Of a stretch of DNA of 64,000 nt, positions 1 through 64,000 are shown in pieces. Under the pieces are notes generated by a model, which saw only the letters and a list, made by a program, of their open reading frames with translations, did no database searches and had not been told where the DNA came from. How positions within the stretch are numbered: the stretch's first letter is position 1; the number at the start of each line of letters is the position of its first letter. The stretch is from Candidatus Kerfeldbacteria bacterium RIFCSPLOWO2_02_FULL_42_19 (GTDB lineage Bacteria; Patescibacteriota; Patescibacteriia; HO2-48-17), in contig MHKF01000018.1 of assembly GCA_001818315.1 (NCBI GenBank), forward strand, positions 64,325 through 128,324. Direction: 5' to 3'. Position numbers and translations under genes: made by a program.

Positions 1-206
1 CATATTTTAGAGGTGAACGTGGATATTGGGAGATCCATTCGTGAGTATGCACCGCTTGACAAAGGTGAGAAAAAGGGAAATAATGAGCTCAGATTTTCTA
101 CGGATTTGGCAAGAGATCGGTTGTTTTTGGTTCAATGGAAATAGGTGTAATCTATTGATGTTGAATACGAGCAGTCGTAATGTCGTGACGACTGTTTTTT
201 TTCATC

Positions 207-1226
207 TTGTATATGTTTGGTTTTACAAAAAAAATTGGTATCGATTTAGGCACAGCGACGACGCTCGTTCATTTGCCGAAAAAAGGCATTGTTGTCAATG
301 AACCTTCGGTCGTAGCAATCTCCGTTAATGATAAGAAAGTTCTAGCAGTCGGGAATGACGCTAAGGAGATGCTTGGGAGAACGCCTGATTCTATTATTGC
401 TTGTCGGCCTCTGAAAGACGGCGTTATTGCTGATTATCGTACGACCGAATGTATGTTGCGGTACTTTATTAATAAAGCTGTAGGAGGTATTCGTTTGATG
501 CGACCAGAAGTTATGATTGCTGTTCCTGGTGGTATTACTTCTACAGAAAGGAAAGCTGTTATTGATGCAACTATTCAAGCTGGCGCTAAGGCCGCATATC
601 TGATTAAAGAACCAATGGCAGCGGCTATTGGTGCGAATATTCCCATTGGTACTGCTTCCGGGCATCTGATTATTGATATCGGCGGAGGCACGACGGAGAT
701 TGCTGTGATTTCTTTAGGCGGTATCGTGACAAACACTTCTGTTCGCATTGGTGGGAATAAGTTGGATAATGCTATTACTGAATATGTACGCAAAAAGTAT
801 GGTCTTGCGATCGGTGATCGCACCGCCGAAGAAGCAAAAATTCGTATTGGTTCTGCACTTCCTTTGCGTGATGTGATGGCATTGGATGTGCGTGGTCGTG
901 ATATGGTTTCTGGATTGCCCCGCACTATCACAATTACTTCGGATGATGTGACGGAAGCCATTCAAGATGAACTAAATGGTATTATTCAAGCAGTTAAAAA
1001 TGTCCTTCAAGAAACTCCACCGGAACTTGCTGCTGATGTCATTGATAAAGGTATGGTGATTACCGGTGGCACGGGACTTCTGCGTAATTTGGATAAGTTG
1101 CTTGAGCGTTCGACCGATGTGTCGGCATATGTTGCAGATGAGGCGCCGCTTTGCGTTGCAAAAGGCACTGGCGTTGCTTTGGAGAATCTCGAATCGTATA
1201 AACGAAGTATTCTTGCTGCTAAATAA
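207..1226 (+). CDS. mreB: Rod shape-determining protein MreB (actin-like ATPase), paralog 1
   Basis: Translation has IGIDLGTATTLV phosphate-1 motif, DIGGGTTEIAV and the overall actin/Hsp70 fold signature; 339 aa typical length. Confidence 0.9.
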   Translation: MYMFGFTKKIGIDLGTATTLVHLPKKGIVVNEPSVVAISVNDKKVLAVGNDAKEMLGRTPDSIIACRPLKDGVIADYRTTECMLRYFINKAVGGIRLMRPEVMIAVPGGITSTERKAVIDATIQAGAKAAYLIKEPMAAAIGANIPIGTASGHLIIDIGGGTTEIAVISLGGIVTNTSVRIGGNKLDNAITEYVRKKYGLAIGDRTAEEAKIRIGSALPLRDVMALDVRGRDMVSGLPRTITITSDDVTEAIQDELNGIIQAVKNVLQETPPELAADVIDKGMVITGGTGLLRNLDKLLERSTDVSAYVADEAPLCVAKGTGVALENLESYKRSILAAK

Positions 1227-1230
1227 TTGC

Positions 1231-2442
1231 ATGATTATTGGAATTGACGCTTCTCGAGCAAACGAAGTATATCGTCGGGGTACCGAATGGTATGCTTTTT
1301 TTCTTATTAAGGCACTGAGTAAGATCATTGGTCCGGAACATACCGTTTTTTTGTATGTGAAACAACCCTTGCGTCCTGATCTTGCTTATGATTTGCCATC
1401 ACATTTTGTAGCAAAAATATTGCGTTGGCCTCCAGTATTTTTGTGGACTCAGATGCGTCTTTCTTTGGAAATGTTGTGGCATCCACCAGATATTTTTTTT
1501 ATTCCCGTACACACACTTCCTCTCTTCCATCCTCGCAAAACTGTGATTACATTGCATGACGTTGGTTTTGAACGTTTTCCAGAATTGTATGATACTCACC
1601 CTATTGGTCCTCAAGGGAGTGTACTCACTCGACTTTTTGATACTGTTGTCAAAATATGTACGCTTGGGAAATTTGGCAATAATGAACTGGATTATCATCG
1701 TTGGTCAGTTCGTTTTGCATTGAGACACGCCGCGCATATTATTACGGTTTCTGATTTTTCCAAACAAGAGATTATGCAACTGTTTCATACTTCTCCGGAA
1801 AAACTCACGCGTGTTTATATTAGCTATGATGAAAGACGCTATCATCCAGTGCGAGATCAGCAAAAAATTGCGGATGTACTTCATAAGTATCATGTCCAGC
1901 AACCTTATGTGCTTTTTGTTGCGAGTCTTGAGGAAAAAAAGAATGTTCTCCGACTTATTGAAGCTTGGCACTCCATTCGACAAGAATCTCGTTTTCCTCA
2001 TACTCTTGTATTAGCTGGGAAGCCAGGGTTTGGTTATGAACGCATCCGTCGAAGTATTGATGCGTTCGGACTCACTTCCTCGGTTCATGAAACAGGATAT
2101 ATAGTGGAAGAAGATTTGCCGACACTGATGAGCGCTGCCGATGTTTACATTCTTCCTTCGTTGTACGAAGGTTTCGGTATCCCTCTTTTGCAAGCATTCG
2201 CTTGTGCAACTCCGGTCGTTGCTTCTCACGTTGCCTCTATACCTGAAATTGCTGGTAGTGCGGCACAGTATTGTAATCCATATGATGCTCACGATATTGC
2301 TCGTGCCATCAGTGAAGTACTTGCTTCTTCAACAATTCGAAATCGGTTGCGAAGTCTCGGTCGAGCGCGTTTGCAATATTTTTCTTGGAAGGAGTGCGGA
2401 GAACAGACATGGAGTATATTGCAACACGTGAGTAGAGCCTAG
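1231..2442 (+). CDS. Glycosyltransferase, GT-B fold (GT4-like)
   Basis: C-terminal EGFGIPLLQAFACATPVVAS..IPEIAG motif typical of GT4 retaining glycosyltransferases. ORF track begins at 1066, but that stretch overlaps mreB. The in-frame ATG at 1231 (MIIGIDAS) sits 4 nt after the mreB stop and is the likely start. Confidence 0.75.
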   Translation: MIIGIDASRANEVYRRGTEWYAFFLIKALSKIIGPEHTVFLYVKQPLRPDLAYDLPSHFVAKILRWPPVFLWTQMRLSLEMLWHPPDIFFIPVHTLPLFHPRKTVITLHDVGFERFPELYDTHPIGPQGSVLTRLFDTVVKICTLGKFGNNELDYHRWSVRFALRHAAHIITVSDFSKQEIMQLFHTSPEKLTRVYISYDERRYHPVRDQQKIADVLHKYHVQQPYVLFVASLEEKKNVLRLIEAWHSIRQESRFPHTLVLAGKPGFGYERIRRSIDAFGLTSSVHETGYIVEEDLPTLMSAADVYILPSLYEGFGIPLLQAFACATPVVASHVASIPEIAGSAAQYCNPYDAHDIARAISEVLASSTIRNRLRSLGRARLQYFSWKECGEQTWSILQHVSRA

Positions 2443-2467
2443 GTACGAAGCTATTTTTCAGTGGATC

Positions 2468-2640
2468 GTCGCCCCGAATACCATTTCTTGTTCAATACAT
2501 CATTCAATGCATAAGAAAAACAGGAGGAAGACTCTCCTTTCTCAGCACACTGTGCAGTGTTAGTGCTTCGAAAGCGAGAGTCTTCCTCCTGTTTTTCTAT
2601 GATCAAAATGTATTTTTCACAGACGAAAGTGCATTCGGCA
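2468..2640. repeat. Family-1 palindromic repeat element, copy 1 (central loop in inverted orientation)
   Basis: Outer stem cgccccgaata/gcattcggc; perfect 16-bp inner stem caggaggaagactctc/gagagtcttcctcctg followed by TTTTTCTAT. Shares the conserved 3' tail ttttctatgatcaaaatgtatttttcacagacgaaag with the copies at 29.6, 45.5 and 48.3 kb. Confidence 0.8.
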
Positions 2641-2679
2641 ATAATCCCTTTATCTTGGGCTTTATGATATGATAGGTGT

Positions 2680-3702
2680 ATGTCCTCATCCACTTTTATC
2701 TGGCCTATTATCGGTCATCAGTCAATTCAAATGTACTTGCAAAAGTGCATTAAATCTGGTAAAATTTTTCACGCTTACATCTTTGCGGGTTCTGAAGGTT
2801 TGGGAAAAACAACAGTTGCACGATTATTTTTTCAAACGCTTGCGTGCAAACTTTTTAATCCCACGATAGCGAGTTTTCCATGCAATACATGTAAAGTTTG
2901 CCAGCAAATGCAGAGCGGCAGCCATCCTGATTTATATTGGCTTGCACCGGTTCATTCCCCATTTTTGTTACTGGATGACATTCAATCTTTGCGTAGTCGT
3001 TTAAGTAAACGCGCTTTTTTTTCTGGTATCACTTTTGTGGGAATAGAGAAAGCTCATCTGCTGACTCCGGAGGCAAGTAGTGCTCTTTTGAAACTTATCG
3101 AAGAACCGGTAACGCGCTTGTGTTGTATTTTTTTAACGTCCGCTTATGCAGCACTTCCTGAAACTTTACGTTCTCGCACGCACGTTATTTTTTTTCATCC
3201 AGTATCTCAATCTTTGATATCTGATTCGTTACGAGATCGTTGTTCGCACAAACAAGCTTTGGAACTCGCTCAAGAGTCATTTGGAAGACCCGGTTTTGCT
3301 TTGCAAGCACTTGCTACTCCGGAGTTGCGCAAAAATCTTCATACCCTCGTTGCTCATTTTTTGAAAGTTTTACACACAAAAAAACTGGCTGCTCGTTTGA
3401 CTATGCTGGAAGCACTTTTTTTTCGGGGTATATCCACTCAACACACTCGTGCACGTTTTCAAGAAATATGCGAAGTATGGAGTTTCGTACTGCGCGATAT
3501 ATTTTTCGTGAAGTTAGACCAAAAAAAATATCTCCGTTTTCCTACATTTGTTGAGCAGTATAATAATTTTGCAGCGCAAATAACCTCGCGGCATTTACTT
3601 CAGATGATGCAGGATACGATACGTATAACACAAGCAATGAAAACAAATATTACCCCACAGCTTTTACTGGAGCAGTTTTTTCTTCAACATTCTTTTTCAT
3701 AA
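2680..3702 (+). CDS. holB: DNA polymerase III delta-prime subunit (AAA+ clamp-loader)
   Basis: N-terminal GHQSIQ..L......GKIFHAYIFAGSEGLGKTT Walker A-like box and overall delta-prime layout. Confidence 0.7.
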   Translation: MSSSTFIWPIIGHQSIQMYLQKCIKSGKIFHAYIFAGSEGLGKTTVARLFFQTLACKLFNPTIASFPCNTCKVCQQMQSGSHPDLYWLAPVHSPFLLLDDIQSLRSRLSKRAFFSGITFVGIEKAHLLTPEASSALLKLIEEPVTRLCCIFLTSAYAALPETLRSRTHVIFFHPVSQSLISDSLRDRCSHKQALELAQESFGRPGFALQALATPELRKNLHTLVAHFLKVLHTKKLAARLTMLEALFFRGISTQHTRARFQEICEVWSFVLRDIFFVKLDQKKYLRFPTFVEQYNNFAAQITSRHLLQMMQDTIRITQAMKTNITPQLLLEQFFLQHSFS

Positions 3703-3703
3703 T

Positions 3704-4792
3704 ATGTTCTATCCGAAAATCGCTGTTTTTTTTCTTCTTGCTTCGAGCCTTACTTTTGTTGGTTGCAATCTTCAACGTCAAGCTACTCAGCTTGATGGCG
3801 GAGTATTTTTGAGTCTGGACTACGGTGAGACTTGGAACACGCGAAGTTTTGTCCGTTTTGAAACAAAAACTCGGCGTCTGATTTCAATAAACGACGTCAC
3901 TATCCATCGTCTTATATTCGACCCAGTGAACCCCAGTATGGTATACGCGTTGACGAAAGAAGATGGATTGTATGTTACGGAAAATGATGGAAAGGAATGG
4001 CGTAAAACAGGGCTTTCAGCTGGCAACATTACAGCGTTGAGTGTTGATCCGCAAGATACACAACGGCTTTTTGCAGCACGAGGTAAAGAGATTTTGCGAT
4101 CCATTGATCAGGGTACAACTTGGGAAATCGTGTTTACCGATACTCATAATGCCTTACTCACGGATGTTGATATTGACTTTTATGATCTTCAAAACGTGTA
4201 TGCTACGACCGATTCCGGGACTGTACTGAAAAGTCTTGATGGCGGAGTAAATTGGGAAATACTTTATGTGCCTGGGAAAGAAATCCGTGAGCTGATCCTT
4301 GATTCGAATGATAGTCGTATTGTGTACTTAGTGATAAAAAGCCGTGGTTTTCAAAAAAGTATCGATTCTGGCGTAACGTGGCAGGATTTTCGAGAAAAAC
4401 TTGCAGAGTTTTCAGGTGCTACTACGATTCAGCGACTGATAGTTGATCCTCAAAATTCACAACATATTTTGATCGCCTCTACCTTTGGGTTGCTTGAGAG
4501 TTTTGATGCCGGAGCAAGCTGGAAGCCAATTCAAACATTACTTACCGCACCTCTTGCCTTTAGTGCATTTGCTTTAGATCCGCAAGACAGTCAGCGCATG
4601 TATTTTGCGATTAAAAATCTGATGCACAAAACCGAAGATGGAGGGTTGACATGGAAAACGATTGAAAATTTTCCTTCGAAACGTCCTGTTATTTTTCTGA
4701 TTGCGCATCCTATTGAAACGAACGCACTGTACGCCGGGACTCTGAAGGTAGAAAAGAAACGTCGTGGCATTTTCCCGCAGCCCGCCAAATAA
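3704..4792 (+). CDS. BNR/Asp-box repeat lipoprotein (Ycf48-like beta-propeller)
   Basis: Signal peptide with lipobox LTFVGC. Seven S/D-x-D/G-G-x-T/N-W Asp-box repeats (YGETWNT, DGKEWRK, QGTTWEI, GGVNWEI, SGVTWQD, AGASWKP, GGLTWKT). Confidence 0.6.
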   Translation: MFYPKIAVFFLLASSLTFVGCNLQRQATQLDGGVFLSLDYGETWNTRSFVRFETKTRRLISINDVTIHRLIFDPVNPSMVYALTKEDGLYVTENDGKEWRKTGLSAGNITALSVDPQDTQRLFAARGKEILRSIDQGTTWEIVFTDTHNALLTDVDIDFYDLQNVYATTDSGTVLKSLDGGVNWEILYVPGKEIRELILDSNDSRIVYLVIKSRGFQKSIDSGVTWQDFREKLAEFSGATTIQRLIVDPQNSQHILIASTFGLLESFDAGASWKPIQTLLTAPLAFSAFALDPQDSQRMYFAIKNLMHKTEDGGLTWKTIENFPSKRPVIFLIAHPIETNALYAGTLKVEKKRRGIFPQPAK

Positions 4793-4802
4793 TTTTATGC
4801 CT

Positions 4803-5354
4803 ATGATGACACACATGGAAGAACAAAAGTTTATTCAAGCGATTCAATTTTTCAAAAGTGAGTTGGAACACTTACGCACAGGTAGAGCGACTCCTGTATT
4901 GGTAGAAGAGATTCCAATCTCCGCTTATAATACTTCTTCTCCACTTCAGCAGCTTGCTCATATCAGCGCACAGGATGCTCGTACGTTGGTGATCCAGCCG
5001 TGGGATAAAAGCATCGTCAATGATATTGAAAAGTCTTTGCAAGCCTCATCCCTTGGCATACCGCCAGTAGTTTCGGGTACAGAAATTCGACTGAACTTTC
5101 CGCTCCTGACCGAAGAAAGACGGAAGGAAATCGTAAAAATAGTGCACGCCAAAGCTGAAGAGACTCGAGTACGCGTTCGCACGATTCGTGAGCAAATATT
5201 GAAAACATGGAAAGAGAAAGAACGGGAGGGTGAAATCTCGGAAGACGCATTCGCACGGTTGCAGAAAGTTTTACAGAAAAAGGTTGACGATACGAATCAA
5301 TTCATTAAAGATATTATGCTCAAGAAAGAGAAGGAGATTTTATCACTTTCATAA
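4803..5354 (+). CDS. frr: Ribosome recycling factor
   Basis: EEQKFIQAIQFFKSELEHLRTGRATPVLVEEI... matches the RRF family along its whole length. Track start 4764 overlaps the upstream gene; ATG at 4803-4815 is the more likely start. Confidence 0.9.
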   Translation: MMTHMEEQKFIQAIQFFKSELEHLRTGRATPVLVEEIPISAYNTSSPLQQLAHISAQDARTLVIQPWDKSIVNDIEKSLQASSLGIPPVVSGTEIRLNFPLLTEERRKEIVKIVHAKAEETRVRVRTIREQILKTWKEKEREGEISEDAFARLQKVLQKKVDDTNQFIKDIMLKKEKEILSLS

Positions 5355-5367
5355 TTTTTGTAAGACT

Positions 5368-6495
5368 ATGTTCATGACGCTTGTATGGTTCATCATTATT
5401 CTTGCCGTTTTAGTGCTCATTCACGAGTTTGGTCATTTTATTGCTGCAAAACGTTCCGGTGTTTTAGTTGAAGAATTTGGTTTTGGTTTTCCACCGAAAT
5501 TATTCGGTGTGCGATATAGAGGCACTTTATATTCATTCAATGCGATTCCTTTTGGAGGCTTTGTGAAACTCAAAGGCGTTCCCGGGGAAGATGCGCATCC
5601 AGAACATTTTGATGATCACAATAGTTTTGCGAAGAAAGCTTTTCTCCAGAAGTTTTTTATTTTGAGTGGCGGAGTTTTTATGAATATTCTCCTTGCCGTT
5701 ATGCTTTTTGCTGTGGGTTTCACGATTGGTATGCCACAAGTACTTGATAAGAGCAATCTTTTTTCTGCTGCTCGTATTCGCGATGAGTTCATTCAGATAG
5801 TCGAAACCGAACCAACACTTTCCGCTGCGCAGGCAGGAATTCAAGCGGGTGATACACTCCTTACTCTTGATGGACAAGTTGTTCGTAGTATTGAAGAGGT
5901 CCAGGAGTATAACGCTGAAAGGATCGGCCAGACAGTTGCTGTACAAGTGCGGCGAGGTGACGAAACACTGACTTTTCCAGTGAATGTGAGTGCACTGGAA
6001 AACGAGGAGAGAGGAGTGCTTGGAGTACAACTTGCTCGTGTTGGGACGGTTTCGTATCCGTGGTATCTTTCTTTTGGATTTGGCATTGTGTATGCGTTGC
6101 AGATTCTCTGGCTTATTCTTGGCGCTTTTGCGACTCTGCTGATTGATTTGATCACTTCAGGACAAGTTTCTGCCGATCTTTCTGGACCGGTAGGGATTGC
6201 TGCAATGACCGGACAAGTAGCCAAACTTGGTTTTGTATACGTACTCCAATTTGTCGCTTTATTATCTTTGAATTTAGCACTTTTCAATATCTTGCCTATT
6301 CCTGCACTGGATGGAGGAAGAATATTTTTTCTCATTATTGAAAAACTGCGACGCAAAAAAAACAGCGAACGTGTTGAAAATGTAGTGCATCGCATTGGCT
6401 TTGCGCTGCTTCTCGTTTTGATTGTGCTTGTAACCTTTCGTGATCTCCATCGATACAGCGATAGTATTAAGGCATTTTTTTCCGGTATTTTTTGA
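5368..6495 (+). CDS. rseP: RIP site-2 metalloprotease RseP (M50 family)
   Basis: HEFGHFIAAK HExxH in TM1, internal PDZ-like segment, C-terminal LDGG motif. Track start 5230 overlaps frr; ATG at 5368 (MFMTLVWFIIIL) follows the frr stop. Confidence 0.8.
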   Translation: MFMTLVWFIIILAVLVLIHEFGHFIAAKRSGVLVEEFGFGFPPKLFGVRYRGTLYSFNAIPFGGFVKLKGVPGEDAHPEHFDDHNSFAKKAFLQKFFILSGGVFMNILLAVMLFAVGFTIGMPQVLDKSNLFSAARIRDEFIQIVETEPTLSAAQAGIQAGDTLLTLDGQVVRSIEEVQEYNAERIGQTVAVQVRRGDETLTFPVNVSALENEERGVLGVQLARVGTVSYPWYLSFGFGIVYALQILWLILGAFATLLIDLITSGQVSADLSGPVGIAAMTGQVAKLGFVYVLQFVALLSLNLALFNILPIPALDGGRIFFLIIEKLRRKKNSERVENVVHRIGFALLLVLIVLVTFRDLHRYSDSIKAFFSGIF

Positions 6496-6501
6496 TGCGG
6501 T

Positions 6502-8172
6502 ATGAAACAGTCTCAACTTTTTGGTAAAACAACGAAAACGATTCCAAAAGACATCAAACTTGCAAGTCACAAATTTTTGTATCAGGGCGGTTTTATTCGG
6601 GAACTTACTGCTGGGCGGTATTCCTATTTGCCTCTTGGATTTCGTGTGTGGTCGCGCATCGTTTCGATTATTGATCAGGAGATGCAACGTATTGGTGCTC
6701 AGCGCGTCTTGACTCCTACACTGCATCCGGTGGAACTTTGGAAACAGGGACCGCGTTTTGCAGCGTGGGGACCGGAGTTGATGCAAGTGAAAGATCGACG
6801 CGATACTCTCTTTGCTTTAGGTGCGACTCACGAAGAAGTTTTTGGTGATCTTGTGAAAAAATTTTCTTTAAGCTATAAGGATCTCCCGTGTGTTGTGTAT
6901 CAATTTACTACAAAATTTCGCGATGAATTACGACCGCGAGGTGGCCTGTTGCGACTCCGTGAGTTTACTATGAAAGACGCCTATTCATTTCACGTTACTG
7001 CTGCTTCGTTGGATGCAACCTATAGAGCAATGTATGCGGCCTATGAAAAATGCATGCAGCGTTTCGGACTTGACTATATTGTGGTGGAAGCTGATAGCGG
7101 CGCTATTGGAGGCAAACATTCACATGAATTTATGGCGCTTTCTTCTGTCGGTGAAGATATTGTGTTACGTTGTCCGTCATGCGGATACGCTGCAAATCAG
7201 GAAAAAGCACAATTCTTTCGTGAGCCTTTGAATCTTTCTGAAAAATTAGGCAAGTTGCACAAGGTCCAAGCTCGCGGCCTTGTGACTATTGAAAAAATGT
7301 CTCAGCATTATAAAGCACCGAGAGCACAGATGTTGAAGAGCGTCGTATATGTTGCTGATGAAAAGTTTGTAGGAGCTGTACTGCGCGGTGATTTAGAAGT
7401 CAATGAGATAAAATTTAAAAATGTCTTGCAAGCGAGAACGCTTCGGCAAGCGACTGAAGTAGAGATTACATCACTTGGAACCGTTCGTGGCTTTATTGCT
7501 CCTATTGATCTCAAAAATGTTTTGTGGATTGGTGATCCTTCGGTTGAAACTGTTCGTAATTTTTACACCGGGGCGAATGTTGTGGATGTCGATTTTGCCA
7601 ATATAAATTTCCCGCGTGATTTTCAAGTATCTCGTCTTACTGATATTGCCCAAGCGCAAGCAGGGTATGCATGTCATGTATGTCATGCACAATTGCAAGC
7701 GTTGCGTGCCATTGAGTTTGGTCATATCTTTAAGCTCGATCATTATTATAGTGTCCCTCTCGACGTCAATTTTGTGGATGCGCAAGGTAACGTGAAGCCA
7801 TTATTCATGGGTTCCTACGGTATTGGCATTGATCGTGCTGTTGCAACGATCGTGGAACAACATCACGATGCTGCTGGTATTGTCTGGCCAGCTGCGGTAG
7901 CCCCTTACCAAGTACATCTTGTGAATCTCGTCACGGATCACACTGCAGCAGATGCTCTTTATGATGCTTTACAAGCTAAGGGTATTCAGGTACTGTATGA
8001 TGATCGTCAAATTTCTTCTGGTAGTAAATTAAAAGATACAGATCTTCTTGGAATGCCATGGCGTATTATCGTGAGTTCGCGACTCGCGTCGGGGCAATTT
8101 GAATTAAAAAATCGTTCAAGTAAGGCTGTAGTCAAAGGAAATCTCGCATTCATTCTCAAGCAGCTTTCGTGA
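6502..8172 (+). CDS. proS: Prolyl-tRNA synthetase (bacterial type with insertion/editing domain)
   Basis: Class II aaRS motifs, YQGGFIRELTAGRYSYLPLGFRV N-terminus characteristic of ProRS. Confidence 0.9.
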   Translation: MKQSQLFGKTTKTIPKDIKLASHKFLYQGGFIRELTAGRYSYLPLGFRVWSRIVSIIDQEMQRIGAQRVLTPTLHPVELWKQGPRFAAWGPELMQVKDRRDTLFALGATHEEVFGDLVKKFSLSYKDLPCVVYQFTTKFRDELRPRGGLLRLREFTMKDAYSFHVTAASLDATYRAMYAAYEKCMQRFGLDYIVVEADSGAIGGKHSHEFMALSSVGEDIVLRCPSCGYAANQEKAQFFREPLNLSEKLGKLHKVQARGLVTIEKMSQHYKAPRAQMLKSVVYVADEKFVGAVLRGDLEVNEIKFKNVLQARTLRQATEVEITSLGTVRGFIAPIDLKNVLWIGDPSVETVRNFYTGANVVDVDFANINFPRDFQVSRLTDIAQAQAGYACHVCHAQLQALRAIEFGHIFKLDHYYSVPLDVNFVDAQGNVKPLFMGSYGIGIDRAVATIVEQHHDAAGIVWPAAVAPYQVHLVNLVTDHTAADALYDALQAKGIQVLYDDRQISSGSKLKDTDLLGMPWRIIVSSRLASGQFELKNRSSKAVVKGNLAFILKQLS

Positions 8173-8196
8173 AAATTTTTTTACGCATTCTTTTTT

Positions 8197-9249
8197 ATGG
8201 GTCTTGTTAAGAATTTTTTTGGTAGGTTTTCTAAGGATCTTGGCATAGATTTAGGTACCGCGAATACTCTCGTGTATGTAAAAGATAAAGGCATTGTTAT
8301 TAACGAGCCATCTGTGGTGGCGATTAATGAACGCACAGGACAAATTCTTGCGGTTGGTCAGGAAGCGAAAACAATGATCGGCAGAACGCCTGCGCATATT
8401 ATTGCCTCACGTCCGTTGCACGATGGCGTTGTATCTGATTTTGAAGTCGCTGAAAAAATGTTAAAGCATTTTATCGAAAAGGTGCATCGAGAAACGTTTG
8501 CGTTGCTGCCAAGACCTCGGGTAGTGATTGGGATTCCATTAGGCGTGACAGAAGTTGAACGTAAGGCAGTAGAAGATGCTGTTTTAAACGCTGGCGCCCG
8601 GCAAGTGTTTCTGATTGAAGAACCTATGGCTGCTGCTATCGGCGCAAGACTTCCAGTACAAGATGCTACCGGTAGCATGGTTGTTGATATTGGTGGCGGT
8701 ACAACAGAGATTGCGGTGCTTGCTTTAGGAGGTGTTGTCACATGGAAATCTTTACGGCTTGCGGGTGATGAATTGAATCGTAATATCATGAATTATACTC
8801 GCGATAAGTTTAACCTTCTTTTAGGTGAACGCACTGCTGAGGATGTTAAAATTTCTATCGGTGCAGCATATGAGGATGTGGAAATGCTTGAAACAAAAAT
8901 GCGTGGTCGTGACGTTATTACCGGCCTTCCTCGTGAAGTGACTATTACGAGCGATCATGTTCGTGAAGCACTTGCGAAATCTATACGTTTATTTTGTGAT
9001 ACTATTAAAGATACTGTGGAAGAAACACCCCCTGAATTAGTAGCTGATGTTTATGAAAGAGGTATATTACTCACAGGCGGTGGAGCTTTAATACGCGGAC
9101 TTGATGTCCGAATTCAAAAAGAGATGCAAATTCCCGTACGGGTTGCGGAAGATCCTTTGACATGTGTTGTGCGTGGCACGGGTCGGGTTCTTGAAAATTT
9201 TGATGCACTGAAGGATATTTTTGTTCTTTCCACGCAACCGCAATCGTAG
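8197..9249 (+). CDS. mreB: Rod shape-determining protein MreB, paralog 2 (heads the mreBCD-pbp2 operon)
   Basis: LGIDLGTANTLVYV, DIGGGTTEIAV; directly followed by mreC, mreD and pbp2. Confidence 0.9.
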   Translation: MGLVKNFFGRFSKDLGIDLGTANTLVYVKDKGIVINEPSVVAINERTGQILAVGQEAKTMIGRTPAHIIASRPLHDGVVSDFEVAEKMLKHFIEKVHRETFALLPRPRVVIGIPLGVTEVERKAVEDAVLNAGARQVFLIEEPMAAAIGARLPVQDATGSMVVDIGGGTTEIAVLALGGVVTWKSLRLAGDELNRNIMNYTRDKFNLLLGERTAEDVKISIGAAYEDVEMLETKMRGRDVITGLPREVTITSDHVREALAKSIRLFCDTIKDTVEETPPELVADVYERGILLTGGGALIRGLDVRIQKEMQIPVRVAEDPLTCVVRGTGRVLENFDALKDIFVLSTQPQS

Positions 9250-9282
9250 CGTGCTGATGGGAGGAATGACGCATTTTAAGAT

Positions 9283-10083
9283 ATGAATGTTTTTTCGAGA
9301 CGTATTTCTCTCTTTATCATTGGAAGTTTTTTGCTTCTGATCTTTATTTTTTTCGGCGTTTTTCGTTTTGCAGAAAACGTGTTGACATTTATTGCCGCGC
9401 CAGTTCAGCAAGTGTTTTGGCAGATGAATGTGCGTTTGAAAAATATTGCCGCTGTGTTGCGCCAGGATTCAGTTTCTTTACAGCAAGAGAATATACGTCT
9501 GAAGAATCAATTGAACGCTTCGATTATGGAAAATGCAAAACTTCACCAGAAGATTGTGGAATTTGAGTCTCTTTCAGAACAATTGAAGTACATTGATGCT
9601 CAGGGTCTTCGTTCAATTCCCATGAACGTATTAGGTCCATCCTCAGACGGCATCGCTCAAGTCATCCATGTGAGTAAAGGGGCACAGGATGGAGTGCAAG
9701 TTGGACTTCCAGTCATTGTTGATAACGGTCTTTTCGTCGGTAAAATTATTGATGTAACTACAACTACCGCTCAAGTGCTTTTGATCACTGATAATAATAG
9801 TGCATTTTCTGCAGTAGTTCAAAATGATGCGCAGAGTCCTGGTATTGTATCTGGCCAGCACGGATTGTCATTGAAAATGGATTTTATTCCGCAACTTGAT
9901 CCTATTGCGATTGATATGATCGTTATCACCGCTGGTTCAGAGCCTTTGATCCCGAAGGGACTTGTTGTCGGTATCATAGAATCAGTTTCAAAACCGAGCG
10001 GTGCTTTGTTTCAACAAGCCGACGTACGTTCTTTAGTGAATTTACAAAAGCTTGAAGTCGTTTCGGCTGTACTTAGGCAATAA
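9283..10083 (+). CDS. mreC: Rod shape-determining protein MreC
   Basis: N-terminal TM helix, coiled-coil segment (LQQENIRLKNQL..), C-terminal beta domain GLPVIVDNGLFVGKIIDV; position after mreB. Confidence 0.8.
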   Translation: MNVFSRRISLFIIGSFLLLIFIFFGVFRFAENVLTFIAAPVQQVFWQMNVRLKNIAAVLRQDSVSLQQENIRLKNQLNASIMENAKLHQKIVEFESLSEQLKYIDAQGLRSIPMNVLGPSSDGIAQVIHVSKGAQDGVQVGLPVIVDNGLFVGKIIDVTTTTAQVLLITDNNSAFSAVVQNDAQSPGIVSGQHGLSLKMDFIPQLDPIAIDMIVITAGSEPLIPKGLVVGIIESVSKPSGALFQQADVRSLVNLQKLEVVSAVLRQ

Positions 10084-10092
10084 TTTTATTGT

Positions 10093-10617
10093 ATGCGTGT
10101 TTTGTTTTATATGGGTTTCTTTTTTGGGATATTGATGCTTGTGTTATTTCAAATTCATTTTCTTGATGGGTTTGAATCTCTTCGTTTTCGCATGAATTTT
10201 GTCCTCCTTCTTACCTTGTATAGCACGTTGGCTCTTTCGCTTTCAACTGGACTTAAAGTTTCGTTCCTTGCTGGAATATTGCTTGATGTCTTTTCGGCGT
10301 TACCTTTTGGTGTGTATACGATGGCTTTATGTGCAAGTAATGTATTCACATTTTTTCTGTTTCGTCGTTTCTTTGTGAACCGTTCTGTGCATTCACTGAG
10401 TATTTTGGTTACGTCTGGTACGATTTTTTTTCTCAGCATTTTTTTTACTACAGCTTGGTTTTTGCACATCATTGGATGGCATCAATTTTCATTCACGCTC
10501 GGAGAAATTTTTCCTCGTTTTGTTTGGCAGATCCCACTCCATACTCTTTTTGCTATTCTTATTTTTCTTATTTTAAGAACGTTTCGCAAGCAGTTTTTCT
10601 TCTCCGCTCATTTTTGA
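10093..10617 (+). CDS. mreD: Rod shape-determining protein MreD (polytopic membrane protein)
   Basis: 174 aa, ~5 TM helices, located between mreC and pbp2. Confidence 0.5.
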   Translation: MRVLFYMGFFFGILMLVLFQIHFLDGFESLRFRMNFVLLLTLYSTLALSLSTGLKVSFLAGILLDVFSALPFGVYTMALCASNVFTFFLFRRFFVNRSVHSLSILVTSGTIFFLSIFFTTAWFLHIIGWHQFSFTLGEIFPRFVWQIPLHTLFAILIFLILRTFRKQFFFSAHF

Positions 10618-10621
10618 ATAT

Positions 10622-12550
10622 ATGCGTTTACGTCACTTTTCTTTCTTTTTTGAACATTCGCGTGATGTACGTGATAATCGTTTGAATGATTATTCTCATC
10701 GGTATTTGATTGATGATCCGCTTGCCCCACACGCCACACATGCTCTTCGACCGCGAGAGCGATCTTTTGAAAGACGCACCCTTCTGATTCTATTGTTATT
10801 TTTTTTCCTCTCTTTTTCAGTGATTATTTTTCGAATGGTTTATTTGCAACTCTTCGCAGGTGATCACTTCCGTGCGTTGGCAGAAGGAAATAGAATTCGT
10901 GTGCAAACTCTTCAAGCATCTCGCGGTGTCATGTACGATCGTCGTGGCACTTTACTTGTGAATAATGTACCTGATTTTCGCATTGAAGTTGTACCAGGTG
11001 ATCTTTTGCGTGATCCTCGTGCACTGAATCAGCTTCAGACAATGCTCCAAGTAACATTCCCCTCTGCTTTACTAGAAATTGAAGCCTCTCTTACTGATTT
11101 TTCGCCGCATTCATTTGCGCCGAAAATTATTGTGGACCATATTCCTTACGATACGGCTTTGGATCTCATGTTGGCTACGAAAGATCTGCCTGGTGTTCAT
11201 ATTGTGACTTCATCAAGTCGTGCGTATCTTGGAACACCATCGCTTGCGCACGTTATTGGATATACCGGTAAAATTTCCAAGGAAGAACTTGCTTCACCTG
11301 AATACAGCGGTTATGAATTTATCGATTCTTTAGGTAAGACCGGTCTGGAATTTTCCTACGAGGAAGTTTTGCGCGGCATGCCTGGTAAAAAATTTGTTGA
11401 AGTTGATGCGCTCGGCAAAGAAAAAGTAGTTCTTGCCGAGAAGGTTTCAAAGCAGGGGAATAATCTTGTTCTTTCTCTTGATGCCGATATGCAGCAGTTT
11501 ATTACTGAGAGAGTGAATGTGTGGCTCTCTGAAAAAAAACTTGACGCCGCTTCAGTTGTCATCTTAGAACCGAAAAGTGGAAAAATTTTGAGTCTTGTGA
11601 GTGTGCCGTATTATGATAATAATGCTTTTCATCGCGGTGCACCGCAAGAAGTTTTGCAGGCAACACTAGCAGACGAACGTCGTCCATTGCTTTTTCGTGC
11701 TCTTCAGGGCACCTATCCTTCTGGTTCAACCTTTAAACCCTTTGTGGCTGCTGCGGCGCTTGCGGAAAACATTATTACTCCTTCGACTTCTATCTCAAGT
11801 ACAGGCGGTATTCGTATTGGCGTTTGGTTTTTTCCAGATTGGAAAGCCGGCGGACACGGTTCCACAAATGTTACAAAAGCTCTCGCTGAATCTGTGAATA
11901 CTTTTTTTTACATGATCGGCGGTGGGTATGAAGATTTTACTGGACTTGGCGTTGAACGTATTACACATTACGCGCGTTTATTTGGACTTGGCGATGTCAC
12001 TGGCGTTGATATTCCGGGAGAATCAAAAGGGTTTCTTCCTACAAAAGTTTGGAAAGAAGCTACGTACGGTGAACGTTGGTATGTCGGGGATACGTATCAT
12101 TATGCTATTGGTCAGGGTGATATTCTCGTTACACCTTTGCAAATGGCATTTGCGTATGCTGCCCTTGTGAATGGCGGCACGTTGTATCGTCCGTCCATTG
12201 TAGACCGAATCGTTGATGCGGAACGCAAAGACATTGAAGTTTTTGAGCCATTTGTAATTCGCAGTCACTTTATTCAACCAGAACTTATTGCAGTTGTAAA
12301 ATCTGGACTCCGTCAGGCTGTGCTTTCCGGCAGTGCTCGAAGTTTACAAAGTCTTCCGGTTGAAAGTGGAGGAAAGACTGGTACAGCACAATTCGGTAAT
12401 GCAGATAAAACGCACGCATGGTTCATTGGCTTTGCACCGTATGATGATCCGCAGCTCGTTGTAAGTATTCTTGTCGAAGCTGGTGGACAAGGAAATGATA
12501 CTGCTTTGCCTATTGCAAAAGAAATTTTAACTTGGTATTTTGCACGCTGA
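10622..12550 (+). CDS. mrdA: Penicillin-binding protein 2 (class B transpeptidase)
   Basis: N-terminal TM, STFKPF (SxxK), SxN and KTGT active-site motifs; synteny with mreBCD. Confidence 0.85.
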   Translation: MRLRHFSFFFEHSRDVRDNRLNDYSHRYLIDDPLAPHATHALRPRERSFERRTLLILLLFFFLSFSVIIFRMVYLQLFAGDHFRALAEGNRIRVQTLQASRGVMYDRRGTLLVNNVPDFRIEVVPGDLLRDPRALNQLQTMLQVTFPSALLEIEASLTDFSPHSFAPKIIVDHIPYDTALDLMLATKDLPGVHIVTSSSRAYLGTPSLAHVIGYTGKISKEELASPEYSGYEFIDSLGKTGLEFSYEEVLRGMPGKKFVEVDALGKEKVVLAEKVSKQGNNLVLSLDADMQQFITERVNVWLSEKKLDAASVVILEPKSGKILSLVSVPYYDNNAFHRGAPQEVLQATLADERRPLLFRALQGTYPSGSTFKPFVAAAALAENIITPSTSISSTGGIRIGVWFFPDWKAGGHGSTNVTKALAESVNTFFYMIGGGYEDFTGLGVERITHYARLFGLGDVTGVDIPGESKGFLPTKVWKEATYGERWYVGDTYHYAIGQGDILVTPLQMAFAYAALVNGGTLYRPSIVDRIVDAERKDIEVFEPFVIRSHFIQPELIAVVKSGLRQAVLSGSARSLQSLPVESGGKTGTAQFGNADKTHAWFIGFAPYDDPQLVVSILVEAGGQGNDTALPIAKEILTWYFAR

Positions 12551-12572
12551 TAGCCCTCATGGGCATGAGCGC

Positions 12573-12601
12573 TTGACAGTTTTTTTGTCAATGCGTAGAA
12601 T
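12573..12601 (+). promoter_or_regulatory. Sigma-70 consensus promoter upstream of greA
   Basis: TTGACA (12573-12578), 17-nt spacer, TAGAAT (12596-12601), ~65 nt upstream of the greA ATG; preceded by a short hairpin ctcatgggcatgag that may terminate pbp2. Confidence 0.5.
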
Positions 12602-12665
12602 GTATAAATACTTTACACATCTAAATGGATTCTCAGGTCCATTTTTATTCGTATCATTGTAGTTT

Positions 12666-13133
12666 ATGATTTCGGAAAAAAAATTTATCACCAAGGAAGG
12701 TTTGAAGAAATTGCAAGCCGAGCTTGAAGATTTGAAGACCGTAAAACGTAAAGAGGTTGCCCAGCGTATTAAGGAAGCGAAGGAACTCGGCGATCTTTCT
12801 GAAAACGCAGAATATTCATCGGCAAAAGAAGAACAAAGTTTTATTGACGGTCGTATTCTTGAGTTAGAGGAACTTTTGCGATCTGTTGTTATTATAAAAA
12901 AGAAAATTTTTGGTGGCAAAATCACTATTGGTTCGACGGTCAAATTAAAAACCAATGATGGAACAATAGTCACCTATACTATTTCCGGTTCCAATGAAGC
13001 CGATCCATCCAAAGGTTTTATTTCCAACGAATCGCCGATTGGTCAATCACTGCTTACGAAAAAAATCGGCGATACTATTTCCGTGCAAGCGCCCCGTGGC
13101 ACGGTGACATTTGAAATTATCGAAATTCAGTAG
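12666..13133 (+). CDS. greA: Transcription elongation factor GreA
   Basis: ITKEGLKKLQAELEDLKTVKRKEVAQRIKEAKELGDLSENAEY - GreA/GreB coiled-coil plus FKBP-like C-domain. Confidence 0.9.
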   Translation: MISEKKFITKEGLKKLQAELEDLKTVKRKEVAQRIKEAKELGDLSENAEYSSAKEEQSFIDGRILELEELLRSVVIIKKKIFGGKITIGSTVKLKTNDGTIVTYTISGSNEADPSKGFISNESPIGQSLLTKKIGDTISVQAPRGTVTFEIIEIQ

Positions 13134-13222
13134 AACCTCATTTTTTATTTTCCAGCAAAAATTTGTTACGCAACAAGCCTTTTTTATTTGAAATACAGCA
13201 AAGTTTGTGATACACTTTTTTT

Positions 13223-14710
13223 ATGAAACAGAAAAAAGCTATCACATCAAGTGAACGTCCAGAGCGAGAGATTCGTCTTGAAAAACTCCAAGCGTTACGT
13301 GCGCAACACCTTGAGCCCTATCCGGCTCGTGTACGTCGCGATCTCACCCTCGCGGCTGTCGAAAAGGATTTTTTGAATCTTGATGGAAAGAAATTTTTTG
13401 TTGTTGGACGCGTTCGTTCATTGCGGCGTCACGGAAAAATCATATTTCTTCACATTGAAGATGGTACCGGAAAAATGCAACTCGTACTTCAGTTCAATGT
13501 ACTTGGCCAGCACGTCTATCGCACACTGGAAAATTTTTTGGATATCGGCGACTTTCTCGAAGTTTACGGCAACCCTTATGTGACGAAAAAAAACGAACAT
13601 TCTCTGCTCGTGCATTCTTTGCGTATTATTGCAAAAGCACTCCGACCGATTCCTGATACGTGGTACGGCTTGAAAGATGATGAGGAACGTTATCGTAGGC
13701 GTTACTTGGATATACTTGTGAATCCGGATGTCGCTGAGATAATTGTGAAGCGCTCAAAGTTTTGGAAGAGTATCAGAGATTTTATGTTCGCAGAAGGTTT
13801 TATGGAAGTTGAAACTCCAGTTTTGGAAAATACTACCGGAGGTGCTGATGCAGTACCTTTTGCTACGCATCATAATAGTCTTAACATTGATGTTTATCTG
13901 CGTATTTCGGCGGGTGAACTTTGGCAAAAGCGTCTTATGGTTGCCGGCTTTGAAAAAACTTTCGAAATTGGACGAATTTTTCGTAACGAAGGTATGAGCG
14001 CCGAACACTTGCAGGATTATACTCAACTTGAATTCTATTGGGCGTACGCTGACTATGGAAAAGGCATGGAATTCGTCGAAAGGTTATACAAACATGTAGC
14101 ACGTGAAACATTTGGAACTTTGCAATTTCATATTCGTGATTTTGATGTTGATCTTGGAAAGGCGTGGCCCCGATACGATTTTCGTGAAACCCTGATCGAA
14201 CACACCGGTGTTGATGTTTTGAAAACTTCTTTGTCTGCTGTTTTACAAAAATTACAGGCTCGCAATATTCAATGTGAGGATTCGCTGACACTGCCCCGAG
14301 CACTTGACCAACTTTGGAAATCAGTTCGTAAGAGTATTGCCGGACCGGGGTTCGTTATTCATCATCCTGTTTTTTTATCTCCGCTCGCCAAACGCACGGA
14401 GCACAATCCAGAGCTTGTAGAACGTTTTCAGTCGATTATAGCAGGTACGGAAATAGGTAATGGGTATACGGAATTGAATAATCCGATAGATCAGGCTGAA
14501 CGTTTTCAAGAGCAGGCTGCTCTGCGAGCGCAAGGAGATCTCGAAGCTCAGATGCCCGACTATGATTTTGTTGAAGCACTTGAATACGGCATGCCGCCGA
14601 CGTGCGGCTTCGGTGTTTCTGAACGTTTATTTGCATTTCTGATGAATCGATCAGTTCGTGAATGTGTCTTATTTCCGCTCCTGCGTCCAAAGGTAAAAAA
14701 AGTTTTATAA
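13223..14710 (+). CDS. lysS: Lysyl-tRNA synthetase (class II)
   Basis: N-terminal OB anticodon-binding (VVGRVRSLRRHGKIIFLHIEDGTG), class II motifs incl. FRNEG. Confidence 0.9.
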   Translation: MKQKKAITSSERPEREIRLEKLQALRAQHLEPYPARVRRDLTLAAVEKDFLNLDGKKFFVVGRVRSLRRHGKIIFLHIEDGTGKMQLVLQFNVLGQHVYRTLENFLDIGDFLEVYGNPYVTKKNEHSLLVHSLRIIAKALRPIPDTWYGLKDDEERYRRRYLDILVNPDVAEIIVKRSKFWKSIRDFMFAEGFMEVETPVLENTTGGADAVPFATHHNSLNIDVYLRISAGELWQKRLMVAGFEKTFEIGRIFRNEGMSAEHLQDYTQLEFYWAYADYGKGMEFVERLYKHVARETFGTLQFHIRDFDVDLGKAWPRYDFRETLIEHTGVDVLKTSLSAVLQKLQARNIQCEDSLTLPRALDQLWKSVRKSIAGPGFVIHHPVFLSPLAKRTEHNPELVERFQSIIAGTEIGNGYTELNNPIDQAERFQEQAALRAQGDLEAQMPDYDFVEALEYGMPPTCGFGVSERLFAFLMNRSVRECVLFPLLRPKVKKVL

Positions 14711-14722
14711 ACGCTTTTCTTT

Positions 14723-16000
14723 ATGCTCGATATCGAATACATCCGTCAATATAGTGCGCTTGTCCGCGACGCTGTTCGAAAAAAGGGTTTTCAGGTTGAT
14801 ATCGATAGACTTCTCGCTCTCGATGCACAACGTCGTGAACTTTTGCAGAAAATTGAAAAATTGCGTCATGAACAAAAAGAGGGGAGTAAAGTTATTACAA
14901 GCGTACCATCTCAAGAGCGAGCCGAGACGATTCGTTTTATGAAAAAAATTGATGATCGTATTTCAACGTTTGCAACGAAATTAAAGCCACTACTTGCAGA
15001 ATACGACGCACTTCTTTTACAGGTTCCAAATATTCCGGCGAAGGAAGTGCCAGAGGGTCATTCCAGTGAGCAGAACGTCATGTTGCGAACTGTTGGTCAA
15101 CCGCCACGTTTTTCTTTTGAGTTTTTGGATCATGTGAAGCTTGGGGAGTATTTGGATATTATTGATGTGGAACGTGGAGTAAAACTCACCGGGAATAGGG
15201 GATACATTTTAAAAAATGACGCTGTTCGATTGGAGCAGGCGCTGCTTGTGTATGCATTGGATTTTATTGCACAGCGCGGCTTTACGATTTTTACGCCGCC
15301 GTATATGGCACAGGAGCGTTTTTTCTTTGGCACAGGCTATTTTCCTTGGGCCAAGACAGAGACCTTTCAAGTATCTGATGGAAAAAAATTTCAGCACCTG
15401 ATAGGTTCGGCTGAAGTGCCGCTCACAGCGTATCATGCGGGTGAAGTGCTTGCAATAAAAGAATTGCCGAAATATTATGCTGCTTCAACTCCGTGTTTTC
15501 GTACAGAAGTTGGAAGTTATGGAAAAGATACAAAGGGTTTATTTCGACTCCGACAGTTTCATAAAGTTGAACAGGTGATTCTATGTGAAAATAGTGAAGA
15601 AGTTTCAGTTCATATGTTTCATTTCTTACTTAAAAACGCCGAAGAATTTTTGCAATCACTCGAATTACCTTATCGAGTTATGCGATTGTGTGCCGGTGAA
15701 ATCGGTGCTGGTCAGATCGAAAAATATGACATTGAGACATGGATGCCATCGCGTAATGCGTACGGTGAGACGCACTCATGTTCCCGTTTTCATGATTTTC
15801 AAACGCGACGATTACATATTCGATACAAAGATTCTGACGGTAAACTTCGTTTCGCGCACTCACTCAATAATACTTTAATCGCAAGTCCTCGCATTCTTAT
15901 TGCTTTTTTAGAAGTTCATCAGCAGGAAGATCGTACCGTCCGTATTCCGAAGGCACTTCAGCCGTATATGCACGGAAAAGAATATATCGGTAAGTTATAG
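14723..16000 (+). CDS. serS: Seryl-tRNA synthetase
   Basis: N-terminal coiled-coil arm (LDAQRRELLQKIEKLRHEQKE), class II catalytic core. Confidence 0.9.
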   Translation: MLDIEYIRQYSALVRDAVRKKGFQVDIDRLLALDAQRRELLQKIEKLRHEQKEGSKVITSVPSQERAETIRFMKKIDDRISTFATKLKPLLAEYDALLLQVPNIPAKEVPEGHSSEQNVMLRTVGQPPRFSFEFLDHVKLGEYLDIIDVERGVKLTGNRGYILKNDAVRLEQALLVYALDFIAQRGFTIFTPPYMAQERFFFGTGYFPWAKTETFQVSDGKKFQHLIGSAEVPLTAYHAGEVLAIKELPKYYAASTPCFRTEVGSYGKDTKGLFRLRQFHKVEQVILCENSEEVSVHMFHFLLKNAEEFLQSLELPYRVMRLCAGEIGAGQIEKYDIETWMPSRNAYGETHSCSRFHDFQTRRLHIRYKDSDGKLRFAHSLNNTLIASPRILIAFLEVHQQEDRTVRIPKALQPYMHGKEYIGKL

Positions 16001-16047
16001 ACTGAGAGTTTGGTGAATAATGCTTTTTCGGAAACGGCGTTCCCGAC

Positions 16048-17073
16048 GTGTCGGGACGTCTGCGTCCAACTTCACACATGCACAAATATTTTGCCTTTAC
16101 GAAAAACGCTTATGTATCCGCAGGAGAATATCTGCGCCTTTTTTGGTATACGCGACCGCAATGGTATGAAAGTGTATATCAAGTTGTGTTGCGGAATCCG
16201 TATGCGCAGGTCGCGTCCTTTACACTGATTGTGCCACTTCCTGTGCAATACGCGATGCAGCATGTTTTTGATATTACTTTGCTTCCACGGAATGCACGGG
16301 TTGGTGTTGATATGACATATGGAAATCATTATGCGTATTGGCGTGCGTCTCTTCCGCCAAAAGAATTTTCTACTTTTCAACTGAGTTTTAAAATCAAAAA
16401 ATTACCTCATTTTTTTCTATGGTGGCATCATCGTTATGAGATTCAAGATTATGAAGGTATGGCGGCATCGCATCCATCATTCGATTCAAATAGTTTTATG
16501 CAACCAAAACATCCGCGCATTCAACACATCATACGTACTTTACCAAAATATGCTTCTGTATCAAAACAACTTTTCACCCTCGAGCGCTATCTGGTGGAAT
16601 ATTTTACATATGGGACGTCGATCAAGGGATTGTACACATTGGACGAAGCATTTGCGAGTAAGACAATTGATTGCGGCGGGTTCAACGTTATTTTTATTTC
16701 ACTTTGTTTGGCGCTCGGTATACCGGCGCGGCTTGTTGTAGGATTTTGGGCCGGATATCCCGCAAGTTCTTTCGATGAATCTATGCATGCATGGGTTGAA
16801 GTTTTATTGCCGAACGGTCAGATTGTTTCCGTTGACCCCTCGGTTACGTATTTGCGTAAGCATTATAGAAGTTGGAAACTCGGGCGTCTTGGGTATATTG
16901 GAAGTGATCGCATTGCATTTTCATTTGGATGTGATATAGCTCTTCGAATTGATAATGAAATAGTTCGTGTGCCTTTACTTCAGCATCCTTTCCTCGTGCA
17001 GAAGAAAAAATCCCTGCGTCTTACAGTGCAGACACAATGGCATGCGAAACGTATTCAACAGAAATATGTTTGA
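16048..17073 (+). CDS. Transglutaminase-like cysteine protease superfamily protein
   Basis: IDCGGFNVIFISLCLALGIPARLV (Cys), ..HAWVEV (His), ..D catalytic triad spacing typical of transglutaminase-like domains. Confidence 0.55.
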   Translation: MSGRLRPTSHMHKYFAFTKNAYVSAGEYLRLFWYTRPQWYESVYQVVLRNPYAQVASFTLIVPLPVQYAMQHVFDITLLPRNARVGVDMTYGNHYAYWRASLPPKEFSTFQLSFKIKKLPHFFLWWHHRYEIQDYEGMAASHPSFDSNSFMQPKHPRIQHIIRTLPKYASVSKQLFTLERYLVEYFTYGTSIKGLYTLDEAFASKTIDCGGFNVIFISLCLALGIPARLVVGFWAGYPASSFDESMHAWVEVLLPNGQIVSVDPSVTYLRKHYRSWKLGRLGYIGSDRIAFSFGCDIALRIDNEIVRVPLLQHPFLVQKKKSLRLTVQTQWHAKRIQQKYV

Positions 17074-18334
17074 ACCCTTAGTTACATCTTCACTCTCATC
17101 TCAATTCGAATCTGATGATTTTGATGTATTGCGTCATGTTTTGTTTCATCCACGTTTATGGTCTACTGGTCGCGAAGTAGCGGCTTTAGAAGAAGAGATT
17201 GCGTCGTATATTGGCATGCCTCGTGCATTTGCATTTTTTAGCGGTAGGGGAGCGTTGTATGCTATTCTTTCCGCCTTGCATCTTCCACCCGATGCCGAAG
17301 TATTGGTGCCGGGGTTTACTTGCATTGCGGCGGTCGCACCTGTACTTTGGGTTGGCGCTCAACCTGTATATGTTGATATTGATGAGAGGACTTTGAATAT
17401 GTCACCGGTGGATTTAGCTCGCAAGATTACTCAGAAAAGTCGTGTCGTGATTGTGCAACATACCTTTGGCTTGGCGTGCGAGCTTGAGAGCTTACTTGCT
17501 TTTGCGCGACGTCATAATCTTTTTATCATTGAAGATTGTGCTCATGCACTTGGTACCGAATATGCAGGTAAAAAAGTTGGAAGTTTCGGTGACGCAAGTT
17601 TTCTGAGTTTTGGTCGGGATAAAGTTATTTCTGGTATATTTGGGGGCATGGCATTGATGCGTGACAGAGTCTATTCTGATCGAATGACACACTTCTCTTC
17701 GCAACTTATTTTTCCACCGCGACGTTTGCTTTTTAAAATTTTATTGCAGCCTTTTCTGACTTCGCTTGCACGGCGACGCTATCATATTTTTTCTTCAGGA
17801 AAAATTTTTTTGAAAACTCTCAAAACCCTCAGGTTTTTAAATTTTGCAGTCGAGAAAATCGAAAAACGTGGCGGTCGACCTTCTTTTCTTTCATTTCGTC
17901 TTCCGAACGCATTGGCGATAATTGTTCGACATCAATTTTCTAAATTAGATGATTTACAGACACATCGCACTTGGGTTGCAGGTCGTTTTCAGAAAACGTT
18001 TACCGCTTTTGGACAGGAGAATATGCCGATGAATGTTTCGTCTGATGGCAAAGGGAATCATATTTTTCTTCGTTGGGTATTGAGGCATCCCACGGCGACG
18101 CATGTATTACGTCGCGCCGAGCAACATAATGTTTTCATTGGAGATTGGCATGGCAGTCCGCTTGTTCCATCGGGTGTTTCTTATACTGCATTTCATTTCA
18201 ATCCCGCTACATGCCCCATTGCCTGTCGCGCCGCAAAAGAAATCATTCCATTCCCGACACATCCGCAGATTGGCGAAAAGGAAATCGAACGTCTTGCTTG
18301 TCTTTTTAAGAACTATGCGTTTCCCGCGAAATAA
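17066..18334 (+). CDS. DegT/DnrJ/EryC1/StrS family PLP-dependent sugar aminotransferase
   Basis: WSTGREV.ALEEEIASYIG...AFFSGRGALYAIL...FIIEDCAHALGTEY.GKKVGSFGDASFLSFGRDKVISG (PLP-lysine region). Track start 16967 overlaps upstream gene; ATG 17066 or 17042 more likely. Confidence 0.75.
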   Translation: MFEPLVTSSLSSQFESDDFDVLRHVLFHPRLWSTGREVAALEEEIASYIGMPRAFAFFSGRGALYAILSALHLPPDAEVLVPGFTCIAAVAPVLWVGAQPVYVDIDERTLNMSPVDLARKITQKSRVVIVQHTFGLACELESLLAFARRHNLFIIEDCAHALGTEYAGKKVGSFGDASFLSFGRDKVISGIFGGMALMRDRVYSDRMTHFSSQLIFPPRRLLFKILLQPFLTSLARRRYHIFSSGKIFLKTLKTLRFLNFAVEKIEKRGGRPSFLSFRLPNALAIIVRHQFSKLDDLQTHRTWVAGRFQKTFTAFGQENMPMNVSSDGKGNHIFLRWVLRHPTATHVLRRAEQHNVFIGDWHGSPLVPSGVSYTAFHFNPATCPIACRAAKEIIPFPTHPQIGEKEIERLACLFKNYAFPAK

Positions 18335-18341
18335 ATATACT

Positions 18342-19358
18342 ATGATTCAGATTCGTGAAATTGATAAAAAATTATGGAATTCGTACGCAGTGAGTGAACG
18401 TTTTCATACTTTTTTGCATTCCTGGAATTGGGGGGAATTTCAAAAGTCGCTGGGGCATGTCGTTCGCAGACTTGGTATTTTTGAAGATTCGCATCTTCTT
18501 GGAATAGCGCTTATTGTGACCGTTCGTGCAAGACGCGGTACTTTTTTGTTCTGTCCCCACGGTCCATTCTTGGATATTGAGCGGCGTGATGCTTATGAAG
18601 CTCTCCTTTCTTTTTTACGCGGTGCTGCACAATTGGATAAAGCGAGTTTCATACGCTTGAGTCCCATCACAAAATTATCTCAACAATCGCTTGATTTTTT
18701 TCGATTACTAGATTTTCGGCGTGCTCCTATGCATATGCATACCGATTTCAGTTGGATTTTGGATGTTCGTAATTCCGAAGACGCGTTGCTTCATGCGATG
18801 CGGAAAACAACGCGATATAGCATTCGTAAAGCGCAGAAAGAAGGGGTGCGCATTGTACAGAGTTGTGATCGCGCAGAGCTCTCGGCGTTTTATAAAGTAT
18901 ATGCGTTGACTGTCAAGCGACAACATTTTGTTCCGTTTTCCGAAGAGTATATTTCAAAAGAATTCGATGCCTTTCAGCAAGATGATCACATTCGTATTTT
19001 TCATGCTTATTATCGCGATCAGGTTCTTTCCTCGGCTATTGTTGTTTTCACTGCGAATTCTGGTTTCTATCATCACGGTGCTTCGACGCTTACCTTCCCA
19101 AAGATTCCAGCAGCTTATCTTCTGCAATGGGAAATTATCCGCACTTGTCGCATGCGAGGATATTCATGGTATAATTTTTGGGGTATTGCTCCGGAGAACA
19201 TCAAGCATCATCCTTGGGAAGGTACGACATTGTTTAAAAAAGGTTTTGGCGGTTTCTCAGAAGCGTATGTTCCTGCACAGGATTATGTTTTGGAACGAAA
19301 ATATTGGCTTAATTTCGCCATTGAATCTTTTCGGCGATGGAAACGGGGCTTTGATTGA
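18342..19358 (+). CDS. FemAB-family peptidyltransferase (peptidoglycan interpeptide bridge formation)
   Basis: MIQIREIDKKLWNSY..F.HSWNWGEFQKS N-terminus and ~340 aa length match FemX/FemAB (acyl-CoA N-acyltransferase fold). Track start 18102 is a 5' extension; ATG 18342 follows the upstream stop. Confidence 0.7.
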   Translation: MIQIREIDKKLWNSYAVSERFHTFLHSWNWGEFQKSLGHVVRRLGIFEDSHLLGIALIVTVRARRGTFLFCPHGPFLDIERRDAYEALLSFLRGAAQLDKASFIRLSPITKLSQQSLDFFRLLDFRRAPMHMHTDFSWILDVRNSEDALLHAMRKTTRYSIRKAQKEGVRIVQSCDRAELSAFYKVYALTVKRQHFVPFSEEYISKEFDAFQQDDHIRIFHAYYRDQVLSSAIVVFTANSGFYHHGASTLTFPKIPAAYLLQWEIIRTCRMRGYSWYNFWGIAPENIKHHPWEGTTLFKKGFGGFSEAYVPAQDYVLERKYWLNFAIESFRRWKRGFD

Positions 19359-19378
19359 ATTGAATCGAGCGTAAAAGT

Positions 19379-20605
19379 ATGTTACGAAAAATTTGGCTCC
19401 GCTTTCGCGGTTTTCCACAACGGAGTGTGCAGATTGCAGCGAGTGCGTCACAACCTCGTCATCAGTATTTTAATCCTTTCTTTCCAAAAGAACGACACGT
19501 CGTGATCCAACCTTCCCATCGGAATGATTTTGTTGTGTATATTGGGATAGCGATTGTATTTTTGTTATGTATTTTTATTGTTACGAACTATCTGCCGTAT
19601 TTTCGCATTACGAACGTGACGTACGATGGTTTTCATTTTCTCCAACGTTCCGAACTTGAAGAAATTGTACAGTCAACCCTATCGCAAAAACATTTTTTTC
19701 TTTTTCGCAACGATTCTTTTTTTACACTTAGAGAAGGGGAGATCGAACAGCGTGTCACTGAAACAATTTCCGATCGTTTTGCCTTACATTCGGTGACCGC
19801 AACAAAGATTTTTCCACGCTCTCTCCACATCCGTATCGAGGAACGAATTCCACGCTTCGTGTGGATTTCTAACAGTCTTTATTTTTATATTGACCCTACC
19901 GGAACAATCACCCAAGCTATTACACCGGAAGAAGTGAACCCGGATTTCCCTAAAATTTTTGACCAGAATAATATTCCTGTACAAGTAGGTTCGCGGGCTC
20001 TCTCACAGAAACTTTCAGAGTTAATACTTTCAATTTCCGAGGATTTTTTTCGTGCAACGAGTATTAGTATTGATCATCTTGCTCTGCCTTTGTTGGTTTG
20101 TAAGGAAGCAAAACTTATTGAGAATACAGTGCGTCTGCAAGATGATGTTTCACAAGAGCAGTATGAAACGCTTCGTGATATTCAAGAAAAAGTACAGACA
20201 GGCGAAATGAGTATTGAGGAAAGCTTAACGCTTCTTTCAGAGAAGGGTATGCCTTTTGAGGATTTTGCATCTATTATGGATTCATCAACCTCTCAAACTC
20301 AGCCGAAACCGTCGAATATAAATACTCAATCGCAAAATAACGCTACGGCGACGCAGTTTGATACTTCAAATACTCAGATTGTCTTCGAAGAGATATTGCA
20401 GCAGGCTGTCTGTAATCTTCCTGATGTTGCACATGATGTGTTTTTAAAAACACAGGAAGGTTGGGGGGTTTATTTTACTGATCTTCTGCCGCTCGAAGCA
20501 CAATTCACAAAACTCAAGGTAACATTGACTGAAAAATTTCCTTCAGCACCGCGTTCGTTGAAATATATTGATTTGCGTTATGGCGATAATGTTTATTTTC
20601 AGTAA
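19379..20605 (+). CDS. Cell division protein FtsQ/DivIB-like (TM + POTRA) with long C-terminal extension
   Basis: Single N-terminal TM (YIGIAIVFLLCIFIV) then POTRA-like segment ..FRITNVTYDGFHFLQRSELEEIV...IFPRSLHIRIEERIPRFVWISNSLYFYIDPTG. Confidence 0.5.
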   Translation: MLRKIWLRFRGFPQRSVQIAASASQPRHQYFNPFFPKERHVVIQPSHRNDFVVYIGIAIVFLLCIFIVTNYLPYFRITNVTYDGFHFLQRSELEEIVQSTLSQKHFFLFRNDSFFTLREGEIEQRVTETISDRFALHSVTATKIFPRSLHIRIEERIPRFVWISNSLYFYIDPTGTITQAITPEEVNPDFPKIFDQNNIPVQVGSRALSQKLSELILSISEDFFRATSISIDHLALPLLVCKEAKLIENTVRLQDDVSQEQYETLRDIQEKVQTGEMSIEESLTLLSEKGMPFEDFASIMDSSTSQTQPKPSNINTQSQNNATATQFDTSNTQIVFEEILQQAVCNLPDVAHDVFLKTQEGWGVYFTDLLPLEAQFTKLKVTLTEKFPSAPRSLKYIDLRYGDNVYFQ

Positions 20606-21227
20606 GATGAGAATTTCGTTCAAGCGAGAGTTTACTTAAAGATTGAACGTCCTTGGGATTTTGATTTGAGCGGGTGATTGTATATGTTTTCTTTCTTGAG
20701 AAGGAGAGGAGCGTGTTGTTTTACACTTCATTCTTTATTTTTGTATCACATTGCTTGAGTGAGCGATCTTTTGAGTTATTTTTGTAGGTGTCTAACTGTG
20801 TCGCATAAGATATATTGTGCGACACATATTATAAAGAAATGGGCTTAGATTCCCTCTCCCCTTTATTCCTGAAGCTCTGCCCTTATATTCGCTATTTTTT
20901 GAAAAACCATTCGATTTCGTCTTTGTAAAATTTTTGAGCTACTTTTTTTATTTACACTCAATTCATTGCTTCCATACCCCACTTATGGAATGATTCCACG
21001 AAAGCGGGATCAACTTTAAATTTGGTGAGATATTCCGTGAGGCCATGTTCCGCAAATATCTTGGCATTGAATCCCCCATTAAAATATATAGTCCATACTT
21101 TGGTGATTGATACACTTTAATGCCAGACTAAGGAAACGGCTTGGTAGGAAAATTCATGCTATAAAATGGAGTCTGTTTTTGAACATTGTAAAAATGAATT
21201 AGGCAGAAAAGATTGTCGGAGGCAAAA

Positions 21228-21839
21228 ATGAAAATTAAGGACAAACCACATAGCTGGTTCAATGCACAAGAGCTGGAAATTCTCGCAATCTGCAGCGAGA
21301 TCATCCAGTGGACTCATGACAGTTATGATAAAGCTCTTTTTTCAGGCTCCGGGCAGTTGATTGACAGAGCTACGAAATTGTATGACCGTTTTATTCATCT
21401 GAATGAAACCGATGAGATTGTCCAGATAGCAGTGGAAGCAGGAGATCTGCGTAGACAGTGCAGTAAAATCTTTGAGAAGTATCGGTACGATGCCATGTTC
21501 AGGCCAATGGTATTCATCAGGATGTATCCGGAACGCTGGTCAGCAGACGCCATCATAAAAAAATACCAACCGCATCTGAAAATGGGAAATAAGATTGTGC
21601 TGAAAAGAGAGTATCAGTTCGGCGGCTACGGGGATTTTATTGAATTCATCATCGAGATGCCCTTATCACATGAGAACTATTGCGAATGCCTTACGGTCCA
21701 AGAAATATATGAATACTGGGACTATAGTGGCAAAGCGCACCTCGATGGATTCGATAAAGTTTTCGAAAAGCATTTCGACCGTTCTCTAAAAATCTATAAG
21801 CATTTACATGATTATGGTGGTTTGCATAGAACATTGTGA
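21228..21839 (+). CDS. Hypothetical protein, orphan, atypical codon usage
   Basis: GGAGG SD 6 nt upstream of ATG 21228 (track gives TTG 21213); no recognizable motif; own intrinsic terminator; codon usage (CAG, CTG, AGC rich) differs from surrounding genes. Confidence 0.5.
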   Translation: MKIKDKPHSWFNAQELEILAICSEIIQWTHDSYDKALFSGSGQLIDRATKLYDRFIHLNETDEIVQIAVEAGDLRRQCSKIFEKYRYDAMFRPMVFIRMYPERWSADAIIKKYQPHLKMGNKIVLKREYQFGGYGDFIEFIIEMPLSHENYCECLTVQEIYEYWDYSGKAHLDGFDKVFEKHFDRSLKIYKHLHDYGGLHRTL

Positions 21840-21843
21840 TGCT

Positions 21844-21881
21844 AAGAAGACCCTATGCGTTTGAGGGTCTTCTTTTTTGAC
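21844..21881 (+). terminator. Rho-independent terminator of the orphan gene
   Basis: aagaagaccct-atgcgtttg-agggtcttctt 11-bp stem followed by TTTTTT. Confidence 0.6.
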
Positions 21882-21993
21882 AATCCACCCACGCGACGCG
21901 CCCTAGTGCTTGGCATCGTGGTATTCCAAGGCGTAGTTTGACATTACCTCTCAACACGTTCTTGCGATTCTTTTTTCAACAATTATCAATTAT

Positions 21994-24147
21994 TTATGGC
22001 AAAAATGGCACGGGGTTAATGGGTATGCCGTTTTCACGAAGTTCAAAATGTAAGTGCGGGCCAGTACTAAACCGACCTGCCCCTGGAGTTCCTGGGGTTC
22101 CGCCGCTTCGACCGATGATTTCCCCTTTTCGCACAAGCCTTCCTGTTTCGAGTTTTTCATATACCGAGGATTCGATCGCGCTTAGGTGTCCGTACACCGT
22201 TGCATATCCATCGCCGTGCACAAGCATGATATACGTATACCCGGTAGCGCCGCCGTCTTTTGCTATTGCGACATATCCGCTTGCAGCAGCGCTCACCTTT
22301 GTTCCTTGCGGTGTTGCGATATCCATACCCGAATGTTTGAAATACCGCCGGAAAGGATAATCTGCGCAGTCAAATCCACACGTAATCTCTCTACCCGCTA
22401 TTGGCCAGGAAAGTGCGAGCGGACCTCCGAAATCACTGTCGTCTTCCAGGAGCGGATCTTCATCCCCTTCTCCTTCTCCATCTTTTTTCTTTTTCTCCTC
22501 CTCAATTTTTGCTATGCGCTCACGCACTTGTTGTTCGATTGCCCGCATTTCACTGTCGGTACTGAGTTGTTCTTTTCTCACCTCTTCGACAAGCCCTTGG
22601 AATTTTTCTTCATCAAGCGCTGTTTGAGTGAGGATGTCTGCTTTTACTTTCTTTTCCCCTTGCAGTTCTTCATGCCTGATCGTGAGTGAATTTTTCATCT
22701 GCACAACATCCGATTTTTTTCTTTCAACACTTATTTTTTTTTCTTCGAGTTCGCGTTTTATATTTTTAATATTTTCGAGTGTGTTTTTTGTTTCTTTCTC
22801 CAGTTCTTCTAAATACGTAATTTCTGTAAAAAAGTCAGAGAATGATTCGTGGAGAAGCAGCACTTCAAGATAGGTTGTATCCTCTTTCACATACAACGTA
22901 CGGAGTGTTTCAGCGAGATATTTTTTCTGTAACTGTATTTCCTCAGTTTTTTGAAGAATTTTTTGTTGGAGTTCTTCAATTTCTAGTTCCAGGAGTTCGA
23001 TTTCCTTTTCTTTTATTTCAATTTCTTTCTCGGTTTTTTGAATCGACGTATCAATGACATCGAGTTGACTTTTGAGTGTAAGCTGCTCTTGTTGTTTGAT
23101 TTCGATTGTTTTATTCAGTTGATCAATTTTCTCTTCTATCAATTCTATTTCTTCCACCGTTTCCTCAAGCTTTGCATTCAAGTCTTGCAGCACTTCGTCT
23201 TCTTCGGAAGTATCATCTTCTGTTTGCGCTGGCAAATCTTCCTCACTGGTTTCTTGATTCGTATTTGTTTCGGTTTCATCTTGTGCTTGTATGCTGTGAG
23301 CCGAGAGAGTTTGTTGTGACAAGAACCATACGCTCGCAATAACCCCCGCAAGAAGCATTTTTTTTGTGCTTGTTATTTTGGATTTTTTGGATCGCTGTAA
23401 CTTTTCTTTACAAACGAGGTACGGAAAAATAATCACAGCATTGTAGATACGTTTGAAACGTTTTGGTTCCAGTGAAAATCGCCAGAGCCATTCAATTCCG
23501 ATTTTTCTCATCCAGAGCGGTGCTCGAGGGAATACGCCCGTGAAATAATCAAAAGTCCCCCCTACTCCGATAAATATTGATGCATTTTTCAAAATGTTTC
23601 TTGCGTGATTGATCCAATATTCTTGTTTCGGCGATCCGAGCGCGACGAACACAAGATCTGGTGCATACGTGTTCATCATTTGAAAGAGGTTGTCTTCGGG
23701 AGCTCTGTCGGTTATGTCGGGCGTACGGCTTTCGTAAATTTTAAAATTGAGATTTGGAAATTTTTCTCTGAGTGATTTTGTGAGGGTTTCTTTTGAAGAT
23801 AGACTTACTATCGGGAGCACGATGCCAATTTTTTGTTCAGTGCCCTTCAGTTTTTCCATCAGCGCTAAAACAATATCCGCTCCGATCACCCGTGTGTGAA
23901 TTTTTCCAAACGAAGCGAGAATGAGGCCAGTACCATCCGGGAGTAAGATATCGGCCTTTCGGAGAATCTGATGGAATCGCGCATTTTTGTTCGCGCGAAC
24001 TAAAAATTCTGGACCCGGCGTAAAGACACTTGTTTGAGTCCTTTTTTGCAGACGATCGAGGATATATTTGAGAGCTTCAGCCTGCGTAATATTCGCTATT
24101 GGAATACCAAGAATTTCGATTTTTTGCATGGTTGAAGTATAACACAT
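21994..24147 (-). CDS. Fusion protein: WecB/TagA/CpsF (GT26) glycosyltransferase - TM - coiled coil - M23 (LytM) peptidase
   Basis: aa 7-250 align to WecB/TagA family (ILGIPIANIT...LLPDGTGL...VALGSPKQEYWI...). Internal Met at 23358 starts a signal-peptide/TM-like segment MLLAGVIASVWFLSQQTLSAHS. There follows a ~250-aa E/K-rich coiled coil, then an M23 domain (HSGMDIA..G..V.A...G.V..A......GY...L.H..GY.T.Y.HL......G..GTPG..G.STGPHLHFE). No stop codon between the parts. Confidence 0.7.
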   Translation of the reverse strand: MCYTSTMQKIEILGIPIANITQAEALKYILDRLQKRTQTSVFTPGPEFLVRANKNARFHQILRKADILLPDGTGLILASFGKIHTRVIGADIVLALMEKLKGTEQKIGIVLPIVSLSSKETLTKSLREKFPNLNFKIYESRTPDITDRAPEDNLFQMMNTYAPDLVFVALGSPKQEYWINHARNILKNASIFIGVGGTFDYFTGVFPRAPLWMRKIGIEWLWRFSLEPKRFKRIYNAVIIFPYLVCKEKLQRSKKSKITSTKKMLLAGVIASVWFLSQQTLSAHSIQAQDETETNTNQETSEEDLPAQTEDDTSEEDEVLQDLNAKLEETVEEIELIEEKIDQLNKTIEIKQQEQLTLKSQLDVIDTSIQKTEKEIEIKEKEIELLELEIEELQQKILQKTEEIQLQKKYLAETLRTLYVKEDTTYLEVLLLHESFSDFFTEITYLEELEKETKNTLENIKNIKRELEEKKISVERKKSDVVQMKNSLTIRHEELQGEKKVKADILTQTALDEEKFQGLVEEVRKEQLSTDSEMRAIEQQVRERIAKIEEEKKKKDGEGEGDEDPLLEDDSDFGGPLALSWPIAGREITCGFDCADYPFRRYFKHSGMDIATPQGTKVSAAASGYVAIAKDGGATGYTYIMLVHGDGYATVYGHLSAIESSVYEKLETGRLVRKGEIIGRSGGTPGTPGAGRFSTGPHLHFELRENGIPINPVPFLP

Positions 24148-24199
24148 TTTCTGTTATTCTATAATGAGAGCGCTTGATGACTTTTGTATGCTTATTTGA

Positions 24200-25612
24200 A
24201 TGATTTTTACTCATTACACGAAAATTTTTTTTTGGTTCTTCACTCTGATTTTACTTCTCTTTGTATTTGTGTCAAATGTTTCGAAAGCTGCGAGTCCGCC
24301 AAATTTTATTATTTCCGATGTTGATCTTGTTGATGCTGATGCTTTATCTCTTTCAAGAATCCAACAGTTTCTCCACGAGCGCGGCACACTTGGTACCTAT
24401 ACTACCGAAGTGGATGACATTCAAAAAAGCGCTGCACAAATTATTTTTGACATAGCTCAGGAATATCAAATAAATCCCAAGTATATTATCACCCGTATTC
24501 AAGTGGAGCAGAGCTTGATTACCGATCCGAATCCAACGCAGTATCAATTTGATTGGGCAACAGGGTATGGACGTTGTGATACGTGCACACCTGAACAAGC
24601 GGAAAAGTATAAAGGTTTTGCGCTTCAAGTCCGTTGGTCGGCAAAGCGTGTTCGCGAAAGTTACCTTTTTGATCTTGAAACGAAGGGACATACACTTACC
24701 GGTTGGGGACCCGGTATTACAAAAGAAACTCTAGATGGAGTAAAAGTTACACCTGTGAATAATGCTACTGCGGTGTTGTATACGTATACTCCATGGGCAG
24801 GTGAATGCTTTGGCGGCGCGCCAAATGTTGGTGGCAATTGTTCCTTTCATAGAATTTTTACATCGTGGTTTTCTTTGCAATATCCTGATGGAACTTTGTT
24901 GCAGGGTGAAAATGGCGGTATTTATTTGATTCGTGGAGGAGAGAAACGGCCTTTTCTCAATCGCGCCGCATTTGCGCCATATGACGTTCGGAAAGTTTTA
25001 CCTGTAACCGAAAGTGTTCTCGCTGCTTTTCCCACCGGAAAACCTATCGCCTATCCTCCATACGTACTCTTGAGATCGCCTCACGGTACTGTGTATCTCT
25101 ATAATGAAGGTACGATTCGTGGGATTGAATCTTCCGAGGTATTACGCAATTTAGGTTTTAATCCAGAAGAAATTCTGTCCGTTTCCTGGAATGAGCTTCA
25201 CGATCTTACTGAAGATCGTCCTATCACTATGCAAGATATTTATCCAGCCGGTGCGTTACTCCAATATCAGGATTCTGGCGGGGTTGTGTATATTGATCCT
25301 AGTGGCGTTCGTCATGATATTATGAATCGTGAAATATTGCGTTCGAATTTTCATCGGCCTGTGATTATTCAGAAACCGCGTGAATACATTGATCAATTTA
25401 CCAAAGGGGAAAAATTGGGTTTTCGTGATGGCGAACTTGTGACATATTCGGAGTCACGCGCTGTATATCTGATTTCCAATCGCACGCGAAGACGTTTTGC
25501 TTCTGGTGAAGTTTTTACCTCTCTTCATTTTCGTTGGGATAATATTATTACTACGACGAAAGAAGCCGTTGAACTTCACCCTGAAGGTCCCGTACTAAAA
25601 CTTGATTTCTAA
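24200..25612 (+). CDS. Secreted hypothetical protein with four C-terminal ~50-aa tandem repeats
   Basis: Signal peptide (FFWFFTLILLLFVFVSNVSKAAS); repeats of the pattern G.VYLI..G.R..I.S.EVL.SLGF; divergently transcribed from the GT26-M23 fusion gene. Confidence 0.5.
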   Translation: MIFTHYTKIFFWFFTLILLLFVFVSNVSKAASPPNFIISDVDLVDADALSLSRIQQFLHERGTLGTYTTEVDDIQKSAAQIIFDIAQEYQINPKYIITRIQVEQSLITDPNPTQYQFDWATGYGRCDTCTPEQAEKYKGFALQVRWSAKRVRESYLFDLETKGHTLTGWGPGITKETLDGVKVTPVNNATAVLYTYTPWAGECFGGAPNVGGNCSFHRIFTSWFSLQYPDGTLLQGENGGIYLIRGGEKRPFLNRAAFAPYDVRKVLPVTESVLAAFPTGKPIAYPPYVLLRSPHGTVYLYNEGTIRGIESSEVLRNLGFNPEEILSVSWNELHDLTEDRPITMQDIYPAGALLQYQDSGGVVYIDPSGVRHDIMNREILRSNFHRPVIIQKPREYIDQFTKGEKLGFRDGELVTYSESRAVYLISNRTRRRFASGEVFTSLHFRWDNIITTTKEAVELHPEGPVLKLDF

Positions 25613-25615
25613 ACT

Positions 25616-26410
25616 ATGGCGCTTATTTTTGGGGCAATCACCCCTCACCCACCGCTTCTACTTCCGAGCATAGGTAAGGGCAAAGAGGTCCGACTCACAA
25701 AAACTATACAAGGTTTTCGTGCGCTGGAGGAATATTTTTATACTTCAAAACCGGATACGGTAATTATTATTTCACCGCATGGCCCGATTACTGTTGATAA
25801 TTTTTATATGAATGTCGCTGAGCGTTTTCGCAGTGAATTGCAAGATTTTGGCGATATGAGTACGAATTTGACTTTTTCTGGTGATATAGGTTTCGTGAGT
25901 AAAATTAAGGAAAAATGTGATCAGGACTGTTTTCCGGTTAAACTTCTTTCTCAAGAGGCGCTTGATTACGGCACACTTGTTCCTTTGTTTTTTCTTACGC
26001 AACATACTCCCAATATAAAAATTGTTCCCATCAGTTATTCCTGGTTGGATTATGAATTGCATTATCGTTTTGGCGTGATTCTGCAGCAGGAAATTTTGAA
26101 TAGTAGTAAAAGAATTGCTGTCATTGCCTCTGGCGATCTATCACACCGGCTTACAAAAGAAGCTCCGGCAGGATTTTCTCCACATGCTCAGAAATTGGAT
26201 GAGACGATTATTGAAGCGGTGCAACAAAAAGACAAGGCAACGCTTTTGCATATTGATCCTCTGCTCGTGAAAGAAGGAAATGAGTGTGGTTTGCGTTCTC
26301 TTTTAATTCTCCTCGGTATTTTTAACAGCGTCAATTATCAACCTGTCATCATGAGTTACGAATATCCTTTCGGCATTGGTTATTTAATTGCACGTTTTGA
26401 TGTACAATAA
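25616..26410 (+). CDS. Class III extradiol dioxygenase subunit B-like (LigB/MEMO1 superfamily) protein
   Basis: AITPHPPLL, ISPHGP and VIASGDLSHRL motifs resemble LigB-family metal-binding His positions; assignment by motif recall only. Confidence 0.4.
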   Translation: MALIFGAITPHPPLLLPSIGKGKEVRLTKTIQGFRALEEYFYTSKPDTVIIISPHGPITVDNFYMNVAERFRSELQDFGDMSTNLTFSGDIGFVSKIKEKCDQDCFPVKLLSQEALDYGTLVPLFFLTQHTPNIKIVPISYSWLDYELHYRFGVILQQEILNSSKRIAVIASGDLSHRLTKEAPAGFSPHAQKLDETIIEAVQQKDKATLLHIDPLLVKEGNECGLRSLLILLGIFNSVNYQPVIMSYEYPFGIGYLIARFDVQ

Positions 26411-26412
26411 GT

Positions 26413-28068
26413 ATGATCGCAGAGGTTATTCCGCGGCTGCGATTATTTCGGACATTAGGAACTTTTGAATATCAGATTCCAGGACATTTGTCCGTAGCAT
26501 CCGGTGATCTTGTGCTCATACCATGGAGAACAAAAGTTTTGCTCGGCGCTGTCTTGCGAGTGACTTCACGTTCTCGCGTTCCACAAAAAAAACTTCGTCC
26601 CATACTCCGTGTTATTGTGACGCAAGCATTTTGCCCAGCATATCTCGATGCGCTCCTTTGGTTTTCAAAGTATTATTTTATTTCCCCCGCTTCTGCTTTG
26701 CATACCTGGTTACCGGAGATTCCACAGAAGCGAGTACCTTATGCATTGACAAAGTTTTCTCATACAGTTATTCGTCCAGAGGAACCGCTCGGACACTCTC
26801 TTTCGAACAGTGTGTTTCAAAAATACACCTCTCAAATTATCACGCGAATTTTTCATGCAAAATCGACGACACTCGTTTGTTCTCGATTTGAAGAGAAAGT
26901 ATATTTTTATCATGAACTTCTTCTGCGTCGTTGTCAGGGTACAGTAGTCATCATCACTCCTACTGTGTTTGATGTCGAGAAGCTTTGTAAAGCTTTAGCA
27001 CCTTGGCATCCCCTCCCCTTTCATTCTCAAATTTCACGTAAAAAACTTTGGGAACATTTTTGGTTGAGTCACAAGGATCCGCAGACGAGAGTTGTTATTG
27101 GTACGAAGAAAGCTATTTTTTCTTTGCCAGAAAAATTTTCGTTGTTAATTATTGATCAAGAAGAGAGCCCGCATCACAAGCAATATGATCAGAATCCACG
27201 TTATACTGTGCATGATCTCGCCTTTTATTTTGTTCGAAAAGCTCTCTCGCACGTTGTTTTTGTGAGTCATGCGCCACGAGCAACAACGGCATTTCATACA
27301 GAGCTTTTGTCGATTACCCCAGTGCGTGCGCGAGATCTCCTCCAGATTATTGATATGAATTTATTTCCTCGCCATGCTGCTTTTACACTTTTCTCTGACA
27401 TGCTTGCTCAATTTATTTCCTCGCATTCACCAGCTTTTATTTTTCACAATCGTACGGGTTTTGCGCGTTATCTGGTCTGCCATGTCTGCAATAGAGTTTA
27501 TACGTTTAGCAGTGTTACACGATGCCAACAATGTGGCAGCACTCATCTGACCTCCGCTGGTTTTGGTACGCAAAAAATTTTTCAGGATATTCAGCATCTA
27601 CTCCCTCCAAAACATATTTATATTTTCGATCGATTTCACCGACACGATCCACCAAACAACACCAATGTCATCGGAACGGAATTCGCTTTTGATAAGCTAG
27701 ATTTTGAACGCTTTCAGAGTTTTGTTGTGCTTGGTATTGATCGCCAGCTCGCATTACCAAGTTGGCGGGCTCACGAACGTGTGTTTCAATTACTTTCGTT
27801 CTTCGCAACATTCGGGCATCCGATATTTATCCCTACATTTGCTCCGAAACATTTTGTCTTACAGTCGCTCCTTTCAAATACTTTGCAGAAATTCTATGAA
27901 CATGAACTTCGCTTGCGCCAGAATTTTTCCTACCCACCGTTTGTCAAGCTTATAAAAGTAATCGATCCTAAATCCAAAGCTATTTCTCTTTTAAAGAATC
28001 CTCCTCGCACATGGCAACCGCCTACGAATGCTCTTGTCGATGTTGACCCAGATCTTTTTTTACAGTAG
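26413..28068 (+). CDS. priA: Primosomal protein N' (PriA)-like, Walker A and DEEH motifs degenerate
   Basis: N-terminal 3'-DNA-binding-like segment (ASGDLVLIPWRTKVLLGAV), DEEH position reads IDQEES, CxxC...CxxC zinc-ribbon (CHVCNRVY...CQQCGS) at the expected position. No GxxGSGKT where the Walker A is expected. Confidence 0.6.
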   Translation: MIAEVIPRLRLFRTLGTFEYQIPGHLSVASGDLVLIPWRTKVLLGAVLRVTSRSRVPQKKLRPILRVIVTQAFCPAYLDALLWFSKYYFISPASALHTWLPEIPQKRVPYALTKFSHTVIRPEEPLGHSLSNSVFQKYTSQIITRIFHAKSTTLVCSRFEEKVYFYHELLLRRCQGTVVIITPTVFDVEKLCKALAPWHPLPFHSQISRKKLWEHFWLSHKDPQTRVVIGTKKAIFSLPEKFSLLIIDQEESPHHKQYDQNPRYTVHDLAFYFVRKALSHVVFVSHAPRATTAFHTELLSITPVRARDLLQIIDMNLFPRHAAFTLFSDMLAQFISSHSPAFIFHNRTGFARYLVCHVCNRVYTFSSVTRCQQCGSTHLTSAGFGTQKIFQDIQHLLPPKHIYIFDRFHRHDPPNNTNVIGTEFAFDKLDFERFQSFVVLGIDRQLALPSWRAHERVFQLLSFFATFGHPIFIPTFAPKHFVLQSLLSNTLQKFYEHELRLRQNFSYPPFVKLIKVIDPKSKAISLLKNPPRTWQPPTNALVDVDPDLFLQ

Positions 28069-28078
28069 ATTAGATCGT

Positions 28079-28609
28079 ATGGCAATCTTACCTGTTTTAA
28101 TTCATCCTCATCCAGCATTGCGTGTTTGTGCGCAAACAGTGGATAGTGCACAACTTCATTCCCTAAACATGAGGAGGTTGATTGATGACATGATTGAAAC
28201 AATGCGCGTCAAGGATGGCGTTGGTATTGCTGCCACGCAGGTTGGAAAACCCTATCAAATTTTTATCGTTTCCGAAATTCCAAAAAAAGTGCAAGTATTC
28301 ATAAACCCCGAACTTTCTGTATTTTCCAAAAAGCAAACATATCTGGAAGAGGGTTGTCTTTCCTTACCAGGAATTCTTGGGTGGGTTGCTCGACCAGCAA
28401 AAGTTCGTTTGAAGGCACTCGATCTTTCGGGTCAGCCGGTTGAAATTAAAGCGACAGGATTAATGGCGAAGATTGTTCAGCATGAATACGATCATTTACA
28501 GGGTATTCTTTTTATAGATAAAACCGAGCGTCTGACGCAGGGTAATCTTGTAGCATTGGAGCGTGGCGAAGCATTGGTTGCTTCTGTCCACAAAAAACAA
28601 ATGTGGTAA
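28079..28609 (+). CDS. def: Peptide deformylase
   Basis: GVGIAATQVG, EGCLSLPG, QHEYDHLQG - the three canonical Def motifs. Track start 28028 overlaps priA; ATG 28079 (MAILPV) is more likely. Confidence 0.9.
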   Translation: MAILPVLIHPHPALRVCAQTVDSAQLHSLNMRRLIDDMIETMRVKDGVGIAATQVGKPYQIFIVSEIPKKVQVFINPELSVFSKKQTYLEEGCLSLPGILGWVARPAKVRLKALDLSGQPVEIKATGLMAKIVQHEYDHLQGILFIDKTERLTQGNLVALERGEALVASVHKKQMW

Positions 28610-29529
28610 ATGTAAGTCCTATGTTTTCTGTCCTGTTTTTTGGAACTTCTGAATTCGCGGTGCCTGTACTTGATGCTTTGAAATTTTTCGGTTTTCAGAT
28701 CGCTCTCGTTATTACTCCGCCGGATAAAGCGAAAGGACGTGGTCGTCACATTGTTTTTTCGCCTGTGAAGAGTTATGCAGTCCAGCACAGCCTCAATAGT
28801 TTCCAGCCGAGAAAACTTTCTGCTCCGGATTGTGTTCGGTATCTTACTCAATATCATTTTGATATCGGTATTGTTGCATCGTATGGGAAAATTATTCCAG
28901 CTTCAATCCTTCATGTGCCGACTCATGGTATGATCAATATTCATCCCTCATTGTTGCCAGCGCTTCGTGGGCCTGCTCCTATACAATATGCGTTGCTTTT
29001 TGGACTCACAGTAACCGGTGTGACATTTATGCTTATGGATGAGGGTATGGATACTGGGCCTGTGCTTTTTCAGCGCACGATGAGGATTCCTGCGCGTGCT
29101 ACTTTTTTTATGCTCTCTGAGCTTCTCTCTCGTGTAGCTGCACGCGATGTTCCATCGGTTGTTACGCGTTACCTTACAGGCGAACTTGTGTCACATGCTC
29201 AAGGACAGAACGGTGTGAGTTATTCAAAAATGCTCAATAAGGAAGCTGGACAGATTCGCTGGGAAAATTCTGCCGAAAAGATTGATTGCATGATTCGCGC
29301 ATTTTTTCCATGGCCCGGTGCTTTTACTTCCTGGAACGGTTTGCATGTAAAGATTATCGCCGCGCATCCTGGTTCCCACGGCAATCTTGTAATACCTTGT
29401 GGTGATCGTACTTCATTAGCGATTGATACTTTACAACCTGCTGGAAAAAAGAGTATGAGTTCTTCGGATTTCGTGCGTGGATATCGTCGTTTTTTGCCGT
29501 CTCATGCAGTTCTTGATCGGCAGAGATAG
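28603..29529 (+). CDS. fmt: Methionyl-tRNA formyltransferase
   Basis: FFGTSEFAVPVL N-terminus, IHPSLLPALRGPAPIQYAL formyltransferase core; def-fmt synteny. Confidence 0.9.
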   Translation: MVNVSPMFSVLFFGTSEFAVPVLDALKFFGFQIALVITPPDKAKGRGRHIVFSPVKSYAVQHSLNSFQPRKLSAPDCVRYLTQYHFDIGIVASYGKIIPASILHVPTHGMINIHPSLLPALRGPAPIQYALLFGLTVTGVTFMLMDEGMDTGPVLFQRTMRIPARATFFMLSELLSRVAARDVPSVVTRYLTGELVSHAQGQNGVSYSKMLNKEAGQIRWENSAEKIDCMIRAFFPWPGAFTSWNGLHVKIIAAHPGSHGNLVIPCGDRTSLAIDTLQPAGKKSMSSSDFVRGYRRFLPSHAVLDRQR

Positions 29530-29555
29530 GAGGCGTGCATTTTGTGTATGGGACT

Positions 29556-29717
29556 GTCACCAAATACTGTTTTTGTCTCATGCACAAAGCAAAAGAGGAG
29601 GAAAACTCTCGCTTTCGGAGCACTAACACTGCACCGTGTGCTGAGAAAGGAGAGTTTTCCTCCTCTTTTGCTATGATCAAAATGTATTTTTCACAGACGA
29701 AAGCGCATTCGGCGACA
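29556..29717. repeat. Family-1 palindromic repeat element, copy 2
   Basis: Inner stem gaggaggaaaactctc/gagagttttcctcctc (G-C to A-T covariation relative to copy 3), loop gctttcggagcactaacactgcaccgtgtgctgagaaag, conserved 3' tail; between convergent fmt and GT2 genes. Confidence 0.8.
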
Positions 29718-29723
29718 AACCCT

Positions 29724-30476
29724 TTATGTTTTTTTGTTTGTTGCGCGCGGCAATTCATTTCGAAATGGTTTTCCGGTACGCGCGGTTTTGACGAAATTGA
29801 GGAGATATTTTACAAAATCAAATGTTGGTTTGTAGCGCCTCGAATGTGTTGCGATCATGAGTTTTGGGTCGAAAAAAATCTTTCCAATTTTTTTTACTCG
29901 TTGTGAAAGTTCAATATCCTCACCAAATTTGAAATTGACATTAAATCCGCCAGCTTGCAAAAAAATGTCTCTGCGGATAGCAAAATTCGTTCCGGGGAGA
30001 TGATTCGTGCCTTTCCCAAGTTTTTTATCCGCCCACATCATCTTTGGGAATATTTTTGCTGCAAGCCAGTTCCATAATTTTCCTCTATCCGAGAAAGTAT
30101 AAGGCCCCCACACAGCTCCGTACTTTTTGTTTGTTTTCATGATGTTATGGATCGTTTGTAACCAATGTTTTGGGACGATACTATCTGCATCTGTACTTGC
30201 AATAATACTCCCTCGTGTGTGCATAAAACCTGTTTGCCTTGCATAACCTACTCCCCTGTGTTGTTCTTTGAGAATGGTCACATTAAATTTTTTTGCCAAA
30301 GCAATGGTTGCATCTTGACTTCCGTTGTCGACCACAATAATTTCGTAAGGTGCGCCTATATTTTGTTCACTCAGTGCCTTGAGACATGCGGTGATGAGTC
30401 TTGCTTCATTGTACGCTGGAACTACGACGGAGATTATCGGTTGCTTTTGTAATTTTTGTTCTTGTATGCAGTACAT
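29724..30476 (-). CDS. Glycosyltransferase family 2
   Basis: ISVVVPAYNEARLI...YEIIVVDNGSQDAT (GT-A DxD region). Track start 30722 overlaps the upstream gene; ATG at 30476 (MYCIQEQ) gives a 251-aa protein. Confidence 0.75.
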   Translation of the reverse strand: MYCIQEQKLQKQPIISVVVPAYNEARLITACLKALSEQNIGAPYEIIVVDNGSQDATIALAKKFNVTILKEQHRGVGYARQTGFMHTRGSIIASTDADSIVPKHWLQTIHNIMKTNKKYGAVWGPYTFSDRGKLWNWLAAKIFPKMMWADKKLGKGTNHLPGTNFAIRRDIFLQAGGFNVNFKFGEDIELSQRVKKIGKIFFDPKLMIATHSRRYKPTFDFVKYLLNFVKTARTGKPFRNELPRATNKKT

Positions 30477-30481
30477 AACGT

Positions 30482-31987
30482 TTATATTTTTCGAGTCTTT
30501 TTCGTCACGTGAAATCCGAGATATTTCCCAAACATAAGACGCGTTTGTGCATCGATTGCGCACACTGAACCAAAACAAATAAGAGATATAGGAAGAAGCA
30601 ACCATTGGACGATCATGATGAGATATTTTGTTTTTTTGTATCGCTTTGGTCGCGGTGGAAGTAATACCGTGCTCATAGCGACCGAAAGCAGCAGTCCGAT
30701 GCTCGATATACGCATTAGCCATTGTAAAATAGATGGCGCATTCTGGGCAATAATAGTAGATTGTACGGCATCGTCAGCGAGTCGTAAGGGTAAGTAGCCT
30801 AAAAGCAGAATGAGTATTGGGGCTGTTGCCCATGCATGCATGCCCTCAAGTTGTGCGAAAATATAGCGGATTTTTATTTTGAGTGGCATCGCTTTGTTGC
30901 TAAAAAAATTCCATATCATATACGGAATATTCTCTACTCCCCATGCCCAACGACGTTGTTGTTGATACAAGGTTTTGAGGGTTTTCCACCAGTTTTCACT
31001 GAGGACGCTATCCATCGATACTGGAATGTGCATTGGTACCATGGAATAATTCCCCTCATATTCTATGAGGCATTGTACGAAAACTCTGGAGTCTTCTGAT
31101 ACAATATCCCGTCGCCAGAATCCTATATCCACTAACGCTCGGAAGCTCATACTGTGCGAAGAAAAGGTGAGCAGTTTTTCTGGACGTGTTTGTTCTGTCA
31201 TCATCCAAAATGTTGTGCCATACGATGCGACACGTACAATGGCAGGCGCATCCCAAATGTTGTTATGAAATACAGGAATCGGTTGATAGCTTGCTCGCGT
31301 TGGATGTGGCTGTGTTCGATACATATACGTCAAGTATGTAAAGTATTGTTTTGGAATTTGTGTATCAATGTCAAAGACTGAGACGATAATATCTTCATAC
31401 GGGATTTGATGGCGATCAATGAATGTTCGAGCTTTTATTCCCGCATCATGAATATTTGATCCCTTCCCCTGTATTTCCTCTTGTGGGTTCAAAGTGTGTT
31501 CTGTTGTTAAAAATCCAAAAAAATGATGAGCGAATTTCTTTTCGAGCGTCGTCGCATATTTTTTACCTCCCTTTGCGTCTGCTTTTTCCGTAGCATACAC
31601 GACGATACATTGTTTGAGTGGAAATTCGCTGTTCAACAGACTATCGAAACAACCCTGAATCACTTCAAGGCTTTCACCGAATGTTGGGAGAATAATGAGA
31701 TGAATTGTTTTCTGAAAATTTTTGAGTGTCTGACATTTTGCGAGCCAGTCTGTTCGCATGACTTTTTTCATGCGGATAAAAGTTATAAGCTGAAAATATG
31801 AAAGATACAATATTTTAAGGAGCCAATAAAGATCAAAAAGCAGAATATAGTATATGACCCATAACGGGCGTACGAAACTCAAGCCAATTGCTACAATAAA
31901 AGTGCTCCACACAATAGCTCCTGGAAGTATTTCGAGTGCACGATACGCTTGATACTGTGAAAGATAAAACCAGTGAAATCTACGCAT
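30482..31987 (-). CDS. Membrane-embedded processive family-2 glycosyltransferase (cellulose/chitin/PNAG synthase-like)
   Basis: N- and C-terminal TM helices flanking a GT-A domain with SEDSRVF (ED) and QQQRRWAWG (QxxRW) motifs. Confidence 0.7.
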   Translation of the reverse strand: MRRFHWFYLSQYQAYRALEILPGAIVWSTFIVAIGLSFVRPLWVIYYILLFDLYWLLKILYLSYFQLITFIRMKKVMRTDWLAKCQTLKNFQKTIHLIILPTFGESLEVIQGCFDSLLNSEFPLKQCIVVYATEKADAKGGKKYATTLEKKFAHHFFGFLTTEHTLNPQEEIQGKGSNIHDAGIKARTFIDRHQIPYEDIIVSVFDIDTQIPKQYFTYLTYMYRTQPHPTRASYQPIPVFHNNIWDAPAIVRVASYGTTFWMMTEQTRPEKLLTFSSHSMSFRALVDIGFWRRDIVSEDSRVFVQCLIEYEGNYSMVPMHIPVSMDSVLSENWWKTLKTLYQQQRRWAWGVENIPYMIWNFFSNKAMPLKIKIRYIFAQLEGMHAWATAPILILLLGYLPLRLADDAVQSTIIAQNAPSILQWLMRISSIGLLLSVAMSTVLLPPRPKRYKKTKYLIMIVQWLLLPISLICFGSVCAIDAQTRLMFGKYLGFHVTKKTRKI

Positions 31988-31999
31988 GGAGATGACTTA

Positions 32000-33163
32000 T
32001 CATTTCAAAGTTTGGATGATCGCATACCCTATACCTATTACGAAAAGCGCGTACATGCCGTATTTGAGAGTCTTCGGGAGCATGAGTTGGAATGCTACCG
32101 ATTTTTTTTGTTTGTTTTGTACTTTCGTATGCATCATAAGAATGAGTATGCCATCGAGGCCGCCAACAATAGCTCCACCGAGACCGAGTATTTCTATAAA
32201 ACTCAACAGATCAAGCGTCACAATAATGAATGGGATGCTGATGACTAAAAGCCATGCCGTATTTCGTGATAATTGTAAATCATATTCATATGATTCTTTC
32301 AGTACGATCCCAAGTGTCATGAATGATGTTGTCATTGCGAGAATACCAAAAATGCTGCCTATTACAAGAATGAAAGGTCCGAGTTTTTGACCAAGTCCGA
32401 TTATTGCACTTTCGGAAGTTGCAGATCCTGTTATTCCGATGACTATGATGGTAAAGAGAATATAAACGAGGATGGTGATACTTGATCCTGTGAGGATAGC
32501 CCTTTTGAGGGTGTGTTGTTTGTTTTTCAGAATTTCGTGCATTGCTGGTATTGCTGATGCTGCCCCAAGAGCAAAAAGAATCACTCCATAAGGTTGCATG
32601 AAATATTCAAGCGCATGCTCTTGAAAATAATGCTGTATTTCTATAAAAGGAAATCCCCATACACTGATGAGTGCTATGATTCCTAGGAGTGCTATGACCA
32701 TTATTTTTTCGACCGTCACAACCATGCGTAGACCAAGGTACAGTACGATAGCCATGAGAAGAAAGAAAATGTTGCTGTAAATTTTTGCTGAACCTCCTAA
32801 GAGTGGACTAACAATCGCATGAAGAAAATTTCCAACCTCGATGGTGTACGCCACGAGTGCGCTGTAGATTCCAAAAAAAAGCGCAAGCCATGCGCATATC
32901 TGTCCTTTTCTTCCAAAGTAAATTTTTGCATATCCTGCTAATTGATGCTGTCCCGGAGTCCGTGTAATGACCTCGCCGTAAGCGAGCACCACAAGGGTAA
33001 TAAGACTGCCGAGTATGACAATATGGAGCATGCCAATCCAAAAGCCTGCTTTATTCACAACATACGGTATACCAAAAACTCCTGCACCGATTGCAGTGCC
33101 GATGTAAATAGCAACAGCTCCAAAAAATCGCTGCCTTTTTACTTGTTCAGTGACGTATTGCAT
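32000..33163 (-). CDS. Amino acid permease (APC superfamily, HAAAP/aromatic amino acid transporter-like)
   Basis: ~11 predicted TM helices, N-terminal AIYIGTAIGAGVFGIPY motif typical of Mtr/TnaB/TyrP/SdaC-type permeases. Confidence 0.55.
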   Translation of the reverse strand: MQYVTEQVKRQRFFGAVAIYIGTAIGAGVFGIPYVVNKAGFWIGMLHIVILGSLITLVVLAYGEVITRTPGQHQLAGYAKIYFGRKGQICAWLALFFGIYSALVAYTIEVGNFLHAIVSPLLGGSAKIYSNIFFLLMAIVLYLGLRMVVTVEKIMVIALLGIIALISVWGFPFIEIQHYFQEHALEYFMQPYGVILFALGAASAIPAMHEILKNKQHTLKRAILTGSSITILVYILFTIIVIGITGSATSESAIIGLGQKLGPFILVIGSIFGILAMTTSFMTLGIVLKESYEYDLQLSRNTAWLLVISIPFIIVTLDLLSFIEILGLGGAIVGGLDGILILMMHTKVQNKQKKSVAFQLMLPKTLKYGMYALFVIGIGYAIIQTLK

Positions 33164-33166
33164 GGA

Positions 33167-34423
33167 TTATTCGTAGCGCAGTGCTTCTATGGGGTGTTTT
33201 CGAGCAGCTTTTGATGCTGGCATAATACCGAAAATAATGCCGGTTGCTACGGAAATACCGAATGCAATAATAAAACTTTTCCAAGAAACTATCGTCGGTA
33301 TGTTCGCGAATTTTTGAATGAGTATTCCCCCGCCAATAGCACAAAGAATGCCAATAATACCCCCGACGATACTTAATGTTGAGGCTTCGGTTAAGAATTG
33401 AACGAGAATATTTCCATTGGTGGCGCCTATAGCTTTTCTGAGTCCAATTTCTTTTGTTCTTTCGGTGACAGAAACGAGCATAATATTCATAATGCCGATA
33501 CCACCAACAATAAGTGATATTGCCGCGATGCTGAGCACTGCTTGTGTGAGTATCGAAAAGAAGCTGTTAAAAACATTCAGAACATCTTCTTGTGTCAGGA
33601 CAGAAAAATCTTCTACATCTTTATGATTTGCTTTTACAACTTCTCGGATGCGGTTTTTCGCATTTTCGACCTCTTCCGCGCTTTTGATCTTGTTGAGGAT
33701 ACGATATACGACATCCTCTCCAGTTATTTCTTTTGCCACCGATCGTGGAGTCACAATCACATCATTCGCATCTGAACTTCCAAAATTCAGAGCCTCTTCT
33801 CGTATTTTTAGGACACCTGTAATCAGAAAATCTTCTCCCAGAAGTGTAAGTTTTTTTCCGATCAGTTCTTGCGCGATTTCTTGATCCGTCTGCTCACCTT
33901 CCTCACTATTTTGAATAATTTTTTTTGCCGCGCCGCCACCGAGCACTACGACGCGTTGCTTTTCCTCAAATTCTTGTTGAGTGAAGTATTCCCCTGCTGC
34001 GAGTTCGTTTTCCACAATTTCAAAATACGTTGGTGATGTGCTCATGGGCAGAAGATTCAGTATCTCATGATCATCGTACTTGGGTGTTGCTGAAAGCAGC
34101 GTCATCGGAGCGTTCTTTTCTACAAGATCGACTTCCTCCAGAATTTTTTCTGCGTCACTTTCGGTGAGTGTGCTGACACCAAATGACGCCGAAGGATTGA
34201 AATTCCCACTTTCGATATCTATTTTTCCAGGAGTCACCACAACAATATTGGAGCCAAGTTCTTGTATTTGTTGTCCAAATTCTTTTTTAAGGCCATCCCC
34301 AATTGCCATGAGAATGCTTACCGAAAATACTCCAATAATAACGCCGAGCATTGTCAGTAATGACCTGACTTTGCTATTAAAAAGCGCGGTGAAGGCAAAT
34401 TTAATATTCTCTATGAAAAGCAT
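33167..34423 (-). CDS. ABC transporter permease, MacB/FtsX-like
   Basis: N-terminal TM, large periplasmic MacB-like domain, C-terminal FtsX 3-TM bundle (GIGIMNIMLVSVTERTKEIGLRKAIGA). Confidence 0.8.
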   Translation of the reverse strand: MLFIENIKFAFTALFNSKVRSLLTMLGVIIGVFSVSILMAIGDGLKKEFGQQIQELGSNIVVVTPGKIDIESGNFNPSASFGVSTLTESDAEKILEEVDLVEKNAPMTLLSATPKYDDHEILNLLPMSTSPTYFEIVENELAAGEYFTQQEFEEKQRVVVLGGGAAKKIIQNSEEGEQTDQEIAQELIGKKLTLLGEDFLITGVLKIREEALNFGSSDANDVIVTPRSVAKEITGEDVVYRILNKIKSAEEVENAKNRIREVVKANHKDVEDFSVLTQEDVLNVFNSFFSILTQAVLSIAAISLIVGGIGIMNIMLVSVTERTKEIGLRKAIGATNGNILVQFLTEASTLSIVGGIIGILCAIGGGILIQKFANIPTIVSWKSFIIAFGISVATGIIFGIMPASKAARKHPIEALRYE

Positions 34424-34435
34424 ATATCGATTTAC

Positions 34436-35113
34436 TTAACTGCGAACAATTTTTCCATCTTTCAGACATATAATTCTTTCTGCTTCTTTTGCAATTTCCG
34501 CATCATGTGTAACAACGATTATTGTTCGCCCTTCTTTTTGCAGCTGTTTAAAAATTTTCATAATTTCTTTTCCAGAGTGACTGTCTAAATTTCCTGTTGG
34601 TTCATCGGCAAGAATAAGTGTCGGATTGTTTGTGAGAGCGCGAGCAATGGCAACGCGTTGTTTTTCGCCACCGGATAATTCATTCGGTTTGTGCTTCATG
34701 CGTTCTCCTAAGCCCACCTGTTCAAGGAGTTGTTTCGCACGTTCTTTGGCTGTTCCACGCGGTTGTCTGCCGTAAATCGCCGGAAGCAAAACATTTTTGA
34801 AAGCAGAAAGTCTTGGAAGTAAATTAAAAGTTTGAAACACAAAGCCGATTGTTTTAAGACGAATGCGTGCCATTTCTTTCGAGTTCAAATCTGCGATATT
34901 ATGATCGTCAATAACAATTTCACCACTTTCTGGTTTATCAAGTAAACCGATGACGTGCAAGAGACTTGATTTACCAGAACCTGATGGACCCATAATCGCT
35001 ACGAATTCCCCTTTGTTGATGTTGATATTAATATTTTTTAACGCTTCCACGTTATTTTGTTTTGTGAGTCTGTATGTTTTTGATACGTTTTTGAGTTTCA
35101 GGATCTCGCTCAT
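34436..35113 (-). CDS. ABC transporter ATP-binding protein (MacB/LolD-type)
   Basis: Walker [10 protein letters not shown], signature [15 protein letters not shown], Walker [12 protein letters not shown]. Confidence 0.9.
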
Positions 35114-35134
35114 AATTTTTGGTTCCTACCTTTC

Positions 35135-36274
35135 TTATTCAAACGTAACACTTCTATCTTCTGGTACAATTTGAATCCATGTTGCGCCTCTGCGTAAATC
35201 AATATCCTTCTTTTCTGCCGTCAGAAATTTCATACGATCTTCGCGATTTTCTTTTTTCCATGTTCCGATAATGACTTCTCCATCTCGTGCCACAGAGACC
35301 TTCCCCTCCCCGTGTATGTCGAGAGTTAATCGTCCTTTTTCGCCTACAGCAAGTATTTTTGGAATCGTAATAATAATAACATTTTTTGCACGGATTTGCT
35401 GATTGTTATTCCTATCCATATGAGGTCTGCTGGCATTGAAACGCAGATATTCTTTTGTCGTTTCATCGAATTGATATTCAACTTGATAGGAAATACCAGA
35501 GGAGTAATTAATAGTTATTTTTTTTGCGTTTTGCGTGTCTGTATTTTGTTTTTTTTCACTGGAATCTTGAAAATTCCAAGTTACATATTCAGGTACTGCA
35601 TCCCAAAAATTTCGATCGTGAAGCGCCCGTTGTAAGAGTTCGCTTGAGGTAAAAAGATTATGCGGTGCAGGTGTTCCTTTTTCTCGCCAAAAATATGGAG
35701 CTGATCCTCGAATTTGATTGAGGTCATTGATGTGATCACTATCAATCATTTGCAATGCTTCTGGGCTGCCTCCTGCATGAGCAAGGAGTGCTCCACCTTT
35801 TCCGTATTCTTGTGCCCATTCGACATAATATGGCCTCACGGAGCGCACCGGTCCAATTTTTGGAATATTTTCAATTTGCGGATCAAAGAGCGCTAAAAAA
35901 CGAGTAATCCCTCCTTCGACCAAGGATTCATAGACGACGGCTGCCTGACTGAGGCCGGCTTGCGGGCGTACGGTAATCAGATTTTCGATCATCACTGCTA
36001 CTGGCCAATTGTTAGTTTCTTTTGTGTCAACAGTACGTCCATCAAGTTTTCTGGCGGTAGTCGTTGGAATCTCTTTCGTTGTATTATTATTTTTTTGCGC
36101 GGATTTTCCTGTATTCTTTGCTGTTTTTTGTGCTATAAATTGCGTTATCGGGTTTTTGACTAAGGCATAACTAATGGTGCTCCACGCAAAAAACATTCCA
36201 ACAATAAGCAGCACTATAATAATACCGTATTCAAAGAACTTTGGATGGAGTTTTTGTATTTTTTCCAAAAGCAT
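35135..36274 (-). CDS. DUF3048 (YerB-like) domain protein, paralog 1
   Basis: WPVAVMIENLITVRPQAGLSQAAVVYESLVEGGITRFLALF...GPVRSVRPYYVEWAQEYG core shared with the next gene. Confidence 0.6.
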   Translation of the reverse strand: MLLEKIQKLHPKFFEYGIIIVLLIVGMFFAWSTISYALVKNPITQFIAQKTAKNTGKSAQKNNNTTKEIPTTTARKLDGRTVDTKETNNWPVAVMIENLITVRPQAGLSQAAVVYESLVEGGITRFLALFDPQIENIPKIGPVRSVRPYYVEWAQEYGKGGALLAHAGGSPEALQMIDSDHINDLNQIRGSAPYFWREKGTPAPHNLFTSSELLQRALHDRNFWDAVPEYVTWNFQDSSEKKQNTDTQNAKKITINYSSGISYQVEYQFDETTKEYLRFNASRPHMDRNNNQQIRAKNVIIITIPKILAVGEKGRLTLDIHGEGKVSVARDGEVIIGTWKKENREDRMKFLTAEKKDIDLRRGATWIQIVPEDRSVTFE

Positions 36275-36280
36275 ACAAGT

Positions 36281-37363
36281 TTATTTTTGAGTGTATAAAA
36301 CGTCACGATCTGGTGGGATAACCTCTATCCATACCGATCCTGGGTTTAGAGCGATGGATTTGCCGGTCGTATCATAAAAGTAGGTACGTTGTTTTGTGGC
36401 ACTATGTTCCCAGCGGCCTTCAATTTTTTTGCCGTCGAGAAATACAAAAGCATCACCGGCGCCTTCAGTTTGTATTCCGAGTAAACCCGAGCGCGGATCG
36501 ACGAGATTTGTTTGTGCGCGTTGGACGATAATATTTTTGACCTGCAGTTGTTCACCTGAATTTTTATCGAGATGAGCCTTTCCCCCGTTCGAACGTGCAT
36601 ATGCATTGGTTTCAGGATTATATATGTAGCGAACTTCATAATTATAGGTAGAAAAATCGAGCACGATTTCCTTTTTATTTTTTGTACGTATCGGTTCTTC
36701 TGTTTTGATTTGCCATGCTTCAAATGCATCGTTTTCTGGTGGTGTTACTTTGTTGTCTTGCGCGGCAATAGCCAACAATTCGCTTGAGGTAAAAAGATTA
36801 TGCGGCGGAAAACTTTCTTTCGTGCGCCAAAAATAAGCCTGATCTCCACCGATTTGATCTATATCAATAATGCCATTTGTCTGTAATATATTTAACGCTT
36901 CGAGACTTCCGCCTGCATGAGCAAATATTCCACCATATTCTTGCGTCCATTCTATAAAATAAGGACGAGCGGATCGTATAGGCCCGATTGTTTTTATTGG
37001 CGTTTCGAAAGTCTTGTATACAGCAAGAAATCGTGTAATTCCACCTTCAACGAGTGCTTCGTATACAACATCTGCTTCCTGCAAACCTGATTGCGGTCGA
37101 ATATCCACAAGGTTTTCTATTACAGCAGTATAGGGTATTGCTGTTTTACTTGTTTGAGTCGTTTCATTTGTTTCTATTGTATTGGTATTTATAATCTCTA
37201 CAGCTTTTGTGTTTTCAAGTGTTGCATCGTTCTTTCGAAAAATAAAAAAACCCACAAGGATCACAATGAGTATAAGAAAAACTATCAGAAAAATAATTGC
37301 GCTTGTTGTGTTTTCTTTTATTTTCCACCAGGCCTGCTTGAAGATATGCAGGAGTTTATTCAT
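36281..37363 (-). CDS. DUF3048 (YerB-like) domain protein, paralog 2
   Basis: VIENLVDIRPQSGLQEADVVYEALVEGGITRFLAVY...GPIRSARPYFIEWTQEYG; tandem paralog of 35135..36274. Confidence 0.6.
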   Translation of the reverse strand: MNKLLHIFKQAWWKIKENTTSAIIFLIVFLILIVILVGFFIFRKNDATLENTKAVEIINTNTIETNETTQTSKTAIPYTAVIENLVDIRPQSGLQEADVVYEALVEGGITRFLAVYKTFETPIKTIGPIRSARPYFIEWTQEYGGIFAHAGGSLEALNILQTNGIIDIDQIGGDQAYFWRTKESFPPHNLFTSSELLAIAAQDNKVTPPENDAFEAWQIKTEEPIRTKNKKEIVLDFSTYNYEVRYIYNPETNAYARSNGGKAHLDKNSGEQLQVKNIIVQRAQTNLVDPRSGLLGIQTEGAGDAFVFLDGKKIEGRWEHSATKQRTYFYDTTGKSIALNPGSVWIEVIPPDRDVLYTQK

Positions 37364-38000
37364 GAGTCTCTTTTTTAGCTGTCTCTTCTGGAGTTTGTGT
37401 TGGTGCTATCTCTTGTGCGGTCGGGGTCGGTTGTGCTTCTTCCACTTTTTGCGCCGTTGTGAGAACTATAGATTCTTCGGGGTCGTCGAGAATACGGATC
37501 GTTTTTGGTACTGTTACATCTTTAATACGCACATGATCTTCTAATGCCTTGAGTTGACTTAAATCAACGTTAATTTCCGCAATAAGATCATTTGGTAAGC
37601 ATTCAATGTGTAATGCGTCTTTTACTTTAATGAGTATCGCGTTCTGTTCTTTGACTATTGGTGACTCACCAATAAATTTTAATGGAATTTCGGTAGTAAT
37701 TTTTTCATCCATTCGTACTTGGTAAAAATCAACATGGAGCCATTGTCCAGTGAGCGGGTCGCTTTGCACGTCATGAATAATAACTTTTTGCGGCGGTTCC
37801 TTTTCAATCATTAAATCAATCAGGGTGTTTTCCCCCGCCTTTTCGTATATTTTTTTAAAATGGATCGCCGGGATACTCATGCTCCGATTTTTTATTCCAT
37901 GTCCGTAGAGAATCGCTGGAATCAAACCATTTTTTCGAAGTTTTATAGTTTTTTTACCAAATTCGATACGTTCTTGCGCTTGTATATGTAAAATTTTCAT
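37356..38000 (-). CDS. rplY: 50S ribosomal protein L25 / general stress protein Ctc form
   Basis: RIEFGKKTIKLRKNGLIPAILYGHGIKN, full-length Ctc-type with C-terminal extension. Confidence 0.85.
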   Translation of the reverse strand: MKILHIQAQERIEFGKKTIKLRKNGLIPAILYGHGIKNRSMSIPAIHFKKIYEKAGENTLIDLMIEKEPPQKVIIHDVQSDPLTGQWLHVDFYQVRMDEKITTEIPLKFIGESPIVKEQNAILIKVKDALHIECLPNDLIAEINVDLSQLKALEDHVRIKDVTVPKTIRILDDPEESIVLTTAQKVEEAQPTPTAQEIAPTQTPEETAKKETHE

Positions 38001-38016
38001 AATACTCTTTTTTCGT

Positions 38017-38361
38017 TTATCGCTCGTGAACTTTGTGGAGAATGTATTGAGTAAAGCGTTTGGATTGTATATATTGATAGACTTCGATCACATCATTGAA
38101 TGTCACTTTCTCTCTTTTTTGTAGACGTCGAATGTCTGCACTATTTGCATCGGTCACAAGTACGGCGGAATTAATCCCGAGGGCACTCAAAGCAATCAGT
38201 GCCATCATTGAAATGGAACAACGTTGGCAGCGAATATATATAAGTCTTGCGTTATCGCTTTGCCCAATGACTTCAGCTTTGAGTGGGTCGTAACGAAGAC
38301 GACACATCGGACAAAAGGATACAATTTTGAGACTTTCGTGAAATACTTCGGCGTATTCCAT
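38017..38361 (-). CDS. Small zinc-ribbon (CxxC...CxxC) hypothetical protein
   Basis: In-frame ATG at 38361 gives ~115 aa with SFCPMCRLRY...IRCQRCSIS. Track ORF extends to 38613 and overlaps the SEDS gene 3' end. Confidence 0.35.
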   Translation of the reverse strand: MEYAEVFHESLKIVSFCPMCRLRYDPLKAEVIGQSDNARLIYIRCQRCSISMMALIALSALGINSAVLVTDANSADIRRLQKREKVTFNDVIEVYQYIQSKRFTQYILHKVHER

Positions 38362-38420
38362 ACGTATTTTAAAATAGTGTCTGCTTTTTTTGAAACTATA
38401 GCATTTTATCAGATCATCTG

Positions 38421-39524
38421 TCAAACTTGCTTTTTGTGTCGAATGATAATGGATTGAATCAGGCCTATGAGTAAAAGATTTGCTACTAGAGAACTTCCAC
38501 CAGCGCTTATGAAGGGCAGTGGAATTCCAGTTATTGGCATAATGCCGATATTCATTCCTACATTGATAAACATCTGCACACCTAACAAGAGTACCGATAG
38601 GAGGAGTATCCACCTACCAAAAGTATCTTTCAATTTTACGATATATCGAAAGAGACTGAAAAAAAGCAATAAAAATCCGCTTAATACGACGCTTGCACCG
38701 ACAAAACCCAGCTCTTCTGCTATGACTGCGAATATAAAGTCTGTTTCTTTTTCTGGTAAAAATTTTAACTGACTTTGTGGGCCCAGACCCAATCCTCTTC
38801 CGAGGAGTTTTCCAGAGCCGACTGAAATCATGGATTGAATAACATTGTAACCTTTCCCTAAAGCATCTTTTTGCGGATTGAGCAAGAGTATGATGCGATT
38901 TTGCTGATAATCCTCTAAAAAAAACCAGGTGATAAACGGTATGATGCAGAGCAAGAGAATAATGATCAGACGCGCTTTGAATTCAATACGTATAAAAAGA
39001 AATGCAAGAGTCCAAACTATAACGAAAAGTGCAGCCGATCCAAAATCCGGTTGGAGTAATACAAGTGCTGTATAAAGGAGGGTGATGAGACCGCTGCCGA
39101 GTAGAGCTTTGAACGGTGTGTCGTTCCCGTATTTGGTGATCCAGGCCGCGAGATTGAGGATAAACATTATTTTTGCGATTTCCACCGGTTGGAATATAAA
39201 CCACTTGAGGTCAATCCATCCTGTTGTTCCGTGAATCGTTGTGCCGAATAATAAAACTAATATGAGTATGAGCACTCCCAGGAGCAAGATCACCCACGAC
39301 AGATGATACCACATACGATAATCAAGTCGTGATGCTATCAACACACATACTATTCCTATGCCTAGGGCAATCAATTGTGTTTTGAATTTTGCAATTGTGG
39401 GTACTTCGGCGTGCAGGCCGATGCTATAGATAGTCGCGAGGCTTAAGAGTATGAGGAGTACTATGCATAAAAGTGTTCGACGATCCCACGCTTTTAAAAA
39501 TGCAATATACTGTCGCCAACTCAT
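38421..39524 (-). CDS. SEDS-family peptidoglycan glycosyltransferase (RodA/FtsW)
   Basis: 10-TM topology, C-terminal PLPFISAGGSSL motif characteristic of FtsW/RodA/SpoVE. Confidence 0.85.
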   Translation of the reverse strand: MSWRQYIAFLKAWDRRTLLCIVLLILLSLATIYSIGLHAEVPTIAKFKTQLIALGIGIVCVLIASRLDYRMWYHLSWVILLLGVLILILVLLFGTTIHGTTGWIDLKWFIFQPVEIAKIMFILNLAAWITKYGNDTPFKALLGSGLITLLYTALVLLQPDFGSAALFVIVWTLAFLFIRIEFKARLIIILLLCIIPFITWFFLEDYQQNRIILLLNPQKDALGKGYNVIQSMISVGSGKLLGRGLGLGPQSQLKFLPEKETDFIFAVIAEELGFVGASVVLSGFLLLFFSLFRYIVKLKDTFGRWILLLSVLLLGVQMFINVGMNIGIMPITGIPLPFISAGGSSLVANLLLIGLIQSIIIRHKKQV

Positions 39525-39532
39525 TGTGCGTG

Positions 39533-40372
39533 TTACAAAATGATATTTTCTGGATCGAAGGTGTTAATCACGGGGATGATTTGTACTTCAGCCGATGGAG
39601 CAAATCCTCGATTCCACTGAACCTCGATCGTGTATTCAGTATCAACTTTGAGTGGACTGATACGCGCTTTCTTTGCTGCGATAATTTCTTCGTCAATGCG
39701 CAACAGAATGAGAAACGCTGCATCCCAAAAACCGTAAATTCCTTTATTTTTGACCTGCGTTTTGACTTGAGTAATGGTACTTTGTATTCCTGATGCGTCT
39801 TCAAGCTTGATTCTTTTATATTCTGGTTCACTGATAGTCACTTCTGTATCTAATGTTTCAAGTTTTTTTGTATTTTTCCATTCAATTTCGGTTATTTTTA
39901 CGGTATTTTTTAAATTTTCATCGAGGACGCCGGGTATTCCAAAGTGTACTATCACTGTTGATTTCTGTGGCTTGAGAAATATTGTTTCTTCCTCGAATAT
40001 TTTACCGGCAATAATAAACTGATAGGATAATTTATCTATCCTCCAGAATTCATTCGGATTTTCTACTTTCGTCGCTACATCTATTTTTCCTGGAACATCC
40101 GAAAGGAAACTTTGTATGCTTCCGATCACGGGTTTTTGTGGCTCTATAAATTTTCGTACTTCGCGATAATTGAGTGTGTTATTGGTGATATCTGCAGTAA
40201 TTTTATTACTGATAAAGAGCTCTCGTACATAGAGTGTTACTTGCAACAGAGCGAAACCTGTTAAAAGAATATCGAAAAAAAGCCATACTATAAGCAAAAT
40301 AAAACGCATCCCCTGTCGGTGCGTCACCCACCAGTATCCAAGTTGTAATTTTTTGCTACCGAGTTCGTACAT
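39533..40372 (-). CDS. Hypothetical membrane-anchored protein upstream of SEDS gene
   Basis: Single N-terminal TM (FILLIVWLFFDILLTGFALL); no recognizable motif; 8-nt gap to SEDS gene. Confidence 0.4.
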   Translation of the reverse strand: MYELGSKKLQLGYWWVTHRQGMRFILLIVWLFFDILLTGFALLQVTLYVRELFISNKITADITNNTLNYREVRKFIEPQKPVIGSIQSFLSDVPGKIDVATKVENPNEFWRIDKLSYQFIIAGKIFEEETIFLKPQKSTVIVHFGIPGVLDENLKNTVKITEIEWKNTKKLETLDTEVTISEPEYKRIKLEDASGIQSTITQVKTQVKNKGIYGFWDAAFLILLRIDEEIIAAKKARISPLKVDTEYTIEVQWNRGFAPSAEVQIIPVINTFDPENIIL

Positions 40373-40375
40373 ATT

Positions 40376-40711
40376 GTGTTATACTCACTGTATCAGATCA
40401 ACAAAAATAAAACTATGCTCACCTCTCTCGATTTTCTTTACATTATTATTGCGGTATGCATTTTGATCCTGACGATTTTTCTTGTTTGGGTCCTCTATTA
40501 TGTAGCACAACTCCTTCGCCAAGGCCATGATATCATGATGCAGGTTCGAAAAACAGTGTCTGAGATTGAACAGTCTATTGACGCAATACATCAGCGCATT
40601 TCACAGTCTACGCATTCACTTGTGAGCGTCGTCCAGGAATGTGCATCGATGTTGCGTTTCATACAAGAATTTCGCGCTCGTAAAGGCCGTTCCAAGCGGG
40701 CGCAAAAATAA
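40376..40711 (+). CDS. Small membrane protein with coiled-coil tail (DUF948-like architecture)
   Basis: One TM helix (FLYIIIAVCILILTIFLVWVLYYV) followed by ~60 aa helical segment. Confidence 0.35.
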   Translation: MLYSLYQINKNKTMLTSLDFLYIIIAVCILILTIFLVWVLYYVAQLLRQGHDIMMQVRKTVSEIEQSIDAIHQRISQSTHSLVSVVQECASMLRFIQEFRARKGRSKRAQK

Positions 40712-40860
40712 TACGTACATACGCTTCGTGCTACGACTCGTTTTTCGCTTAGAAACCTACATTTTCGTGGCGGGTACCACAAGATTCTTAACAGACTCTT
40801 AGGAATTACAACGTTTGATACTGTCTGAAACAGAGGTCACAAACATGTATTCCTTATTTT

Positions 40861-43800
40861 ATGCAATCCGAACATGCATTTGTGCATCTCCATGCACATA
40901 GTTTTTACAGTATTTTAACGGCACTTCCCAGTCCTGAGGCGTTGGTGAGCTATGCTCATAAACTTGGATTTCCGGCTCTTGCATTGACGGATACCAGCGT
41001 CATGTATGGAGCTATTGAATTTTATCAAAAGGCACATGCTGTCGGTATCAAACCGATTCTTGGAATGGAACTTTTTGTTGTCGATTCTACACAAGATACA
41101 CATGCGCGGAAACCTTTTCCTCTTGTGCTTCTTGCGAAAGATTATGTCGGATACAAATATTTATTGTATCTCAGTTCCCATGCGCACCTTGAAGGTGTCC
41201 GTGACGGCGTGCCGTGTATTGATAAAAAAATTTTACACAGGCAGCACAATCAACTTATCGCACTGACAGGAGGGGTCCAAGGTGAAATCGCTTCGGCTCT
41301 TGCACGTCATAATGAAACGCAAGCAAAGCAGCTACTCCATGAATATCAGAATATTTTTGGCAAAGAAAATGTCTATATCGAACTCCAATCACGTTTGGAA
41401 GTCCCAGAAGCCAATGCACTATTTCAGCAACTATATGCGTTCAGTCGCACGATGTCTGTTCCTCTCGTAGCCACCAACGATGTGCATTATCTGAAACCCG
41501 AAGATGCACATGCGCAGGACATTTTACAGTGTATCAAAGCAAAAAAACTTTATCGGGATGAAAGTCGGACCTCACTTCAACAGAGTAATTATGCATTACT
41601 TTCGGCCCACGAAATGGCCGAGCGTTTTTCTGAATTACCGGAAGCGCTCAAAAATACTCTGAAGATTACCGAGCAATGTAATGTTCAACTTCCACTTGGT
41701 TCGATACAACTTCCGTCCTTTCCCCTCCCCGACCGCATGACACCCGAAGAGCGTCTGGTGCAATTATGTGACGATGGAATTTTGCGTCGCTATCGGCAAA
41801 AATCTCCAGCTATAGAGCAACGTCTTGCGTATGAACTTTCTATTATTCGCAAAACAGGTTTTGCATCGTATTTTTTGATTGTGCAAGATTTTATTAACTG
41901 GGCAAAGCAAAACAATATCGTCGTCGGTCCGGGTCGCGGTAGTGCTGCTGGAAGTCTTGTAGCGTATCTGACGAATATTACGAACATTGATCCTCTGCAA
42001 TACGATTTACTGTTCGAACGCTTTTTGAATCCAGAGCGTGTTTCTATGCCTGATATTGATACTGATTTTGATGATGAACGACGGGATGATGTGATTGCCT
42101 ATGTTGAAGAAAAATATGGTAAGGATCGTGTAGCGCAGATTATTACCTTTGGTACGATGGCTGCGCGTGCTGCGGTGCGTGATGTTGGTCGTGTTTTGGG
42201 TTTTGCTTATAACTTTTGCGATCGTATCGCTAAACTCATTCCAACCTTTCGAACCATTGACGAAGCTTTCACAGAAGTTCCGGAGCTTAAGAATCTTTAT
42301 GAAACTGATCCTGATTGTGAACGTCTTATCAAAACCGCACGGAAATTAGAAGGGGTTGTACGTCATACTTCGATTCACGCATGTGGCGTTGTGATTACGA
42401 AAGATCCTCTTGTGGAGCACACTGCTTTGCAACATGCGGAAAACGGATCGGTGATCTCGCAATACGCATTACATTCGGTTGAAGATCTTGGACTTCTTAA
42501 AATGGATTTCTTGGGTTTGAAGAACCTCACGATTATACGCAACACGCTTGACATTGTTCAAAAAACAGTAGGAGAACAGATTGATATTGATGTGATTCCA
42601 CTGGATGATTCGCGGACATATCGCCTTCTCCAGCAAGGACAAACGATCGGCGTCTTTCAACTTGAATCATCTGGTATGCGTCGTTATTTGCGTGAATTGG
42701 AGCCTACTGAATTCGAAGATATTATCGCTATGGTCGCGTTGTATCGTCCCGGTCCAATGGAGTTTATTCCTGATTACATTGCTGGGAAGCATGGCCGTAA
42801 AGCGATTGAGTATCTGCATAACGAACTTAAGCCTCTTTTGCAAAAAACATACGGCATTGCCGTGTATCAGGAACAGATCATGGAAATTGCACGTCAACTC
42901 GCCGGTTTTACTTACGGTGAAGCTGATGTCTTGCGCAAAGCTGTTGGTAAGAAAATTAAGGAATTGCTCGCCACACAAGAAACGAAAATGATTCAAGGAA
43001 TGATTCATCACGGTATTGCACCTCAAACCGCCAAAAAAATTTGGGAATTTATTTTGCCTTTTGCGCGTTACGGTTTTAACCGTTCACATGCAGCATGTTA
43101 TGCGTTGATTTCCTATCAAACTGCATATTTAAAAGCGAATTATCCGGCGCAATTTATGGCAGCACTGATGACAGCTGATGCTGGTGATAGTGATCGCATT
43201 GCGATTGAGGTTCAGGAATGTCGGCAGTTAGGTATTGAAGTGCTTCCTCCTGATATCAATGAAAGTTTTTCCACATTCACGGTAGTACGTAAAAGTTTGA
43301 ATGCTGACAAACCGCGCATTCGTTTTGGCTTAGCAGCGATTAAAAACGTTGGATCGACTATTGTACACGCCATCATTCGTGAACGAAAAAGCGGGGGGGC
43401 GTTTACTGATATTGCGCAATTTCTCTCGCGAGTACATCACAAAGACTTGAACAAAAAAGCTTTAGAGAGTTTTATAAAATCCGGAGCTCTTGAGCGCTTT
43501 GACGGTCGAGCTGTTTTTTTGCACAACCTTCCACAACTTTTACAGTATGCGCGGAATGTTGCACTCGCTCGAACGAATCGTCAGGGGAATCTTTTTGGTG
43601 ATTTTCAACTTCCGCTGCTCCCTCTTGATCAGGGACCAACAATCAGTCGCGCACAACAGTTGCAGTGGGAAAAAGATCTGCTTGGTTTATATATTTCCGC
43701 TCACCCGCTTTCACTTTACAAGGATGAAATTATTCATCGCGCGGTACTCATCGAATCTGCGAAGCATTTTCCCGATGATACACCTGTGCGCTTGATTGGA

Positions 43801-44295
43801 TATGTCACAAAGACAAAGCGTTTGATTACTAAAAATCGTGAAGGTATGCTTTTTGCTCAGTTTGAGGATTTTTCTGGGGAAATTGAAGCGATAGTTTTTC
43901 CGAGAATTTTTCGTGAAACGCACTTTCTTTGGTCGCAAGGCGCATTGCTTCTTGTGGATGGCCATATGTCGCATAAAGATCATCTTGTGAAAATCATTGC
44001 GGATACGGTTCGAGAAATCAGTCTCAATGATATCGCCACGCTTCCTGTATGGAATCCATCGAGTGTTTTGATTACCCTCCCTTATCGTGTGCATCAATCA
44101 GTTGTCACACAATTGCAAAAAATTTTTTCCGAACATCCTGGGCAGTGTTCGGTACGACTTTGCGTTGAAGGTGGACAACTCGACAAAGAAATTCTTACGA
44201 AAACACGTATTCATTGCGATGCAGCAACGCTTACGGCAATTGAGCATATTGTAGGTTCTGGTAAAGTGCGCATGAATATGTCAGTGCGTGCCTAA
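40861..44295 (+). CDS. dnaE: DNA polymerase III alpha subunit
   Basis: N-terminal PHP domain (HLHAHSFYSIL), polymerase core GxGRGSAAGSLVAY and PDIDTDF catalytic aspartates, 1144 aa. Confidence 0.95.
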   Translation: MQSEHAFVHLHAHSFYSILTALPSPEALVSYAHKLGFPALALTDTSVMYGAIEFYQKAHAVGIKPILGMELFVVDSTQDTHARKPFPLVLLAKDYVGYKYLLYLSSHAHLEGVRDGVPCIDKKILHRQHNQLIALTGGVQGEIASALARHNETQAKQLLHEYQNIFGKENVYIELQSRLEVPEANALFQQLYAFSRTMSVPLVATNDVHYLKPEDAHAQDILQCIKAKKLYRDESRTSLQQSNYALLSAHEMAERFSELPEALKNTLKITEQCNVQLPLGSIQLPSFPLPDRMTPEERLVQLCDDGILRRYRQKSPAIEQRLAYELSIIRKTGFASYFLIVQDFINWAKQNNIVVGPGRGSAAGSLVAYLTNITNIDPLQYDLLFERFLNPERVSMPDIDTDFDDERRDDVIAYVEEKYGKDRVAQIITFGTMAARAAVRDVGRVLGFAYNFCDRIAKLIPTFRTIDEAFTEVPELKNLYETDPDCERLIKTARKLEGVVRHTSIHACGVVITKDPLVEHTALQHAENGSVISQYALHSVEDLGLLKMDFLGLKNLTIIRNTLDIVQKTVGEQIDIDVIPLDDSRTYRLLQQGQTIGVFQLESSGMRRYLRELEPTEFEDIIAMVALYRPGPMEFIPDYIAGKHGRKAIEYLHNELKPLLQKTYGIAVYQEQIMEIARQLAGFTYGEADVLRKAVGKKIKELLATQETKMIQGMIHHGIAPQTAKKIWEFILPFARYGFNRSHAACYALISYQTAYLKANYPAQFMAALMTADAGDSDRIAIEVQECRQLGIEVLPPDINESFSTFTVVRKSLNADKPRIRFGLAAIKNVGSTIVHAIIRERKSGGAFTDIAQFLSRVHHKDLNKKALESFIKSGALERFDGRAVFLHNLPQLLQYARNVALARTNRQGNLFGDFQLPLLPLDQGPTISRAQQLQWEKDLLGLYISAHPLSLYKDEIIHRAVLIESAKHFPDDTPVRLIGYVTKTKRLITKNREGMLFAQFEDFSGEIEAIVFPRIFRETHFLWSQGALLLVDGHMSHKDHLVKIIADTVREISLNDIATLPVWNPSSVLITLPYRVHQSVVTQLQKIFSEHPGQCSVRLCVEGGQLDKEILTKTRIHCDAATLTAIEHIVGSGKVRMNMSVRA

Positions 44296-44310
44296 GTATA
44301 TTTCCTGCTT

Positions 44311-45471
44311 ATGTCTACGGGGCCTTTTAAGAATATGAAAATTACAAAAGTTTACGCGAAATTTGTTTTTTTGTTTGTGTTGATGAGTGCGCTTCTCCTT
44401 CTTTTTATCGTGTATCTTTCTTTTGCAAAAACAACTGTGATTGTGCATCCACGTCTTGAGTCTTTTACACAGGAATTTACTTTGCAGGTTTCCAGTCCAA
44501 AAGAAACAGACGATATTTCTTCATTGTCGGCACAATTTCTACAGTATACGGTTCGCGGCAGTAAGCGTGTTGTGGATCTTACGCAAACATCTGAAATCTC
44601 TGAAAAAGCGACTGGAGAGGTTACTATTTTCAATAAGTATCGTCAAAGTCAACCTCTTGTTGCTACAACACGATTTCTTTCCAATGAAGGAATACTTTTT
44701 CGTACGCTCGAAACCGTCACTGTTCCTGCTGGAGGGCAGGTTAAGGTTAATGTTATTGCTGATCAACCCGGCGCAAGTGGAGAAATTCCTCCGACTCACT
44801 TTACGATTGTTGCTCTCTGGAAGGGATTGCAGGATCTTATTTATGCTGAAAGCAATCAACCTATGAAACGTTCTAGTCGCTCGATTACTGTTGTGACGCA
44901 AGAAGATATCCGTAATGCTTTGGAAGAGCTTTCGGCGTCGCTTATTCAGGAGGCTCTCACAGCACTTGCACTGCAGGCACGCAACGATTTTCCGCACTTG
45001 GATTTTCTTCCTGACGCTTTTGAAGAGCGTATGCTTTTCGAGTCCTCAAGTGTTCCTGCTGGTATCGAAGCTTCTGAATTTACTGTTGAACGCGAACTCC
45101 AAATCATTGCAATCGTCACTTCGAAAAAACTCCTCGAAACAAAAATACAGGAAATTTTACAATCGGCGCTCCCAGAAAATAAAAAGTTTGCTCCTTCAGG
45201 GAAGCAAGTATCGACGTATTCTTTGATTGAGGTCGAGCTCGAAAAACACACTGGAAAACTTGTTGGCCGTGCTGAATATCCGATAGTGCTTTCACTTTCA
45301 CATCCAGTACTGGATCGGAGTAAACTTACCAATAAAGACGCTCAGGAGATTCGAGCTTTTTTAACAAGTTTTCCTGAGATTAGTGATGTGCAAGTGAAAT
45401 TTTCACCTTTTTGGTCGAAACGTTCGTTGCCGCTCGAAGATCATATTGAAATTTTTCTTTCGGCGCTTTGA
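44311..45471 (+). CDS. Hypothetical membrane-anchored protein
   Basis: N-terminal TM (FVFLFVLMSALLLLFIVYLSF); no recognizable motif; 16 nt after dnaE. Confidence 0.4.
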   Translation: MSTGPFKNMKITKVYAKFVFLFVLMSALLLLFIVYLSFAKTTVIVHPRLESFTQEFTLQVSSPKETDDISSLSAQFLQYTVRGSKRVVDLTQTSEISEKATGEVTIFNKYRQSQPLVATTRFLSNEGILFRTLETVTVPAGGQVKVNVIADQPGASGEIPPTHFTIVALWKGLQDLIYAESNQPMKRSSRSITVVTQEDIRNALEELSASLIQEALTALALQARNDFPHLDFLPDAFEERMLFESSSVPAGIEASEFTVERELQIIAIVTSKKLLETKIQEILQSALPENKKFAPSGKQVSTYSLIEVELEKHTGKLVGRAEYPIVLSLSHPVLDRSKLTNKDAQEIRAFLTSFPEISDVQVKFSPFWSKRSLPLEDHIEIFLSAL

Positions 45472-45505
45472 ATTTTGGGCGCACTTAACAGTGTTTTTTG
45501 GGATT

Positions 45506-45666
45506 GTCGCCGAATAGCATTTCTTGTTCAATGCATTAGAAAAAGAGGAGGAAGACTCTCGCTTTCGAAGCACTAACACTGCACAGTGTGCTGAGAAAGG
45601 AGAGTCTTCCTCCTCTTTTTCTATGATCCAAATGTATTTTTCACAGAGGGAAGCGTATTCGGCGAC
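45506..45666. repeat. Family-1 palindromic repeat element, copy 3 (best-preserved copy)
   Basis: Outer stem tgtcgccgaata/tattcggcgaca; inner 16-bp stem gaggaggaagactctc/gagagtcttcctcctc flanked by AGAAAAAG and TCTTTTTCT. Confidence 0.85.
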
Positions 45667-45675
45667 AGCCCTTTT

Positions 45676-46314
45676 TTACTTTGCTTTTATTTTCCGCTTA
45701 AGGAATGATTCTACAGTGTGTACGATGGCTTGTGTTTGTCGATCAATTTCGACGTTTACCATGTGACCTTCGCGTTTCCAACCAAAAGTAGTTCGCTTGA
45801 GTGTTTCAGGGATAAAGGCGACTGAAAAATATCCTTGCGAATTCCATGTGTCTACAATAGTCAGGCTCACTCCATCGAGTGCAATGAATCCTTTTGGAAA
45901 AATATATTTCATCCAGGATTTTTTTATCTTGAATTGTATGCGATAGTTGTTGTAGGAAGTTGTGATGGAATCAATACTTGCTTGCGTATCAACGTGTCCA
46001 GAAAGTAAATGCCCTCCAATTTCGTCTTTGAGTGTCATGGAGCGCTCGATGTTCACGCGTTGATGTATTTTTATATGACCAAGGGTTGTCTTTTTTTCTG
46101 TTTCGGCCATGAAATCAAACGTTACTTTCTTTTTTTTACATGTGACAATTGTGAGACAAACGCCGTCAATAGCAATACTCGCGCCTTTTTTTACAGCCGA
46201 AAATGCCTGCGGCATCTGCACGGTAAAATTTTTATGATCCGAAAATTTTTTGATACTTACTATTGTACCTGTACCTTGAATAATGCCGGTGAACATATAA
46301 TGATACACTATCAA
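45676..46314 (-). CDS. ribE: Riboflavin synthase alpha chain
   Basis: MFTGIIQGTGTI...two lumazine-binding repeats (..GASIAIDGVCLTIV.. and ..GFIALDGVSLTIV..); likely ATG start at 46296. Confidence 0.85.
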   Translation of the reverse strand: MIVYHYMFTGIIQGTGTIVSIKKFSDHKNFTVQMPQAFSAVKKGASIAIDGVCLTIVTCKKKKVTFDFMAETEKKTTLGHIKIHQRVNIERSMTLKDEIGGHLLSGHVDTQASIDSITTSYNNYRIQFKIKKSWMKYIFPKGFIALDGVSLTIVDTWNSQGYFSVAFIPETLKRTTFGWKREGHMVNVEIDRQTQAIVHTVESFLKRKIKAK

Positions 46315-46427
46315 AAGTTTCTTTTCTTGACAAAGATGCTGCGAACTTTTATGCTTTTTTTGTGAAGCTACAACATTTTCGTGCTACTTTTAGATCAAAA
46401 CTCAATCGAGTATTTTTATTTTGATGT

Positions 46428-48203
46428 ATGACGGTGCGCAATTTGCATGATCCTTTGGAAGTAAAACGACACTCTTTCGCGCATTTGGTTGCTGCCGCTG
46501 TGACGCGTCTTTTTCCTGGCACTCATCTTGGTGTCGGCCCTGTGATCGATAATGGATTTTATCATGATTTTGAATTACCTGAAGGCAAAAAACTCTCTGA
46601 AGCAGATCTTCCGCGTATTGAAGCTATGGTGCGTCGATTGATTACCGAAGCGCAGGAATTTGCAAAAAAAATCGTCCCTATTCAGGAAGCGATACAACTT
46701 CTCCAGCAGCGTGGGCAAGTGTATACACAAGAACTTGCTGAAGATTTGGAAAAGGAGGGCATTCACGAAGTCAGTTTTTATAGCAACGGCGAATTTAGTA
46801 ATATGTGTACGGGTCCGCATATTCAAAACACTCGCTTGTTAGATTCACACGCTTTTAAACTCATGAATGTCGCTGGAGTATATTGGAAAGGTGATGAACA
46901 ACGTCCTCAAATTCAGCGTATCTATGGAGCAGCTTTTCATACCTCTCAAGCGCTTGAAGACTATCTGAAACTTCACGAGGAAGCAAAAAGACGAGATCAT
47001 CGAAAACTTGGTAAAGAGCTTGACCTTTTTGTTTTTTCCCCCTTGGTTGGCGCTGGACTCCCCTTGTTTACTTCGAAAGGCGCTCTCATCCGTAAACTCA
47101 TAAGTGATTTCATTCTCGAACTTCAAAAACCTTTTGGTTATCAACAAGTTTGGATTCCGCACCTTACAAAAACGGCGCTGTATAAAACTTCTGGGCATTG
47201 GGATAAATATAAAAACGATTTGTTTTATGTGCGTGGGAAACATGATAATGAATACGTTCTTAAGCCCATGAACTGCCCTCATCATACTCAAATTTATGCT
47301 TCGCGACTTCGGAGTTTCCGTGAACTTCCTTTGCGATTTGCTGAAGTTTCGACTACCTATCGTGATGAACAGCCTGGGGAACTTCAAGGTCTTTCGCGTG
47401 TGCTCGCTATTACTGTCGATGATGCACATTTATTTTGTACTCCCGAACAAGTTCTTTCGGAGGTCTTGAATATTTTTAAAATTATCGAGCCTTTTTATGC
47501 TGCGTTTCATTTACCTTTAACGATTCGTTTGTCGCTTCGCGATCCAGAACATCCCGAAAATTATCTTGGTTCCGAACACGTATGGGAACAATCCGAATCC
47601 CTCCTTGCGCAGGCAATTGAATCTTTCGGAAAAACGTATCTGAAGGTTCCGGGTGAAGCTGCGTTTTATGGACCAAAGATTGATTTTTTAGCGAAAGATT
47701 CGTTGGGTCGCAGTTGGCAGGTTGCGACAATACAAATTGATTTTAATCAGCCGGAGCGTTTTCAACTTGTCTATCAGGATCACGACGGCAAACCAAAAGC
47801 TCCGGTGATGATTCATCGCGCGATTGCCGGTTCTCTGGAACGTTTTATGGCTATTCTTATTGAGCATTTTGCTGGTGCGTTTCCGTTATGGCTTGCCCCT
47901 CTTCAGCTTGCGCTGCTTCCGGTTGCCGAACGGCATGTTGCGTTTGCACAAAAACTTGCCGCGGATTTTCGTGAGTATGATTTTCGTGTAGAAGTTTTTG
48001 ATACTTCAACAACGGTCAGCAAGAAAATTGTGGAAGCTGCAAAACTTCACATCCCTTATGTTTTGGTGCTCGGCGATAAAGAAATTGAGGAAAGAATGTT
48101 GTCGATTCGCAAACGAGGAAATAAAAAAGTTACTTCGACTTCAAAAGACGAATTTATTGCTTTGGTTCAGTCGGCTCTCAAGAGTCGCACTCTGGAATTA
48201 TAA
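46428..48203 (+). CDS. thrS: Threonyl-tRNA synthetase lacking the N-terminal TGS domain
   Basis: Begins in the editing domain (RHSFAHLVAAAV HxxxH), class II core, C-terminal anticodon-binding domain. Confidence 0.9.
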   Translation: MTVRNLHDPLEVKRHSFAHLVAAAVTRLFPGTHLGVGPVIDNGFYHDFELPEGKKLSEADLPRIEAMVRRLITEAQEFAKKIVPIQEAIQLLQQRGQVYTQELAEDLEKEGIHEVSFYSNGEFSNMCTGPHIQNTRLLDSHAFKLMNVAGVYWKGDEQRPQIQRIYGAAFHTSQALEDYLKLHEEAKRRDHRKLGKELDLFVFSPLVGAGLPLFTSKGALIRKLISDFILELQKPFGYQQVWIPHLTKTALYKTSGHWDKYKNDLFYVRGKHDNEYVLKPMNCPHHTQIYASRLRSFRELPLRFAEVSTTYRDEQPGELQGLSRVLAITVDDAHLFCTPEQVLSEVLNIFKIIEPFYAAFHLPLTIRLSLRDPEHPENYLGSEHVWEQSESLLAQAIESFGKTYLKVPGEAAFYGPKIDFLAKDSLGRSWQVATIQIDFNQPERFQLVYQDHDGKPKAPVMIHRAIAGSLERFMAILIEHFAGAFPLWLAPLQLALLPVAERHVAFAQKLAADFREYDFRVEVFDTSTTVSKKIVEAAKLHIPYVLVLGDKEIEERMLSIRKRGNKKVTSTSKDEFIALVQSALKSRTLEL

Positions 48204-48209
48204 CGGATC

Positions 48210-48355
48210 CTTCTTGCGTTTTGATAAACACACAGAGAAGGAAGTCTTTGTTTTCTCAGCGCATTGTGCACTGTCAGTGCTTTGAAAGTGAGAGTCTTTC
48301 TCCTCTTTTTCTATGATGAAAATTCATTTTGTAACAGAAAGGGTATTCGGCGCCA
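48210..48355. repeat. Family-1 palindromic repeat element, copy 4 (degenerate, inverted loop)
   Basis: gagagtctttctcct right stem, loop ttttctcagcgcattgtgcactgtcagtgctttgaaagt in copy-1 orientation, tail tttttctatgatgaaaattcattttgtaacagaaagggtattcggcg. Confidence 0.65.
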
Positions 48356-48383
48356 GTCCCTATTAGGTTTCGAAAGAGGACGT

Positions 48384-50081
48384 TTATTCTGTAACACGAT
48401 GATACAGTTCCTCAATTTCTTTGTTTGTTTTCATTTCCGAAACTATTTTTTGCGCTTCGTGTTGATTCCCTTGATCATAAATATCTATCATTCGTTCAAA
48501 ATATTTTCTTAGGAGCGTATAAAATTGAGGGATATTTTTTACCTGTATCATCCAACCGTGTGTTGTTTTTGTGATGAGGCCGCTTTCCATCATTATACGT
48601 AACTCAAGAAGCGCACTGTTGTAATACGAACGAAGTGTTGTTTCCTCGCGTAATCGCAGATATCGTAGATTCCCAGCCAGCAACATAATCGGCAATTGTG
48701 TCCATATCTCACGTGATATTTCCCCTTGTTCGTAACGAAAATGCGCGCACATCATTCCACACCACGTAGCTTTTACTTCATCCATGTCTGCCACTAATGA
48801 TGGAGTTAAGGCGCTGATGGTTGTATTGTCCACAAAAGCACCGTGTCCAACTTCATGACCGGTAATGAAATGCGCGATAATCTCTGCTGTCTGCATGCAA
48901 AAATATTTTTCTGTTGCAACAGGACCAAAGACTTTTCGAAAGAGTTCTTGTGTTTCTTTTCTTCGCGCTTCCATCCCGTTGTAATCGAGGAATATTTTTG
49001 TTCCATATTTTCTTCGCACATCACTTCTTTCAGGAACAATTTTTCCAACACCTAAAAATTCGACATCCTCTCCCGCGAAGGTGATGGGAATACACACTTG
49101 AAGTTGAATTTTTTTCATTGCCTCTCGTGAAGCTGCCCAAGTTTTTTTCTTATGGTAGTGTCGCGCAAAATGCTTTTCGAGCATGTGTTGTGTCTGTTTT
49201 GCTGTTGCATTCACCGCTGCTTGTTCCGCGTCTTCGATGACGATGCGAAGACTCGGTGCTACACGAATGCCAGTAGGATCAATATAATTTTTTTCCATCC
49301 CATGAATGAACTGAATTTTTCCAGGCGTTCTTAACCACGCGATATCAACGTCTCTCCAGAGTTTTTCCATACGTGCGAGATGTGGATTCGCGTAACTGCG
49401 TTGTAGCTTTCGAAAATATCGGTTAAAGGCATGGATATGTGGTTCTTTTTGATATACTTTGAGGTTCTGTATGAGTTTTAGAAGTGACGCTTCGATGCTT
49501 TGGTAGTGTGATGTGTATGCCTTTTGTAAAGGCACGAGTGTGTATTTGTCGCGTATTTTCTTTATCACACTGTAAGCATGATCAAGTCGTTGCTTTTTGA
49601 GCCACTCAGCGCCTACGCCAGGATCTTCTTCTAAATTTGCGAGCATTCGACCTATGGATGATTCCTTCATGAATCGTCTCCATGCAATGAAAATTTCATC
49701 GATTGTTTCACACCATGGCAAACTTTCTCTAATGAGTATTACTTCACTTGCGCTCAGTCCTAAAAGATCAGGTTGTTGCAAACGCCAACGAATGATTTCA
49801 TGTTTGAGTTTATTTTTTTGTGCCGCTGCTTTCAGTACGGGCGTGTATTCTCCTTTGATTTCATATATGCTACTGAAATCATAGTTTAAAACAGCATCCG
49901 CTACACGCTCTTGTTGTTCTTCACCTAAAACATTGAGTATTGATTTTGCTTCCGGGTGCTCGCTCAAAATAGTATTCACTGTTGATTCAAGTTGTTTAAA
50001 AAAAATGCACGTTGGTGCTGATTGAAGTGCTTTAAAATGATTGGGAAAGTGTGTTGTGAATTTTTCGATGTTGAATTTCAT
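48384..50081 (-). CDS. HExxH zinc metallopeptidase (M3/oligoendopeptidase F-like)
   Basis: HEVGH at ~aa 420 with a Glu ~26 aa downstream (ADMDEVKAT) in the position of the M3 third ligand; family assignment tentative. Confidence 0.45.
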   Translation of the reverse strand: MKFNIEKFTTHFPNHFKALQSAPTCIFFKQLESTVNTILSEHPEAKSILNVLGEEQQERVADAVLNYDFSSIYEIKGEYTPVLKAAAQKNKLKHEIIRWRLQQPDLLGLSASEVILIRESLPWCETIDEIFIAWRRFMKESSIGRMLANLEEDPGVGAEWLKKQRLDHAYSVIKKIRDKYTLVPLQKAYTSHYQSIEASLLKLIQNLKVYQKEPHIHAFNRYFRKLQRSYANPHLARMEKLWRDVDIAWLRTPGKIQFIHGMEKNYIDPTGIRVAPSLRIVIEDAEQAAVNATAKQTQHMLEKHFARHYHKKKTWAASREAMKKIQLQVCIPITFAGEDVEFLGVGKIVPERSDVRRKYGTKIFLDYNGMEARRKETQELFRKVFGPVATEKYFCMQTAEIIAHFITGHEVGHGAFVDNTTISALTPSLVADMDEVKATWCGMMCAHFRYEQGEISREIWTQLPIMLLAGNLRYLRLREETTLRSYYNSALLELRIMMESGLITKTTHGWMIQVKNIPQFYTLLRKYFERMIDIYDQGNQHEAQKIVSEMKTNKEIEELYHRVTE

Positions 50082-50283
50082 GCTTTGCTTCGAAGAATCT
50101 TGTTATTAGTATTATAACTTTTTTAGTTTTTTCCCGCAAAACACTATTGTCAGGAAATTTTCGACATGTTATTCTGGTACTATTGTATTTTCGATGGGAG
50201 GCACTTTTTCGCTTTTGTTTTCGTGTTCCTATTATTCAGTGAGGATCACTATCCAAGTATCCTTATTGAGAAAGGAGAAAATC

Positions 50284-50508
50284 ATGCACATAACTGATCA
50301 ATGCCAAGGCGTAGCACCAGTTCTTTGCGGGGATGATAATGTTTTTGAGCTTTTAGGCATTCTGCCAACAGATGTCGGGCTCACTCGCGAGGAATACTGT
50401 CAGGCCTGGCACGACGCAAATCCATTTCAAGCAGAAAAATCTGGATCTGTCACTTCGTCTGTGTCTGTCGGTGAAACTCCGATAGATCACAATTCAGTAC
50501 CGCGATAA
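50284..50508 (+). CDS. Small (74 aa) Cys-containing hypothetical protein
   Basis: Strongest SD in the window (AAGGAG, 6-nt spacer) before ATG 50284; track ORF starts upstream at 50194. Confidence 0.35.
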   Translation: MHITDQCQGVAPVLCGDDNVFELLGILPTDVGLTREEYCQAWHDANPFQAEKSGSVTSSVSVGETPIDHNSVPR

Positions 50509-50535
50509 TTTTTTCGCCTCCCATCGCCCTTTTCT

Positions 50536-51888
50536 ATGAAATATGATACCCAAAAATATTTTCTCTGGGTTCTTGGTTGCCAAATGAATAAATCTGATGG
50601 CGAGCGCGTCGCTGCTGTCCTGGAGGAACTTGGTTTTGTTCCAACCACGAATGAATCGGAAGCAAATCTCATTTTTACGATGGCATGTTCTGTGCGTCAG
50701 ACAGCGATTGATCGCATTCATGGGCGTCTTCGAAATTGGGAACATATGAAGCGCACCCGTCCGATTCTCACTGTTCTTTCCGGTTGCGTGTTACCGGATG
50801 ATAAAGAATATTTTAGAAAAAAATTTGACATTTTGCTTGATACAAAAGATATCAATCAACTGCCGGCATTGCTTACCGATACGCAAAATATTCGTCGATC
50901 CATTATCCCAAGTCGTGGTACACAAGTCGTTCAATATCTTTCTCTTAAACCTAAATATTCTTCAACCTTTCAGGCGTTTGTACCTATTATGTCGGGCTGC
51001 GATAAATTTTGTACGTATTGCGCGGTACCTTTTACACGCGGTCGTGAAGTGAGTAGACCGTCGAAAGAAATTCTCGATGAGGTTCAAGCGCTGGTTGTGC
51101 GTGGATATAAACAAATTACATTGCTTGGACAAAATGTGAATTCCTATGGTTTAGACACGCAAGGGCGTGAACCGAATTTTGCAAAACTTTTACAATTAGT
51201 TGCCGCGATTGCTGGCGACTTTTGGATTCATTACACGAGTCCCCATCCGCGTGATATGACTGATGATGTTTTAGACGCGATGGCCGCTTCGCCAAAAATT
51301 GCGAAACAAATTCATTTACCTTTGCAAGCGGGCAGTACGGCTGTGTTGAAGCGCATGAATCGAACGTATACGCAAGGAGAATATCTGCGTTTGATGCATC
51401 GTATTCGTTCGCGTTTTCCATATCTTGCACTTTCGACCGATATTATTGTCGGCTTTCCGGGTGAAACTGCAGCGCAATTTGAGGAAACACGCAAAGTATT
51501 TCGTGAAGCGCGTTTCGATATGGCGTATATTGCGCAATATTCACCGCGTCCAAATACGCCAGCAGCAAAAGTTTTTTCCGATGATGTGCTGGAGAGCGAA
51601 AAAAAACGTCGCTTCGAGGTGCTTACTGCCGATCTTAGTGAATGTTCTTTCGCATATCATCAAAGTTTGCTCCACTCAACCATTCGTATTCTTATCGAAA
51701 AATATTCCACAGGTTTTTATTTTGGTAAAACTGAGGGGTTAAAAAATATTCGCGTGCCTGCTCACGATTTCGATCATGGAAAATTTGTCGGTACTTTTCA
51801 AGAGATTCGTGTACAGACAGTATCGCATTGGCATTTACAAGGTGCATTTGTTGAGTCGTTCATACCTGTAAAGTCTCTCACACAATAA
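50536..51888 (+). CDS. miaB: tRNA-i6A37 methylthiotransferase MiaB (radical SAM MTTase)
   Basis: N-terminal MTTase cysteines, CDKFCTYC radical-SAM CxxxCxxC, C-terminal TRAM; followed by miaA. Confidence 0.9.
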   Translation: MKYDTQKYFLWVLGCQMNKSDGERVAAVLEELGFVPTTNESEANLIFTMACSVRQTAIDRIHGRLRNWEHMKRTRPILTVLSGCVLPDDKEYFRKKFDILLDTKDINQLPALLTDTQNIRRSIIPSRGTQVVQYLSLKPKYSSTFQAFVPIMSGCDKFCTYCAVPFTRGREVSRPSKEILDEVQALVVRGYKQITLLGQNVNSYGLDTQGREPNFAKLLQLVAAIAGDFWIHYTSPHPRDMTDDVLDAMAASPKIAKQIHLPLQAGSTAVLKRMNRTYTQGEYLRLMHRIRSRFPYLALSTDIIVGFPGETAAQFEETRKVFREARFDMAYIAQYSPRPNTPAAKVFSDDVLESEKKRRFEVLTADLSECSFAYHQSLLHSTIRILIEKYSTGFYFGKTEGLKNIRVPAHDFDHGKFVGTFQEIRVQTVSHWHLQGAFVESFIPVKSLTQ

Positions 51889-51896
51889 TCGCGTCA

Positions 51897-52847
51897 ATGA
51901 TTATGAGGCCTCGTTCCGTGTATCCGAAGGTTGTAGCTCTTGTGGGTCCAACGGCGTCTGGTAAAACTGATCTTGCTCTTCTTCTTGCCAAGCGATTCCA
52001 TGGATTTGTTATTTCCGCAGATTCTCGCCAGCTGTATAAAGGCATGACCATCGGTACAGCGAAACCCGCGCTTTTTCGGCCTCGCATGTTGTGTCTTCAA
52101 CGTATTTTTCATATTGCGCGCATACGGCATTTTATGCTTGATTTACTTTCTCCTGCTGAAATGTATAGTGCTGCTCTCTATCAAAAAACTGTATATGAAA
52201 TTTTGGCTTGTATGTACCGTCGTTTTCCAAAACAACTTCCGTTGATAGTTGGTGGAACCGGTCTTTATATTGATGCAGTAACTGAAAATTGGGTTTTTCC
52301 TTCTGTTCCGCCGCACATAATTCTTAGGAAAAAAATGGAAAAACAATCCTCTGAGGTTTTATTGCAGCGCCTTCACAAGCTCGATCCAGATACCGCAGCG
52401 CACATCGATATACACAATCAACGTCGTCTGGTTCGTGCTTTAGAATATGTGCTTTCAGAGAAGCGTTCTTTTCTGCGGGCACAACGTAAGGAGCAGGCTT
52501 CATTTCAAACTTTGCTTTTGGGTATCACGGTTCCACGAAAGATTCTCTATGAGCGTATTGACAAGCGCGTTGATACGCAAATACAACAAGGTTTATTGCA
52601 AGAAGTTCGTGAGCTTGTTGATCGCTACGGTTGGACGTTGCCTCTGCTCAATACGATCGGATATCGTGAATTTCGTACTTTTTTTGAAGGCGAAGCTTCA
52701 CTTGAGTCTACGATTACGCTTATCAAGCGCAACGTTCGACGCTACGCGAAGCGACAACTTACGTGGTGGCGTAAAAAACCCGTGCATTGGATCACAAAAC
52801 CTGTGGAAGCTATCAATCGCGTAGAAAAGTTTCTTAAGGAGAAATGA
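51897..52847 (+). CDS. miaA: tRNA dimethylallyltransferase
   Basis: P-loop GPTASGKT, DSRQLYKGMTIGTAKP. Confidence 0.9.
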   Translation: MIMRPRSVYPKVVALVGPTASGKTDLALLLAKRFHGFVISADSRQLYKGMTIGTAKPALFRPRMLCLQRIFHIARIRHFMLDLLSPAEMYSAALYQKTVYEILACMYRRFPKQLPLIVGGTGLYIDAVTENWVFPSVPPHIILRKKMEKQSSEVLLQRLHKLDPDTAAHIDIHNQRRLVRALEYVLSEKRSFLRAQRKEQASFQTLLLGITVPRKILYERIDKRVDTQIQQGLLQEVRELVDRYGWTLPLLNTIGYREFRTFFEGEASLESTITLIKRNVRRYAKRQLTWWRKKPVHWITKPVEAINRVEKFLKEK

Positions 52848-52910
52848 GACGTTTGACGCATTTCGGAGTACGAACACTTCATTATTCGGCGTTAGTCCAA
52901 GGTTGGACTC

Positions 52911-54404
52911 TTAGGCAAGTTTTTTGCGTAAAATATCCGTTACTGTTTGTGGATTTGCTTTCCCTTTTGTCTTTTTCATGACTTTCCCTACAAGAAACAT
53001 CAGCGCTTGTTTTTTCCCTCGCTGATAATCCTGTACAACTTGCGTTTCCTCTTGTAGGACTTCTTGTACCGATTGTTCGAGTACGAGTGTATCACTGACT
53101 TGCTCTAAGTTTTTTTCCGCCATGCACTGCGATGGATCAATGCCGGTTCGAAACATTTCTGCGAGAATGACTTGTCCTGCACTGGAATTTAATTTTCGTT
53201 CATAGAGGAGCGTAATAAATTCAGCAAAATTTTCTGGTGTCATTTTACTTTGTCCAATGCCGATATGCGCAGCGTTCGTAAGCCTGAGAATTTCCGAAAG
53301 CAACCAGCCGAGAACAAGTTTTGTTATTTTTTTCCGATTCGCATTCCAAATTTCGGTATCGCTTCCTTCCGTCGTATCCAGTGAGTCAAGCCAAGATCGT
53401 AATTCGCTTATTGTTTTTTCAAAAAATTCACTTAATTCAGGAGTTTCGATCAATACCTGAACATCTCGTTCCGAAATATCATATTCTTCCATCAAGCGTT
53501 TGCGCCGTTCTTGTGGCATTTCCGGAATTTCAAGTTGCACACGTTCGATCACTTCGTTGGTTATAAGGAGCGGCGGAATATCGGGTTCCGGAAAATAACG
53601 ATAATCCTGCACCGCTTCTTTATTGCGCAGACTGTACGTTTCTCCAATCTCATCATTCCATCCTCGCGTTTCGCGCAAGATAGTTTCACCTTGTTCAAGT
53701 ATTTTTTTCTGTCTTTGGATTTCAAACTTTATTGCTTGCTCCAATGAACGAAATGAATTCAAATTTTTTATTTCAACTCGCGTGCCCAAAGGTTTGCCTT
53801 TTGTATGCACTGAAACGTTTGTATCAAAACGAAGTTGACCCTTCTTCATATTTCCATCAGTCACTTCCGCATAAATCAGTCGTAAACGTAATTCTTGCAC
53901 AAAGAGTTTTGCCTCGTGTGCAGAATGTATTTCTGGTTTGCTGACGATTTCAATAAGTGGCGTTCCAGCGCGGTTTAAATCCATGAGCGTACCTGTTTTG
54001 GCGTGGATAAGCTGCGCTGTATCTTCTTCCATGTGAACGCGTTCCAGATGAATCACTTTTTCTTTACTTTCGTTGCTGATCCTTATGCTGCCACCAAGCG
54101 CAAGCGGCTCATCGTACTGTGAAATTTGATAACCTTTTGGAAGATCGGGGTAAAAATAATGCTTGCGATCAAATTTACACGTTGGCTGTATATGAGCATT
54201 GAGCGCACACGCCGCTCGCATCGCTTTTTGAAGGGCCTCTTGATTAAGCACCGGCAAAGTCCCGGGATGCCCAAGACAAATAGGACATACGTGTGTATTC
54301 GGTACATCTTCATCTGCGTTTTTGGAACCGCAGAACATTTTGGATTGTGTTTTGAGTTGTACGTGAATTTCGATGCCGATGACAGGCTCAAAATTTTTTT
54401 TCAT
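52911..54404 (-). CDS. gatB: Asp-tRNA(Asn)/Glu-tRNA(Gln) amidotransferase subunit B
   Basis: VIGIEIHVQL...CPICLGHPGTLPVLN N-terminus diagnostic of GatB. Confidence 0.9.
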   Translation of the reverse strand: MKKNFEPVIGIEIHVQLKTQSKMFCGSKNADEDVPNTHVCPICLGHPGTLPVLNQEALQKAMRAACALNAHIQPTCKFDRKHYFYPDLPKGYQISQYDEPLALGGSIRISNESKEKVIHLERVHMEEDTAQLIHAKTGTLMDLNRAGTPLIEIVSKPEIHSAHEAKLFVQELRLRLIYAEVTDGNMKKGQLRFDTNVSVHTKGKPLGTRVEIKNLNSFRSLEQAIKFEIQRQKKILEQGETILRETRGWNDEIGETYSLRNKEAVQDYRYFPEPDIPPLLITNEVIERVQLEIPEMPQERRKRLMEEYDISERDVQVLIETPELSEFFEKTISELRSWLDSLDTTEGSDTEIWNANRKKITKLVLGWLLSEILRLTNAAHIGIGQSKMTPENFAEFITLLYERKLNSSAGQVILAEMFRTGIDPSQCMAEKNLEQVSDTLVLEQSVQEVLQEETQVVQDYQRGKKQALMFLVGKVMKKTKGKANPQTVTDILRKKLA

Positions 54405-54493
54405 GTGAGATAGTTACCTTGCTTATTTCCTGCGATTTGCATCGCACGGTTTTTTCACACAATTCGGAAAACTTTTTACGCCTTCACAGTGCT

Positions 54494-54922
54494 TTATTGT
54501 AACCCGCTACTTCCGAAACCTTTTTCGGCACGCTTACTTGTTGCTGCTACATGCTCAACCTCCACTAATTCTATTGCAGCAATCGCGAGTATCAATACTT
54601 GCGCAATCCGCATATGCTTTGCTATCACTTGTTCTTCGTCGCTTGTATTCAAGATAACGATCATCCATTCGCCAGTATATCCACTATCTATGACTCCAGC
54701 GAGCACCGTAAGCCCCTGTTTCCATGCAATTCCACTTCGGTCGCTTATGAGTCCAACATGTCCTTGTGGGATACCCATCCGTATGCCGGTGCATATCCTC
54801 GCGCGTTCTCCTGGTTCCAAGTGAACCTCTTCAGCTGAAAACAAATCAAACGCCGCGTCATGTTCGTGTTGTTTGTATGGCAGCGGCACTTCTTTACGAA
54901 TACGCTCAACATGCATTTTCAT
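54494..54922 (-). CDS. dut: dUTP diphosphatase
   Basis: AAFDLFS, GLISDRSG, VIDSGYTGE dUTPase motifs. Confidence 0.9.
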   Translation of the reverse strand: MKMHVERIRKEVPLPYKQHEHDAAFDLFSAEEVHLEPGERARICTGIRMGIPQGHVGLISDRSGIAWKQGLTVLAGVIDSGYTGEWMIVILNTSDEEQVIAKHMRIAQVLILAIAAIELVEVEHVAATSKRAEKGFGSSGLQ

Positions 54923-54974
54923 ACTCCTTTGGAATTACGTGTCCGAACTGGATCAAATACGTCTTTTTTACTTC

Positions 54975-55655
54975 TTATACAATTCTTTGAACATGCTTCC
55001 AAACTTCTTTTGCAATTTCTCTTCTTGTTTTGAGTCTCTCCCCTTCAGTACATTGAATTGTCACCCACGTATCGTATTGTTGTGCGAGTTCCAGATACAC
55101 TCGCGCAGTTTTTCCGAGATGTACAAGATCTTCTTCATGGATATCTTTTGTTTTCCCTCTCAGATAGCTTCGATTTTCTTTTTTTTGTTCTACCAGTTTT
55201 TGGCCCAACTGCGGAGGAACATACAGAATGATTGTTAAATCCGGTTTTGGAATATTCAGAATGCCATACTCGAGTTCATTGAGCCAAGCAAGGAATTTTT
55301 CACGTTCATCCGCATCACTGATTTTACTTCCTTGATGTGCTTGATTTGCCGATACATAACGATTTGAAACAATATGCTTACCGGCAGCGAGCGTTCGATG
55401 CATTTCGAAACTTTTTTCATATCGATCGAGCGCATAAAAGAGTGATGCTCGGTATGGCCCAACTTCTTCAACACTTCCGTACATGCCGTTGAGGTATTGC
55501 TCAACGAAATAACATGAAGGCTTTCCGTATTGTGGAAAATCGCACGTTTCCGTTGCTATTCCAGCATCTCGGAGATTTTCGATGAGTAATTTCGTTTGTG
55601 TGGCCTTTCCTGCTCCATCAGTGCCACAGAGAACAATAAGTTTACCTCGCGACAT
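54975..55655 (-). CDS. tmk: Thymidylate kinase
   Basis: P-loop LCGTDGAGKAT, DRY motif, LID region. Confidence 0.9.
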   Translation of the reverse strand: MSRGKLIVLCGTDGAGKATQTKLLIENLRDAGIATETCDFPQYGKPSCYFVEQYLNGMYGSVEEVGPYRASLFYALDRYEKSFEMHRTLAAGKHIVSNRYVSANQAHQGSKISDADEREKFLAWLNELEYGILNIPKPDLTIILYVPPQLGQKLVEQKKENRSYLRGKTKDIHEEDLVHLGKTARVYLELAQQYDTWVTIQCTEGERLKTRREIAKEVWKHVQRIV

Positions 55656-55729
55656 ATTTTTATTAGGACTTACGGTTTTTCCGATTTTCTACGTCAGTCG
55701 ATTCAATAGACTTGTTGCGTCACAATCAT

Positions 55730-56416
55730 TTACATTGTGAATCGAATCGCTGGTCCCATAGTCGTGCACAGTGACGCGGATTGGATATAGGTACCTTTCA
55801 TACCTTCTGGTTTGAGTTTTTTGACGACTTCCAAAAAAGTTTCAAGATTTTCTTGAAGCTGCGGTTCGGAAAAAGAAATCCGTCCGATCAGTTGATGAAT
55901 ATTTCCGGTTGTATCTGTTTTAAATGCTATTTTTTTTCCTGCTTTGATTTCTTTAATTGTTTCGCCGATATTCATGCTCACCGTTTCGGTTCGTGGGTTT
56001 GGCATCATCCCCTTTTGACCTAAAATTTTTGCTACAGGTGCAAGTTTTTTCATCATATCCGGTGTCGCTACAGCAAGGTCCGCCGCTATTTTTTTGGTAG
56101 TCTTAATACTTTGAATTGTTTCCTCGTCACCTATAATATCTGCACCCGCGTCCTTGGCCTCTTGTTCTTTTTGTGGACCGACGAAAGCGATGATGCGTTT
56201 CTTTTTTCCGGTGCCGTGCGGCAAAATTGTTGTACCTCGCACCATTTGATCAGATTTTTTTGGATCAATTCCAAGATGAAGATGCACTTCTACACCGGCA
56301 TCGAATTTTATTTGCGCAAGTTTTTTTACCAATTGGATCGCTTCTGCTGGCGCATAACGTTTTTGTACATCGTATTCTTGCTTTGCTTGTTTCAAACGTT
56401 TTGATATTTTTGGCAT
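55730..56416 (-). CDS. rplA: 50S ribosomal protein L1
   Basis: Full-length match to L1 family; synteny with rplK. Confidence 0.95.
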   Translation of the reverse strand: MPKISKRLKQAKQEYDVQKRYAPAEAIQLVKKLAQIKFDAGVEVHLHLGIDPKKSDQMVRGTTILPHGTGKKKRIIAFVGPQKEQEAKDAGADIIGDEETIQSIKTTKKIAADLAVATPDMMKKLAPVAKILGQKGMMPNPRTETVSMNIGETIKEIKAGKKIAFKTDTTGNIHQLIGRISFSEPQLQENLETFLEVVKKLKPEGMKGTYIQSASLCTTMGPAIRFTM

Positions 56417-56417
56417 A

Positions 56418-56855
56418 TTATTTTTCTACAACAGTAAGTCCCATCTGTCTTGCCGTACCTTCGATCATTCGCGCGGCTGCGTTTATATCGTTTGTGTTCA
56501 AATCAGGGAGTTTTATGGCTGCTATTTCTCGTAGTTGTGTTTTCGTGATTGTTCCAACTTTCTGTGTTAGTGGATTTCCAGCACCTTTTTCAATCCCAGC
56601 TGCTTTCTTTAAAAGGTCTGAAGCTGGAGGTGTTTTGAGAATAAAATCATACGTGCGATCTTCATAAACCGTCATTTCTACTGGAATGATGTTTCCTTGT
56701 TTGTCCCGTGTTTTTTCATTGAATTTTTGGCAAAATTCCTGAATGTTCAATCCGTGTTGGCCAATCGCTGGCCCAATCGGCGGCGCTGGTGTTGCTTTGC
56801 CGGCAGGAATTTGTAACTTTACTACTGTTTTAATTTTCTTCGTCTTTTTTGCCAT
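56418..56855 (-). CDS. rplK: 50S ribosomal protein L11
   Basis: [27 protein letters not shown]. Confidence 0.95.
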
Positions 56856-56858
56856 ACA

Positions 56859-57404
56859 TTAAATTTTACGAATTTGCAATGAATCAAGTTCCACAGGGGT
56901 TTCGCGACCGAAAATAGATATGAGTACTTTCACTTTCCCGCGCCCTTCATCAACTTCGGCAATTTTTCCTTCCATAGTTTTGAAGGGGCCATCTGTAATT
57001 CTCACAGAATCACCGACACCGACTTCGATTTTATACTTCGGTTCTTCAATGCCCATTCGGCGTTGTAATTCCTTTACTTCATCGATTGAAATTGGCGTTG
57101 GAGTTGTGCCAGAACCTACAAAGCCAGTAACATTTGGCGTGTTCCGAACAACGTACCAAGAATTATCATCCACGATCATTTCGACCAGGACATATCCCGG
57201 AAAAAGTTTTTCCGTCACGACCTTTCTCTTTCCGTTTTTAATCTTAATGCGTTTTTCGGTCGGAATAAGAATATTAAAAATTTTATCTTCCATATCCATG
57301 GATTCGGTGCGTTGACGAAGGTTGTGCGCGACATTTTCTTCATACCCGGAATAGGTATGGAGCACATACCATCGTTTTCCTTGTTTTGATAATTGTTTTG
57401 GCAT
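56859..57404 (-). CDS. nusG: Transcription termination/antitermination factor NusG
   Basis: NGN domain (WYVLHTYSGYE), KOW (GD.V.I.DGPFK...G). Confidence 0.9.
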   Translation of the reverse strand: MPKQLSKQGKRWYVLHTYSGYEENVAHNLRQRTESMDMEDKIFNILIPTEKRIKIKNGKRKVVTEKLFPGYVLVEMIVDDNSWYVVRNTPNVTGFVGSGTTPTPISIDEVKELQRRMGIEEPKYKIEVGVGDSVRITDGPFKTMEGKIAEVDEGRGKVKVLISIFGRETPVELDSLQIRKI

Positions 57405-57413
57405 AGAACCGAT

Positions 57414-57611
57414 TTAGAGTATTTTTTTGAGAAGTGTTGCAAAGATATAATCCATTGTACCGAGGAAGACCGCAACGATTGCACTGGCTCCAATCACAAT
57501 AAGTGATTGTCGAATTGTCTCCTGACGCGAGGGCCAATCGACTTTGCGTAATTCACTGTAGGAATCTTTAAGGTATTGGATAAGATGGAGTGTCCTTTTG
57601 TCGCTTTCCAT
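57414..57611 (-). CDS. secE: Preprotein translocase subunit SecE
   Basis: Single C-terminal TM (LIVIGASAIVAVFLGTMDYIF) preceded by ELRKVDWPSRQE; likely start at internal ATG 57611. Confidence 0.8.
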   Translation of the reverse strand: MESDKRTLHLIQYLKDSYSELRKVDWPSRQETIRQSLIVIGASAIVAVFLGTMDYIFATLLKKIL

Positions 57612-58059
57612 TATTTCTATCTTAAAAAGACCCTTGTTTCGGGTCAAATCAATCATTATTTATACTCTATCGTATTTTACTCATCCGCGCAAGTGCAAAA
57701 ATTTTTCTTCACACAGTCTAGACTTCATGCGTTGTATGAAGGGACTGTTGCCGAATACACTTTTGCCTGCAAAAATTACAGTGGACTTTTTACATGTTTC
57801 AATGCCGGATTGCTCACATGCGTATAGCGTTGCGTTGTCTTGATGTTGTTGTGTCCGAGCAACTCCTGGATATAACGAATATCTACCCCGTTTTCGAGGA
57901 GATGAGTCGCAAAGCTGTGCCGGAGTGAATGGAACGATGCTTGTTTTCGAATACCCGCACGCTTCAGCGCCTGATAAAATACTGCCTGAGCCGTACGAGA
58001 CGAAAGAGATCCACCGCGTTGACTTCTAAAGAGAAGATCGCGTGAGGTTGCAAAAGATT

Positions 58060-59080
58060 AGACCTGTTGCGTATTAAATATGGTATCATAAAGACAGAGT
58101 AGAAATTAAAACAACATAAAATATGAATCTTTCTAGAATTTTTCAGAATCCTCGGCAGTTAAAAGCATTAACCGGAGCATCGAAAGAAGAGTTCGATGAT
58201 CTGCTTCCAGTATTTGAGTCTTGCCTCAAGAGATTAAAGAAAGATCACAGTACTGCACAGAAAAGAAGGTTTGGTGGCGGTCCCAAAGGCAAACTTCCTA
58301 CGGTTGAACTCAAATTATTTTTCATCCTTATGTATGTCAAAGTATATCCCACCTTTGATGTTTTAGGTTTCCTCGTAGATTTTGATCGCTCAAGAGCCTG
58401 CAGGAACACTCATTTCCTCTTCACGGCACTGGAAAAATCCTTAGGGAGAAAGATTGTCTTACCCGAACGAAAAATTCGCTCAGTAGAGGCACTCTTTCAA
58501 AAGTTTCCTGATCTTAAGGATGTATTCGTTGATGGGCTGGAACGACCAGTCCAGCGACCAAAAAAGCAAAAACAACAACGAAAACTCTATTCGGGTAAAA
58601 AGAAAACCCACACCAAGAAGAGTGTGGTGGTGGTCGATGAAAAGAGACGCATCTTGTTGCTCACAAAAACCAAGTCAGGCAGGAGGCATGACAAGCGTTT
58701 GGCTGACAAACAAGCCTTGTTTGAATGGATTCCGGAATCGATTACCGTCTGGGTGGATACGGGTTTTCAAGGGATACGCAAACAACATACCAATACGATG
58801 ATCCCCAAGAAAGCAACCAAGGGACACCCCTTAACCTACCAAGAAAAACAAGAGAACAAAACAATTTCTGGTTTACGTGTGGTGGTAGAGCATGCTATTG
58901 GAGGTATAAGACGGTTCAGAAGCATTGCTGATATCTATCGGAATAGAAAAGCTTTTATGGAAGACAGATTTCTCAGAGTCGCCGCTGGACTCTGGAACTT
59001 ACATCTGAATCATACAACATAATCTCACAGGGAATGTGGAAATATATTGTTTGATTCTGATATTAATACGCAACAGGTCT
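58060..59080 (+). mobile_element. IS element (IS4/IS5-superfamily-like, single DDE transposase), ~1.02 kb, 18-bp perfect terminal inverted repeats, 3-bp ATT target duplication
   Basis: IRL AGACCTGTTGCGTATTAA (58060-58077) and IRR TTAATACGCAACAGGTCT (59063-59080) are exact reverse complements; flanked by ATT on both sides. Confidence 0.85.
58123..59022 (+). CDS. DDE transposase of the IS element
   Basis: YSGKKKTHTKKSVVVVDE...VDTGFQG...VEHAIGGIRRFRSIADIYRN pattern typical of IS5-family/Harbinger-like DDE transposases. Confidence 0.75.
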   Translation: MNLSRIFQNPRQLKALTGASKEEFDDLLPVFESCLKRLKKDHSTAQKRRFGGGPKGKLPTVELKLFFILMYVKVYPTFDVLGFLVDFDRSRACRNTHFLFTALEKSLGRKIVLPERKIRSVEALFQKFPDLKDVFVDGLERPVQRPKKQKQQRKLYSGKKKTHTKKSVVVVDEKRRILLLTKTKSGRRHDKRLADKQALFEWIPESITVWVDTGFQGIRKQHTNTMIPKKATKGHPLTYQEKQENKTISGLRVVVEHAIGGIRRFRSIADIYRNRKAFMEDRFLRVAAGLWNLHLNHTT

Positions 59081-59642
59081 ATTGAGAAGTGATGAGAGTA
59101 CGAAGATCTTGTATAAAATTTTTAGAGATGACTGTGAGTCGATCTTTGTTTCCTTTTCCATTACGAATGAATAGGAGAAGATTGTTCAGATCAATATCGC
59201 TCATACGAAGGCGGACTACCTCGCTTACGCGCAAACCCGAACCATATGTGAGCGCCAGTAATACTCGGTGTTTCAGATTGGCAGTACAAGCAATCATACG
59301 TCGAATTTCATCGCGTGTGAGAATAACGGGTAGTTTCCATGCACGTTTAGGATAATGAATATGAGTAAGCGGCGGGAGGTGATACAAATTGATTCGCGCG
59401 AAATTGATGGCGTGAATGTAAAGAGCGATGGTTTGACTCGAACGTCCTTTCTGGAGTTGATCTTGGATAAAGAATTTCATTTCATCCTCACCGATTTTGT
59501 TTATGCGCATTCGAAAGAATGTGTAGAGATTCCACAATGCACGGCTATAAGCGCTATAGGTTCGATAACTGTAATTTCGAACTTGTATTTCGCGTTTGAG
59601 TATTTCTAATAAACTTGGCATAATAAAAATGGGTGAATCCAC

Positions 59643-59736
59643 AAAGGTAGCAATCGAGAGGATTACCCATCAATACAGATATCATACCCCTTTCGCCCAC
59701 ATTCCGCAATTTTATGCGTATAAGCACTAGTTAGGC
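59643..59736 (+). other. Putative attI region with GTTAGGC core site (59730-59736)
   Basis: Canonical integron core 7-mer GTTAGGC lies 31 nt upstream of the first cassette ORF and ~90 nt from the divergent recombinase start. Its reverse complement GCCTAAC is the first 7-mer of the attC-like site after cassette 1. Confidence 0.6.
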
Positions 59737-59767
59737 GAAATGCGACTTAACAATTAAGCGTTTAAGT

Positions 59768-60196
59768 ATGAAAAATTTTTCATTTTCCGTAGACAAAGAT
59801 GTGGTGTCTGCCAAAGAAGCTATTAAGCTCTATCTCGCGCTGAAATGGGGCAATGAATCAAAGTACGATGAAAACAAAATGAAACAAGCTTTAGAAAGTA
59901 CAACGATGGTAATATCAGCTCGAGATAGAGCTGGAAAACTCGTCGGTTTGACGAGAGTATTGAGCGATGGCGTGATTCATACATCAGTGGCAGATATTGC
60001 CGTTCATCCTGAATATCAAGGTCAAGGTATTGGTACGCAGATGATGGAGTTAGTGAAAAAACAGTATGGCCACACCGGCATATTTGTCGATGCCTTTAAG
60101 GAAAATGAAAAATTTTTCATGGAGTGTGGATACAAAAAGAGAGATATGATAGTGCTTTCGAAGCTTTTTGTTAAAGAACCGTCGCACATCGCCTAA
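59768..60196 (+). CDS. Cassette 1: GNAT family N-acetyltransferase
   Basis: Acetyl-CoA binding motif QGQGIGTQMM; stop codon TAA lies inside the GCCTAAC inverse core. Confidence 0.8.
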   Translation: MKNFSFSVDKDVVSAKEAIKLYLALKWGNESKYDENKMKQALESTTMVISARDRAGKLVGLTRVLSDGVIHTSVADIAVHPEYQGQGIGTQMMELVKKQYGHTGIFVDAFKENEKFFMECGYKKRDMIVLSKLFVKEPSHIA

Positions 60197-60322
60197 CACG
60201 CAGTATGCGGCTACAGTTTGCTCCGTTTCACTCCGAAAACTTCCGCCCATATTCACTGGTTGTACCGTACTTCGTGCGATATTATACAGCCAGTGAACAT
60301 CGCATACTGCGGAACGTTGTGC
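60191..60322 (+). other. attC-like site 1 (132 bp imperfect palindrome, GCCTAAC ... GTTGTGC)
   Basis: Outer IR cgcagtatgcg/cgcatactgcg, inner IR tattcactggttgta/tacagccagtgaaca; ~85% identical to site 5. Confidence 0.7.
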
Positions 60323-60351
60323 GAAATAATTCGCCTTAGTATACTGCCAAC

Positions 60352-60744
60352 ATGAACACTAACCGTAAAAATATATCGTCAGGTTCTCCAATGGAAAAGC
60401 CAATCGGCTTCTCGCGTGCCGTTAAAATCGGAAACATGATTTCTGTATCAGGCACAGCTGCCATTGCGCCAGACGGAAGCACTGCCCATCCAGATAGCGT
60501 TTATGAACAGACAAAATACTGTATCGAAATCATGAAAAAAGCTATCGAAGAAGCAGGCGGCACGCTCGAAAATGTCATACGCACGCGGATCATGCTCACC
60601 GACATTTCAAAATGGGAAGAAGCTGCAAAAGCTCACGGTGAATACTTCACAGATATTCGTCCCGCGTGCACCTTTGTCGAAGTCAGTGGCTTCATTAAAA
60701 AAGATTGGCTAGTAGAAACCGAAGCCGATTGTCTTCTTGATTGA
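60352..60744 (+). CDS. Cassette 2: RidA/YjgF/L-PSP family protein
   Basis: ~130 aa chorismate-mutase-like fold, ..VSGTAAIAPDG.... and C-terminal ..VEVSGFI.. typical of RidA. Confidence 0.7.
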   Translation: MNTNRKNISSGSPMEKPIGFSRAVKIGNMISVSGTAAIAPDGSTAHPDSVYEQTKYCIEIMKKAIEEAGGTLENVIRTRIMLTDISKWEEAAKAHGEYFTDIRPACTFVEVSGFIKKDWLVETEADCLLD

Positions 60745-60761
60745 AGACGGCGAATTACATC

Positions 60762-60896
60762 ACACAACAGCGTATAGCCAGTTCGGCACTTTATTATGGC
60801 TGGCTTTCAGCACAGCCAAAAGTGCCTCTCCCATATTTGCTGGTGATTGCACATATTATATCACCAGCAAACATCGGCTATACGCGAACGTTGTAC
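60762..60896 (+). other. attC-like site 2 (ACACAAC ... GTTGTAC)
   Basis: IRs cgtatagcc/ggctatacg and tttgctggtgat/atcaccagcaaa; inverse core matches the GTTGTGC boundary at 6/7. Confidence 0.65.
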
Positions 60897-60939
60897 GCTG
60901 TGCCGCGCTTTTGATAAACTCAATGTGAATCGTTAAAGT

Positions 60940-61332
60940 ATGGATATGAGCAGCTCAAAACTTTCACTTAAGGTGTTGCCGATGAAGGTCGGTATCTGTC
61001 GTCTGGAAAAGGAAGCGAGGATTCCTGATTGGGCAATAGTGGGTGGATTCTTTTCTGTTACGCGCACCGATGATGAATTGTCGGTAGTGTGTATGGAGGA
61101 AAATATACCGGAAGATGTAAAGTGTGAAAAAGGATGGCGCGTGTTTAAGGTGGAGGGAATACTTGATTTCTCATTGACCGGAATCCTCGCTTCCATAGCC
61201 AATCCATTAGCTCAAGCTAAAATCAGTATTTTTGCTGTTTCCACATTTGATACCGACTATATTCTCGTGAAAGAAGATACTCTTGAAGAAGCCGTGAAAG
61301 TTTTGAGCATCGAATTCAGTGTGTTGAAGTAA
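60940..61332 (+). CDS. Cassette 3: ACT-domain-like small protein
   Basis: 130 aa; beta-alpha-beta-beta-alpha-beta style pattern with two ~60-aa halves (..VGICRLEKEA.. / ..ISIFAVSTFDTDYILVKE..) resembling ACT regulatory domains; low certainty. Confidence 0.45.
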   Translation: MDMSSSKLSLKVLPMKVGICRLEKEARIPDWAIVGGFFSVTRTDDELSVVCMEENIPEDVKCEKGWRVFKVEGILDFSLTGILASIANPLAQAKISIFAVSTFDTDYILVKEDTLEEAVKVLSIEFSVLK

Positions 61333-61354
61333 AAAAAGAGAAGCGCGGCACAGC

Positions 61355-61532
61355 GTACAACAGCGCGCATCCGAGAGATTTTGCTACAATAATGCTGTAT
61401 CCTTTGAAAAAAGCAGAGCCAAGATACAAGCTGGTCGCTTTTATCCAAATGGCGTTTTCGCGCTTTGCTTCGGCTCCGCCGATATTTTAGCAAAGCGCTC
61501 AACGCCACTTCGGATGCGCGCAAACGTTATAC
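61355..61532 (+). other. attC-like site 3 (GTACAAC ... GTTATAC), 178 bp
   Basis: Inverse core is the exact reverse complement of the cassette-3 5' boundary GTTGTAC; IRs gcgcgcatccgag/cttcggatgcgcgc and gcgctttgc/gcaaagcgc. Confidence 0.65.
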
Positions 61533-61646
61533 GCAATTCAAAAAATATTTTTTTAACGAAGAATACTGAATGATAGGCTTTCAAAAGGAAATAAATTTGA
61601 TTTTTAAAACACAATAATTATAAACTTTATCTAATATTTAATAGAC

Positions 61647-62297
61647 ATGCAGATTAAAAAGCTTTTAAGACAATTTGATGAATTACATCATATCCATGGA
61701 GATAAAAATTTGGACTCGATTTATGGTGCAGGACAAATTCATAATCCTAAAGTGTGCTTAGTATTTATGAACCCCACTGGTAGAAATGTAGCGTCAGATA
61801 AAAAATGGCGTGGCTTAAAAGCGCCTTGGATAGGCACAAAAAATGTATGGAAAATGTTTTTTCAACTTGGTTTTTTCGAAGAAAGTTTTTTCAACGAAAT
61901 TAATGCAAAAAAACCAAGCGATTGGGATTATGAATTTGCAGGCAAAGTTTATACAAAAGTGAGTGATAATTCTATATACATAACTAATTTATCAAAGGCA
62001 ACACAGATAGATGCAAGACCTCTTAGAGATGATGTTTTTAGAGAGTATCTAGGTTTATTTGAAGAAGAAATAAATATTCTTAATCCACAAATTATCATAA
62101 CTTTTGGAAATCAAGTAAGCTCAATTTTACTGGGTAAAAATATCAAGGTTTCAGATTATAGAAAGAAGCATGAAAATATTAAAGTTAATGGAAATGCTTT
62201 TAAGGTTTTTCCTGTATACTACCCAGTTGGACAAGGCATGAGAAATATAAAAAAAGCAAAGGAAGATATTGCTTGGATTATCAAAAATCAAATTTAA
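61647..62297 (+). CDS. Cassette 4: uracil-DNA glycosylase superfamily-like protein (AT-rich cassette)
   Basis: ..VCLVFMNPTG.. in the position of the UDG GEAPG motif, ..IYITNLSKA.. and ..IIITFGNQVS.. resemble UDG family 4/5 motifs B. Markedly lower GC than neighbours. Confidence 0.45.
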   Translation: MQIKKLLRQFDELHHIHGDKNLDSIYGAGQIHNPKVCLVFMNPTGRNVASDKKWRGLKAPWIGTKNVWKMFFQLGFFEESFFNEINAKKPSDWDYEFAGKVYTKVSDNSIYITNLSKATQIDARPLRDDVFREYLGLFEEEINILNPQIIITFGNQVSSILLGKNIKVSDYRKKHENIKVNGNAFKVFPVYYPVGQGMRNIKKAKEDIAWIIKNQI

Positions 62298-62406
62298 AAT
62301 TAACGAAGAAAGCCTATTATAATGAGTAAGAACGAAAAATATTTTTTGAACTCACTTCGCTACGCTTCGTGCCACGCTGCGCTCTCCTCCCTGTGGTCGT
62401 CGGGGC

Positions 62407-62506
62407 GTATAACAAGGGATATACGGTTCAGCCCTCGGCTCGGGCTTCACCCAAATTTTTCTTCCGCTACGCTACATAAAAACTTCGTATATCCCTGACG
62501 TTATAT
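62407..62506 (+). other. attC-like site 4 (GTATAAC ... GTTATAT), ~100 bp
   Basis: Inverse core is exact reverse complement of cassette-4 boundary GTTATAC; IR gggatatacg/cgtatatccc. Confidence 0.65.
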
Positions 62507-62533
62507 GAAATACATTTTTAGAGCTATTTGAAA

Positions 62534-63301
62534 ATGCAAAAAGTTACCAAAGCAATAATCACATTAATACTTTCATACATTCTACTCAGCTTGTATGCTT
62601 TTGGCGTTTTTTTACAACAGCCACTCATAAAAGGAGAATCACTTACTATCCAAGCAACACTTGAGCCTTTTGCGTATGTATTGCTTATGGTCATTGGTAA
62701 CTTTTTGATTTTCAAAGCAGTATATTCTCAAAAAAGATCAAAGAACCGTTTCTTCGATGAGAGAAAACTTTTAGCACCGACAATAATTTTTCTTTTATTG
62801 TTGAGTTTCGGTGCAGGAATCCATACAGCAGGGCAGCTCATCGAAGAAACTTTCGTAAATACAAATGCCAACATTCAACATTTTACAGATAATTTTACAT
62901 CACAAGTAGCATACTTTTTTGAGGAATATCCTGCTCATTTTTTAATTGCTTTGCCTTATCTTATACTTTTGTATTTTGTGGCAAAACTAGAATTGAACAG
63001 ACCACCTATTCATCTTAAAAATATCGAAAAAGGCATTATTGTAATGTCAGCAATACTTTATGGAATCATTTTTGCAGTATTAAATGCGGAAGGGCAGGTA
63101 ACAATATTCGCAATTATTATCGCTGGATATTTGATTTATTCAATTTACAGATCAAAACAACAAATAAAGCGGGAACTGATAGATATGCCTTTTTCGACTT
63201 ACTTTGTAATCGGAAATGCGGTGATGATTTTATTAAATGTATTATTTGGAATAATGTATGGGTGGTCTGTTCAGCCAACTGAATTAGGTTTTGGCTCATA
63301 A
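62534..63301 (+). CDS. Cassette 5: polytopic membrane protein of unknown function
   Basis: ~6-7 predicted TM helices; track start TTG 62528, ATG at 62534. Confidence 0.5.
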   Translation: MQKVTKAIITLILSYILLSLYAFGVFLQQPLIKGESLTIQATLEPFAYVLLMVIGNFLIFKAVYSQKRSKNRFFDERKLLAPTIIFLLLLSFGAGIHTAGQLIEETFVNTNANIQHFTDNFTSQVAYFFEEYPAHFLIALPYLILLYFVAKLELNRPPIHLKNIEKGIIVMSAILYGIIFAVLNAEGQVTIFAIIIAGYLIYSIYRSKQQIKRELIDMPFSTYFVIGNAVMILLNVLFGIMYGWSVQPTELGFGS

Positions 63302-63337
63302 ACGCAACTAAAAAATAATAGCTCTAAAAATTACATC

Positions 63338-63459
63338 ATATAACACTGCGTATGCGGCTACGGCTTGCTACGGAAGCCTTCGCCCATATTCACTGGCAGT
63401 AACGCGCTTCGCGCGATATTATACTGCCAGTGAATATCGCATACTGCGGAACGTTAGAT
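63338..63459 (+). other. attC-like site 5 (ATATAAC ... GTTAGAT), 122 bp
   Basis: Exact reverse-complement relationship to cassette-5 boundary GTTATAT; near-identical to site 1 (shared gtatgcggctac...cccatattcactgg...gcgatattatac.gccagtgaa.atcgcatactgcggaacgtt). Confidence 0.7.
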
Positions 63460-63475
63460 GTAATTTGTCCTGCCT

Positions 63476-63910
63476 ATGTTCCAAAAAATAATATCACCAA
63501 TAATATATGCACTTTTTATCATTCCGGGATTAATCGCTGGAATGGCGAATGTGATCTTTTTTGATACGCGTGATGATGATTTAGAATTAATCGTTGGTAA
63601 CCTACTAGCTGGTATGATAATTTTGATCTTGATAATAACATCGATAGCTGTAGTGATGACCATTGGAAACATAGTGATCTATAAAATAGAAAGGCTCAAA
63701 AAACCCACAAAAAAAGATCACATTCGCCAAAGTCTAATATTTTATCTAGTTCTTGTTCTTGGAATATTGGTTACGATTACTGCCGAAAATACCAACGGCT
63801 TAGGATTTACCTATCTCTACATAATAATGATGGCCGCAACTATTGCAATCGTAACCAACATAATCTATCTCGTTTACAAAAATTATCACGGCAGGACAAA
63901 CTACATCTAA
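63476..63910 (+). CDS. Cassette 6: small 4-TM membrane protein of unknown function
   Basis: 144 aa, four hydrophobic helices; stop codon inside ATCTAAC inverse core. Confidence 0.5.
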   Translation: MFQKIISPIIYALFIIPGLIAGMANVIFFDTRDDDLELIVGNLLAGMIILILIITSIAVVMTIGNIVIYKIERLKKPTKKDHIRQSLIFYLVLVLGILVTITAENTNGLGFTYLYIIMMAATIAIVTNIIYLVYKNYHGRTNYI

Positions 63911-64000
63911 CAGCGCCTATCGGGGGTTGTTGCCTACTTTCAGGCTTGGTACTATGGAAAAAGCCTCTGACTGTTTTCAGAGCTTTTCTCTGAAAACAAA
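63905..64000 (+). other. attC-like site 6, partial (starts ATCTAAC; runs off window)
   Basis: ATCTAAC is the exact reverse complement of the cassette-6 boundary GTTAGAT; downstream IRs tcagag/ctctga visible before window end. Confidence 0.55.

Follow-up and report, generated by a model that had tools for sequence, protein, structure and literature searches.

What are the long palindromes that recur at gene 3' ends in this DNA: copies of a mobile element, transcription terminators, or genes for a structured RNA? The window (the whole 64-kb stretch analysed here) had been read from its letters as holding a four-copy family of such palindromes, with a bidirectional terminator, a MITE/REP-like element and a structured small RNA all put forward as what they might be.

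Copies in the window and across the genome

The four copies lie where the sequence-only reading had placed them, and three of the four do sit between convergent genes, the remaining one between tandem genes (Table 1). Copies 1-3 are intact foldback elements of 171-186 bp, and copies 2, 3 and 1 are the three longest local inverted repeats of the whole window. The 16-mer motif of the inner stem occurs seven times in the window at ≤2 mismatches, against 0.03 occurrences expected by chance. Copy 3 folds with -93.6 kcal/mol (z = -12.5) and copy 1, whose L-type left arm carries a 12-nt internal duplication, with -72.5 kcal/mol (z = -9.3). For the decayed copy 4, the fold is on a par with that of shuffled sequence (-35.7 kcal/mol, z = -0.17); about 11 of its 16 inner-stem pairs are left, and its right arm is R-type, of the 'GAAAATTC' subtype.

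A search with nhmmer, using a profile built from five copies, recovers these four copies in the window plus one arm. This fifth, arm-only remnant had been missed when the family was described as having four copies. It shares 19 of 21 terminal bases with other copies (manual alignment), and reaches with its inner end into the stop codon (57776-57778) of an integron integrase-like gene.

Table 1. Copies of the repeat family in the 64-kb window, parts of the best-preserved copy, and flanking genes
Feature	Position	Strand	Structure	Gene setting
Copy 1	2463..2648	+	intact foldback: L-type left arm, core hairpin, R-type right arm; loop orientation A	tandem genes: GT4 glycosyltransferase stop 2442, holB start 2680
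Copy 2	29551..29722	+	intact L-core-R; loop orientation B	convergent genes: fmt stop 29529, GT2 glycosyltransferase stop codon 29724-29726
Copy 3	45499..45671	+	best-preserved L-core-R; loop orientation B	convergent: 386-aa gene stop 45471, ribE stop codon 45676-45678
Copy 3 core stem, left half	45537..45560	+	TAGAAAAAGAGGAGGAAGACTCTC; 24 nt, 100% complementary (local inverted-repeat search)	
Copy 3 39-nt 'loop'	45561..45599	+	folding	
Copy 3 core stem, right half	45600..45623	+	T-run directly after	
Copy 4	48208..48360	+	decayed; left terminus absent, left stem half mutated; loop orientation A	convergent: thrS stop 48203, DUF7897/CiaB-like gene stop codon 48384-48386
Arm-only remnant (solo R-type arm)	57741..57785	-	GGGACTGTTGCCGAATACACTTTTGCCTGCAAAAATTACA on + strand; nhmmer E = 1.7e-4	

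The same search also returned many further copies, whose absence the sequence-only reading had named as a refutation: 11 full ones on other contigs (one each on L009 and L014, four on L016, three on L020 and two on L031), bringing the family to at least 15 full copies on six contigs of one organism. The contigs with further copies were assigned to the same organism by exact look-ups of their encoded proteins (locus tags A3B74_*), the genome with these tags being that of Candidatus Kerfeldbacteria RIFCSPHIGHO2_02_FULL_42_14, a groundwater bacterium of the CPR that has not been cultivated.

Scanning GTDB representative genomes with the pattern CTCCTNTTTTNCTATGATNNAAAT gave five matches, all by chance to the pattern alone; the JGI metagenomes yielded two contigs only, both of the same organism, and nothing matched in IMG/VR or among plasmids and phages. 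Across these datasets, full type-1 copies were found in one species only. All near-identical strains sampled (99.99% identical) carry the same insertions, which gives no sign of ongoing mobility.

Arms, core hairpin and insertion sites

The elements are 160-186 bp long, inside the size range of MITEs (about 30-300 bp), and contain neither a transposase gene nor an ORF of their own. Reading frames that run through them are accidents of frame and differ from copy to copy, and the earlier suspicion that these ORFs are artefacts was borne out; several have been deposited as 'hypothetical proteins', and at least five GenBank protein entries of the MAG derive from elements. Each element ends in terminal inverted arms of 40-50 nt (GGGNYTGTCGCCGAAT...) that start with GGGNYTGTCGCCGAATRC, and every intact copy has these termini inverted at its two ends. 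Arms are of two kinds, a short 'L' and a longer 'R', combined as L-R, L-L' and R'-R; between them lies a GC-rich stem of 23-31 bp with A5 and T5 runs alongside, itself enclosing a conserved 39-nt centre.

Target-site duplications are 4-5 bp long and AT-rich. Flanking 5-nt segments match at 50 of 75 positions, compared with 39.9 ± 2.9 in mismatched pairings (P = 0.0002, permutation), and four perfect flanking 5-mers occur where 0.07 are expected, although a clear duplication is present in only about half of the copies. In the window, copy 3 is bracketed by a perfect direct repeat, TTTTT(T), and the flanks of copy 2 (TGTAT/TTTAT) are identical at four of five positions, its right terminus lying 1 nt from the stop codon of the GT2 glycosyltransferase gene. 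Element flanks overall are 84% A+T.

Orthologous sites in relatives are empty. In the closest relative (L021, ThrRS 80% identical) the copy 3 site is a 69-nt spacer with a small hairpin of its own and no element, and nothing of the element follows thrS, where copy 4 lies in the window. In two other relatives (L023 and L024), thrS and the DUF7897 gene overlap by 4 nt at the place of copy 4. The reverse case is also found: L023 carries an element of a second subfamily (type 2) upstream of the dnaE region, with TTTA(G) repeats at its flanks, where the window has a spacer of ~40 nt and no element. These relatives are too diverged for base-level alignment of the spacers, so that exact insertion boundaries come from termini and duplications alone, and presence or absence is seen only between species, strains of the same population being identical.

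Type-2 elements combine the type-1 termini with a different palindromic interior that also folds strongly (-87.2 kcal/mol, z = -14.6). Most aligned columns are identical between the type-2 elements of L020 and those of a sister species whose ThrRS is only 61% identical.

The core hairpin is kept as a hairpin while its sequence changes. Across copies, 93.9% of its cells are paired, and 14 of its 33 pairs are altered on both sides, a level reached by none of 500 shuffles. The outer stem and perfect 16-bp inner stem first quoted for every copy describe copy 3 exactly; copies 1 and 2 each have one compensated substitution in the inner stem and imperfect outer stems, and copy 4 departs further through decay. 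Likewise, the 39-nt segment said to be a loop closed by the 16-bp stem is present, but the stem extends to 23-26 bp once the A/T runs are included, and the 'loop' itself folds further. In copy 3 it forms two additional 5-bp stems with a GA/GA internal loop between them and a 14-nt apical loop on top, making the whole element one long hairpin.

This centre is the most conserved segment of the family (π of 0.08-0.13, compared with 0.22-0.24 in the stem, a two- to threefold difference), and it also flips. The central 86 nt of copy 1 are 98% reverse-complementary to those of copy 3, with the flanking arms in direct orientation, a feature overlooked in the sequence-only reading; the loop of copy 4 is likewise inverted relative to copies 2 and 3. 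Over the whole family, both orientations of the loop are seen, and elements of both arm subtypes contain it.

Transposon, extragenic palindrome or RNA

Taken together, we think it probable that the repeats are copies of a non-autonomous DNA transposon, a foldback-type MITE, that has multiplied in the genome of a single CPR bacterium by the three-step mechanism set out next. First, a transposase acting in trans, presumably a DDE enzyme given the target duplication, would bind the terminal arms and insert the element through a 4-5 bp staggered cut at A+T-rich sites; in this compact genome these would be mainly the short gaps that directly follow TAA stop codons and the T-tracts of terminators. 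Second, the inserted hairpin with its flanking A/T runs could halt transcription from both sides, which would make insertions at the 3' ends of genes, above all convergent ones, tolerable or even useful. Third, the palindrome would be kept by templated repair within the element or by strand switching, which would yield paired changes in the stem, inversions of the loop at the centre and arms converted from one type to the other (in the L-L' and R'-R copies). The compensatory pairs, the two loop orientations and the arm combinations fit such palindrome-templated repair, and the loop flips and arm conversions would make a tidy natural example of this kind of sequence change.

In ~145 kb of the same genome, no autonomous element sharing these termini was found. 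The sole transposase seen belongs to an IS5-family IS (58060-59080) with a 3-bp duplication (ATT) and ends that look only loosely similar when compared by eye. As the mobilising partner this IS is ruled out by the length of its duplication and by the differences between its ends and those of the elements.

That no DDE partner was found in this DNA would suit a host-domesticated extragenic palindrome of the REP/BIME kind, which a RAYT-type (HUH, Y1) transposase or recombination would maintain and multiply and which would serve mRNA stability, termination or nucleoid structure rather than behave as a classical transposon. In its favour, the elements are extragenic, lie mostly at gene 3' ends, are strongly palindromic with compensatory changes, and have a centre conserved more than the stem. 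We nevertheless regard this origin as improbable. REP/RAYT and IS200/IS605-type movement does not produce terminal inverted arms or target duplications, whereas the elements have arms of 40-50 nt and duplications of 4-5 bp with statistical support; they are single units of 160-186 bp, not arrays of 20-40 nt units, and the gene tables of the sampled loci list no RAYT-like/HUH gene. Of the earlier MITE/REP-like proposal, the MITE part is well supported, by the inverted arms, target duplications, lack of an ORF, many copies, empty orthologous sites and second subfamily; the REP-like, RAYT-mobilised variant is not supported for elements with TIRs, target-site duplications and a length well above that of REP units.

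The repeats could instead be multiple copies of a structured RNA gene, or of a cis-regulatory RNA in 3'-UTRs, with the conserved centre as the functional RNA. The very stable fold of copy 3 and the covariation point that way, as do the conservation of the central 39 nt, the tandem GA/GA mismatch kept in 10 of 11 copies, and a conserved TATGAT motif beside the stem that resembles a -10 box. Both strands of the element fold about equally well, however, and arm-to-arm repair of a DNA palindrome leaves covariation too. Relative to the genes beside them copies point either way, the loop itself is found either way round and with both arm subtypes, and the terminal arms and target duplications are features of DNA. 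In tandem settings, the loop is oriented the same way relative to the direction of the upstream gene in three of four cases, too few to be informative.

Scanning the window with Rfam 15, also proposed earlier, gave no match at the gathering threshold; the best relaxed match, to a generic hairpin model, scored 37.9 bits where 55.8 were required, and sub-threshold matches were generic hairpins (plastid 3'UTR, miRNA precursors). An RNA origin is accordingly unlikely in our view, and a dedicated sRNA gene, as first suggested, is the weakest of the three readings that the palindromes had received. Still, the higher conservation of the centre relative to the stem hints at a sequence-specific function that the MITE model would not explain.

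Within the foldback MITE reading, a secondary role as bidirectional terminator is plausible, since the stem has A/T tracts on both sides and at least one gene 3' end adjoins 13 of the 14 copies scored. Counting every called gene, these 14 copies comprise 6 convergent, 7 tandem and 1 divergent settings; the figures become 6, 6 and 2 if the 52-aa and 73-aa calls beside copy L16b are artefacts. The long GC-rich stem stands between an A-run and a T-run, with TTTTT after the stem on the + strand and its complement on the - strand, and the A-run in the left stem half of copy 3 would be the U-tract template for minus-strand transcripts. A simple terminator scan flagged only an inner piece, because stem and loop are larger than it allows.

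Bidirectional intrinsic terminators share with the elements a GC-rich stem that has an A-run before it and a T-run after it and that lies between convergent genes. Typical intrinsic terminators have stems much shorter than 23-31 bp. The elements, unlike bidirectional intrinsic terminators, combine a stem of that length with further inner stems in a far larger hairpin of ~85 nt, and their sequence is repeated and has transposon-like ends. If they do act as bidirectional terminators, a mobile element would be supplying regulatory punctuation in a minimal genome.

Known element families and the neighbouring integron

We take the family as a new instance of a well-known class of element, the MITE, rather than as a novel type of RNA. 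The Correia/NEMIS elements of Neisseria are MITEs of ~100-155 bp with TIRs and many copies per genome, often near genes; they are co-transcribed into hairpin RNA, and roles as terminators or promoters and RNase III processing have been reported for them. Our elements resemble them as multicopy MITEs with TIRs close to genes, but Correia TIRs measure 26 bp, the duplication there is TA and an IHF site is present; the two families share no sequence similarity, and their host phyla differ. ERIC/IRU, RUP, BOX, bcr1 and RPE are intergenic, imperfect palindromes over their whole length (~100-180 bp), present in either orientation and often in transcribed 3' regions. The likeness lies in this whole-length intergenic palindrome and its free orientation; there is no sequence relationship, and clear target duplications or long conserved termini are missing from most of these other palindromes. 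None of them is described from CPR bacteria in the literature searched.

The inverted repeats of Tn3-family transposons, 38 bp long and of the form GGGG...TAAG, also invite comparison. About 10 of the first 12 bases are alike (GGGTCTGTCGCC and GGGGTCTGACGC, the latter being the Tn3 sequence), a match that is not significant given the choice among families. The arms of our elements end in CATAG, ATAAG or ATTAG at about position 40, but their termini are usually GGG rather than GGGG.

TIMEs have IRs of 38-40 bp and 5-6 bp direct repeats in A+T-rich targets (PMC4133298). Our elements are similarly small, ORF-less and multicopy, with long terminal IRs (arms of 40-50 nt beginning in a G-run) and 4-5 bp duplications in A+T-rich targets (compared with PMC4133298). 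Copies c and d on L016, which are 96% identical, bracket a lipase gene, much as an element pair can bracket a gene in TIME-COMP. Unlike TIMEs, whose core is non-palindromic, our elements are palindromic throughout their interior, and no Tn3-family transposase or resolvase was found with them in the sampled DNA.

MITEs with such properties are well known in other phyla, and general understanding is left unchanged. CPR/Patescibacteria genomes are small and usually described as repeat-poor, and a MITE at about one copy per 16 kb, the density in the window as an unbiased sample, would be a notable load for one of them. Such elements would flag the borders of operons, fragment assemblies and give rise to spurious 'hypothetical proteins'.

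The window also contains an integron near the elements, with at least nine cassettes and a XerA-like integrase split by an IS; at its far end, all contigs stop ~3 kb beyond the window. Hairpin elements and integron might be parts of one system, in either of two versions. The right arm at the integrase stop codon may be the IRi-like end of a larger integron-carrying transposon, by analogy with Tn402, which carries class 1 integrons, the 160-bp elements being its miniature derivatives. Alternatively, the folded elements may themselves be substrates of the XerA-like 'integron integrase' without the extra domain, a protein widespread in CPR bacteria. We doubt this joint reading strongly in both versions; if true, it would link a recombinase family found across the CPR both with a family of mobile hairpins and with the capture of cassettes in these reduced genomes.

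Less probable still, indeed very unlikely, is that the elements are folded-DNA recombination sites (attC-like or dif-like) of the XerA-like/integron integrase at 57.8-59.6 kb, with the solo arm as one such site. That arm does overlap the integrase stop codon, a real cassette array adjoins, and integron attC sites are likewise imperfect palindromes located at the 3' ends of genes, but the elements carry target duplications and flank core housekeeping genes (fmt, ribE, thrS, holB) instead of cassettes, and the other arm-only matches proved to be type-1 elements cut short or whole type-2 elements, none of them connected with an integrase. An attC-like identity in particular is rejected for lack of the core sites: R''(RYYYAAC)...R'(GTTRRRY) is present in all six attC sites of the adjacent array at 60.2-63.9 kb and absent from the elements.

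Hairpin repeats of the window and their host

The four-copy repeat family described by the sequence-only reading is real: its inner-stem 16-mer occurs seven times in the window at ≤2 mismatches (0.03 expected), and sequence inspection and a profile search place all four copies. Copies 2, 3, and 1 exceed every other local inverted repeat of the window in length. The stems quoted by the sequence-only reading are exact only in copy 3; copies 1 and 2 each carry one substitution on both stem halves. Copy 3 folds into a single continuous hairpin on the plus strand (-93.6 kcal/mol, z = -12.5), with comparable values for the minus strand (-86.3 kcal/mol, z = -11.3) and for DNA (-51.3 kcal/mol, z = -11.7); copy 1 reaches z = -9.3, and copy 4, missing the left terminus and some of the stem, folds no better than shuffled sequence (z = -0.17). 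Gene context is also as described, with three copies lying between convergent genes (fmt and a GT2 gene; a 386-aa gene and ribE; thrS and a DUF7897/CiaB-like gene) and copy 1, the exception, between a GT4 gene and holB. A fifth piece consists only of the terminal 40-45 nt of a right arm.

Exact protein matches give the host as Candidatus Kerfeldbacteria bacterium RIFCSPHIGHO2_02_FULL_42_14, a CPR bacterium of the Rifle aquifer with four near-identical MAGs. Because gene prediction at times yields ORFs running through the element, we queried 1.84 billion representative proteins with a chimera of element-derived peptides; the 14 matches were 14 element-derived "protein" clusters, whose contigs carry further copies (table). 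Between the window and contigs L009, L014, L016, and L020, the element alone matches at the DNA level, and all copy-bearing contigs come from the same organism, the exact matches of neighbouring proteins carrying A3B74_* locus tags. The family thus extends well beyond the copies first seen: the ~145 kb sampled, a set biased towards elements, hold at least 15 full copies, against 4 in the 64 kb of the unbiased window. Outside this organism, pattern searches of GTDB representatives, JGI metagenomes, IMG/VR, plasmids, and phages returned no copies. The ORFs running through the copies, previously read as artefacts, are indeed element-derived; several are deposited publicly as hypothetical proteins, including at least five GenBank entries of the MAG (A3B74_01405, _04300, _01110, _05230, and _02725).

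Coordinates of hairpin elements, element-derived ORFs, and integron features
Feature	Contig	Position (strand)	Remarks
Copy 1	window	2463-2648	profile search
Copy 2	window	29551-29722	profile search
Copy 3	window	45501-45671	profile search
Copy 4	window	48208-48360	profile search
Solo right arm	window	57741-57785	
Further copy	L009		one
Further copy	L014		one
Further copies	L016		four, plus one truncated
Further copies	L020		three
Further copies	L031		two
Type 2 element	L020	1631-1795	this organism
Type 2 element	L020	4253-4363	this organism
Type 2 element	L023	4443-4608	sister Kerfeldbacteria species (ThrRS only 61% identical); TTTA(G) repeats flanking
Element-derived ORF	window	2451-2693 (-)	
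Element-derived ORF	window	29354-29758 (-)	
Element-derived ORF	window	29535-29906 (+)	
Integron	window	57741-64000	runs on in extension contig L025 to ~+3 kb
Integron recombinase gene	window	57779-58059 + 59081-59642 (-)	divergent from cassettes
IS5-family IS	window	58060-59080	splits the recombinase gene

Element anatomy and orientation of the centre

Both ends of every intact copy are formed by inverted GGGNYTGTCGCCGAATRC termini, on arms of a short form (L, ~41 nt) or a longer one (R, ~52 nt), a prime marking the same form at the opposite end. Among the first twelve copies, scored numerically, seven are L-core-R, three R'-core-R, and one L-core-L', and decay of the left arm prevents typing of the remaining one, copy 4; the two copies on contig L031, judged by eye, are L-core-R (L31a) and L-core-L' (L31b). 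A5 and T5 runs border a core stem of 23-31 bp, and the centre folds into two 5-bp stems with a GA/GA internal loop between them and a 14-nt apical loop. With centres co-oriented, 93.9% of stem cells are paired, and 14 of 33 stem pairs show changes on both sides, a level reached by none of 500 shuffles. The left arm of copy 1 also holds a 12-nt tandem-like duplication (TTCAATACATCATTCAATGCAT, window 2492-2515) absent from other copies.

Over its central 86 nt, copy 1 is 98% reverse-complementary to copy 3, with direct arms on either side, so the 39-nt centre runs one way in copies 1 and 4 and the opposite way in copies 2 and 3. Right-arm subtype CAAAATGTA is carried by copy 1 with the centre in orientation A and by copies 2 and 3 in orientation B; subtype GAAAATTC is carried by copy 4 and the L009 copy (A) and by the L014 copy (B). 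Since both orientations occur inside both subtypes, we infer that centre flips, or exchanges between copies, must have occurred repeatedly.

Diversity is two to three times lower in the centre (pi 0.08-0.13) than in the stems (0.22-0.24), which is no more than a hint of extra constraint on the central 39 nt, because copying of stem mutations to the opposite arm predicts about a factor of two. The centre (window 45561-45599 and equivalents) retains the GA/GA internal loop together with an off-centre ACACTG..CAGTGT palindrome, and may be a protein-binding site; the transposon model leaves its conservation unexplained.

Insertion sites, a probable terminator role, and known families

The 5-nt sequences flanking the elements on the left and right match at 50 of 75 positions, compared with 39.9 ± 2.9 in mismatched pairings (P = 0.0002). 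Repeats are perfect at copy 3 (TTTTT), L9 (ATTAT), L16a (TTATA), and L31b (TTGAT), copies on other contigs being named after their contig; copy 2, L20b, and L31a match at four of five positions, and the flanks are 84% A+T. Empty sites occur in relatives. In the closest (L021, ThrRS 80% identical), the spacer between the 386-aa homologue and ribE is 69 nt and contains a small hairpin and T-run of its own, compared with 204 nt including copy 3 in the window, and no element is found in the region after thrS. In L023 and L024 (ThrRS 61% identical), thrS and the DUF7897 gene overlap by 4 nt at the site of copy 4.

A second subfamily (type 2) shares the termini of the main family around a different, AT-richer, and fully palindromic interior (-87.2 kcal/mol, z = -14.6); at the site of the L023 type 2 element, the window has a spacer of only ~40 nt. 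Common termini around exchangeable interiors suggest that the termini are the part that a transposase would recognise.

Both orientations relative to genes are represented among the copies. By manual count from gene tables that included every called gene, the 14 scored copies comprise 6 convergent, 7 tandem, and 1 divergent contexts, or 6, 6, and 2 when 52-aa and 73-aa calls beside L16b are discounted as artefacts. In several copies (copies 2 and 3, L9), 1-4 nt separate the right-arm terminus from a TAA stop codon. A stem with an A-run on one side and a T-run on the other is built like a bidirectional intrinsic terminator, and the empty L021 site has an ordinary small terminator-like hairpin at the position of copy 3; on these grounds, action as bidirectional terminators is likely but unproven. 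The element stem is far longer than usual terminator stems.

In our view, the best explanation of the elements is a family of foldback MITEs that probably also serve as bidirectional terminators: inverted termini, duplicated flanks, empty sites in relatives, and many copies fit the MITE definition, one of the options that the sequence-only reading had offered. An Rfam scan gave nothing at the gathering threshold and, below it, nothing but generic hairpin models. The closest anatomical match is to TIMEs, Tn3-derived elements with 38-40 bp IRs, 5-6 bp A+T-rich duplications, and composite forms (PMC4133298). Two L016 copies (13848-14027 and 14827-15007; 96% identical, same orientation) have a single GDSL-lipase gene between them and resemble such composites. 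TIME membership is not established: the element termini bear only a short resemblance to the Tn3 IR, and the ~145 kb sampled from the organism contains no Tn3-type transposase or other partner with matching ends. The IS5-family IS was rejected as mobilising partner (3-bp ATT duplication, different ends). Identity with attC sites and the REP/RAYT reading were both rejected on defining features. The literature searched describes neither MITEs nor integrons from Kerfeldbacteria or CPR; the family is of interest for its unusual host (CPR), for its loop flips and arm conversions, and for the annotation artefacts it creates.

An integron at the window's right end

The window's right end carries a chromosomal integron. 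Its 273-aa tyrosine recombinase is interrupted by the IS, which has a 299-aa DDE_Tnp_4 transposase and perfect 18-19 bp TIRs (AGACCTGTTGCGTATTAA); the reading frame becomes continuous again when the IS and one ATT copy are taken out. At ~59730 stands an attI-like GTTAGGCG, followed by six plus-strand cassettes in the window (GNAT, RidA/L-PSP, ACT, UDG-like, membrane protein, and DUF4870-like) and at least three more on extension contigs (a 157-aa protein, a methyltransferase, and a 138-aa protein). The total of at least nine small, promoterless cassettes is a lower bound, as every assembly breaks inside the array. After each cassette stands an attC-like imperfect palindrome whose R' (e.g. GTTATACGC) is complementary to the next R'' (GCGTATAAC).

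The recombinase has no integron-integrase-specific insertion, aligning to VchIntIA 10-196 and 240-317 with 197-239 absent, and its best model is the XerA-like NF040815, at 211 bits slightly below the cut-off. Its family comprises thousands of 270-aa Patescibacteria homologues, many on very short contigs, which PGAP labels "site-specific tyrosine recombinase/integron integrase"; for an integron to rely on an integrase without the extra domain would be unusual. The solo right arm overlaps the integrase stop codon, which could be either coincidence or the end of a larger integron-carrying transposon. AT skew, negative over most of the window, turns positive from 58 kb, and GC falls to 35% at 62-64 kb, both of which fit the cassette array being foreign DNA.

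Follow-up and report, generated by a model that had tools for sequence, protein, structure and literature searches.

A flipped hairpin tip in a MITE-like repeat of a Kerfeldbacteria chromosome looks like a preserved replication accident

The question raised by this locus is why the tip of a palindromic element occurs in two opposite orientations among copies of the same repeat, while the sequences on both sides of it keep theirs. The first-pass annotation of the 64,000 nucleotides analysed here (the window) had proposed that the segment between the inverted repeats becomes inverted, and that compensated base pairs in the stem point to selection on the hairpin. The window is a piece of bacterial chromosome, with genes for DnaE, ThrRS, Fmt, MreB and ribosomal proteins. 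Its source is an uncultured groundwater bacterium of the Rifle aquifer, a member of Candidatus Kerfeldbacteria within the CPR (Patescibacteria). The flipped core is real, but it looks like a replication accident that has been preserved in a mobile repeat family, and not like an active switch.

A nested palindrome with its tip in two orientations

The feature had been described as a plain stem-loop, but it forms the centre of a nested palindrome of larger size, which has the behaviour of a dispersed, mobile repeat. Repeat and profile searches found four complete copies in the window (copies 1 to 4), all of them intergenic and approximately 170 nt long. With copy 5, which lies on another contig, and one truncated copy, 5 complete and 1 truncated copies are known within ~100 kb of the organism's DNA, and the complete ones range from 167 to 186 nt. 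The features in the window are the following.

2463..2648, + strand: copy 1, whole element (nhmmer E = 7e-54, alignment, fold); core in orientation A
2463..2481, + strand: copy 1, left outer inverted repeat, GGATCGTCGCCCCGAATAC
2514..2536, + strand: copy 1, left arm of the inner stem, AGAAAAACAGGAGGAAGACTCTC; an 18-nt tract, AGAAAAACAGGAGGAAGA, with one C and otherwise purine, then CTCTC
2537..2575, + strand: copy 1, 39-nt core in orientation A, an imperfect hairpin tip
2576..2598, + strand: copy 1, right arm of the inner stem, GAGAG and the 18-nt TCTTCCTCCTGTTTTTCT, with one G and otherwise pyrimidine, and a T run at the end
2599..2648, + strand: copy 1, long right arm and right outer inverted repeat (alignment), with a promoter-like site inside
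29550..29722, + strand: copy 2, whole element; stems 29585-29610 and 29650-29675, core 29611-29649 in orientation B
45500..45671, + strand: copy 3, whole element; stems 45537-45560 and 45600-45623, core 45561-45599 in orientation B
48194..48360 (about), + strand: copy 4, decayed element; left stem 48228-48250 (degenerate), core 48251-48289 in orientation A, right stem 48290-48312
57741..57785, - strand: truncated sixth copy (outer repeat with 1 mismatch, nhmmer E = 2e-4, alignment)

The element is bounded by an outer inverted repeat of 17-19 bp, GGGAyTGTCGCCGAATAC / GTATTCGGCGACAnnCCC, which is found in copies 1-3 and 5 and is degenerate on the left side of copy 4. Its consensus, TGTCGCCGAATAC, has 7 occurrences as compared to 1.4 expected. 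Next comes a short left arm of ~20 nt, or ~32 nt in copy 1 owing to a 12-nt duplication, and then the inner stem, the left arm of which is a nearly pure purine tract, AGAAAAAGAGGAGGAAGA, followed by CTCTC. The right arm of the element, ATGATCAAAATGTATTTTTCACAGACGAAAGCG, is longer than the left one. Since the two arms are unequal in both length and sequence the element has a polarity, and this is the same (+ strand) in all four window copies. The truncated copy consists of the outer inverted repeat and a part of the long arm only, reverse-complemented. Open reading frames crossing the elements are inconsistent from copy to copy, and the element is non-coding.

The inner stem had been given as 16 bp, but the inverted-repeat search showed that the perfect stem is 23-26 bp; in copy 1 the two arms are an inverted repeat of 23 nt, 100% complementary and 39 nt apart. 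The 39 nt between them are not a plain loop, they are structured and continue the hairpin to approximately 40 bp as an imperfect tip, in which CTTTC pairs with GAAAG and AGCAC with GTGCT, and another short helix lies at the apex. The tip contains a 1-nt bulge (in copy 1 an unpaired C on the 3' side), a 2×2 internal loop and a 4-nt bulge. These bulges and the internal loop are the asymmetries that swap strand when the core is flipped, and the internal loop reads TC/TC in one orientation and GA/GA in the other. The core hairpins of copies 1, 2, 3 and 5 have predicted energies of -52 to -58 kcal/mol (z = -7.7 to -10.8), and the whole element is predicted to be one long hairpin, -69 to -94 kcal/mol. 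Six stem positions are unpaired in copy 4, and its fold is not significant (z = -1.2).

The flip of the loop, which was the central claim of the earlier annotation, is confirmed by the comparison between the copies. The loop of copy 1 is the reverse complement of the loop of copy 3 with 0/39 mismatches, and of the loop of copy 2 with 2/39. Unflipped, the loops differ at 31-32 of the 39 positions, and after flipping at 0-4; matches of this kind were absent in shuffled sequence. Copy 4 was rightly grouped with copy 1, their loops matching directly at 32/39 positions, and the arms on both sides are co-linear in every copy of the alignment, as had also been stated. Copies 1, 4 and 5 thus have orientation A, and copies 2 and 3 orientation B. 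When compared with its own reverse complement, the loop shows 8 mismatches and 6 gap positions. These ~14 asymmetric positions between the two states imply that a few point changes cannot connect A and B. The inverted tract is bounded exactly by the arms of the inverted repeat, and an inversion of the segment is, as had been proposed, the most economical explanation for an exact flip within co-linear arms; of inversion in the present day there is no sign.

One orientation at each locus

Two NCBI MAGs, GCA_001818335.1 and GCA_001818735.1, contain the same DNA, and so do many contigs from ENA, JGI and Logan. We compared two MAGs from NCBI, MEGAHIT k141 contigs assembled from several samples of ENA, and contigs of both JGI and Logan. 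The first-pass annotation had suggested a search for both loop orientations at the same locus in long-read or population metagenomic data. The assemblies gave one orientation per locus, in 3-6 of them for each, all being consensus sequences of approximately one strain. Copy 1 has orientation A in five further assemblies, three of them complete and two being Logan contigs that end inside the core, and copy 2 has orientation B, with an identical sequence, in five others, of which one is the second NCBI MAG and one a JGI contig. Copy 3 has orientation B in three further assemblies (identical in contigs L001 and L002, partial in L003) and copy 4 orientation A in six (identical in L001/L002 and L025-L027/L029). 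The JGI and ENA contigs with copy 5 are identical. The compared assemblies are about 99.98-100% identical consensus sequences with almost no evolutionary time between them, and the data argue against high-frequency switching, and against nothing beyond that; rare switching is compatible with them.

Contigs that end inside a palindrome could also mean that an assembler had threaded it wrongly and that the two orientations are unreal, and the Logan contigs, which are de Bruijn contigs with k = 31, do break within the element. They end exactly at the first 31-mer that copy 1 has in common with the reverse complement of copy 3, and this is the place where a true repeat in a k = 31 graph, and not heterogeneity, would break them. 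Furthermore, the k = 141 contigs cover the entire 85-nt core together with the unique arms, and the orientation at each locus is the same in assemblies of five independent kinds, and we give an assembly artefact practically no credence.

An arrangement of inverted repeats around a segment that is seen in both orientations, with the core conserved in both, also brings the invertons to mind. A site-specific recombinase would then flip the core and change the strand of the bulge or motif, and this would regulate the termination of the flanking genes. A gene for an Xer-like tyrosine recombinase does adjoin one of the copies, the truncated one, which lies next to its stop codon, but this gene (57.79-59.64 kb), the sole recombinase gene of the window, is split by an IS, and the distance from it to the complete copies is 8-55 kb. 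The known invertons have lengths between about 100 bp and several kb, and the 39-bp spacer is far below the looping length of duplex DNA for synapsis of recombinase-bound sites. Neither the promoter scan nor a reading of the sequence gave a promoter-like site in the core, and each locus has one orientation in all assemblies.

The position of copy 5 is also difficult to combine with such a switch. It lies between the genes of an M32 carboxypeptidase and a TPR protein, which are on the same strand, with the element reversed; the transcription enters via the long arm, and the core has orientation A relative to its own arms. Transcripts of copy 1, which is entered by the short arm, would carry form A of the core, and transcripts of copy 5 form B. 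This implies that both the polarity of the element and the orientation of the core are independent of the direction in which a locus is transcribed. All in all, we find an inverton-like switch very unlikely.

The sole hint of regulated or recurrent flipping is the combination of a near-identical core in both orientations with drifting arms. It is conceivable that a protein recognises the core, as a conserved and asymmetric hairpin, on one of the strands, or that the recognition takes place in one transcript, and that flipping, by shifting the bulges between the strands, chooses which one of two convergent genes is terminated or processed. Such a process would be based on cruciform or single-stranded DNA, analogous to the strand choice of attC sites or to viral flip/flop, and we consider it far-fetched.

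Other candidates for the nature of the element were rejected. It is not an integron attC site, the ends being GGGAyTGTCGCC / GGCGACAnnCCC and not RYYYAAC ... GTTRRRY, and the copies lying 3-27 kb apart among housekeeping genes. We also take the window's recombinase to lack the insertion specific for IntI, with ~60 aa between its KDR and HSLRH motifs. A triplex-forming mirror repeat does not fit, because the arms are Watson-Crick complements and not mirror repeats, and neither a peptide nor a promoter is evident within the core sequence.

Origin of the flipped core

Two compensated pairs had been reported in the stem, and both of them hold (positions 7 and 16), but the total is three, with position 21 added. 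Position 7 is G-C and changes to A-T in copy 2, position 16 is G-C and changes to C-G in copy 1, and position 21 is A-T and changes to C-G in copies 2 and 5. Among copies 1-3, zero stem positions are altered on one side alone. The double-sided changes in the 5 sequences amount to 3 pairs, which was reached in 12 of 500 shuffles, and to 4 cells, reached in 2 of 500. When the partner strand was slid as a control, double-sided changes appeared at the -3 slide alone (two pairs, two cells). Selection on the RNA of one strand was also considered from the number of G-U as compared to A-C cells, but 5 versus 2 are too few to count.

The covariation had been taken as a sign of selection on the hairpin. 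This does not follow, since template switching, or copying from arm to arm, gives compensated changes also in an unselected sequence (PMC8794818), and in copy 4 the hairpin has been lost. Template-switch mutations have been found to produce fully inverted loops as well as multi-base compensatory changes of hairpins in single events (PMC8794818). As one process can yield both the inversion of the loop and the compensatory changes of the stem, selection on the hairpin is not required.

Our main reading, to which we give a probability of roughly 0.5, is that the family is a ~170-nt MITE-like repeat of terminator type, and that its tip was flipped by a mutational inversion, likely a template switch, and then inherited or copied. 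The 39-nt tip would have been inverted by mutation across the perfect inner inverted repeat, and the likeliest route would be a double template switch of the replisome inside the hairpin. The perfect arms of 23-26 bp make a substrate for such a switch, or for recombination, and it is by analogy with the published cases that we infer template switching as the mechanism. The inversion would have taken place at least one time in the history of the family, after which the flipped form would have been inherited by, or copied to, copies 2 and 3. Templating from arm to arm, maybe aided by selection for a stable hairpin, would also have given the compensated pairs of the stem.

At least one inversion event is needed among the five paralogous copies. 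Orientation A occurs in both subfamilies of the right arm, with copy 1 in one of them and copies 4 and 5 in the other, and orientation B in copies 2 and 3 only. Judging from these sequences, a single past inversion on the branch leading to copies 2 and 3 could suffice. The characters are in conflict with one another, though, as the orientation of the core separates copies 2 and 3 from 1, 4 and 5, the type of right arm separates copies 1-3 from 4 and 5, and pair 21 separates copies 2 and 5 from 1, 3 and 4. Such conflicts imply either homoplasy, meaning a parallel double change, or an exchange between the copies.

The least expected result is that the core is conserved above the arms, which a purely neutral mutational story does not predict and which is not fully explained. 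The divergence of the core is 0-10% as compared to 9-39% for the arms. Between copies 1, 2, 3 and 5 there are 0-4 differences in the 39 nt of the loop, 1-3 in the 23 nt of each stem arm, 5-14 in the ~37 nt of the left arm, and 4-14 in the ~50 nt of the right arm. Copies 1 and 3, for instance, have 0/39 differences in the loop (flipped), 1/23 in each stem arm and 9/47 in the right arm. Stronger constraint, homogenising conversion between the copies, or the core being a younger module are possibilities, and the last two of them come with explanations of their own for the flip.

Ectopic conversion would mean that the flipped core was copied from a member of the family lying in the opposite orientation in the chromosome, the two being paired via their palindromic stems. 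A conversion tract that ends in the stems would transplant the core backwards, and the same process would homogenise the cores, which is consistent with cores far more alike between copies than the arms are, as in copy 1 versus copy 3. The conflicts among the characters suggest exchange, and both orientations relative to the flanking genes are indeed represented (copies 1 and 5). However, a pair of donor and recipient is not identifiable, 23-26 bp of homology per side is short for conversion that depends on RecA, and stronger constraint on the core explains its conservation equally well. We think of this explanation as unlikely, although it has to be taken seriously.

The other possibility is a nested insertion, where the stem-loop-stem of 85-91 bp would be a younger mobile hairpin that has inserted, either way around, into an older element consisting of the arms. 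The core does look younger, or more conserved, than the arms, and a related element in another Kerfeldbacteria genome (L011, see below) shares the outer repeats and the ends of the arms but has a completely different core. On the other hand, the core sits at identical junctions in 5/5 copies, which needs five insertions at the same nucleotide, or else reduces the explanation to the mutational inversion that we prefer. Neither solo cores nor intact arms lacking a core were found in ~100 kb of the organism's DNA, and we consider a nested insertion improbable.

Gene ends, mobility and known systems

All five complete copies are located 0-28 nt from a stop codon, and three of them lie between convergent genes. 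Copy 1 begins 20 nt past the stop of a GT4 glycosyltransferase gene (2442) and ends 31 nt ahead of the start of holB (2680). It is the only window copy that has a co-directional gene after it, and its long arm contains a promoter-like site, TTCACA-18-AATAAT (2616-2645), that faces holB and was made by changes in the outer repeat. Copy 2 is found between the convergent genes fmt (stop 29529, 20 nt) and that of a GT2 glycosyltransferase (stop 29724, 1 nt), and copy 3 between a Baseplate_J-like gene (stop 45471, 28 nt) and the convergent riboflavin synthase gene (stop 45676, 4 nt). Copy 4 and the ThrRS stop (48201-48203) overlap, and the distance from the end of the element to the stop of a DUF7897 gene (48384) is 23 nt.

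The hairpin is most likely a transcription terminator, possibly a bidirectional one, or a hairpin that protects the 3' end. This is suggested by its very high predicted stability, by the A run before and the T run after the inner stem, by the T-rich tail, and by its siting at stop codons, for the most part where two genes converge. On both strands the end of the inner stem reads TTTTTCT, with the T run paired to the A run, and after the outer stem TTTA or TTTTTT is present on the + strand only.

From its sequence and distribution, we infer that the family is mobile in the manner of MITEs, as a non-autonomous element that would land in AT-rich DNA directly past stop codons. With less than ~500 bp the copies are short, and they are non-coding and dispersed, they have terminal inverted repeats, and they are present or absent at orthologous sites, as is the case for MITEs. 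Flanking direct repeats are TTTTTT at copy 3, ATTAT at copy 5, TTTA at the L011 element and T(G/T)TAT, 4/5, at copy 2; they are short and AT-rich and may be due to chance. Target-site duplications are not evident in the flanks of copies 1 and 4. No autonomous transposase with matching terminal repeats was found in the window. Its only complete IS, which is IS5-like (58058-59077, DDE_Tnp_1) and has a single-copy transposase, was considered as a parent and rejected, since its repeat, AGACCTGTTGCGTATTAA, matches at 9/18 positions ungapped.

To find other copies, we scanned several collections. The pattern scan of GTDB representative genomes, among which the source species is not included, gave five chance matches in unrelated bacteria, and the element was absent. 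In the JGI metagenomes copy 2 was found again, together with one new locus, which is copy 5 (L014, also L035); the other matches were due to chance. Copy 5 is probably from the same organism as the window, as L035 comes from the same sample as a contig identical to the window. Scans of viral contigs with the core and with the outer repeat gave zero matches, and so did BLAST against plasmids. Rfam 15 gave no match at gathering thresholds in the whole window, and in E-value mode copy 3 gave only generic long-hairpin families below the threshold. The best sub-threshold match of the core, the plastid psbA 3'UTR hairpin with 37.9 bits against a gathering threshold of 55.8, is only a generic hairpin resemblance. 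Scanning for tRNA and tmRNA found none.

The protein collection holds strains with ~100% identity, and otherwise relatives at no more than 80% (ThrRS), 75% (M32) and 68% (DUF7897). The intergenic regions orthologous to those of copies 3, 4 and 5 lack the element in relatives with 61-80% protein identity. The relative with 80% identity in ThrRS and 75% in M32 has a simple 18-bp hairpin instead at the copy 3 locus, an unrelated palindrome at the copy 4 locus, and no element at the copy 5 locus. In the relatives at 61-64% the intergenic region is only 57-94 nt at the copy 3 locus, which is too small for an element of ~170 nt, and 0-36 nt at the copy 4 locus.

It was also possible to observe a hairpin element of 160 nt at a different locus in one 61% relative, another member of Kerfeldbacteria (L011, GCA_001818775.1). 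It has the same outer repeat, GTCTGTCGCCGAATAC / GTATTCGGCGACAGAC (22 nt, 91% complementary), and homologous arm ends, with a palindromic core different from that of the window family and with the opposite polarity. This element lies between divergent gene starts, a position that counts against a role as terminator.

MITE-like palindromic repeats and inversion of hairpin loops are both known, and it is the repeat family and its occurrence in this host that appear to be new; the literature searched contained no description of the family, nor of such a family in the host. CPR bacteria have tiny genomes and few described mobile repeats. If the main reading is true, the family is a clean natural example from the CPR of one mutational process that gives both the inversion of a loop and the seemingly 'compensatory' substitutions in a MITE-like terminator hairpin. 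It would also be a caution that covariation in palindromic DNA repeats is no proof of selection on RNA structure. The flipped core opens no new mechanism. For practical purposes, the outer repeat can be used for annotating Kerfeldbacteria genomes, and the family explains some of the contig breaks in assemblies.

One close parallel to the element is the classic bacterial MITE, the Correia repeat-enclosed elements (CREE) of Neisseria. These are likewise non-coding palindromic sequences of 100-200 bp that end in inverted repeats, form a stable hairpin as RNA and occur in many copies in the intergenic DNA beside genes. They can supply promoters, and copy 1 here has a promoter-like site in its long arm. 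According to the account in PMC10969869, which cites Elbeyioglu et al. 2017, the interior of the Correia MITE reportedly undergoes inversion between the repeats. There is no sequence similarity between CREE and the element described here, which is nested, with a second, perfect inner repeat of 23-26 bp, and in which only the 39-nt tip flips. The direct repeats here, provided that they are real, have 4-6 bp and are rich in A and T instead of being TA, and the host is a CPR bacterium.

SPRITE, BOX and RUP of Streptococcus pneumoniae and ERIC of enterobacteria are dispersed hairpin repeats at the 3' ends of genes which resemble Rho-independent terminators or alter the stability of the mRNA, and SPRITE and other MITEs have been proposed as terminators or 3'-end stabilisers (PMC10969869). 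They differ from the element here in both sequence and host. To our knowledge, a flip of the core has not been described for any of them.

Two reverse-complement forms of an imperfect palindrome, differing in the strand that carries the unpaired bases, are known from the flip/flop hairpins of parvoviruses and poxvirus telomeres. Those hairpins are the ends of linear DNA, where hairpin transfer or resolution in each round of replication gives the forms in a 1:1 ratio, whereas the element here is internal to the chromosome and has one form per locus.

The mechanism suggested here resembles the one described by Mönttinen & Löytynoja 2022 (PMC8794818), where one replication event predicts both signals seen in the window, an inverted loop and compensatory changes of the stem. 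Their system consisted of rRNA and miRNA genes with short stems and ancestral reconstruction, while in our case the mechanism is deduced and not reconstructed on a tree. The minute inversions of plastids (Kelchner & Wendel 1996), as in the psbA 3'UTR and the trnH-psbA spacer, have been followed at orthologous loci between species and individuals, and homoplasious flipping has been demonstrated, as compared to paralogous copies in one genome only here. The arrangement is the same, a loop of 4-50 bp between perfect inverted repeats downstream of a gene, and such hairpin-associated inversions of 4-50 bp are pervasive in plastid non-coding DNA (PMC12371153). The plastid loops occur as the exact reverse complement in different lineages, just as the loop does here among the copies, and this has been attributed to the hairpin itself (PMC12371153).

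Divergence of the copies and features of c1

Among three copies of the nested-palindrome element in the window (c1 to c3) and a fifth copy outside it (c5, on contig L014), the 85-nt core, that is the stem-loop-stem part, differs between copies by 2–10% whatever its orientation, as compared to 9–39% for the arms. This contrast between core and arms is not accounted for by a simple neutral model. The loops of c1 and c3 are identical, and their orientations are opposite.

It was also possible to observe features that are peculiar to c1. A promoter-like site, TTCACA-18-AATAAT at 2616–2645, is seen in this copy only, where substitutions have changed the right outer repeat from GGCGACAA to GGCAATAA and so created the site. 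The start codon of holB (2680) lies 35 nt downstream. The left arm of c1 contains a 12-nt tandem duplication (2491–2514; TTCAATACATCA / TTCAATGCATAA), which c3 and c5 do not have.

A related element and assembly breaks

Another Kerfeldbacteria genome (contig L011) carries a related element:

L011 4444–4608 (GCA_001818775.1, MHKD01000042.1): 160-nt hairpin element, -87.6 kcal/mol

The genes on both sides of it are divergently transcribed. The outer repeat and the arm ends are the same as in the family of the window, but the palindromic core is different, ATCATGGAATTTTG...CAAAATTCCATGAT. Conservation of the outer repeat thus extends between species with only 61% identity in their ThrRS proteins.

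In the Logan assemblies, which are public and made with a short k, five contigs (L003, L022, L023, L042 and L043) break inside the element or at its edge, and in L022 and L023 the break point is exactly where the first 31-mer becomes common to the copies. In practical terms, the repeat family is therefore one reason why these CPR assemblies are fragmented.

The split recombinase and the run of small ORFs

Three features adjoin or overlap one another further right in the window:

57741–57785, reverse-complemented: truncated copy of the element, reduced to the outer inverted repeat and some 27 nt from the long arm
57786–59642, minus strand: Xer-like tyrosine recombinase gene, interrupted by an IS5-like insertion sequence
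58058–59077: the IS5-like insertion sequence, inside the recombinase gene

The recombinase gene is left in two pieces, an N-terminal one at 59079–59642 and a catalytic C-terminal one (HSLRH...Y) at about 57786–58057. The insertion sequence encodes an intact 299-aa DDE_Tnp_1 transposase (58123–59022), its ends are 18-bp terminal repeats, AGACCTGTTGCGTATTAA, flanked by 3-bp ATT, and it is present as one copy, at this locus, in all assemblies. The stop codon of the recombinase gene directly adjoins the truncated element copy, and the remainder of the element is absent there, as though the segment that carries the recombinase had taken the place of the element or been integrated into it.

The split recombinase is followed on its right by at least nine small ORFs with no functional relation to one another, every one on the plus strand and with spacers of 150–300 nt between them. 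This run extends from 59768 to the window end and continues in contigs L025–L027, which terminate in one more IS, as far as a point that corresponds to about 66.4 kb. The products include an acetyltransferase, RidA-like and ACT-domain proteins, a uracil-DNA glycosylase and a methyltransferase, and several are without a domain. A second nested-palindrome repeat, unrelated to the first, has copies at 60186–60318 and 63333–63455, about 80% identical and both in spacers between small ORFs, with outer repeat CGCAGTATGCG/CGCATACTGCG and inner repeat TTCACTGG/CCAGTGAA. The boundaries of this second repeat, ...TAAC and GTT..., are similar to those of attC sites. The layout of the run is similar to that of a cassette array, but the integron-integrase insertion is absent from the recombinase.

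What the first reader, a model, noticed from the sequence alone, without database searches (positions are those of the whole stretch)
21994..24147. Single ORF fusing a cytoplasmic WecB/TagA (GT26) glycosyltransferase to a TM segment, a long coiled coil and an M23 peptidase domain
The 717-aa ORF has no stop between a complete GT26 domain (aa ~7-250) and what looks like a complete EnvC/NlpD-like protein (signal-peptide-like MLLAGVIASVWFLSQQTLSAHS, a 250-aa E/K-rich coiled coil, LytM domain with HxxxD...HxH metal ligands). As a fusion, the signal peptide would act as a TM anchor, placing the wall-glycopolymer glycosyltransferase inside the cell and the peptidoglycan hydrolase or activator outside. 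That would be a direct physical coupling of wall-polymer synthesis to PG remodelling that I do not recall being described. Alternatively these are two genes and the intervening stop has been lost or a sequencing error is present.
Basis: partly seen in the sequence, partly recalled or inferred. Interest (0 to 1): 0.6.

Follow-up and report, generated by a model that had tools for sequence, protein, structure and literature searches.

The report
One-species glycosyltransferase–wall hydrolase gene fusion
In one uncultured groundwater bacterium, loss of the glutamyl-tRNA synthetase gene that normally sits between two cell-wall genes has joined them into a single real reading frame, but the join looks like a tolerated accident and not a conserved new machine.

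Summary
A minus-strand ORF (21994..24147; probable start at 24129, 711 aa) joins three parts without a stop: a complete TagA/WecG-type GT26 glycosyltransferase, a signal-peptide-like segment, and an EnvC-shaped coiled-coil M23 endopeptidase with intact zinc ligands.

It is not a sequencing error. The gene is base-identical in at least four independent assemblies.

It is also not a conserved architecture. A scan of 1.84 billion representative proteins found no other protein listed with both halves. In 70 related Patescibacteria loci the halves are never adjacent. They belong to a conserved cluster, GT26→(NUDIX)→gltX→M23. The two closest relatives share the window's flanks exactly but keep gltX between the two genes. 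The fusion therefore arose when gltX was removed.

The "TM segment" is the M23 protein's own signal peptide. It has a cationic n-region, a 14-residue core and a peptidase-type site. Its hydrophobicity is well below transmembrane grade.

My best reading, which is inferred, is that the precursor is exported and probably cleaved, so both enzymes end up where they work in relatives. Lasting physical coupling is possible but unsupported.

Verdict: a new variant of known kinds, of modest interest.

The parts
21994..24129 (-). Fused gene, 711 codons plus stop (stop codon at 21994-21996). The maximal ORF extends to 24147 (717 aa).
   Evidence: The start at 24129 (MQKIE) matches orthologue N-termini and P0001. 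The gene is identical in 4 independent assemblies.
23383..24129 (-). Complete GT26 (WecB/TagA/CpsF, GT-E) glycosyltransferase, residues 1-249, including the C-terminal membrane-binding/catalytic appendage.
   Evidence: PF03808 at 136.9 bits. T. italicus TagA 7MPK, E 1.2e-32, residues 1-229 aligned to 1-226. T37, D65 and R217/R224/R227 correspond to TagA T37, D65 and R214/R221/R224. Stand-alone orthologues end at the position of residue ~249.
23359..23382 (-). Junction, residues 250-257 (SKITSTKK). Probably the cationic n-region of the former M23 signal peptide, now acting as the linker.
   Evidence: Alignment A3. L095/L096 have an in-frame upstream ATG giving MGQENFIKTKHRQR-MYTLTLF. The hydrophobic core of orthologues starts at a median of residue 8.
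23284..23358 (-). Internal signal-peptide-like segment, residues 258-282. It comprises Met258, the h-region MLLAGVIASVWFLS, and a c-region with candidate signal-peptidase I sites S279|I280 and A282|Q283.
   Evidence: It is the only hydrophobic segment in the protein. KD19 is 1.32 and Hessa dG about +5.2 kcal/mol. AF2 models it as a helix with pLDDT 74-89. The upstream 25 nt are 76% A+T, more than 99.5% of internal in-frame ATGs.
23212..23283 (-). Acidic, disordered linker, residues 283-306.
   Evidence: AF2 pLDDT is below 50 for residues 279-306. The sequence is D/E/T-rich.
22480..23208 (-). EnvC/PcsB-like antiparallel coiled coil, residues 308-550.
   Evidence: AF2 helices 308-416 and 430-550 have pLDDT 84-98. 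PF24568 CC_PcsB match. Foldseek top hits are EnvC in FtsEX-EnvC complexes, 8TZL_E and 6TPI_A, with about 400 aligned columns. phmmer aligns residues 44-427 of the 428-aa C-terminal-half query (window 21997-23280, i.e. residues 327-710 of the 711-aa protein) to EnvC 6TPI residues 6-384.
21997..22404 (-). M23/LytM metallopeptidase domain, residues ~576-711, with the complete zinc and catalytic motifs H599xxxD603, H648 and H692xH694.
   Evidence: PF01551 at 84.8 bits. Motifs confirmed. H599, D603, H648 and H694 are nearly invariant in alignment A4. AF2 pLDDT is above 90. PDB M23 hits.
24130..24199 (.). 70-bp divergent intergenic region shared with the conserved 470-aa secreted-protein gene (24200-25612, plus strand). 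It presumably holds the promoter and translation start region of the fusion gene.
   Evidence: The same divergent arrangement occurs in L095 and L097. The promoter scan was not informative.

Best explanation
**What it is**
This is a real, lineage-specific in-frame gene fusion in a Candidatus Kerfeldbacteria (Patescibacteria) population.

**Origin (shown)**
- The ancestral locus carried the phylum-wide cluster GT26 -> gltX -> coiled-coil M23.
- In this lineage gltX was removed from between the two genes.
- The 3' end of the complete GT26 gene was joined in frame to the signal-peptide n-region of the M23 gene.

**How it works (inferred)**
- A 711-aa precursor is translated.
- The GT26 half folds in the cytoplasm. 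Its C-terminal appendage sits at the inner face of the membrane, as in TagA and WecG.
- The strongly cationic linker (RSKKSKITSTKK) and the short hydrophobic core that follows act as an internal Sec signal with N-in/C-out orientation, so the coiled-coil M23 half is exported.
- The segment is signal-peptide grade and keeps a (-3,-1) signal-peptidase motif before an acidic stretch, as the stand-alone orthologues do. It is therefore probably cleaved.
- Cleavage would release an EnvC-shaped but catalytically competent M23 endopeptidase outside the cell. It would leave GT26 with a short hydrophobic C-terminal tail.

**Consequence**
Both enzymes would end up where they work in unfused relatives. That would explain why the fusion is tolerated and why neither half shows accelerated divergence. 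The main new property would be obligatory 1:1 co-expression, and co-localisation at the moment of insertion.
For: **Reality of the ORF**
- ORF and domains.
- Identical junction in 4 independent assemblies and 19 contigs.

**Uniqueness**
- Only this protein's own cluster spans both halves among the best 150 hits from 1.84e9 representatives. A second fusion with comparable similarity would have scored at the top.
- Only P0001 carries PF03808 among the 120 best M23 homologues.

**Origin**
- L095/L096 and L097 (M23 54-55% identical) have the same flanks: fmt<-def<-priA<-Memo<-464aa | GT26->gltX->M23 ... FtsQ-like, SerRS, GreA, PBP2, MreDCB, M50. Both keep gltX between the two genes.
- Of 70 loci, 58 have gltX directly upstream of M23 and 53 have GT26 upstream. 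The minimum GT26-M23 distance is 1,554 nt.
- There is no gltX in the 64-kb window. gatB is present, so a GluRS is still required.

**Completeness of both halves**
- GT26 ends where stand-alone orthologues end.
- TagA catalytic residues T37, D65 and R214/R221/R224 are conserved.
- The M23 zinc motifs are intact.
- Relative-rate ratio is 0.98 for each half, against 0.68-1.07 for eleven neighbouring genes.

**Signal-peptide nature of the junction segment**
- KD19 is 1.32 and the h-core is 14 residues.
- Hessa dG is about +5.2 kcal/mol, and 210 of 247 orthologues carry SPase-like motifs.
- The n-region is homologous to the extended L095 N-terminus.

**Topological compatibility**
- The C-terminal helices of TagA and WecG bind the membrane (PMC6493773 and PMC9804384).
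Against: - Export and cleavage of an internal signal peptide placed 257 residues from the N-terminus were not tested here. No signal-peptide or topology predictor was available.
- The c-region is rather long, 9-12 residues from the end of the h-core to the candidate sites.
- The weak hydrophobicity could mean inefficient export of the full-length chain.
- The AF2 model of the GT26 half has low confidence because its alignment had only 7 sequences. Correct folding of that half in the fusion context is therefore not shown.
- The age of the fusion is unknown, because no relative closer than about 55% identity was found. Normal rates in both halves could simply reflect a recent event.
- The new location of gltX could not be found.
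Confidence: 0.5

Rival explanations
1. Stable bitopic fusion enzyme. The hydrophobic segment stays uncleaved as a signal anchor. One polypeptide then holds a cytoplasmic GT26 and an extracellular coiled-coil M23 endopeptidase. This would physically couple synthesis of the wall-glycopolymer linkage unit to peptidoglycan cleavage, possibly at an FtsEX-type site.
For: - The frame is continuous and both halves are intact.
- Charges follow the positive-inside rule, with +6 before the segment and an acidic stretch after it.
- AF2 models residues 222-276 as one helix that includes the h-region.
- The two genes are co-clustered across the phylum, which suggests a functional link that a fusion would make explicit.
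- A different fusion in the same cluster, GT26-NUDIX (P0007), shows that fusions here can persist.
Against: - The segment is not TM grade. KD19 is 1.32, below the classical ~1.6 threshold, and additive Hessa dG is about +5.2 kcal/mol. It is weaker than 94-98% of orthologue N-terminal segments, so there has been no adaptation toward an anchor.
- Signal-peptidase-type motifs are retained.
- The architecture is found in only one species-level lineage among about 15 billion proteins.
Confidence: 0.2
2. One ORF gives two products through internal initiation. Ribosomes also start at Met258, producing the coiled-coil M23 pre-protein separately. The full-length chain would then serve mainly as the GT26 enzyme, with a possibly unexported tail.
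For: - The genome hardly uses Shine-Dalgarno sites. Only 5% of 37 gene starts show one, so initiation depends on A/U-rich, unstructured leaders.
- The 25 nt before Met258 are 76% A+T and 68% A. That is above 99.5% of 221 internal in-frame ATGs and above the median of true starts.
- Met258 aligns with the annotated start of the closest orthologue, P0024.
Against: - A product starting at Met258 would lack the cationic n-region, because all the lysines lie upstream of it.
- In L095/L096 the better start is an upstream ATG that includes such an n-region. Met258 is therefore probably not the ancestral start.
- The A-richness is also explained simply by a run of lysine AAA codons.
- Local structure is intermediate. 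MFE is -8.5 kcal/mol, against a median of -6.3 for true starts.
Confidence: 0.2
3. Sequencing or assembly artefact. The two genes are really separate, and a homopolymer indel or misassembly created the open frame. For example, one fewer A in the A6 run would give TAA 14 nt before the ATG.
For: - The junction lies in A6 and A8 homopolymer runs.
- A 1-nt deletion in the A6 run would restore a stop just before Met258 (read directly).
- A chimeric version of this same locus, P0002, exists in a public collection.
Against: - The gene is base-for-base identical in four independently assembled samples whose flanks differ by 0-5 SNPs, and it occurs on 19 contigs.
- The sources include different pipelines (NCBI, JGI and ENA, the latter two shown).
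- An indel would not explain the absence of the 1.45-kb gltX gene that lies between these genes in all relatives.
Confidence: 0.03
4. Recent deleterious or neutral lesion. The fusion has disabled one half, for example an M23 that cannot be exported or a GT26 whose essential C-terminal appendage is disturbed. The function would be covered by another gene elsewhere in the genome.
For: - It is a singleton architecture with no sign of adaptation of the junction.
Against: - Neither half shows rate acceleration or loss of motifs.
- The population carrying the fusion was recovered from several samples.
- No second GT26 or coiled-coil M23 copy exists in the 64-kb window, though the rest of the genome was not examined.
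Confidence: 0.07

Closest known systems
TagA/TarA and WecG (GT26, GT-E fold; PDB 5WB4, 7MPK)
   Same: - Residues 1-229 align end to end with T. italicus TagA, E 1.2e-32.
- Catalytic T37 and D65 and the appendage arginines are conserved.
- The C-terminal three-helix membrane-binding appendage is present.
   Different: - TagA and WecG are stand-alone peripheral membrane proteins of about 245 aa. Here the appendage continues into an internal signal peptide and an exported hydrolase.
- The NCBIfam TarA equivalog score is 119 against a cut-off of 350, so the specific substrate is unassigned.
- No wall teichoic acid is known in Patescibacteria (my own knowledge).
EnvC, the FtsEX-bound coiled-coil LytM factor (PDB 6TPI, 8TZL, 8HD0)
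   Same: - Same overall architecture: signal peptide, long antiparallel coiled coil, then a C-terminal LytM domain.
- Best Foldseek hits, with about 400 aligned columns, and an end-to-end phmmer alignment.
   Different: - EnvC has a degenerate active site and activates amidases. This protein keeps HxxxD, HxH and the catalytic His, so it is probably an endopeptidase itself.
- The EnvC equivalog score is 51 against a cut-off of 270.
- No FtsEX was found among the window ORFs scanned, only a MacB-type ABC pair; a few ORFs (notably 56418-63910) were not scanned.
- No EnvC is known to be fused to a cytoplasmic enzyme.
Stand-alone coiled-coil M23 proteins of Patescibacteria (P0024, P0173, P0003-P0005; annotated 'peptidoglycan DD-metalloendopeptidase family protein')
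   Same: - True orthologues of the C-terminal half, 36-55% identical over the whole mature protein.
- Same gene neighbourhood.
   Different: All are 400-450 aa with their own N-terminal signal peptide. They are separated from GT26 by gltX and are never fused to it.
PcsB, CwlO and RipC: FtsEX-regulated coiled-coil hydrolases of monoderm bacteria
   Same: - A coiled-coil N-terminal module followed by a C-terminal PG hydrolase domain.
- A weak PF24568 CC_PcsB match, 28.9 bits against a cut-off of 27.
- PcsB 4CGK appears among the Foldseek hits.
   Different: - The catalytic domain is M23, not CHAP or NlpC/P60.
- The PcsB equivalog score is 16 against a cut-off of 450.
Other GT26 fusions: O-antigen-ligase-like membrane domain + GT26 (P0017, P0018), GT26-STAS (P0012), GT26-NUDIX (P0007), tandem GT26-GT26 (P0104, P0126, P0152)
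   Same: They show that GT26 tolerates fusion at either end, including to integral membrane domains and to its own cluster neighbour NUDIX.
   Different: None has an extracytoplasmic hydrolase, and none has M23.
Bitopic proteins with a large N-terminal cytoplasmic enzyme and an extracellular wall-binding part, for example PknB/PASTA kinases (my own knowledge)
   Different: Those proteins have true ~20-residue TM helices and are conserved architectures. Here the segment is signal-peptide grade and the architecture is a singleton.

Membership tests
GT26 WecB/TagA/CpsF glycosyltransferase (GT-E) | Match to PF03808 / TIGR00696 above the curated cut-off | tested here: met
   PF03808 scores 136.9 bits against a cut-off of 27.4. 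TIGR00696 scores 116.8 against 69.
GT26 WecB/TagA/CpsF glycosyltransferase (GT-E) | Catalytic Thr37 and Asp65 (TagA numbering) | tested here: met
   T37 (TPGPE) and D65 (PDG) align with TagA T37 and D65. Their roles are described in PMC6493773.
GT26 WecB/TagA/CpsF glycosyltransferase (GT-E) | C-terminal appendage with Arg214/Arg221/Arg224 and membrane-binding helices | tested here: met
   R217, R224 and R227 align with these arginines and are invariant in alignment A3.
GT26 WecB/TagA/CpsF glycosyltransferase (GT-E) | GT-E fold in a structural model | tested here: inconclusive
   AF2 pLDDT is 30-55 over most of residues 1-250, because only 7 GT26 sequences were allowed in the alignment.
TarA/TagA proper (UDP-ManNAc:lipid-alpha transferase, equivalog) | Equivalog-level score and substrate specificity | tested here: not met
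   NF041710 scores 119 bits against a cut-off of 350. Enzymatic specificity cannot be tested with these tools.
Peptidase M23 (active LytM-type endopeptidase) | PF01551 above the cut-off, plus the HxxxD and HxH zinc/catalytic motifs | tested here: met
   84.8 bits against a cut-off of 28.7. HSGMD599 and HLH692 are present. H599, D603, H648 and H694 are at least 90% conserved in alignment A4.
EnvC-type murein hydrolase activator | Antiparallel coiled coil followed by a LytM domain | tested here: met
   AF2 helices 308-416 and 430-550 plus the M23 domain. Best Foldseek hits are 8TZL_E and 6TPI_A. Residues 44-427 of the 428-aa C-terminal-half query (327-710 of the 711-aa protein) align with EnvC 6-384.
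EnvC-type murein hydrolase activator | Degenerate (non-catalytic) LytM site, and an equivalog-level score | tested here: not met
   The metal ligands are intact. NF008644 scores 51 bits against a cut-off of 270.
EnvC-type murein hydrolase activator | A cognate FtsEX partner | tested here: inconclusive
   No FtsE/FtsX was found among the ~50 window ORFs scanned (a few, notably 56418-63910, were not). Only a MacB_PCD+FtsX-domain permease with its ABC ATPase is present at 33167-35113. The rest of the genome was not seen.
PcsB | CC_PcsB coiled coil plus a CHAP domain | tested here: not met
   PF24568 only just passes, at 28.9 bits against 27. There is no CHAP domain, and NF046104 scores 16 against 450.
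Bitopic (single-pass) membrane protein | A TM-grade hydrophobic segment of about 19-20 residues | tested here: not met
   The best 19-mer has KD 1.32 and additive Hessa dG of +5.2 kcal/mol. No other hydrophobic segment exists in the protein. No dedicated predictor (DeepTMHMM) was available.
Sec (type I) signal peptide | Cationic n-region, 7-15-residue h-region, and a c-region with small residues at -3 and -1 | tested here: met
   The sequence reads RSKKSKITSTKK / MLLAGVIASVWFLS / QQTLSAHS|IQA|QDE. The same layout occurs in 210 of 247 orthologues. This was judged by rule, not by SignalP.
Sec (type I) signal peptide | Location at the N-terminus of the translated chain | tested here: not met
   The segment starts at residue 258 of 711, unless translation also starts at Met258.

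The most novel reading that the evidence does not exclude
The fusion acts as a 'Rosetta stone' for a real functional partnership. In Patescibacteria, the GT26 enzyme that starts a lipid-linked wall glycopolymer and the EnvC-shaped active M23 endopeptidase would work at the same membrane site. This would explain why they have stayed in one cluster across the phylum. In this Kerfeldbacteria lineage the partnership would have become a single bitopic polypeptide that couples glycopolymer initiation inside the cell to peptidoglycan cleavage outside it.
Probability: 0.15. Interest if true: 0.65.

Novelty: new variant of a known kind. Interest (0 to 1): 0.3.

Why it matters
If the chain stays in one piece, it would be the first known case of a cytoplasmic wall-glycopolymer glycosyltransferase tethered covalently to an extracellular peptidoglycan hydrolase. 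It would also offer a way into envelope biogenesis in uncultured Patescibacteria.

On the more likely reading, the value is smaller but real, in three ways:
- It is a clean, datable example of how excision of one gene from a compact operon creates a topologically legal fusion. The C-terminus of a membrane-facing enzyme is joined to the n-region of the next gene's signal peptide.
- It is a natural test of whether an internal signal peptide can still export and release a hydrolase.
- It draws attention to an undescribed, phylum-wide cluster, GT26-(NUDIX)-gltX-M23, whose conservation is unexplained.

For annotation, it shows the ORF should be kept as a fusion and not "repaired". It also shows that P0002, the representative of this protein's cluster in the 50%-identity representative library, is a chimeric artefact.

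Tried and rejected
1. **P0002 as a second fused relative: rejected.** P0002 (710 aa, 83% identical, both Pfam domains) looked independent at first. Its C-terminal 170 aa are the translation of the opposite strand of this same locus (window ORF 22186..22689), and it has an internal coiled-coil deletion. It is a fold-back chimera of the same organism.

2. **Metagenome scan for the closest relative's locus: no result.** The scan with A2 seeded on low-complexity coiled-coil words and returned only distant hits. The locus was recovered instead through a homology search with P0024 followed by contig look-ups.

3. **Search for this organism's relocated gltX: unresolved.** A homology search with the L095 GluRS returned thousands of Patescibacteria GluRS at about 50% identity. 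None could be attributed to this MAG. That gltX persists is inferred only from gatB in the window.

4. **Shine-Dalgarno test of the internal ATG: uninformative.** This genome is essentially SD-less. My first offset for the ATG was also wrong and was corrected.

5. **Promoter and terminator scan of the locus: no signal.** Results were at background level.

6. **Microhomology-mediated deletion: weak lead only.** A-rich words of 8-9 nt flank gltX in L095 and L097. Such matches are expected by chance in this composition, and the L095 pair would not join in frame.

7. **AF2 model of the GT26 half: low confidence.** Only 7 permitted GT26 sequences were in the alignment, so GT26 membership rests on sequence evidence.

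8. **Literature search: nothing found.** Two literature searches were run; one targeted this fusion and found no prior description, the other retrieved the TagA/WecG papers. The cluster was not searched for specifically.

9. **One Pfam batch failed.** One search failed on a bad coordinate and was not repeated, because it was not needed.


Full report
**1.

The window has an uninterrupted minus-strand ORF at 21994..24147 (717 aa).

Pfam places three domains, all above the curated cut-offs:
- Glyco_tran_WecG at aa 65-235 (E 7.8e-40).
- CC_PcsB at aa 400-470.
- Peptidase_M23 at aa 604-712 (E 4.7e-24).

NCBIfam gives only family-level matches. TarA, EnvC, MepM and PcsB all score far below their equivalog cut-offs.

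The public annotation (P0001, 'Candidatus Kerfeldbacteria bacterium RIFCSPHIGHO2_02_FULL...') and the orthologue N-termini put the start at the second ATG, MQKIEILGI. That gives 711 aa at 21994..24129. I use 711-aa numbering below.

**2. It is not a sequencing or assembly error.**

The junction lies in A6 and A8 runs.

However, the exact protein is on 19 contigs. In four independently assembled samples (three ENA, one JGI) the whole gene is base-for-base identical, while the flanks differ by 0, 1, 5 and 1 SNPs.

An apparent second fused protein, P0002, is a fold-back chimera of this same locus. Its C-terminal part is the translation of the opposite strand. It does not count as independent evidence.

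**3. The architecture is a singleton.**

- A phmmer scan of all 1.84 billion cluster representatives returned thousands of stand-alone coiled-coil M23 proteins (400-450 aa) and stand-alone or tandem GT26 proteins. Only this protein's own cluster covered both halves.
- Among the 120 best homologues of the nearest M23 relative, only P0001 carries PF03808.
- Other long GT26 proteins are fused to O-antigen-ligase-like membrane domains, STAS, NUDIX or a second GT26. None is fused to M23.

**4. Where it came from.**

In 70 Patescibacteria loci with at least 3.5 kb upstream of the M23 orthologue:
- 58 have gltX (GluRS) directly upstream on the same strand.
- 53 have GT26 further upstream on the same strand.
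- 25 have a NUDIX gene between GT26 and gltX.
- The smallest GT26-M23 distance is 1,554 nt. None is adjacent or fused.

The two closest relatives are P0024 on L095/L096 and P0173 on L097 (54-55% identity in M23). L095 comes from the same sample as one of the fused contigs. They share the window's gene order on both sides:

fmt<-def<-priA<-Memo<-464-aa gene | GT26(246/238 aa)->gltX(485/481)->M23(428/444) ... FtsQ-like, SerRS, GreA, PBP2, MreD, MreC, MreB, M50.

The window is collinear with them, except that gltX is missing and its two neighbours are joined in frame.

Details of the junction:
- In the relatives the GT26 stop overlaps the gltX start by 4-8 nt. gltX ends 8-83 nt before the M23 start.
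- Stand-alone GT26 proteins end at the position of residue ~249 here, '...PYLVCKEKLQRSKK'. The GT26 half is therefore complete.
- The next eight residues (SKITSTKK) resemble the cationic n-region of the M23 signal peptide. In L095/L096 an in-frame ATG 42 nt upstream of the annotated start gives MGQENFIKTKHRQR-MYTLTLFVCAS.... Met258 of the fusion aligns with the second Met.

gltX is absent from the 64-kb window. gatB is present, so the organism still needs a GluRS. I infer that gltX moved elsewhere, though I could not locate it.

**5. State of the two halves.**

GT26 half:
- Residues 1-229 align end to end with T. italicus TagA (7MPK, E 1.2e-32).
- T37, D65 and R217/R224/R227 match TagA's T37, D65 and R214/R221/R224.
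- These are the catalytic base, the sugar-orienting Thr, and the arginines supplied by the C-terminal appendage. That appendage also tethers TagA and WecG to the membrane (PMC6493773, PMC9804384).

M23 half:
- HSGMD599, H648 and HLH692-694 are present and conserved across orthologues.
- AF2 models it with high confidence: helices 308-416 and 430-550 with pLDDT 84-98, and the M23 domain above 90.
- The best structural matches are full-length EnvC in FtsEX-EnvC complexes (8TZL_E at 1.3e-13, 6TPI_A at 1.7e-11), followed by active M23 enzymes (sequence level).
- It therefore has EnvC's shape but a catalytically competent site.

Rates:
- A relative-rate comparison with L095 and L097 gives 0.98 for each half, within the 0.68-1.07 range of eleven neighbouring genes.
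- Neither half shows accelerated divergence.

**6. The 'TM segment'.**

- It is the only hydrophobic stretch in the protein.
- Its core is 14 residues (MLLAGVIASVWFLS).
- The best 19-residue Kyte-Doolittle mean is 1.32, below 97.6% of 247 orthologue N-terminal segments (median 2.21).
- A simple additive Hessa dG is +5.2 kcal/mol, worse than 94% of orthologues (median +0.5).
- It is preceded by six positive charges. It is followed by QQTLSAHS|IQA|QDE, which has small residues at -3 and -1 before an acidic stretch. The same layout occurs in 210 of 247 orthologues.
- AF2 makes it helical and leaves residues 279-306 disordered.

By these rule-based criteria it is a Sec signal peptide that has become internal. 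It has not evolved into an anchor.

**7. Mechanism.**

Shown:
- The fusion is real.
- It is unique to one lineage.
- It was produced by removal of gltX from a conserved cluster.
- Both halves are intact.

Inferred:
- The GT26 C-terminus already sits at the inner membrane face, and the following n-region obeys the positive-inside rule. The join is therefore topologically legal.
- The internal signal would export the coiled-coil M23 half. Signal peptidase would probably release it, leaving GT26 with a short hydrophobic tail.
- This is the most economical explanation for why the fusion is tolerated.

I give about 0.9 to the origin and about 0.4-0.5 to the processing step. The combined figure is 0.5.

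Rivals:
- **Stable bitopic enzyme (0.2).** It is favoured by the phylum-wide co-clustering and disfavoured by the weak hydrophobicity.
- **Additional internal initiation at Met258 (0.2).** The genome is essentially Shine-Dalgarno-free, and the 25 nt upstream of Met258 are more A/T-rich than 99.5% of internal ATGs. However, such a product would lack its n-region.
- **A disabled half (0.07).**
- **An artefact (0.03).**

**8. Comparison with the known.**

The N-terminal half is a GT26/GT-E family member. Membership features are met except the fold, which was inconclusive. It cannot be called TarA or WecG.

The C-terminal half is an active M23 peptidase with EnvC-like architecture. It is not EnvC, because the degenerate-site and equivalog criteria are not met. 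It is not PcsB, because there is no CHAP domain.

The fusion itself has no counterpart.

**9. Verdict.**

This is a new variant of known kinds: a unique but single-lineage domain fusion with a clear evolutionary origin.

Interest is modest (0.3). The most novel reading not excluded is a true physical coupling of glycopolymer initiation and peptidoglycan cleavage, reflecting a functional partnership behind the conserved cluster. I rate that at about 0.15 probability.

Noticed in passing
L005, L009, L010-L089, L095-L097 (for example L009:2186-6196 and L095:7727-11287): A phylum-wide, same-strand cluster GT26 -> (NUDIX) -> gltX -> coiled-coil M23 occurs in Patescibacteria. Of 70 loci, 58 have gltX directly upstream of M23, 53 have GT26 upstream and 25 have NUDIX. 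Why a tRNA synthetase is kept between two envelope genes is unexplained, and I did not find it described.
   Followed up: partly
P0007 (401 aa): A different fusion inside the same cluster in another Patescibacterium: GT26 fused to its downstream NUDIX neighbour. Neighbour fusions in this cluster are therefore recurrent.
   Followed up: no
P0002, compared with window 22186-22689 (+) and 21994-24147 (-): The protein that represents this cluster in the 50%-identity library is a chimeric fold-back artefact. It consists of the N-terminal part of the fusion with an internal coiled-coil deletion, followed by the translation of the opposite strand of the same locus.
   Followed up: yes
window, 37 gene starts: The genome hardly uses Shine-Dalgarno sites. 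Only 5% of gene starts pair with the anti-SD at -4 kcal/mol or better, fewer than the 13% seen for random ATGs. True starts are instead marked by A/T-rich, weakly structured leaders.
   Followed up: partly
window 52911-54404 (-): gatB is present, so Gln-tRNA is made by transamidation and a GluRS is required. Yet gltX is missing from its conserved position and from the whole 64-kb window.
   Followed up: partly
L098:53-1075 and L098:2678-3034: In the third-closest relative (P0174 locus), a partial duplicate of the gltX 3' end (GluRS residues 373-481) and several small ORFs lie between gltX and M23. The gltX-M23 boundary is therefore rearrangement-prone in another lineage as well.
   Followed up: partly
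L095:9959-10001 and L096:6770-6812: The annotated start of the closest M23 orthologue (P0024) is probably 14 codons too short. An in-frame upstream ATG adds MGQENFIKTKHRQR, which gives the signal peptide a normal cationic n-region.
   Followed up: yes
L095:8446 / 9975 and L097:8536 / 9982: A-rich words of 8-9 nt (TCATAAAAA, GCAAAAAA) occur both at the GT26 3' end and just upstream of M23, flanking gltX. They are a possible microhomology substrate for the deletion, but matches like this are expected by chance in this composition.
   Followed up: partly
window 33167-37363 (-): A MacB-type ABC pair (MacB_PCD+FtsX-domain permease and its ATPase) lies next to two tandem DUF3048 paralogues, in a neighbourhood otherwise made up of envelope genes (RodA/FtsW at 38421-39524).
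   Followed up: no
P0104, P0126, P0152, P0164, P0169: Tandem GT26-GT26 proteins of about 480-500 aa are among the best GT26 hits. They are another recurrent GT26 architecture.
   Followed up: no
window 24200-25612 (+), L095:6266-7660, L097:6381-7775: A conserved 464-470-aa secreted protein with no Pfam match is transcribed divergently from GT26 in all three related genomes (45-54% identity).
   Followed up: no
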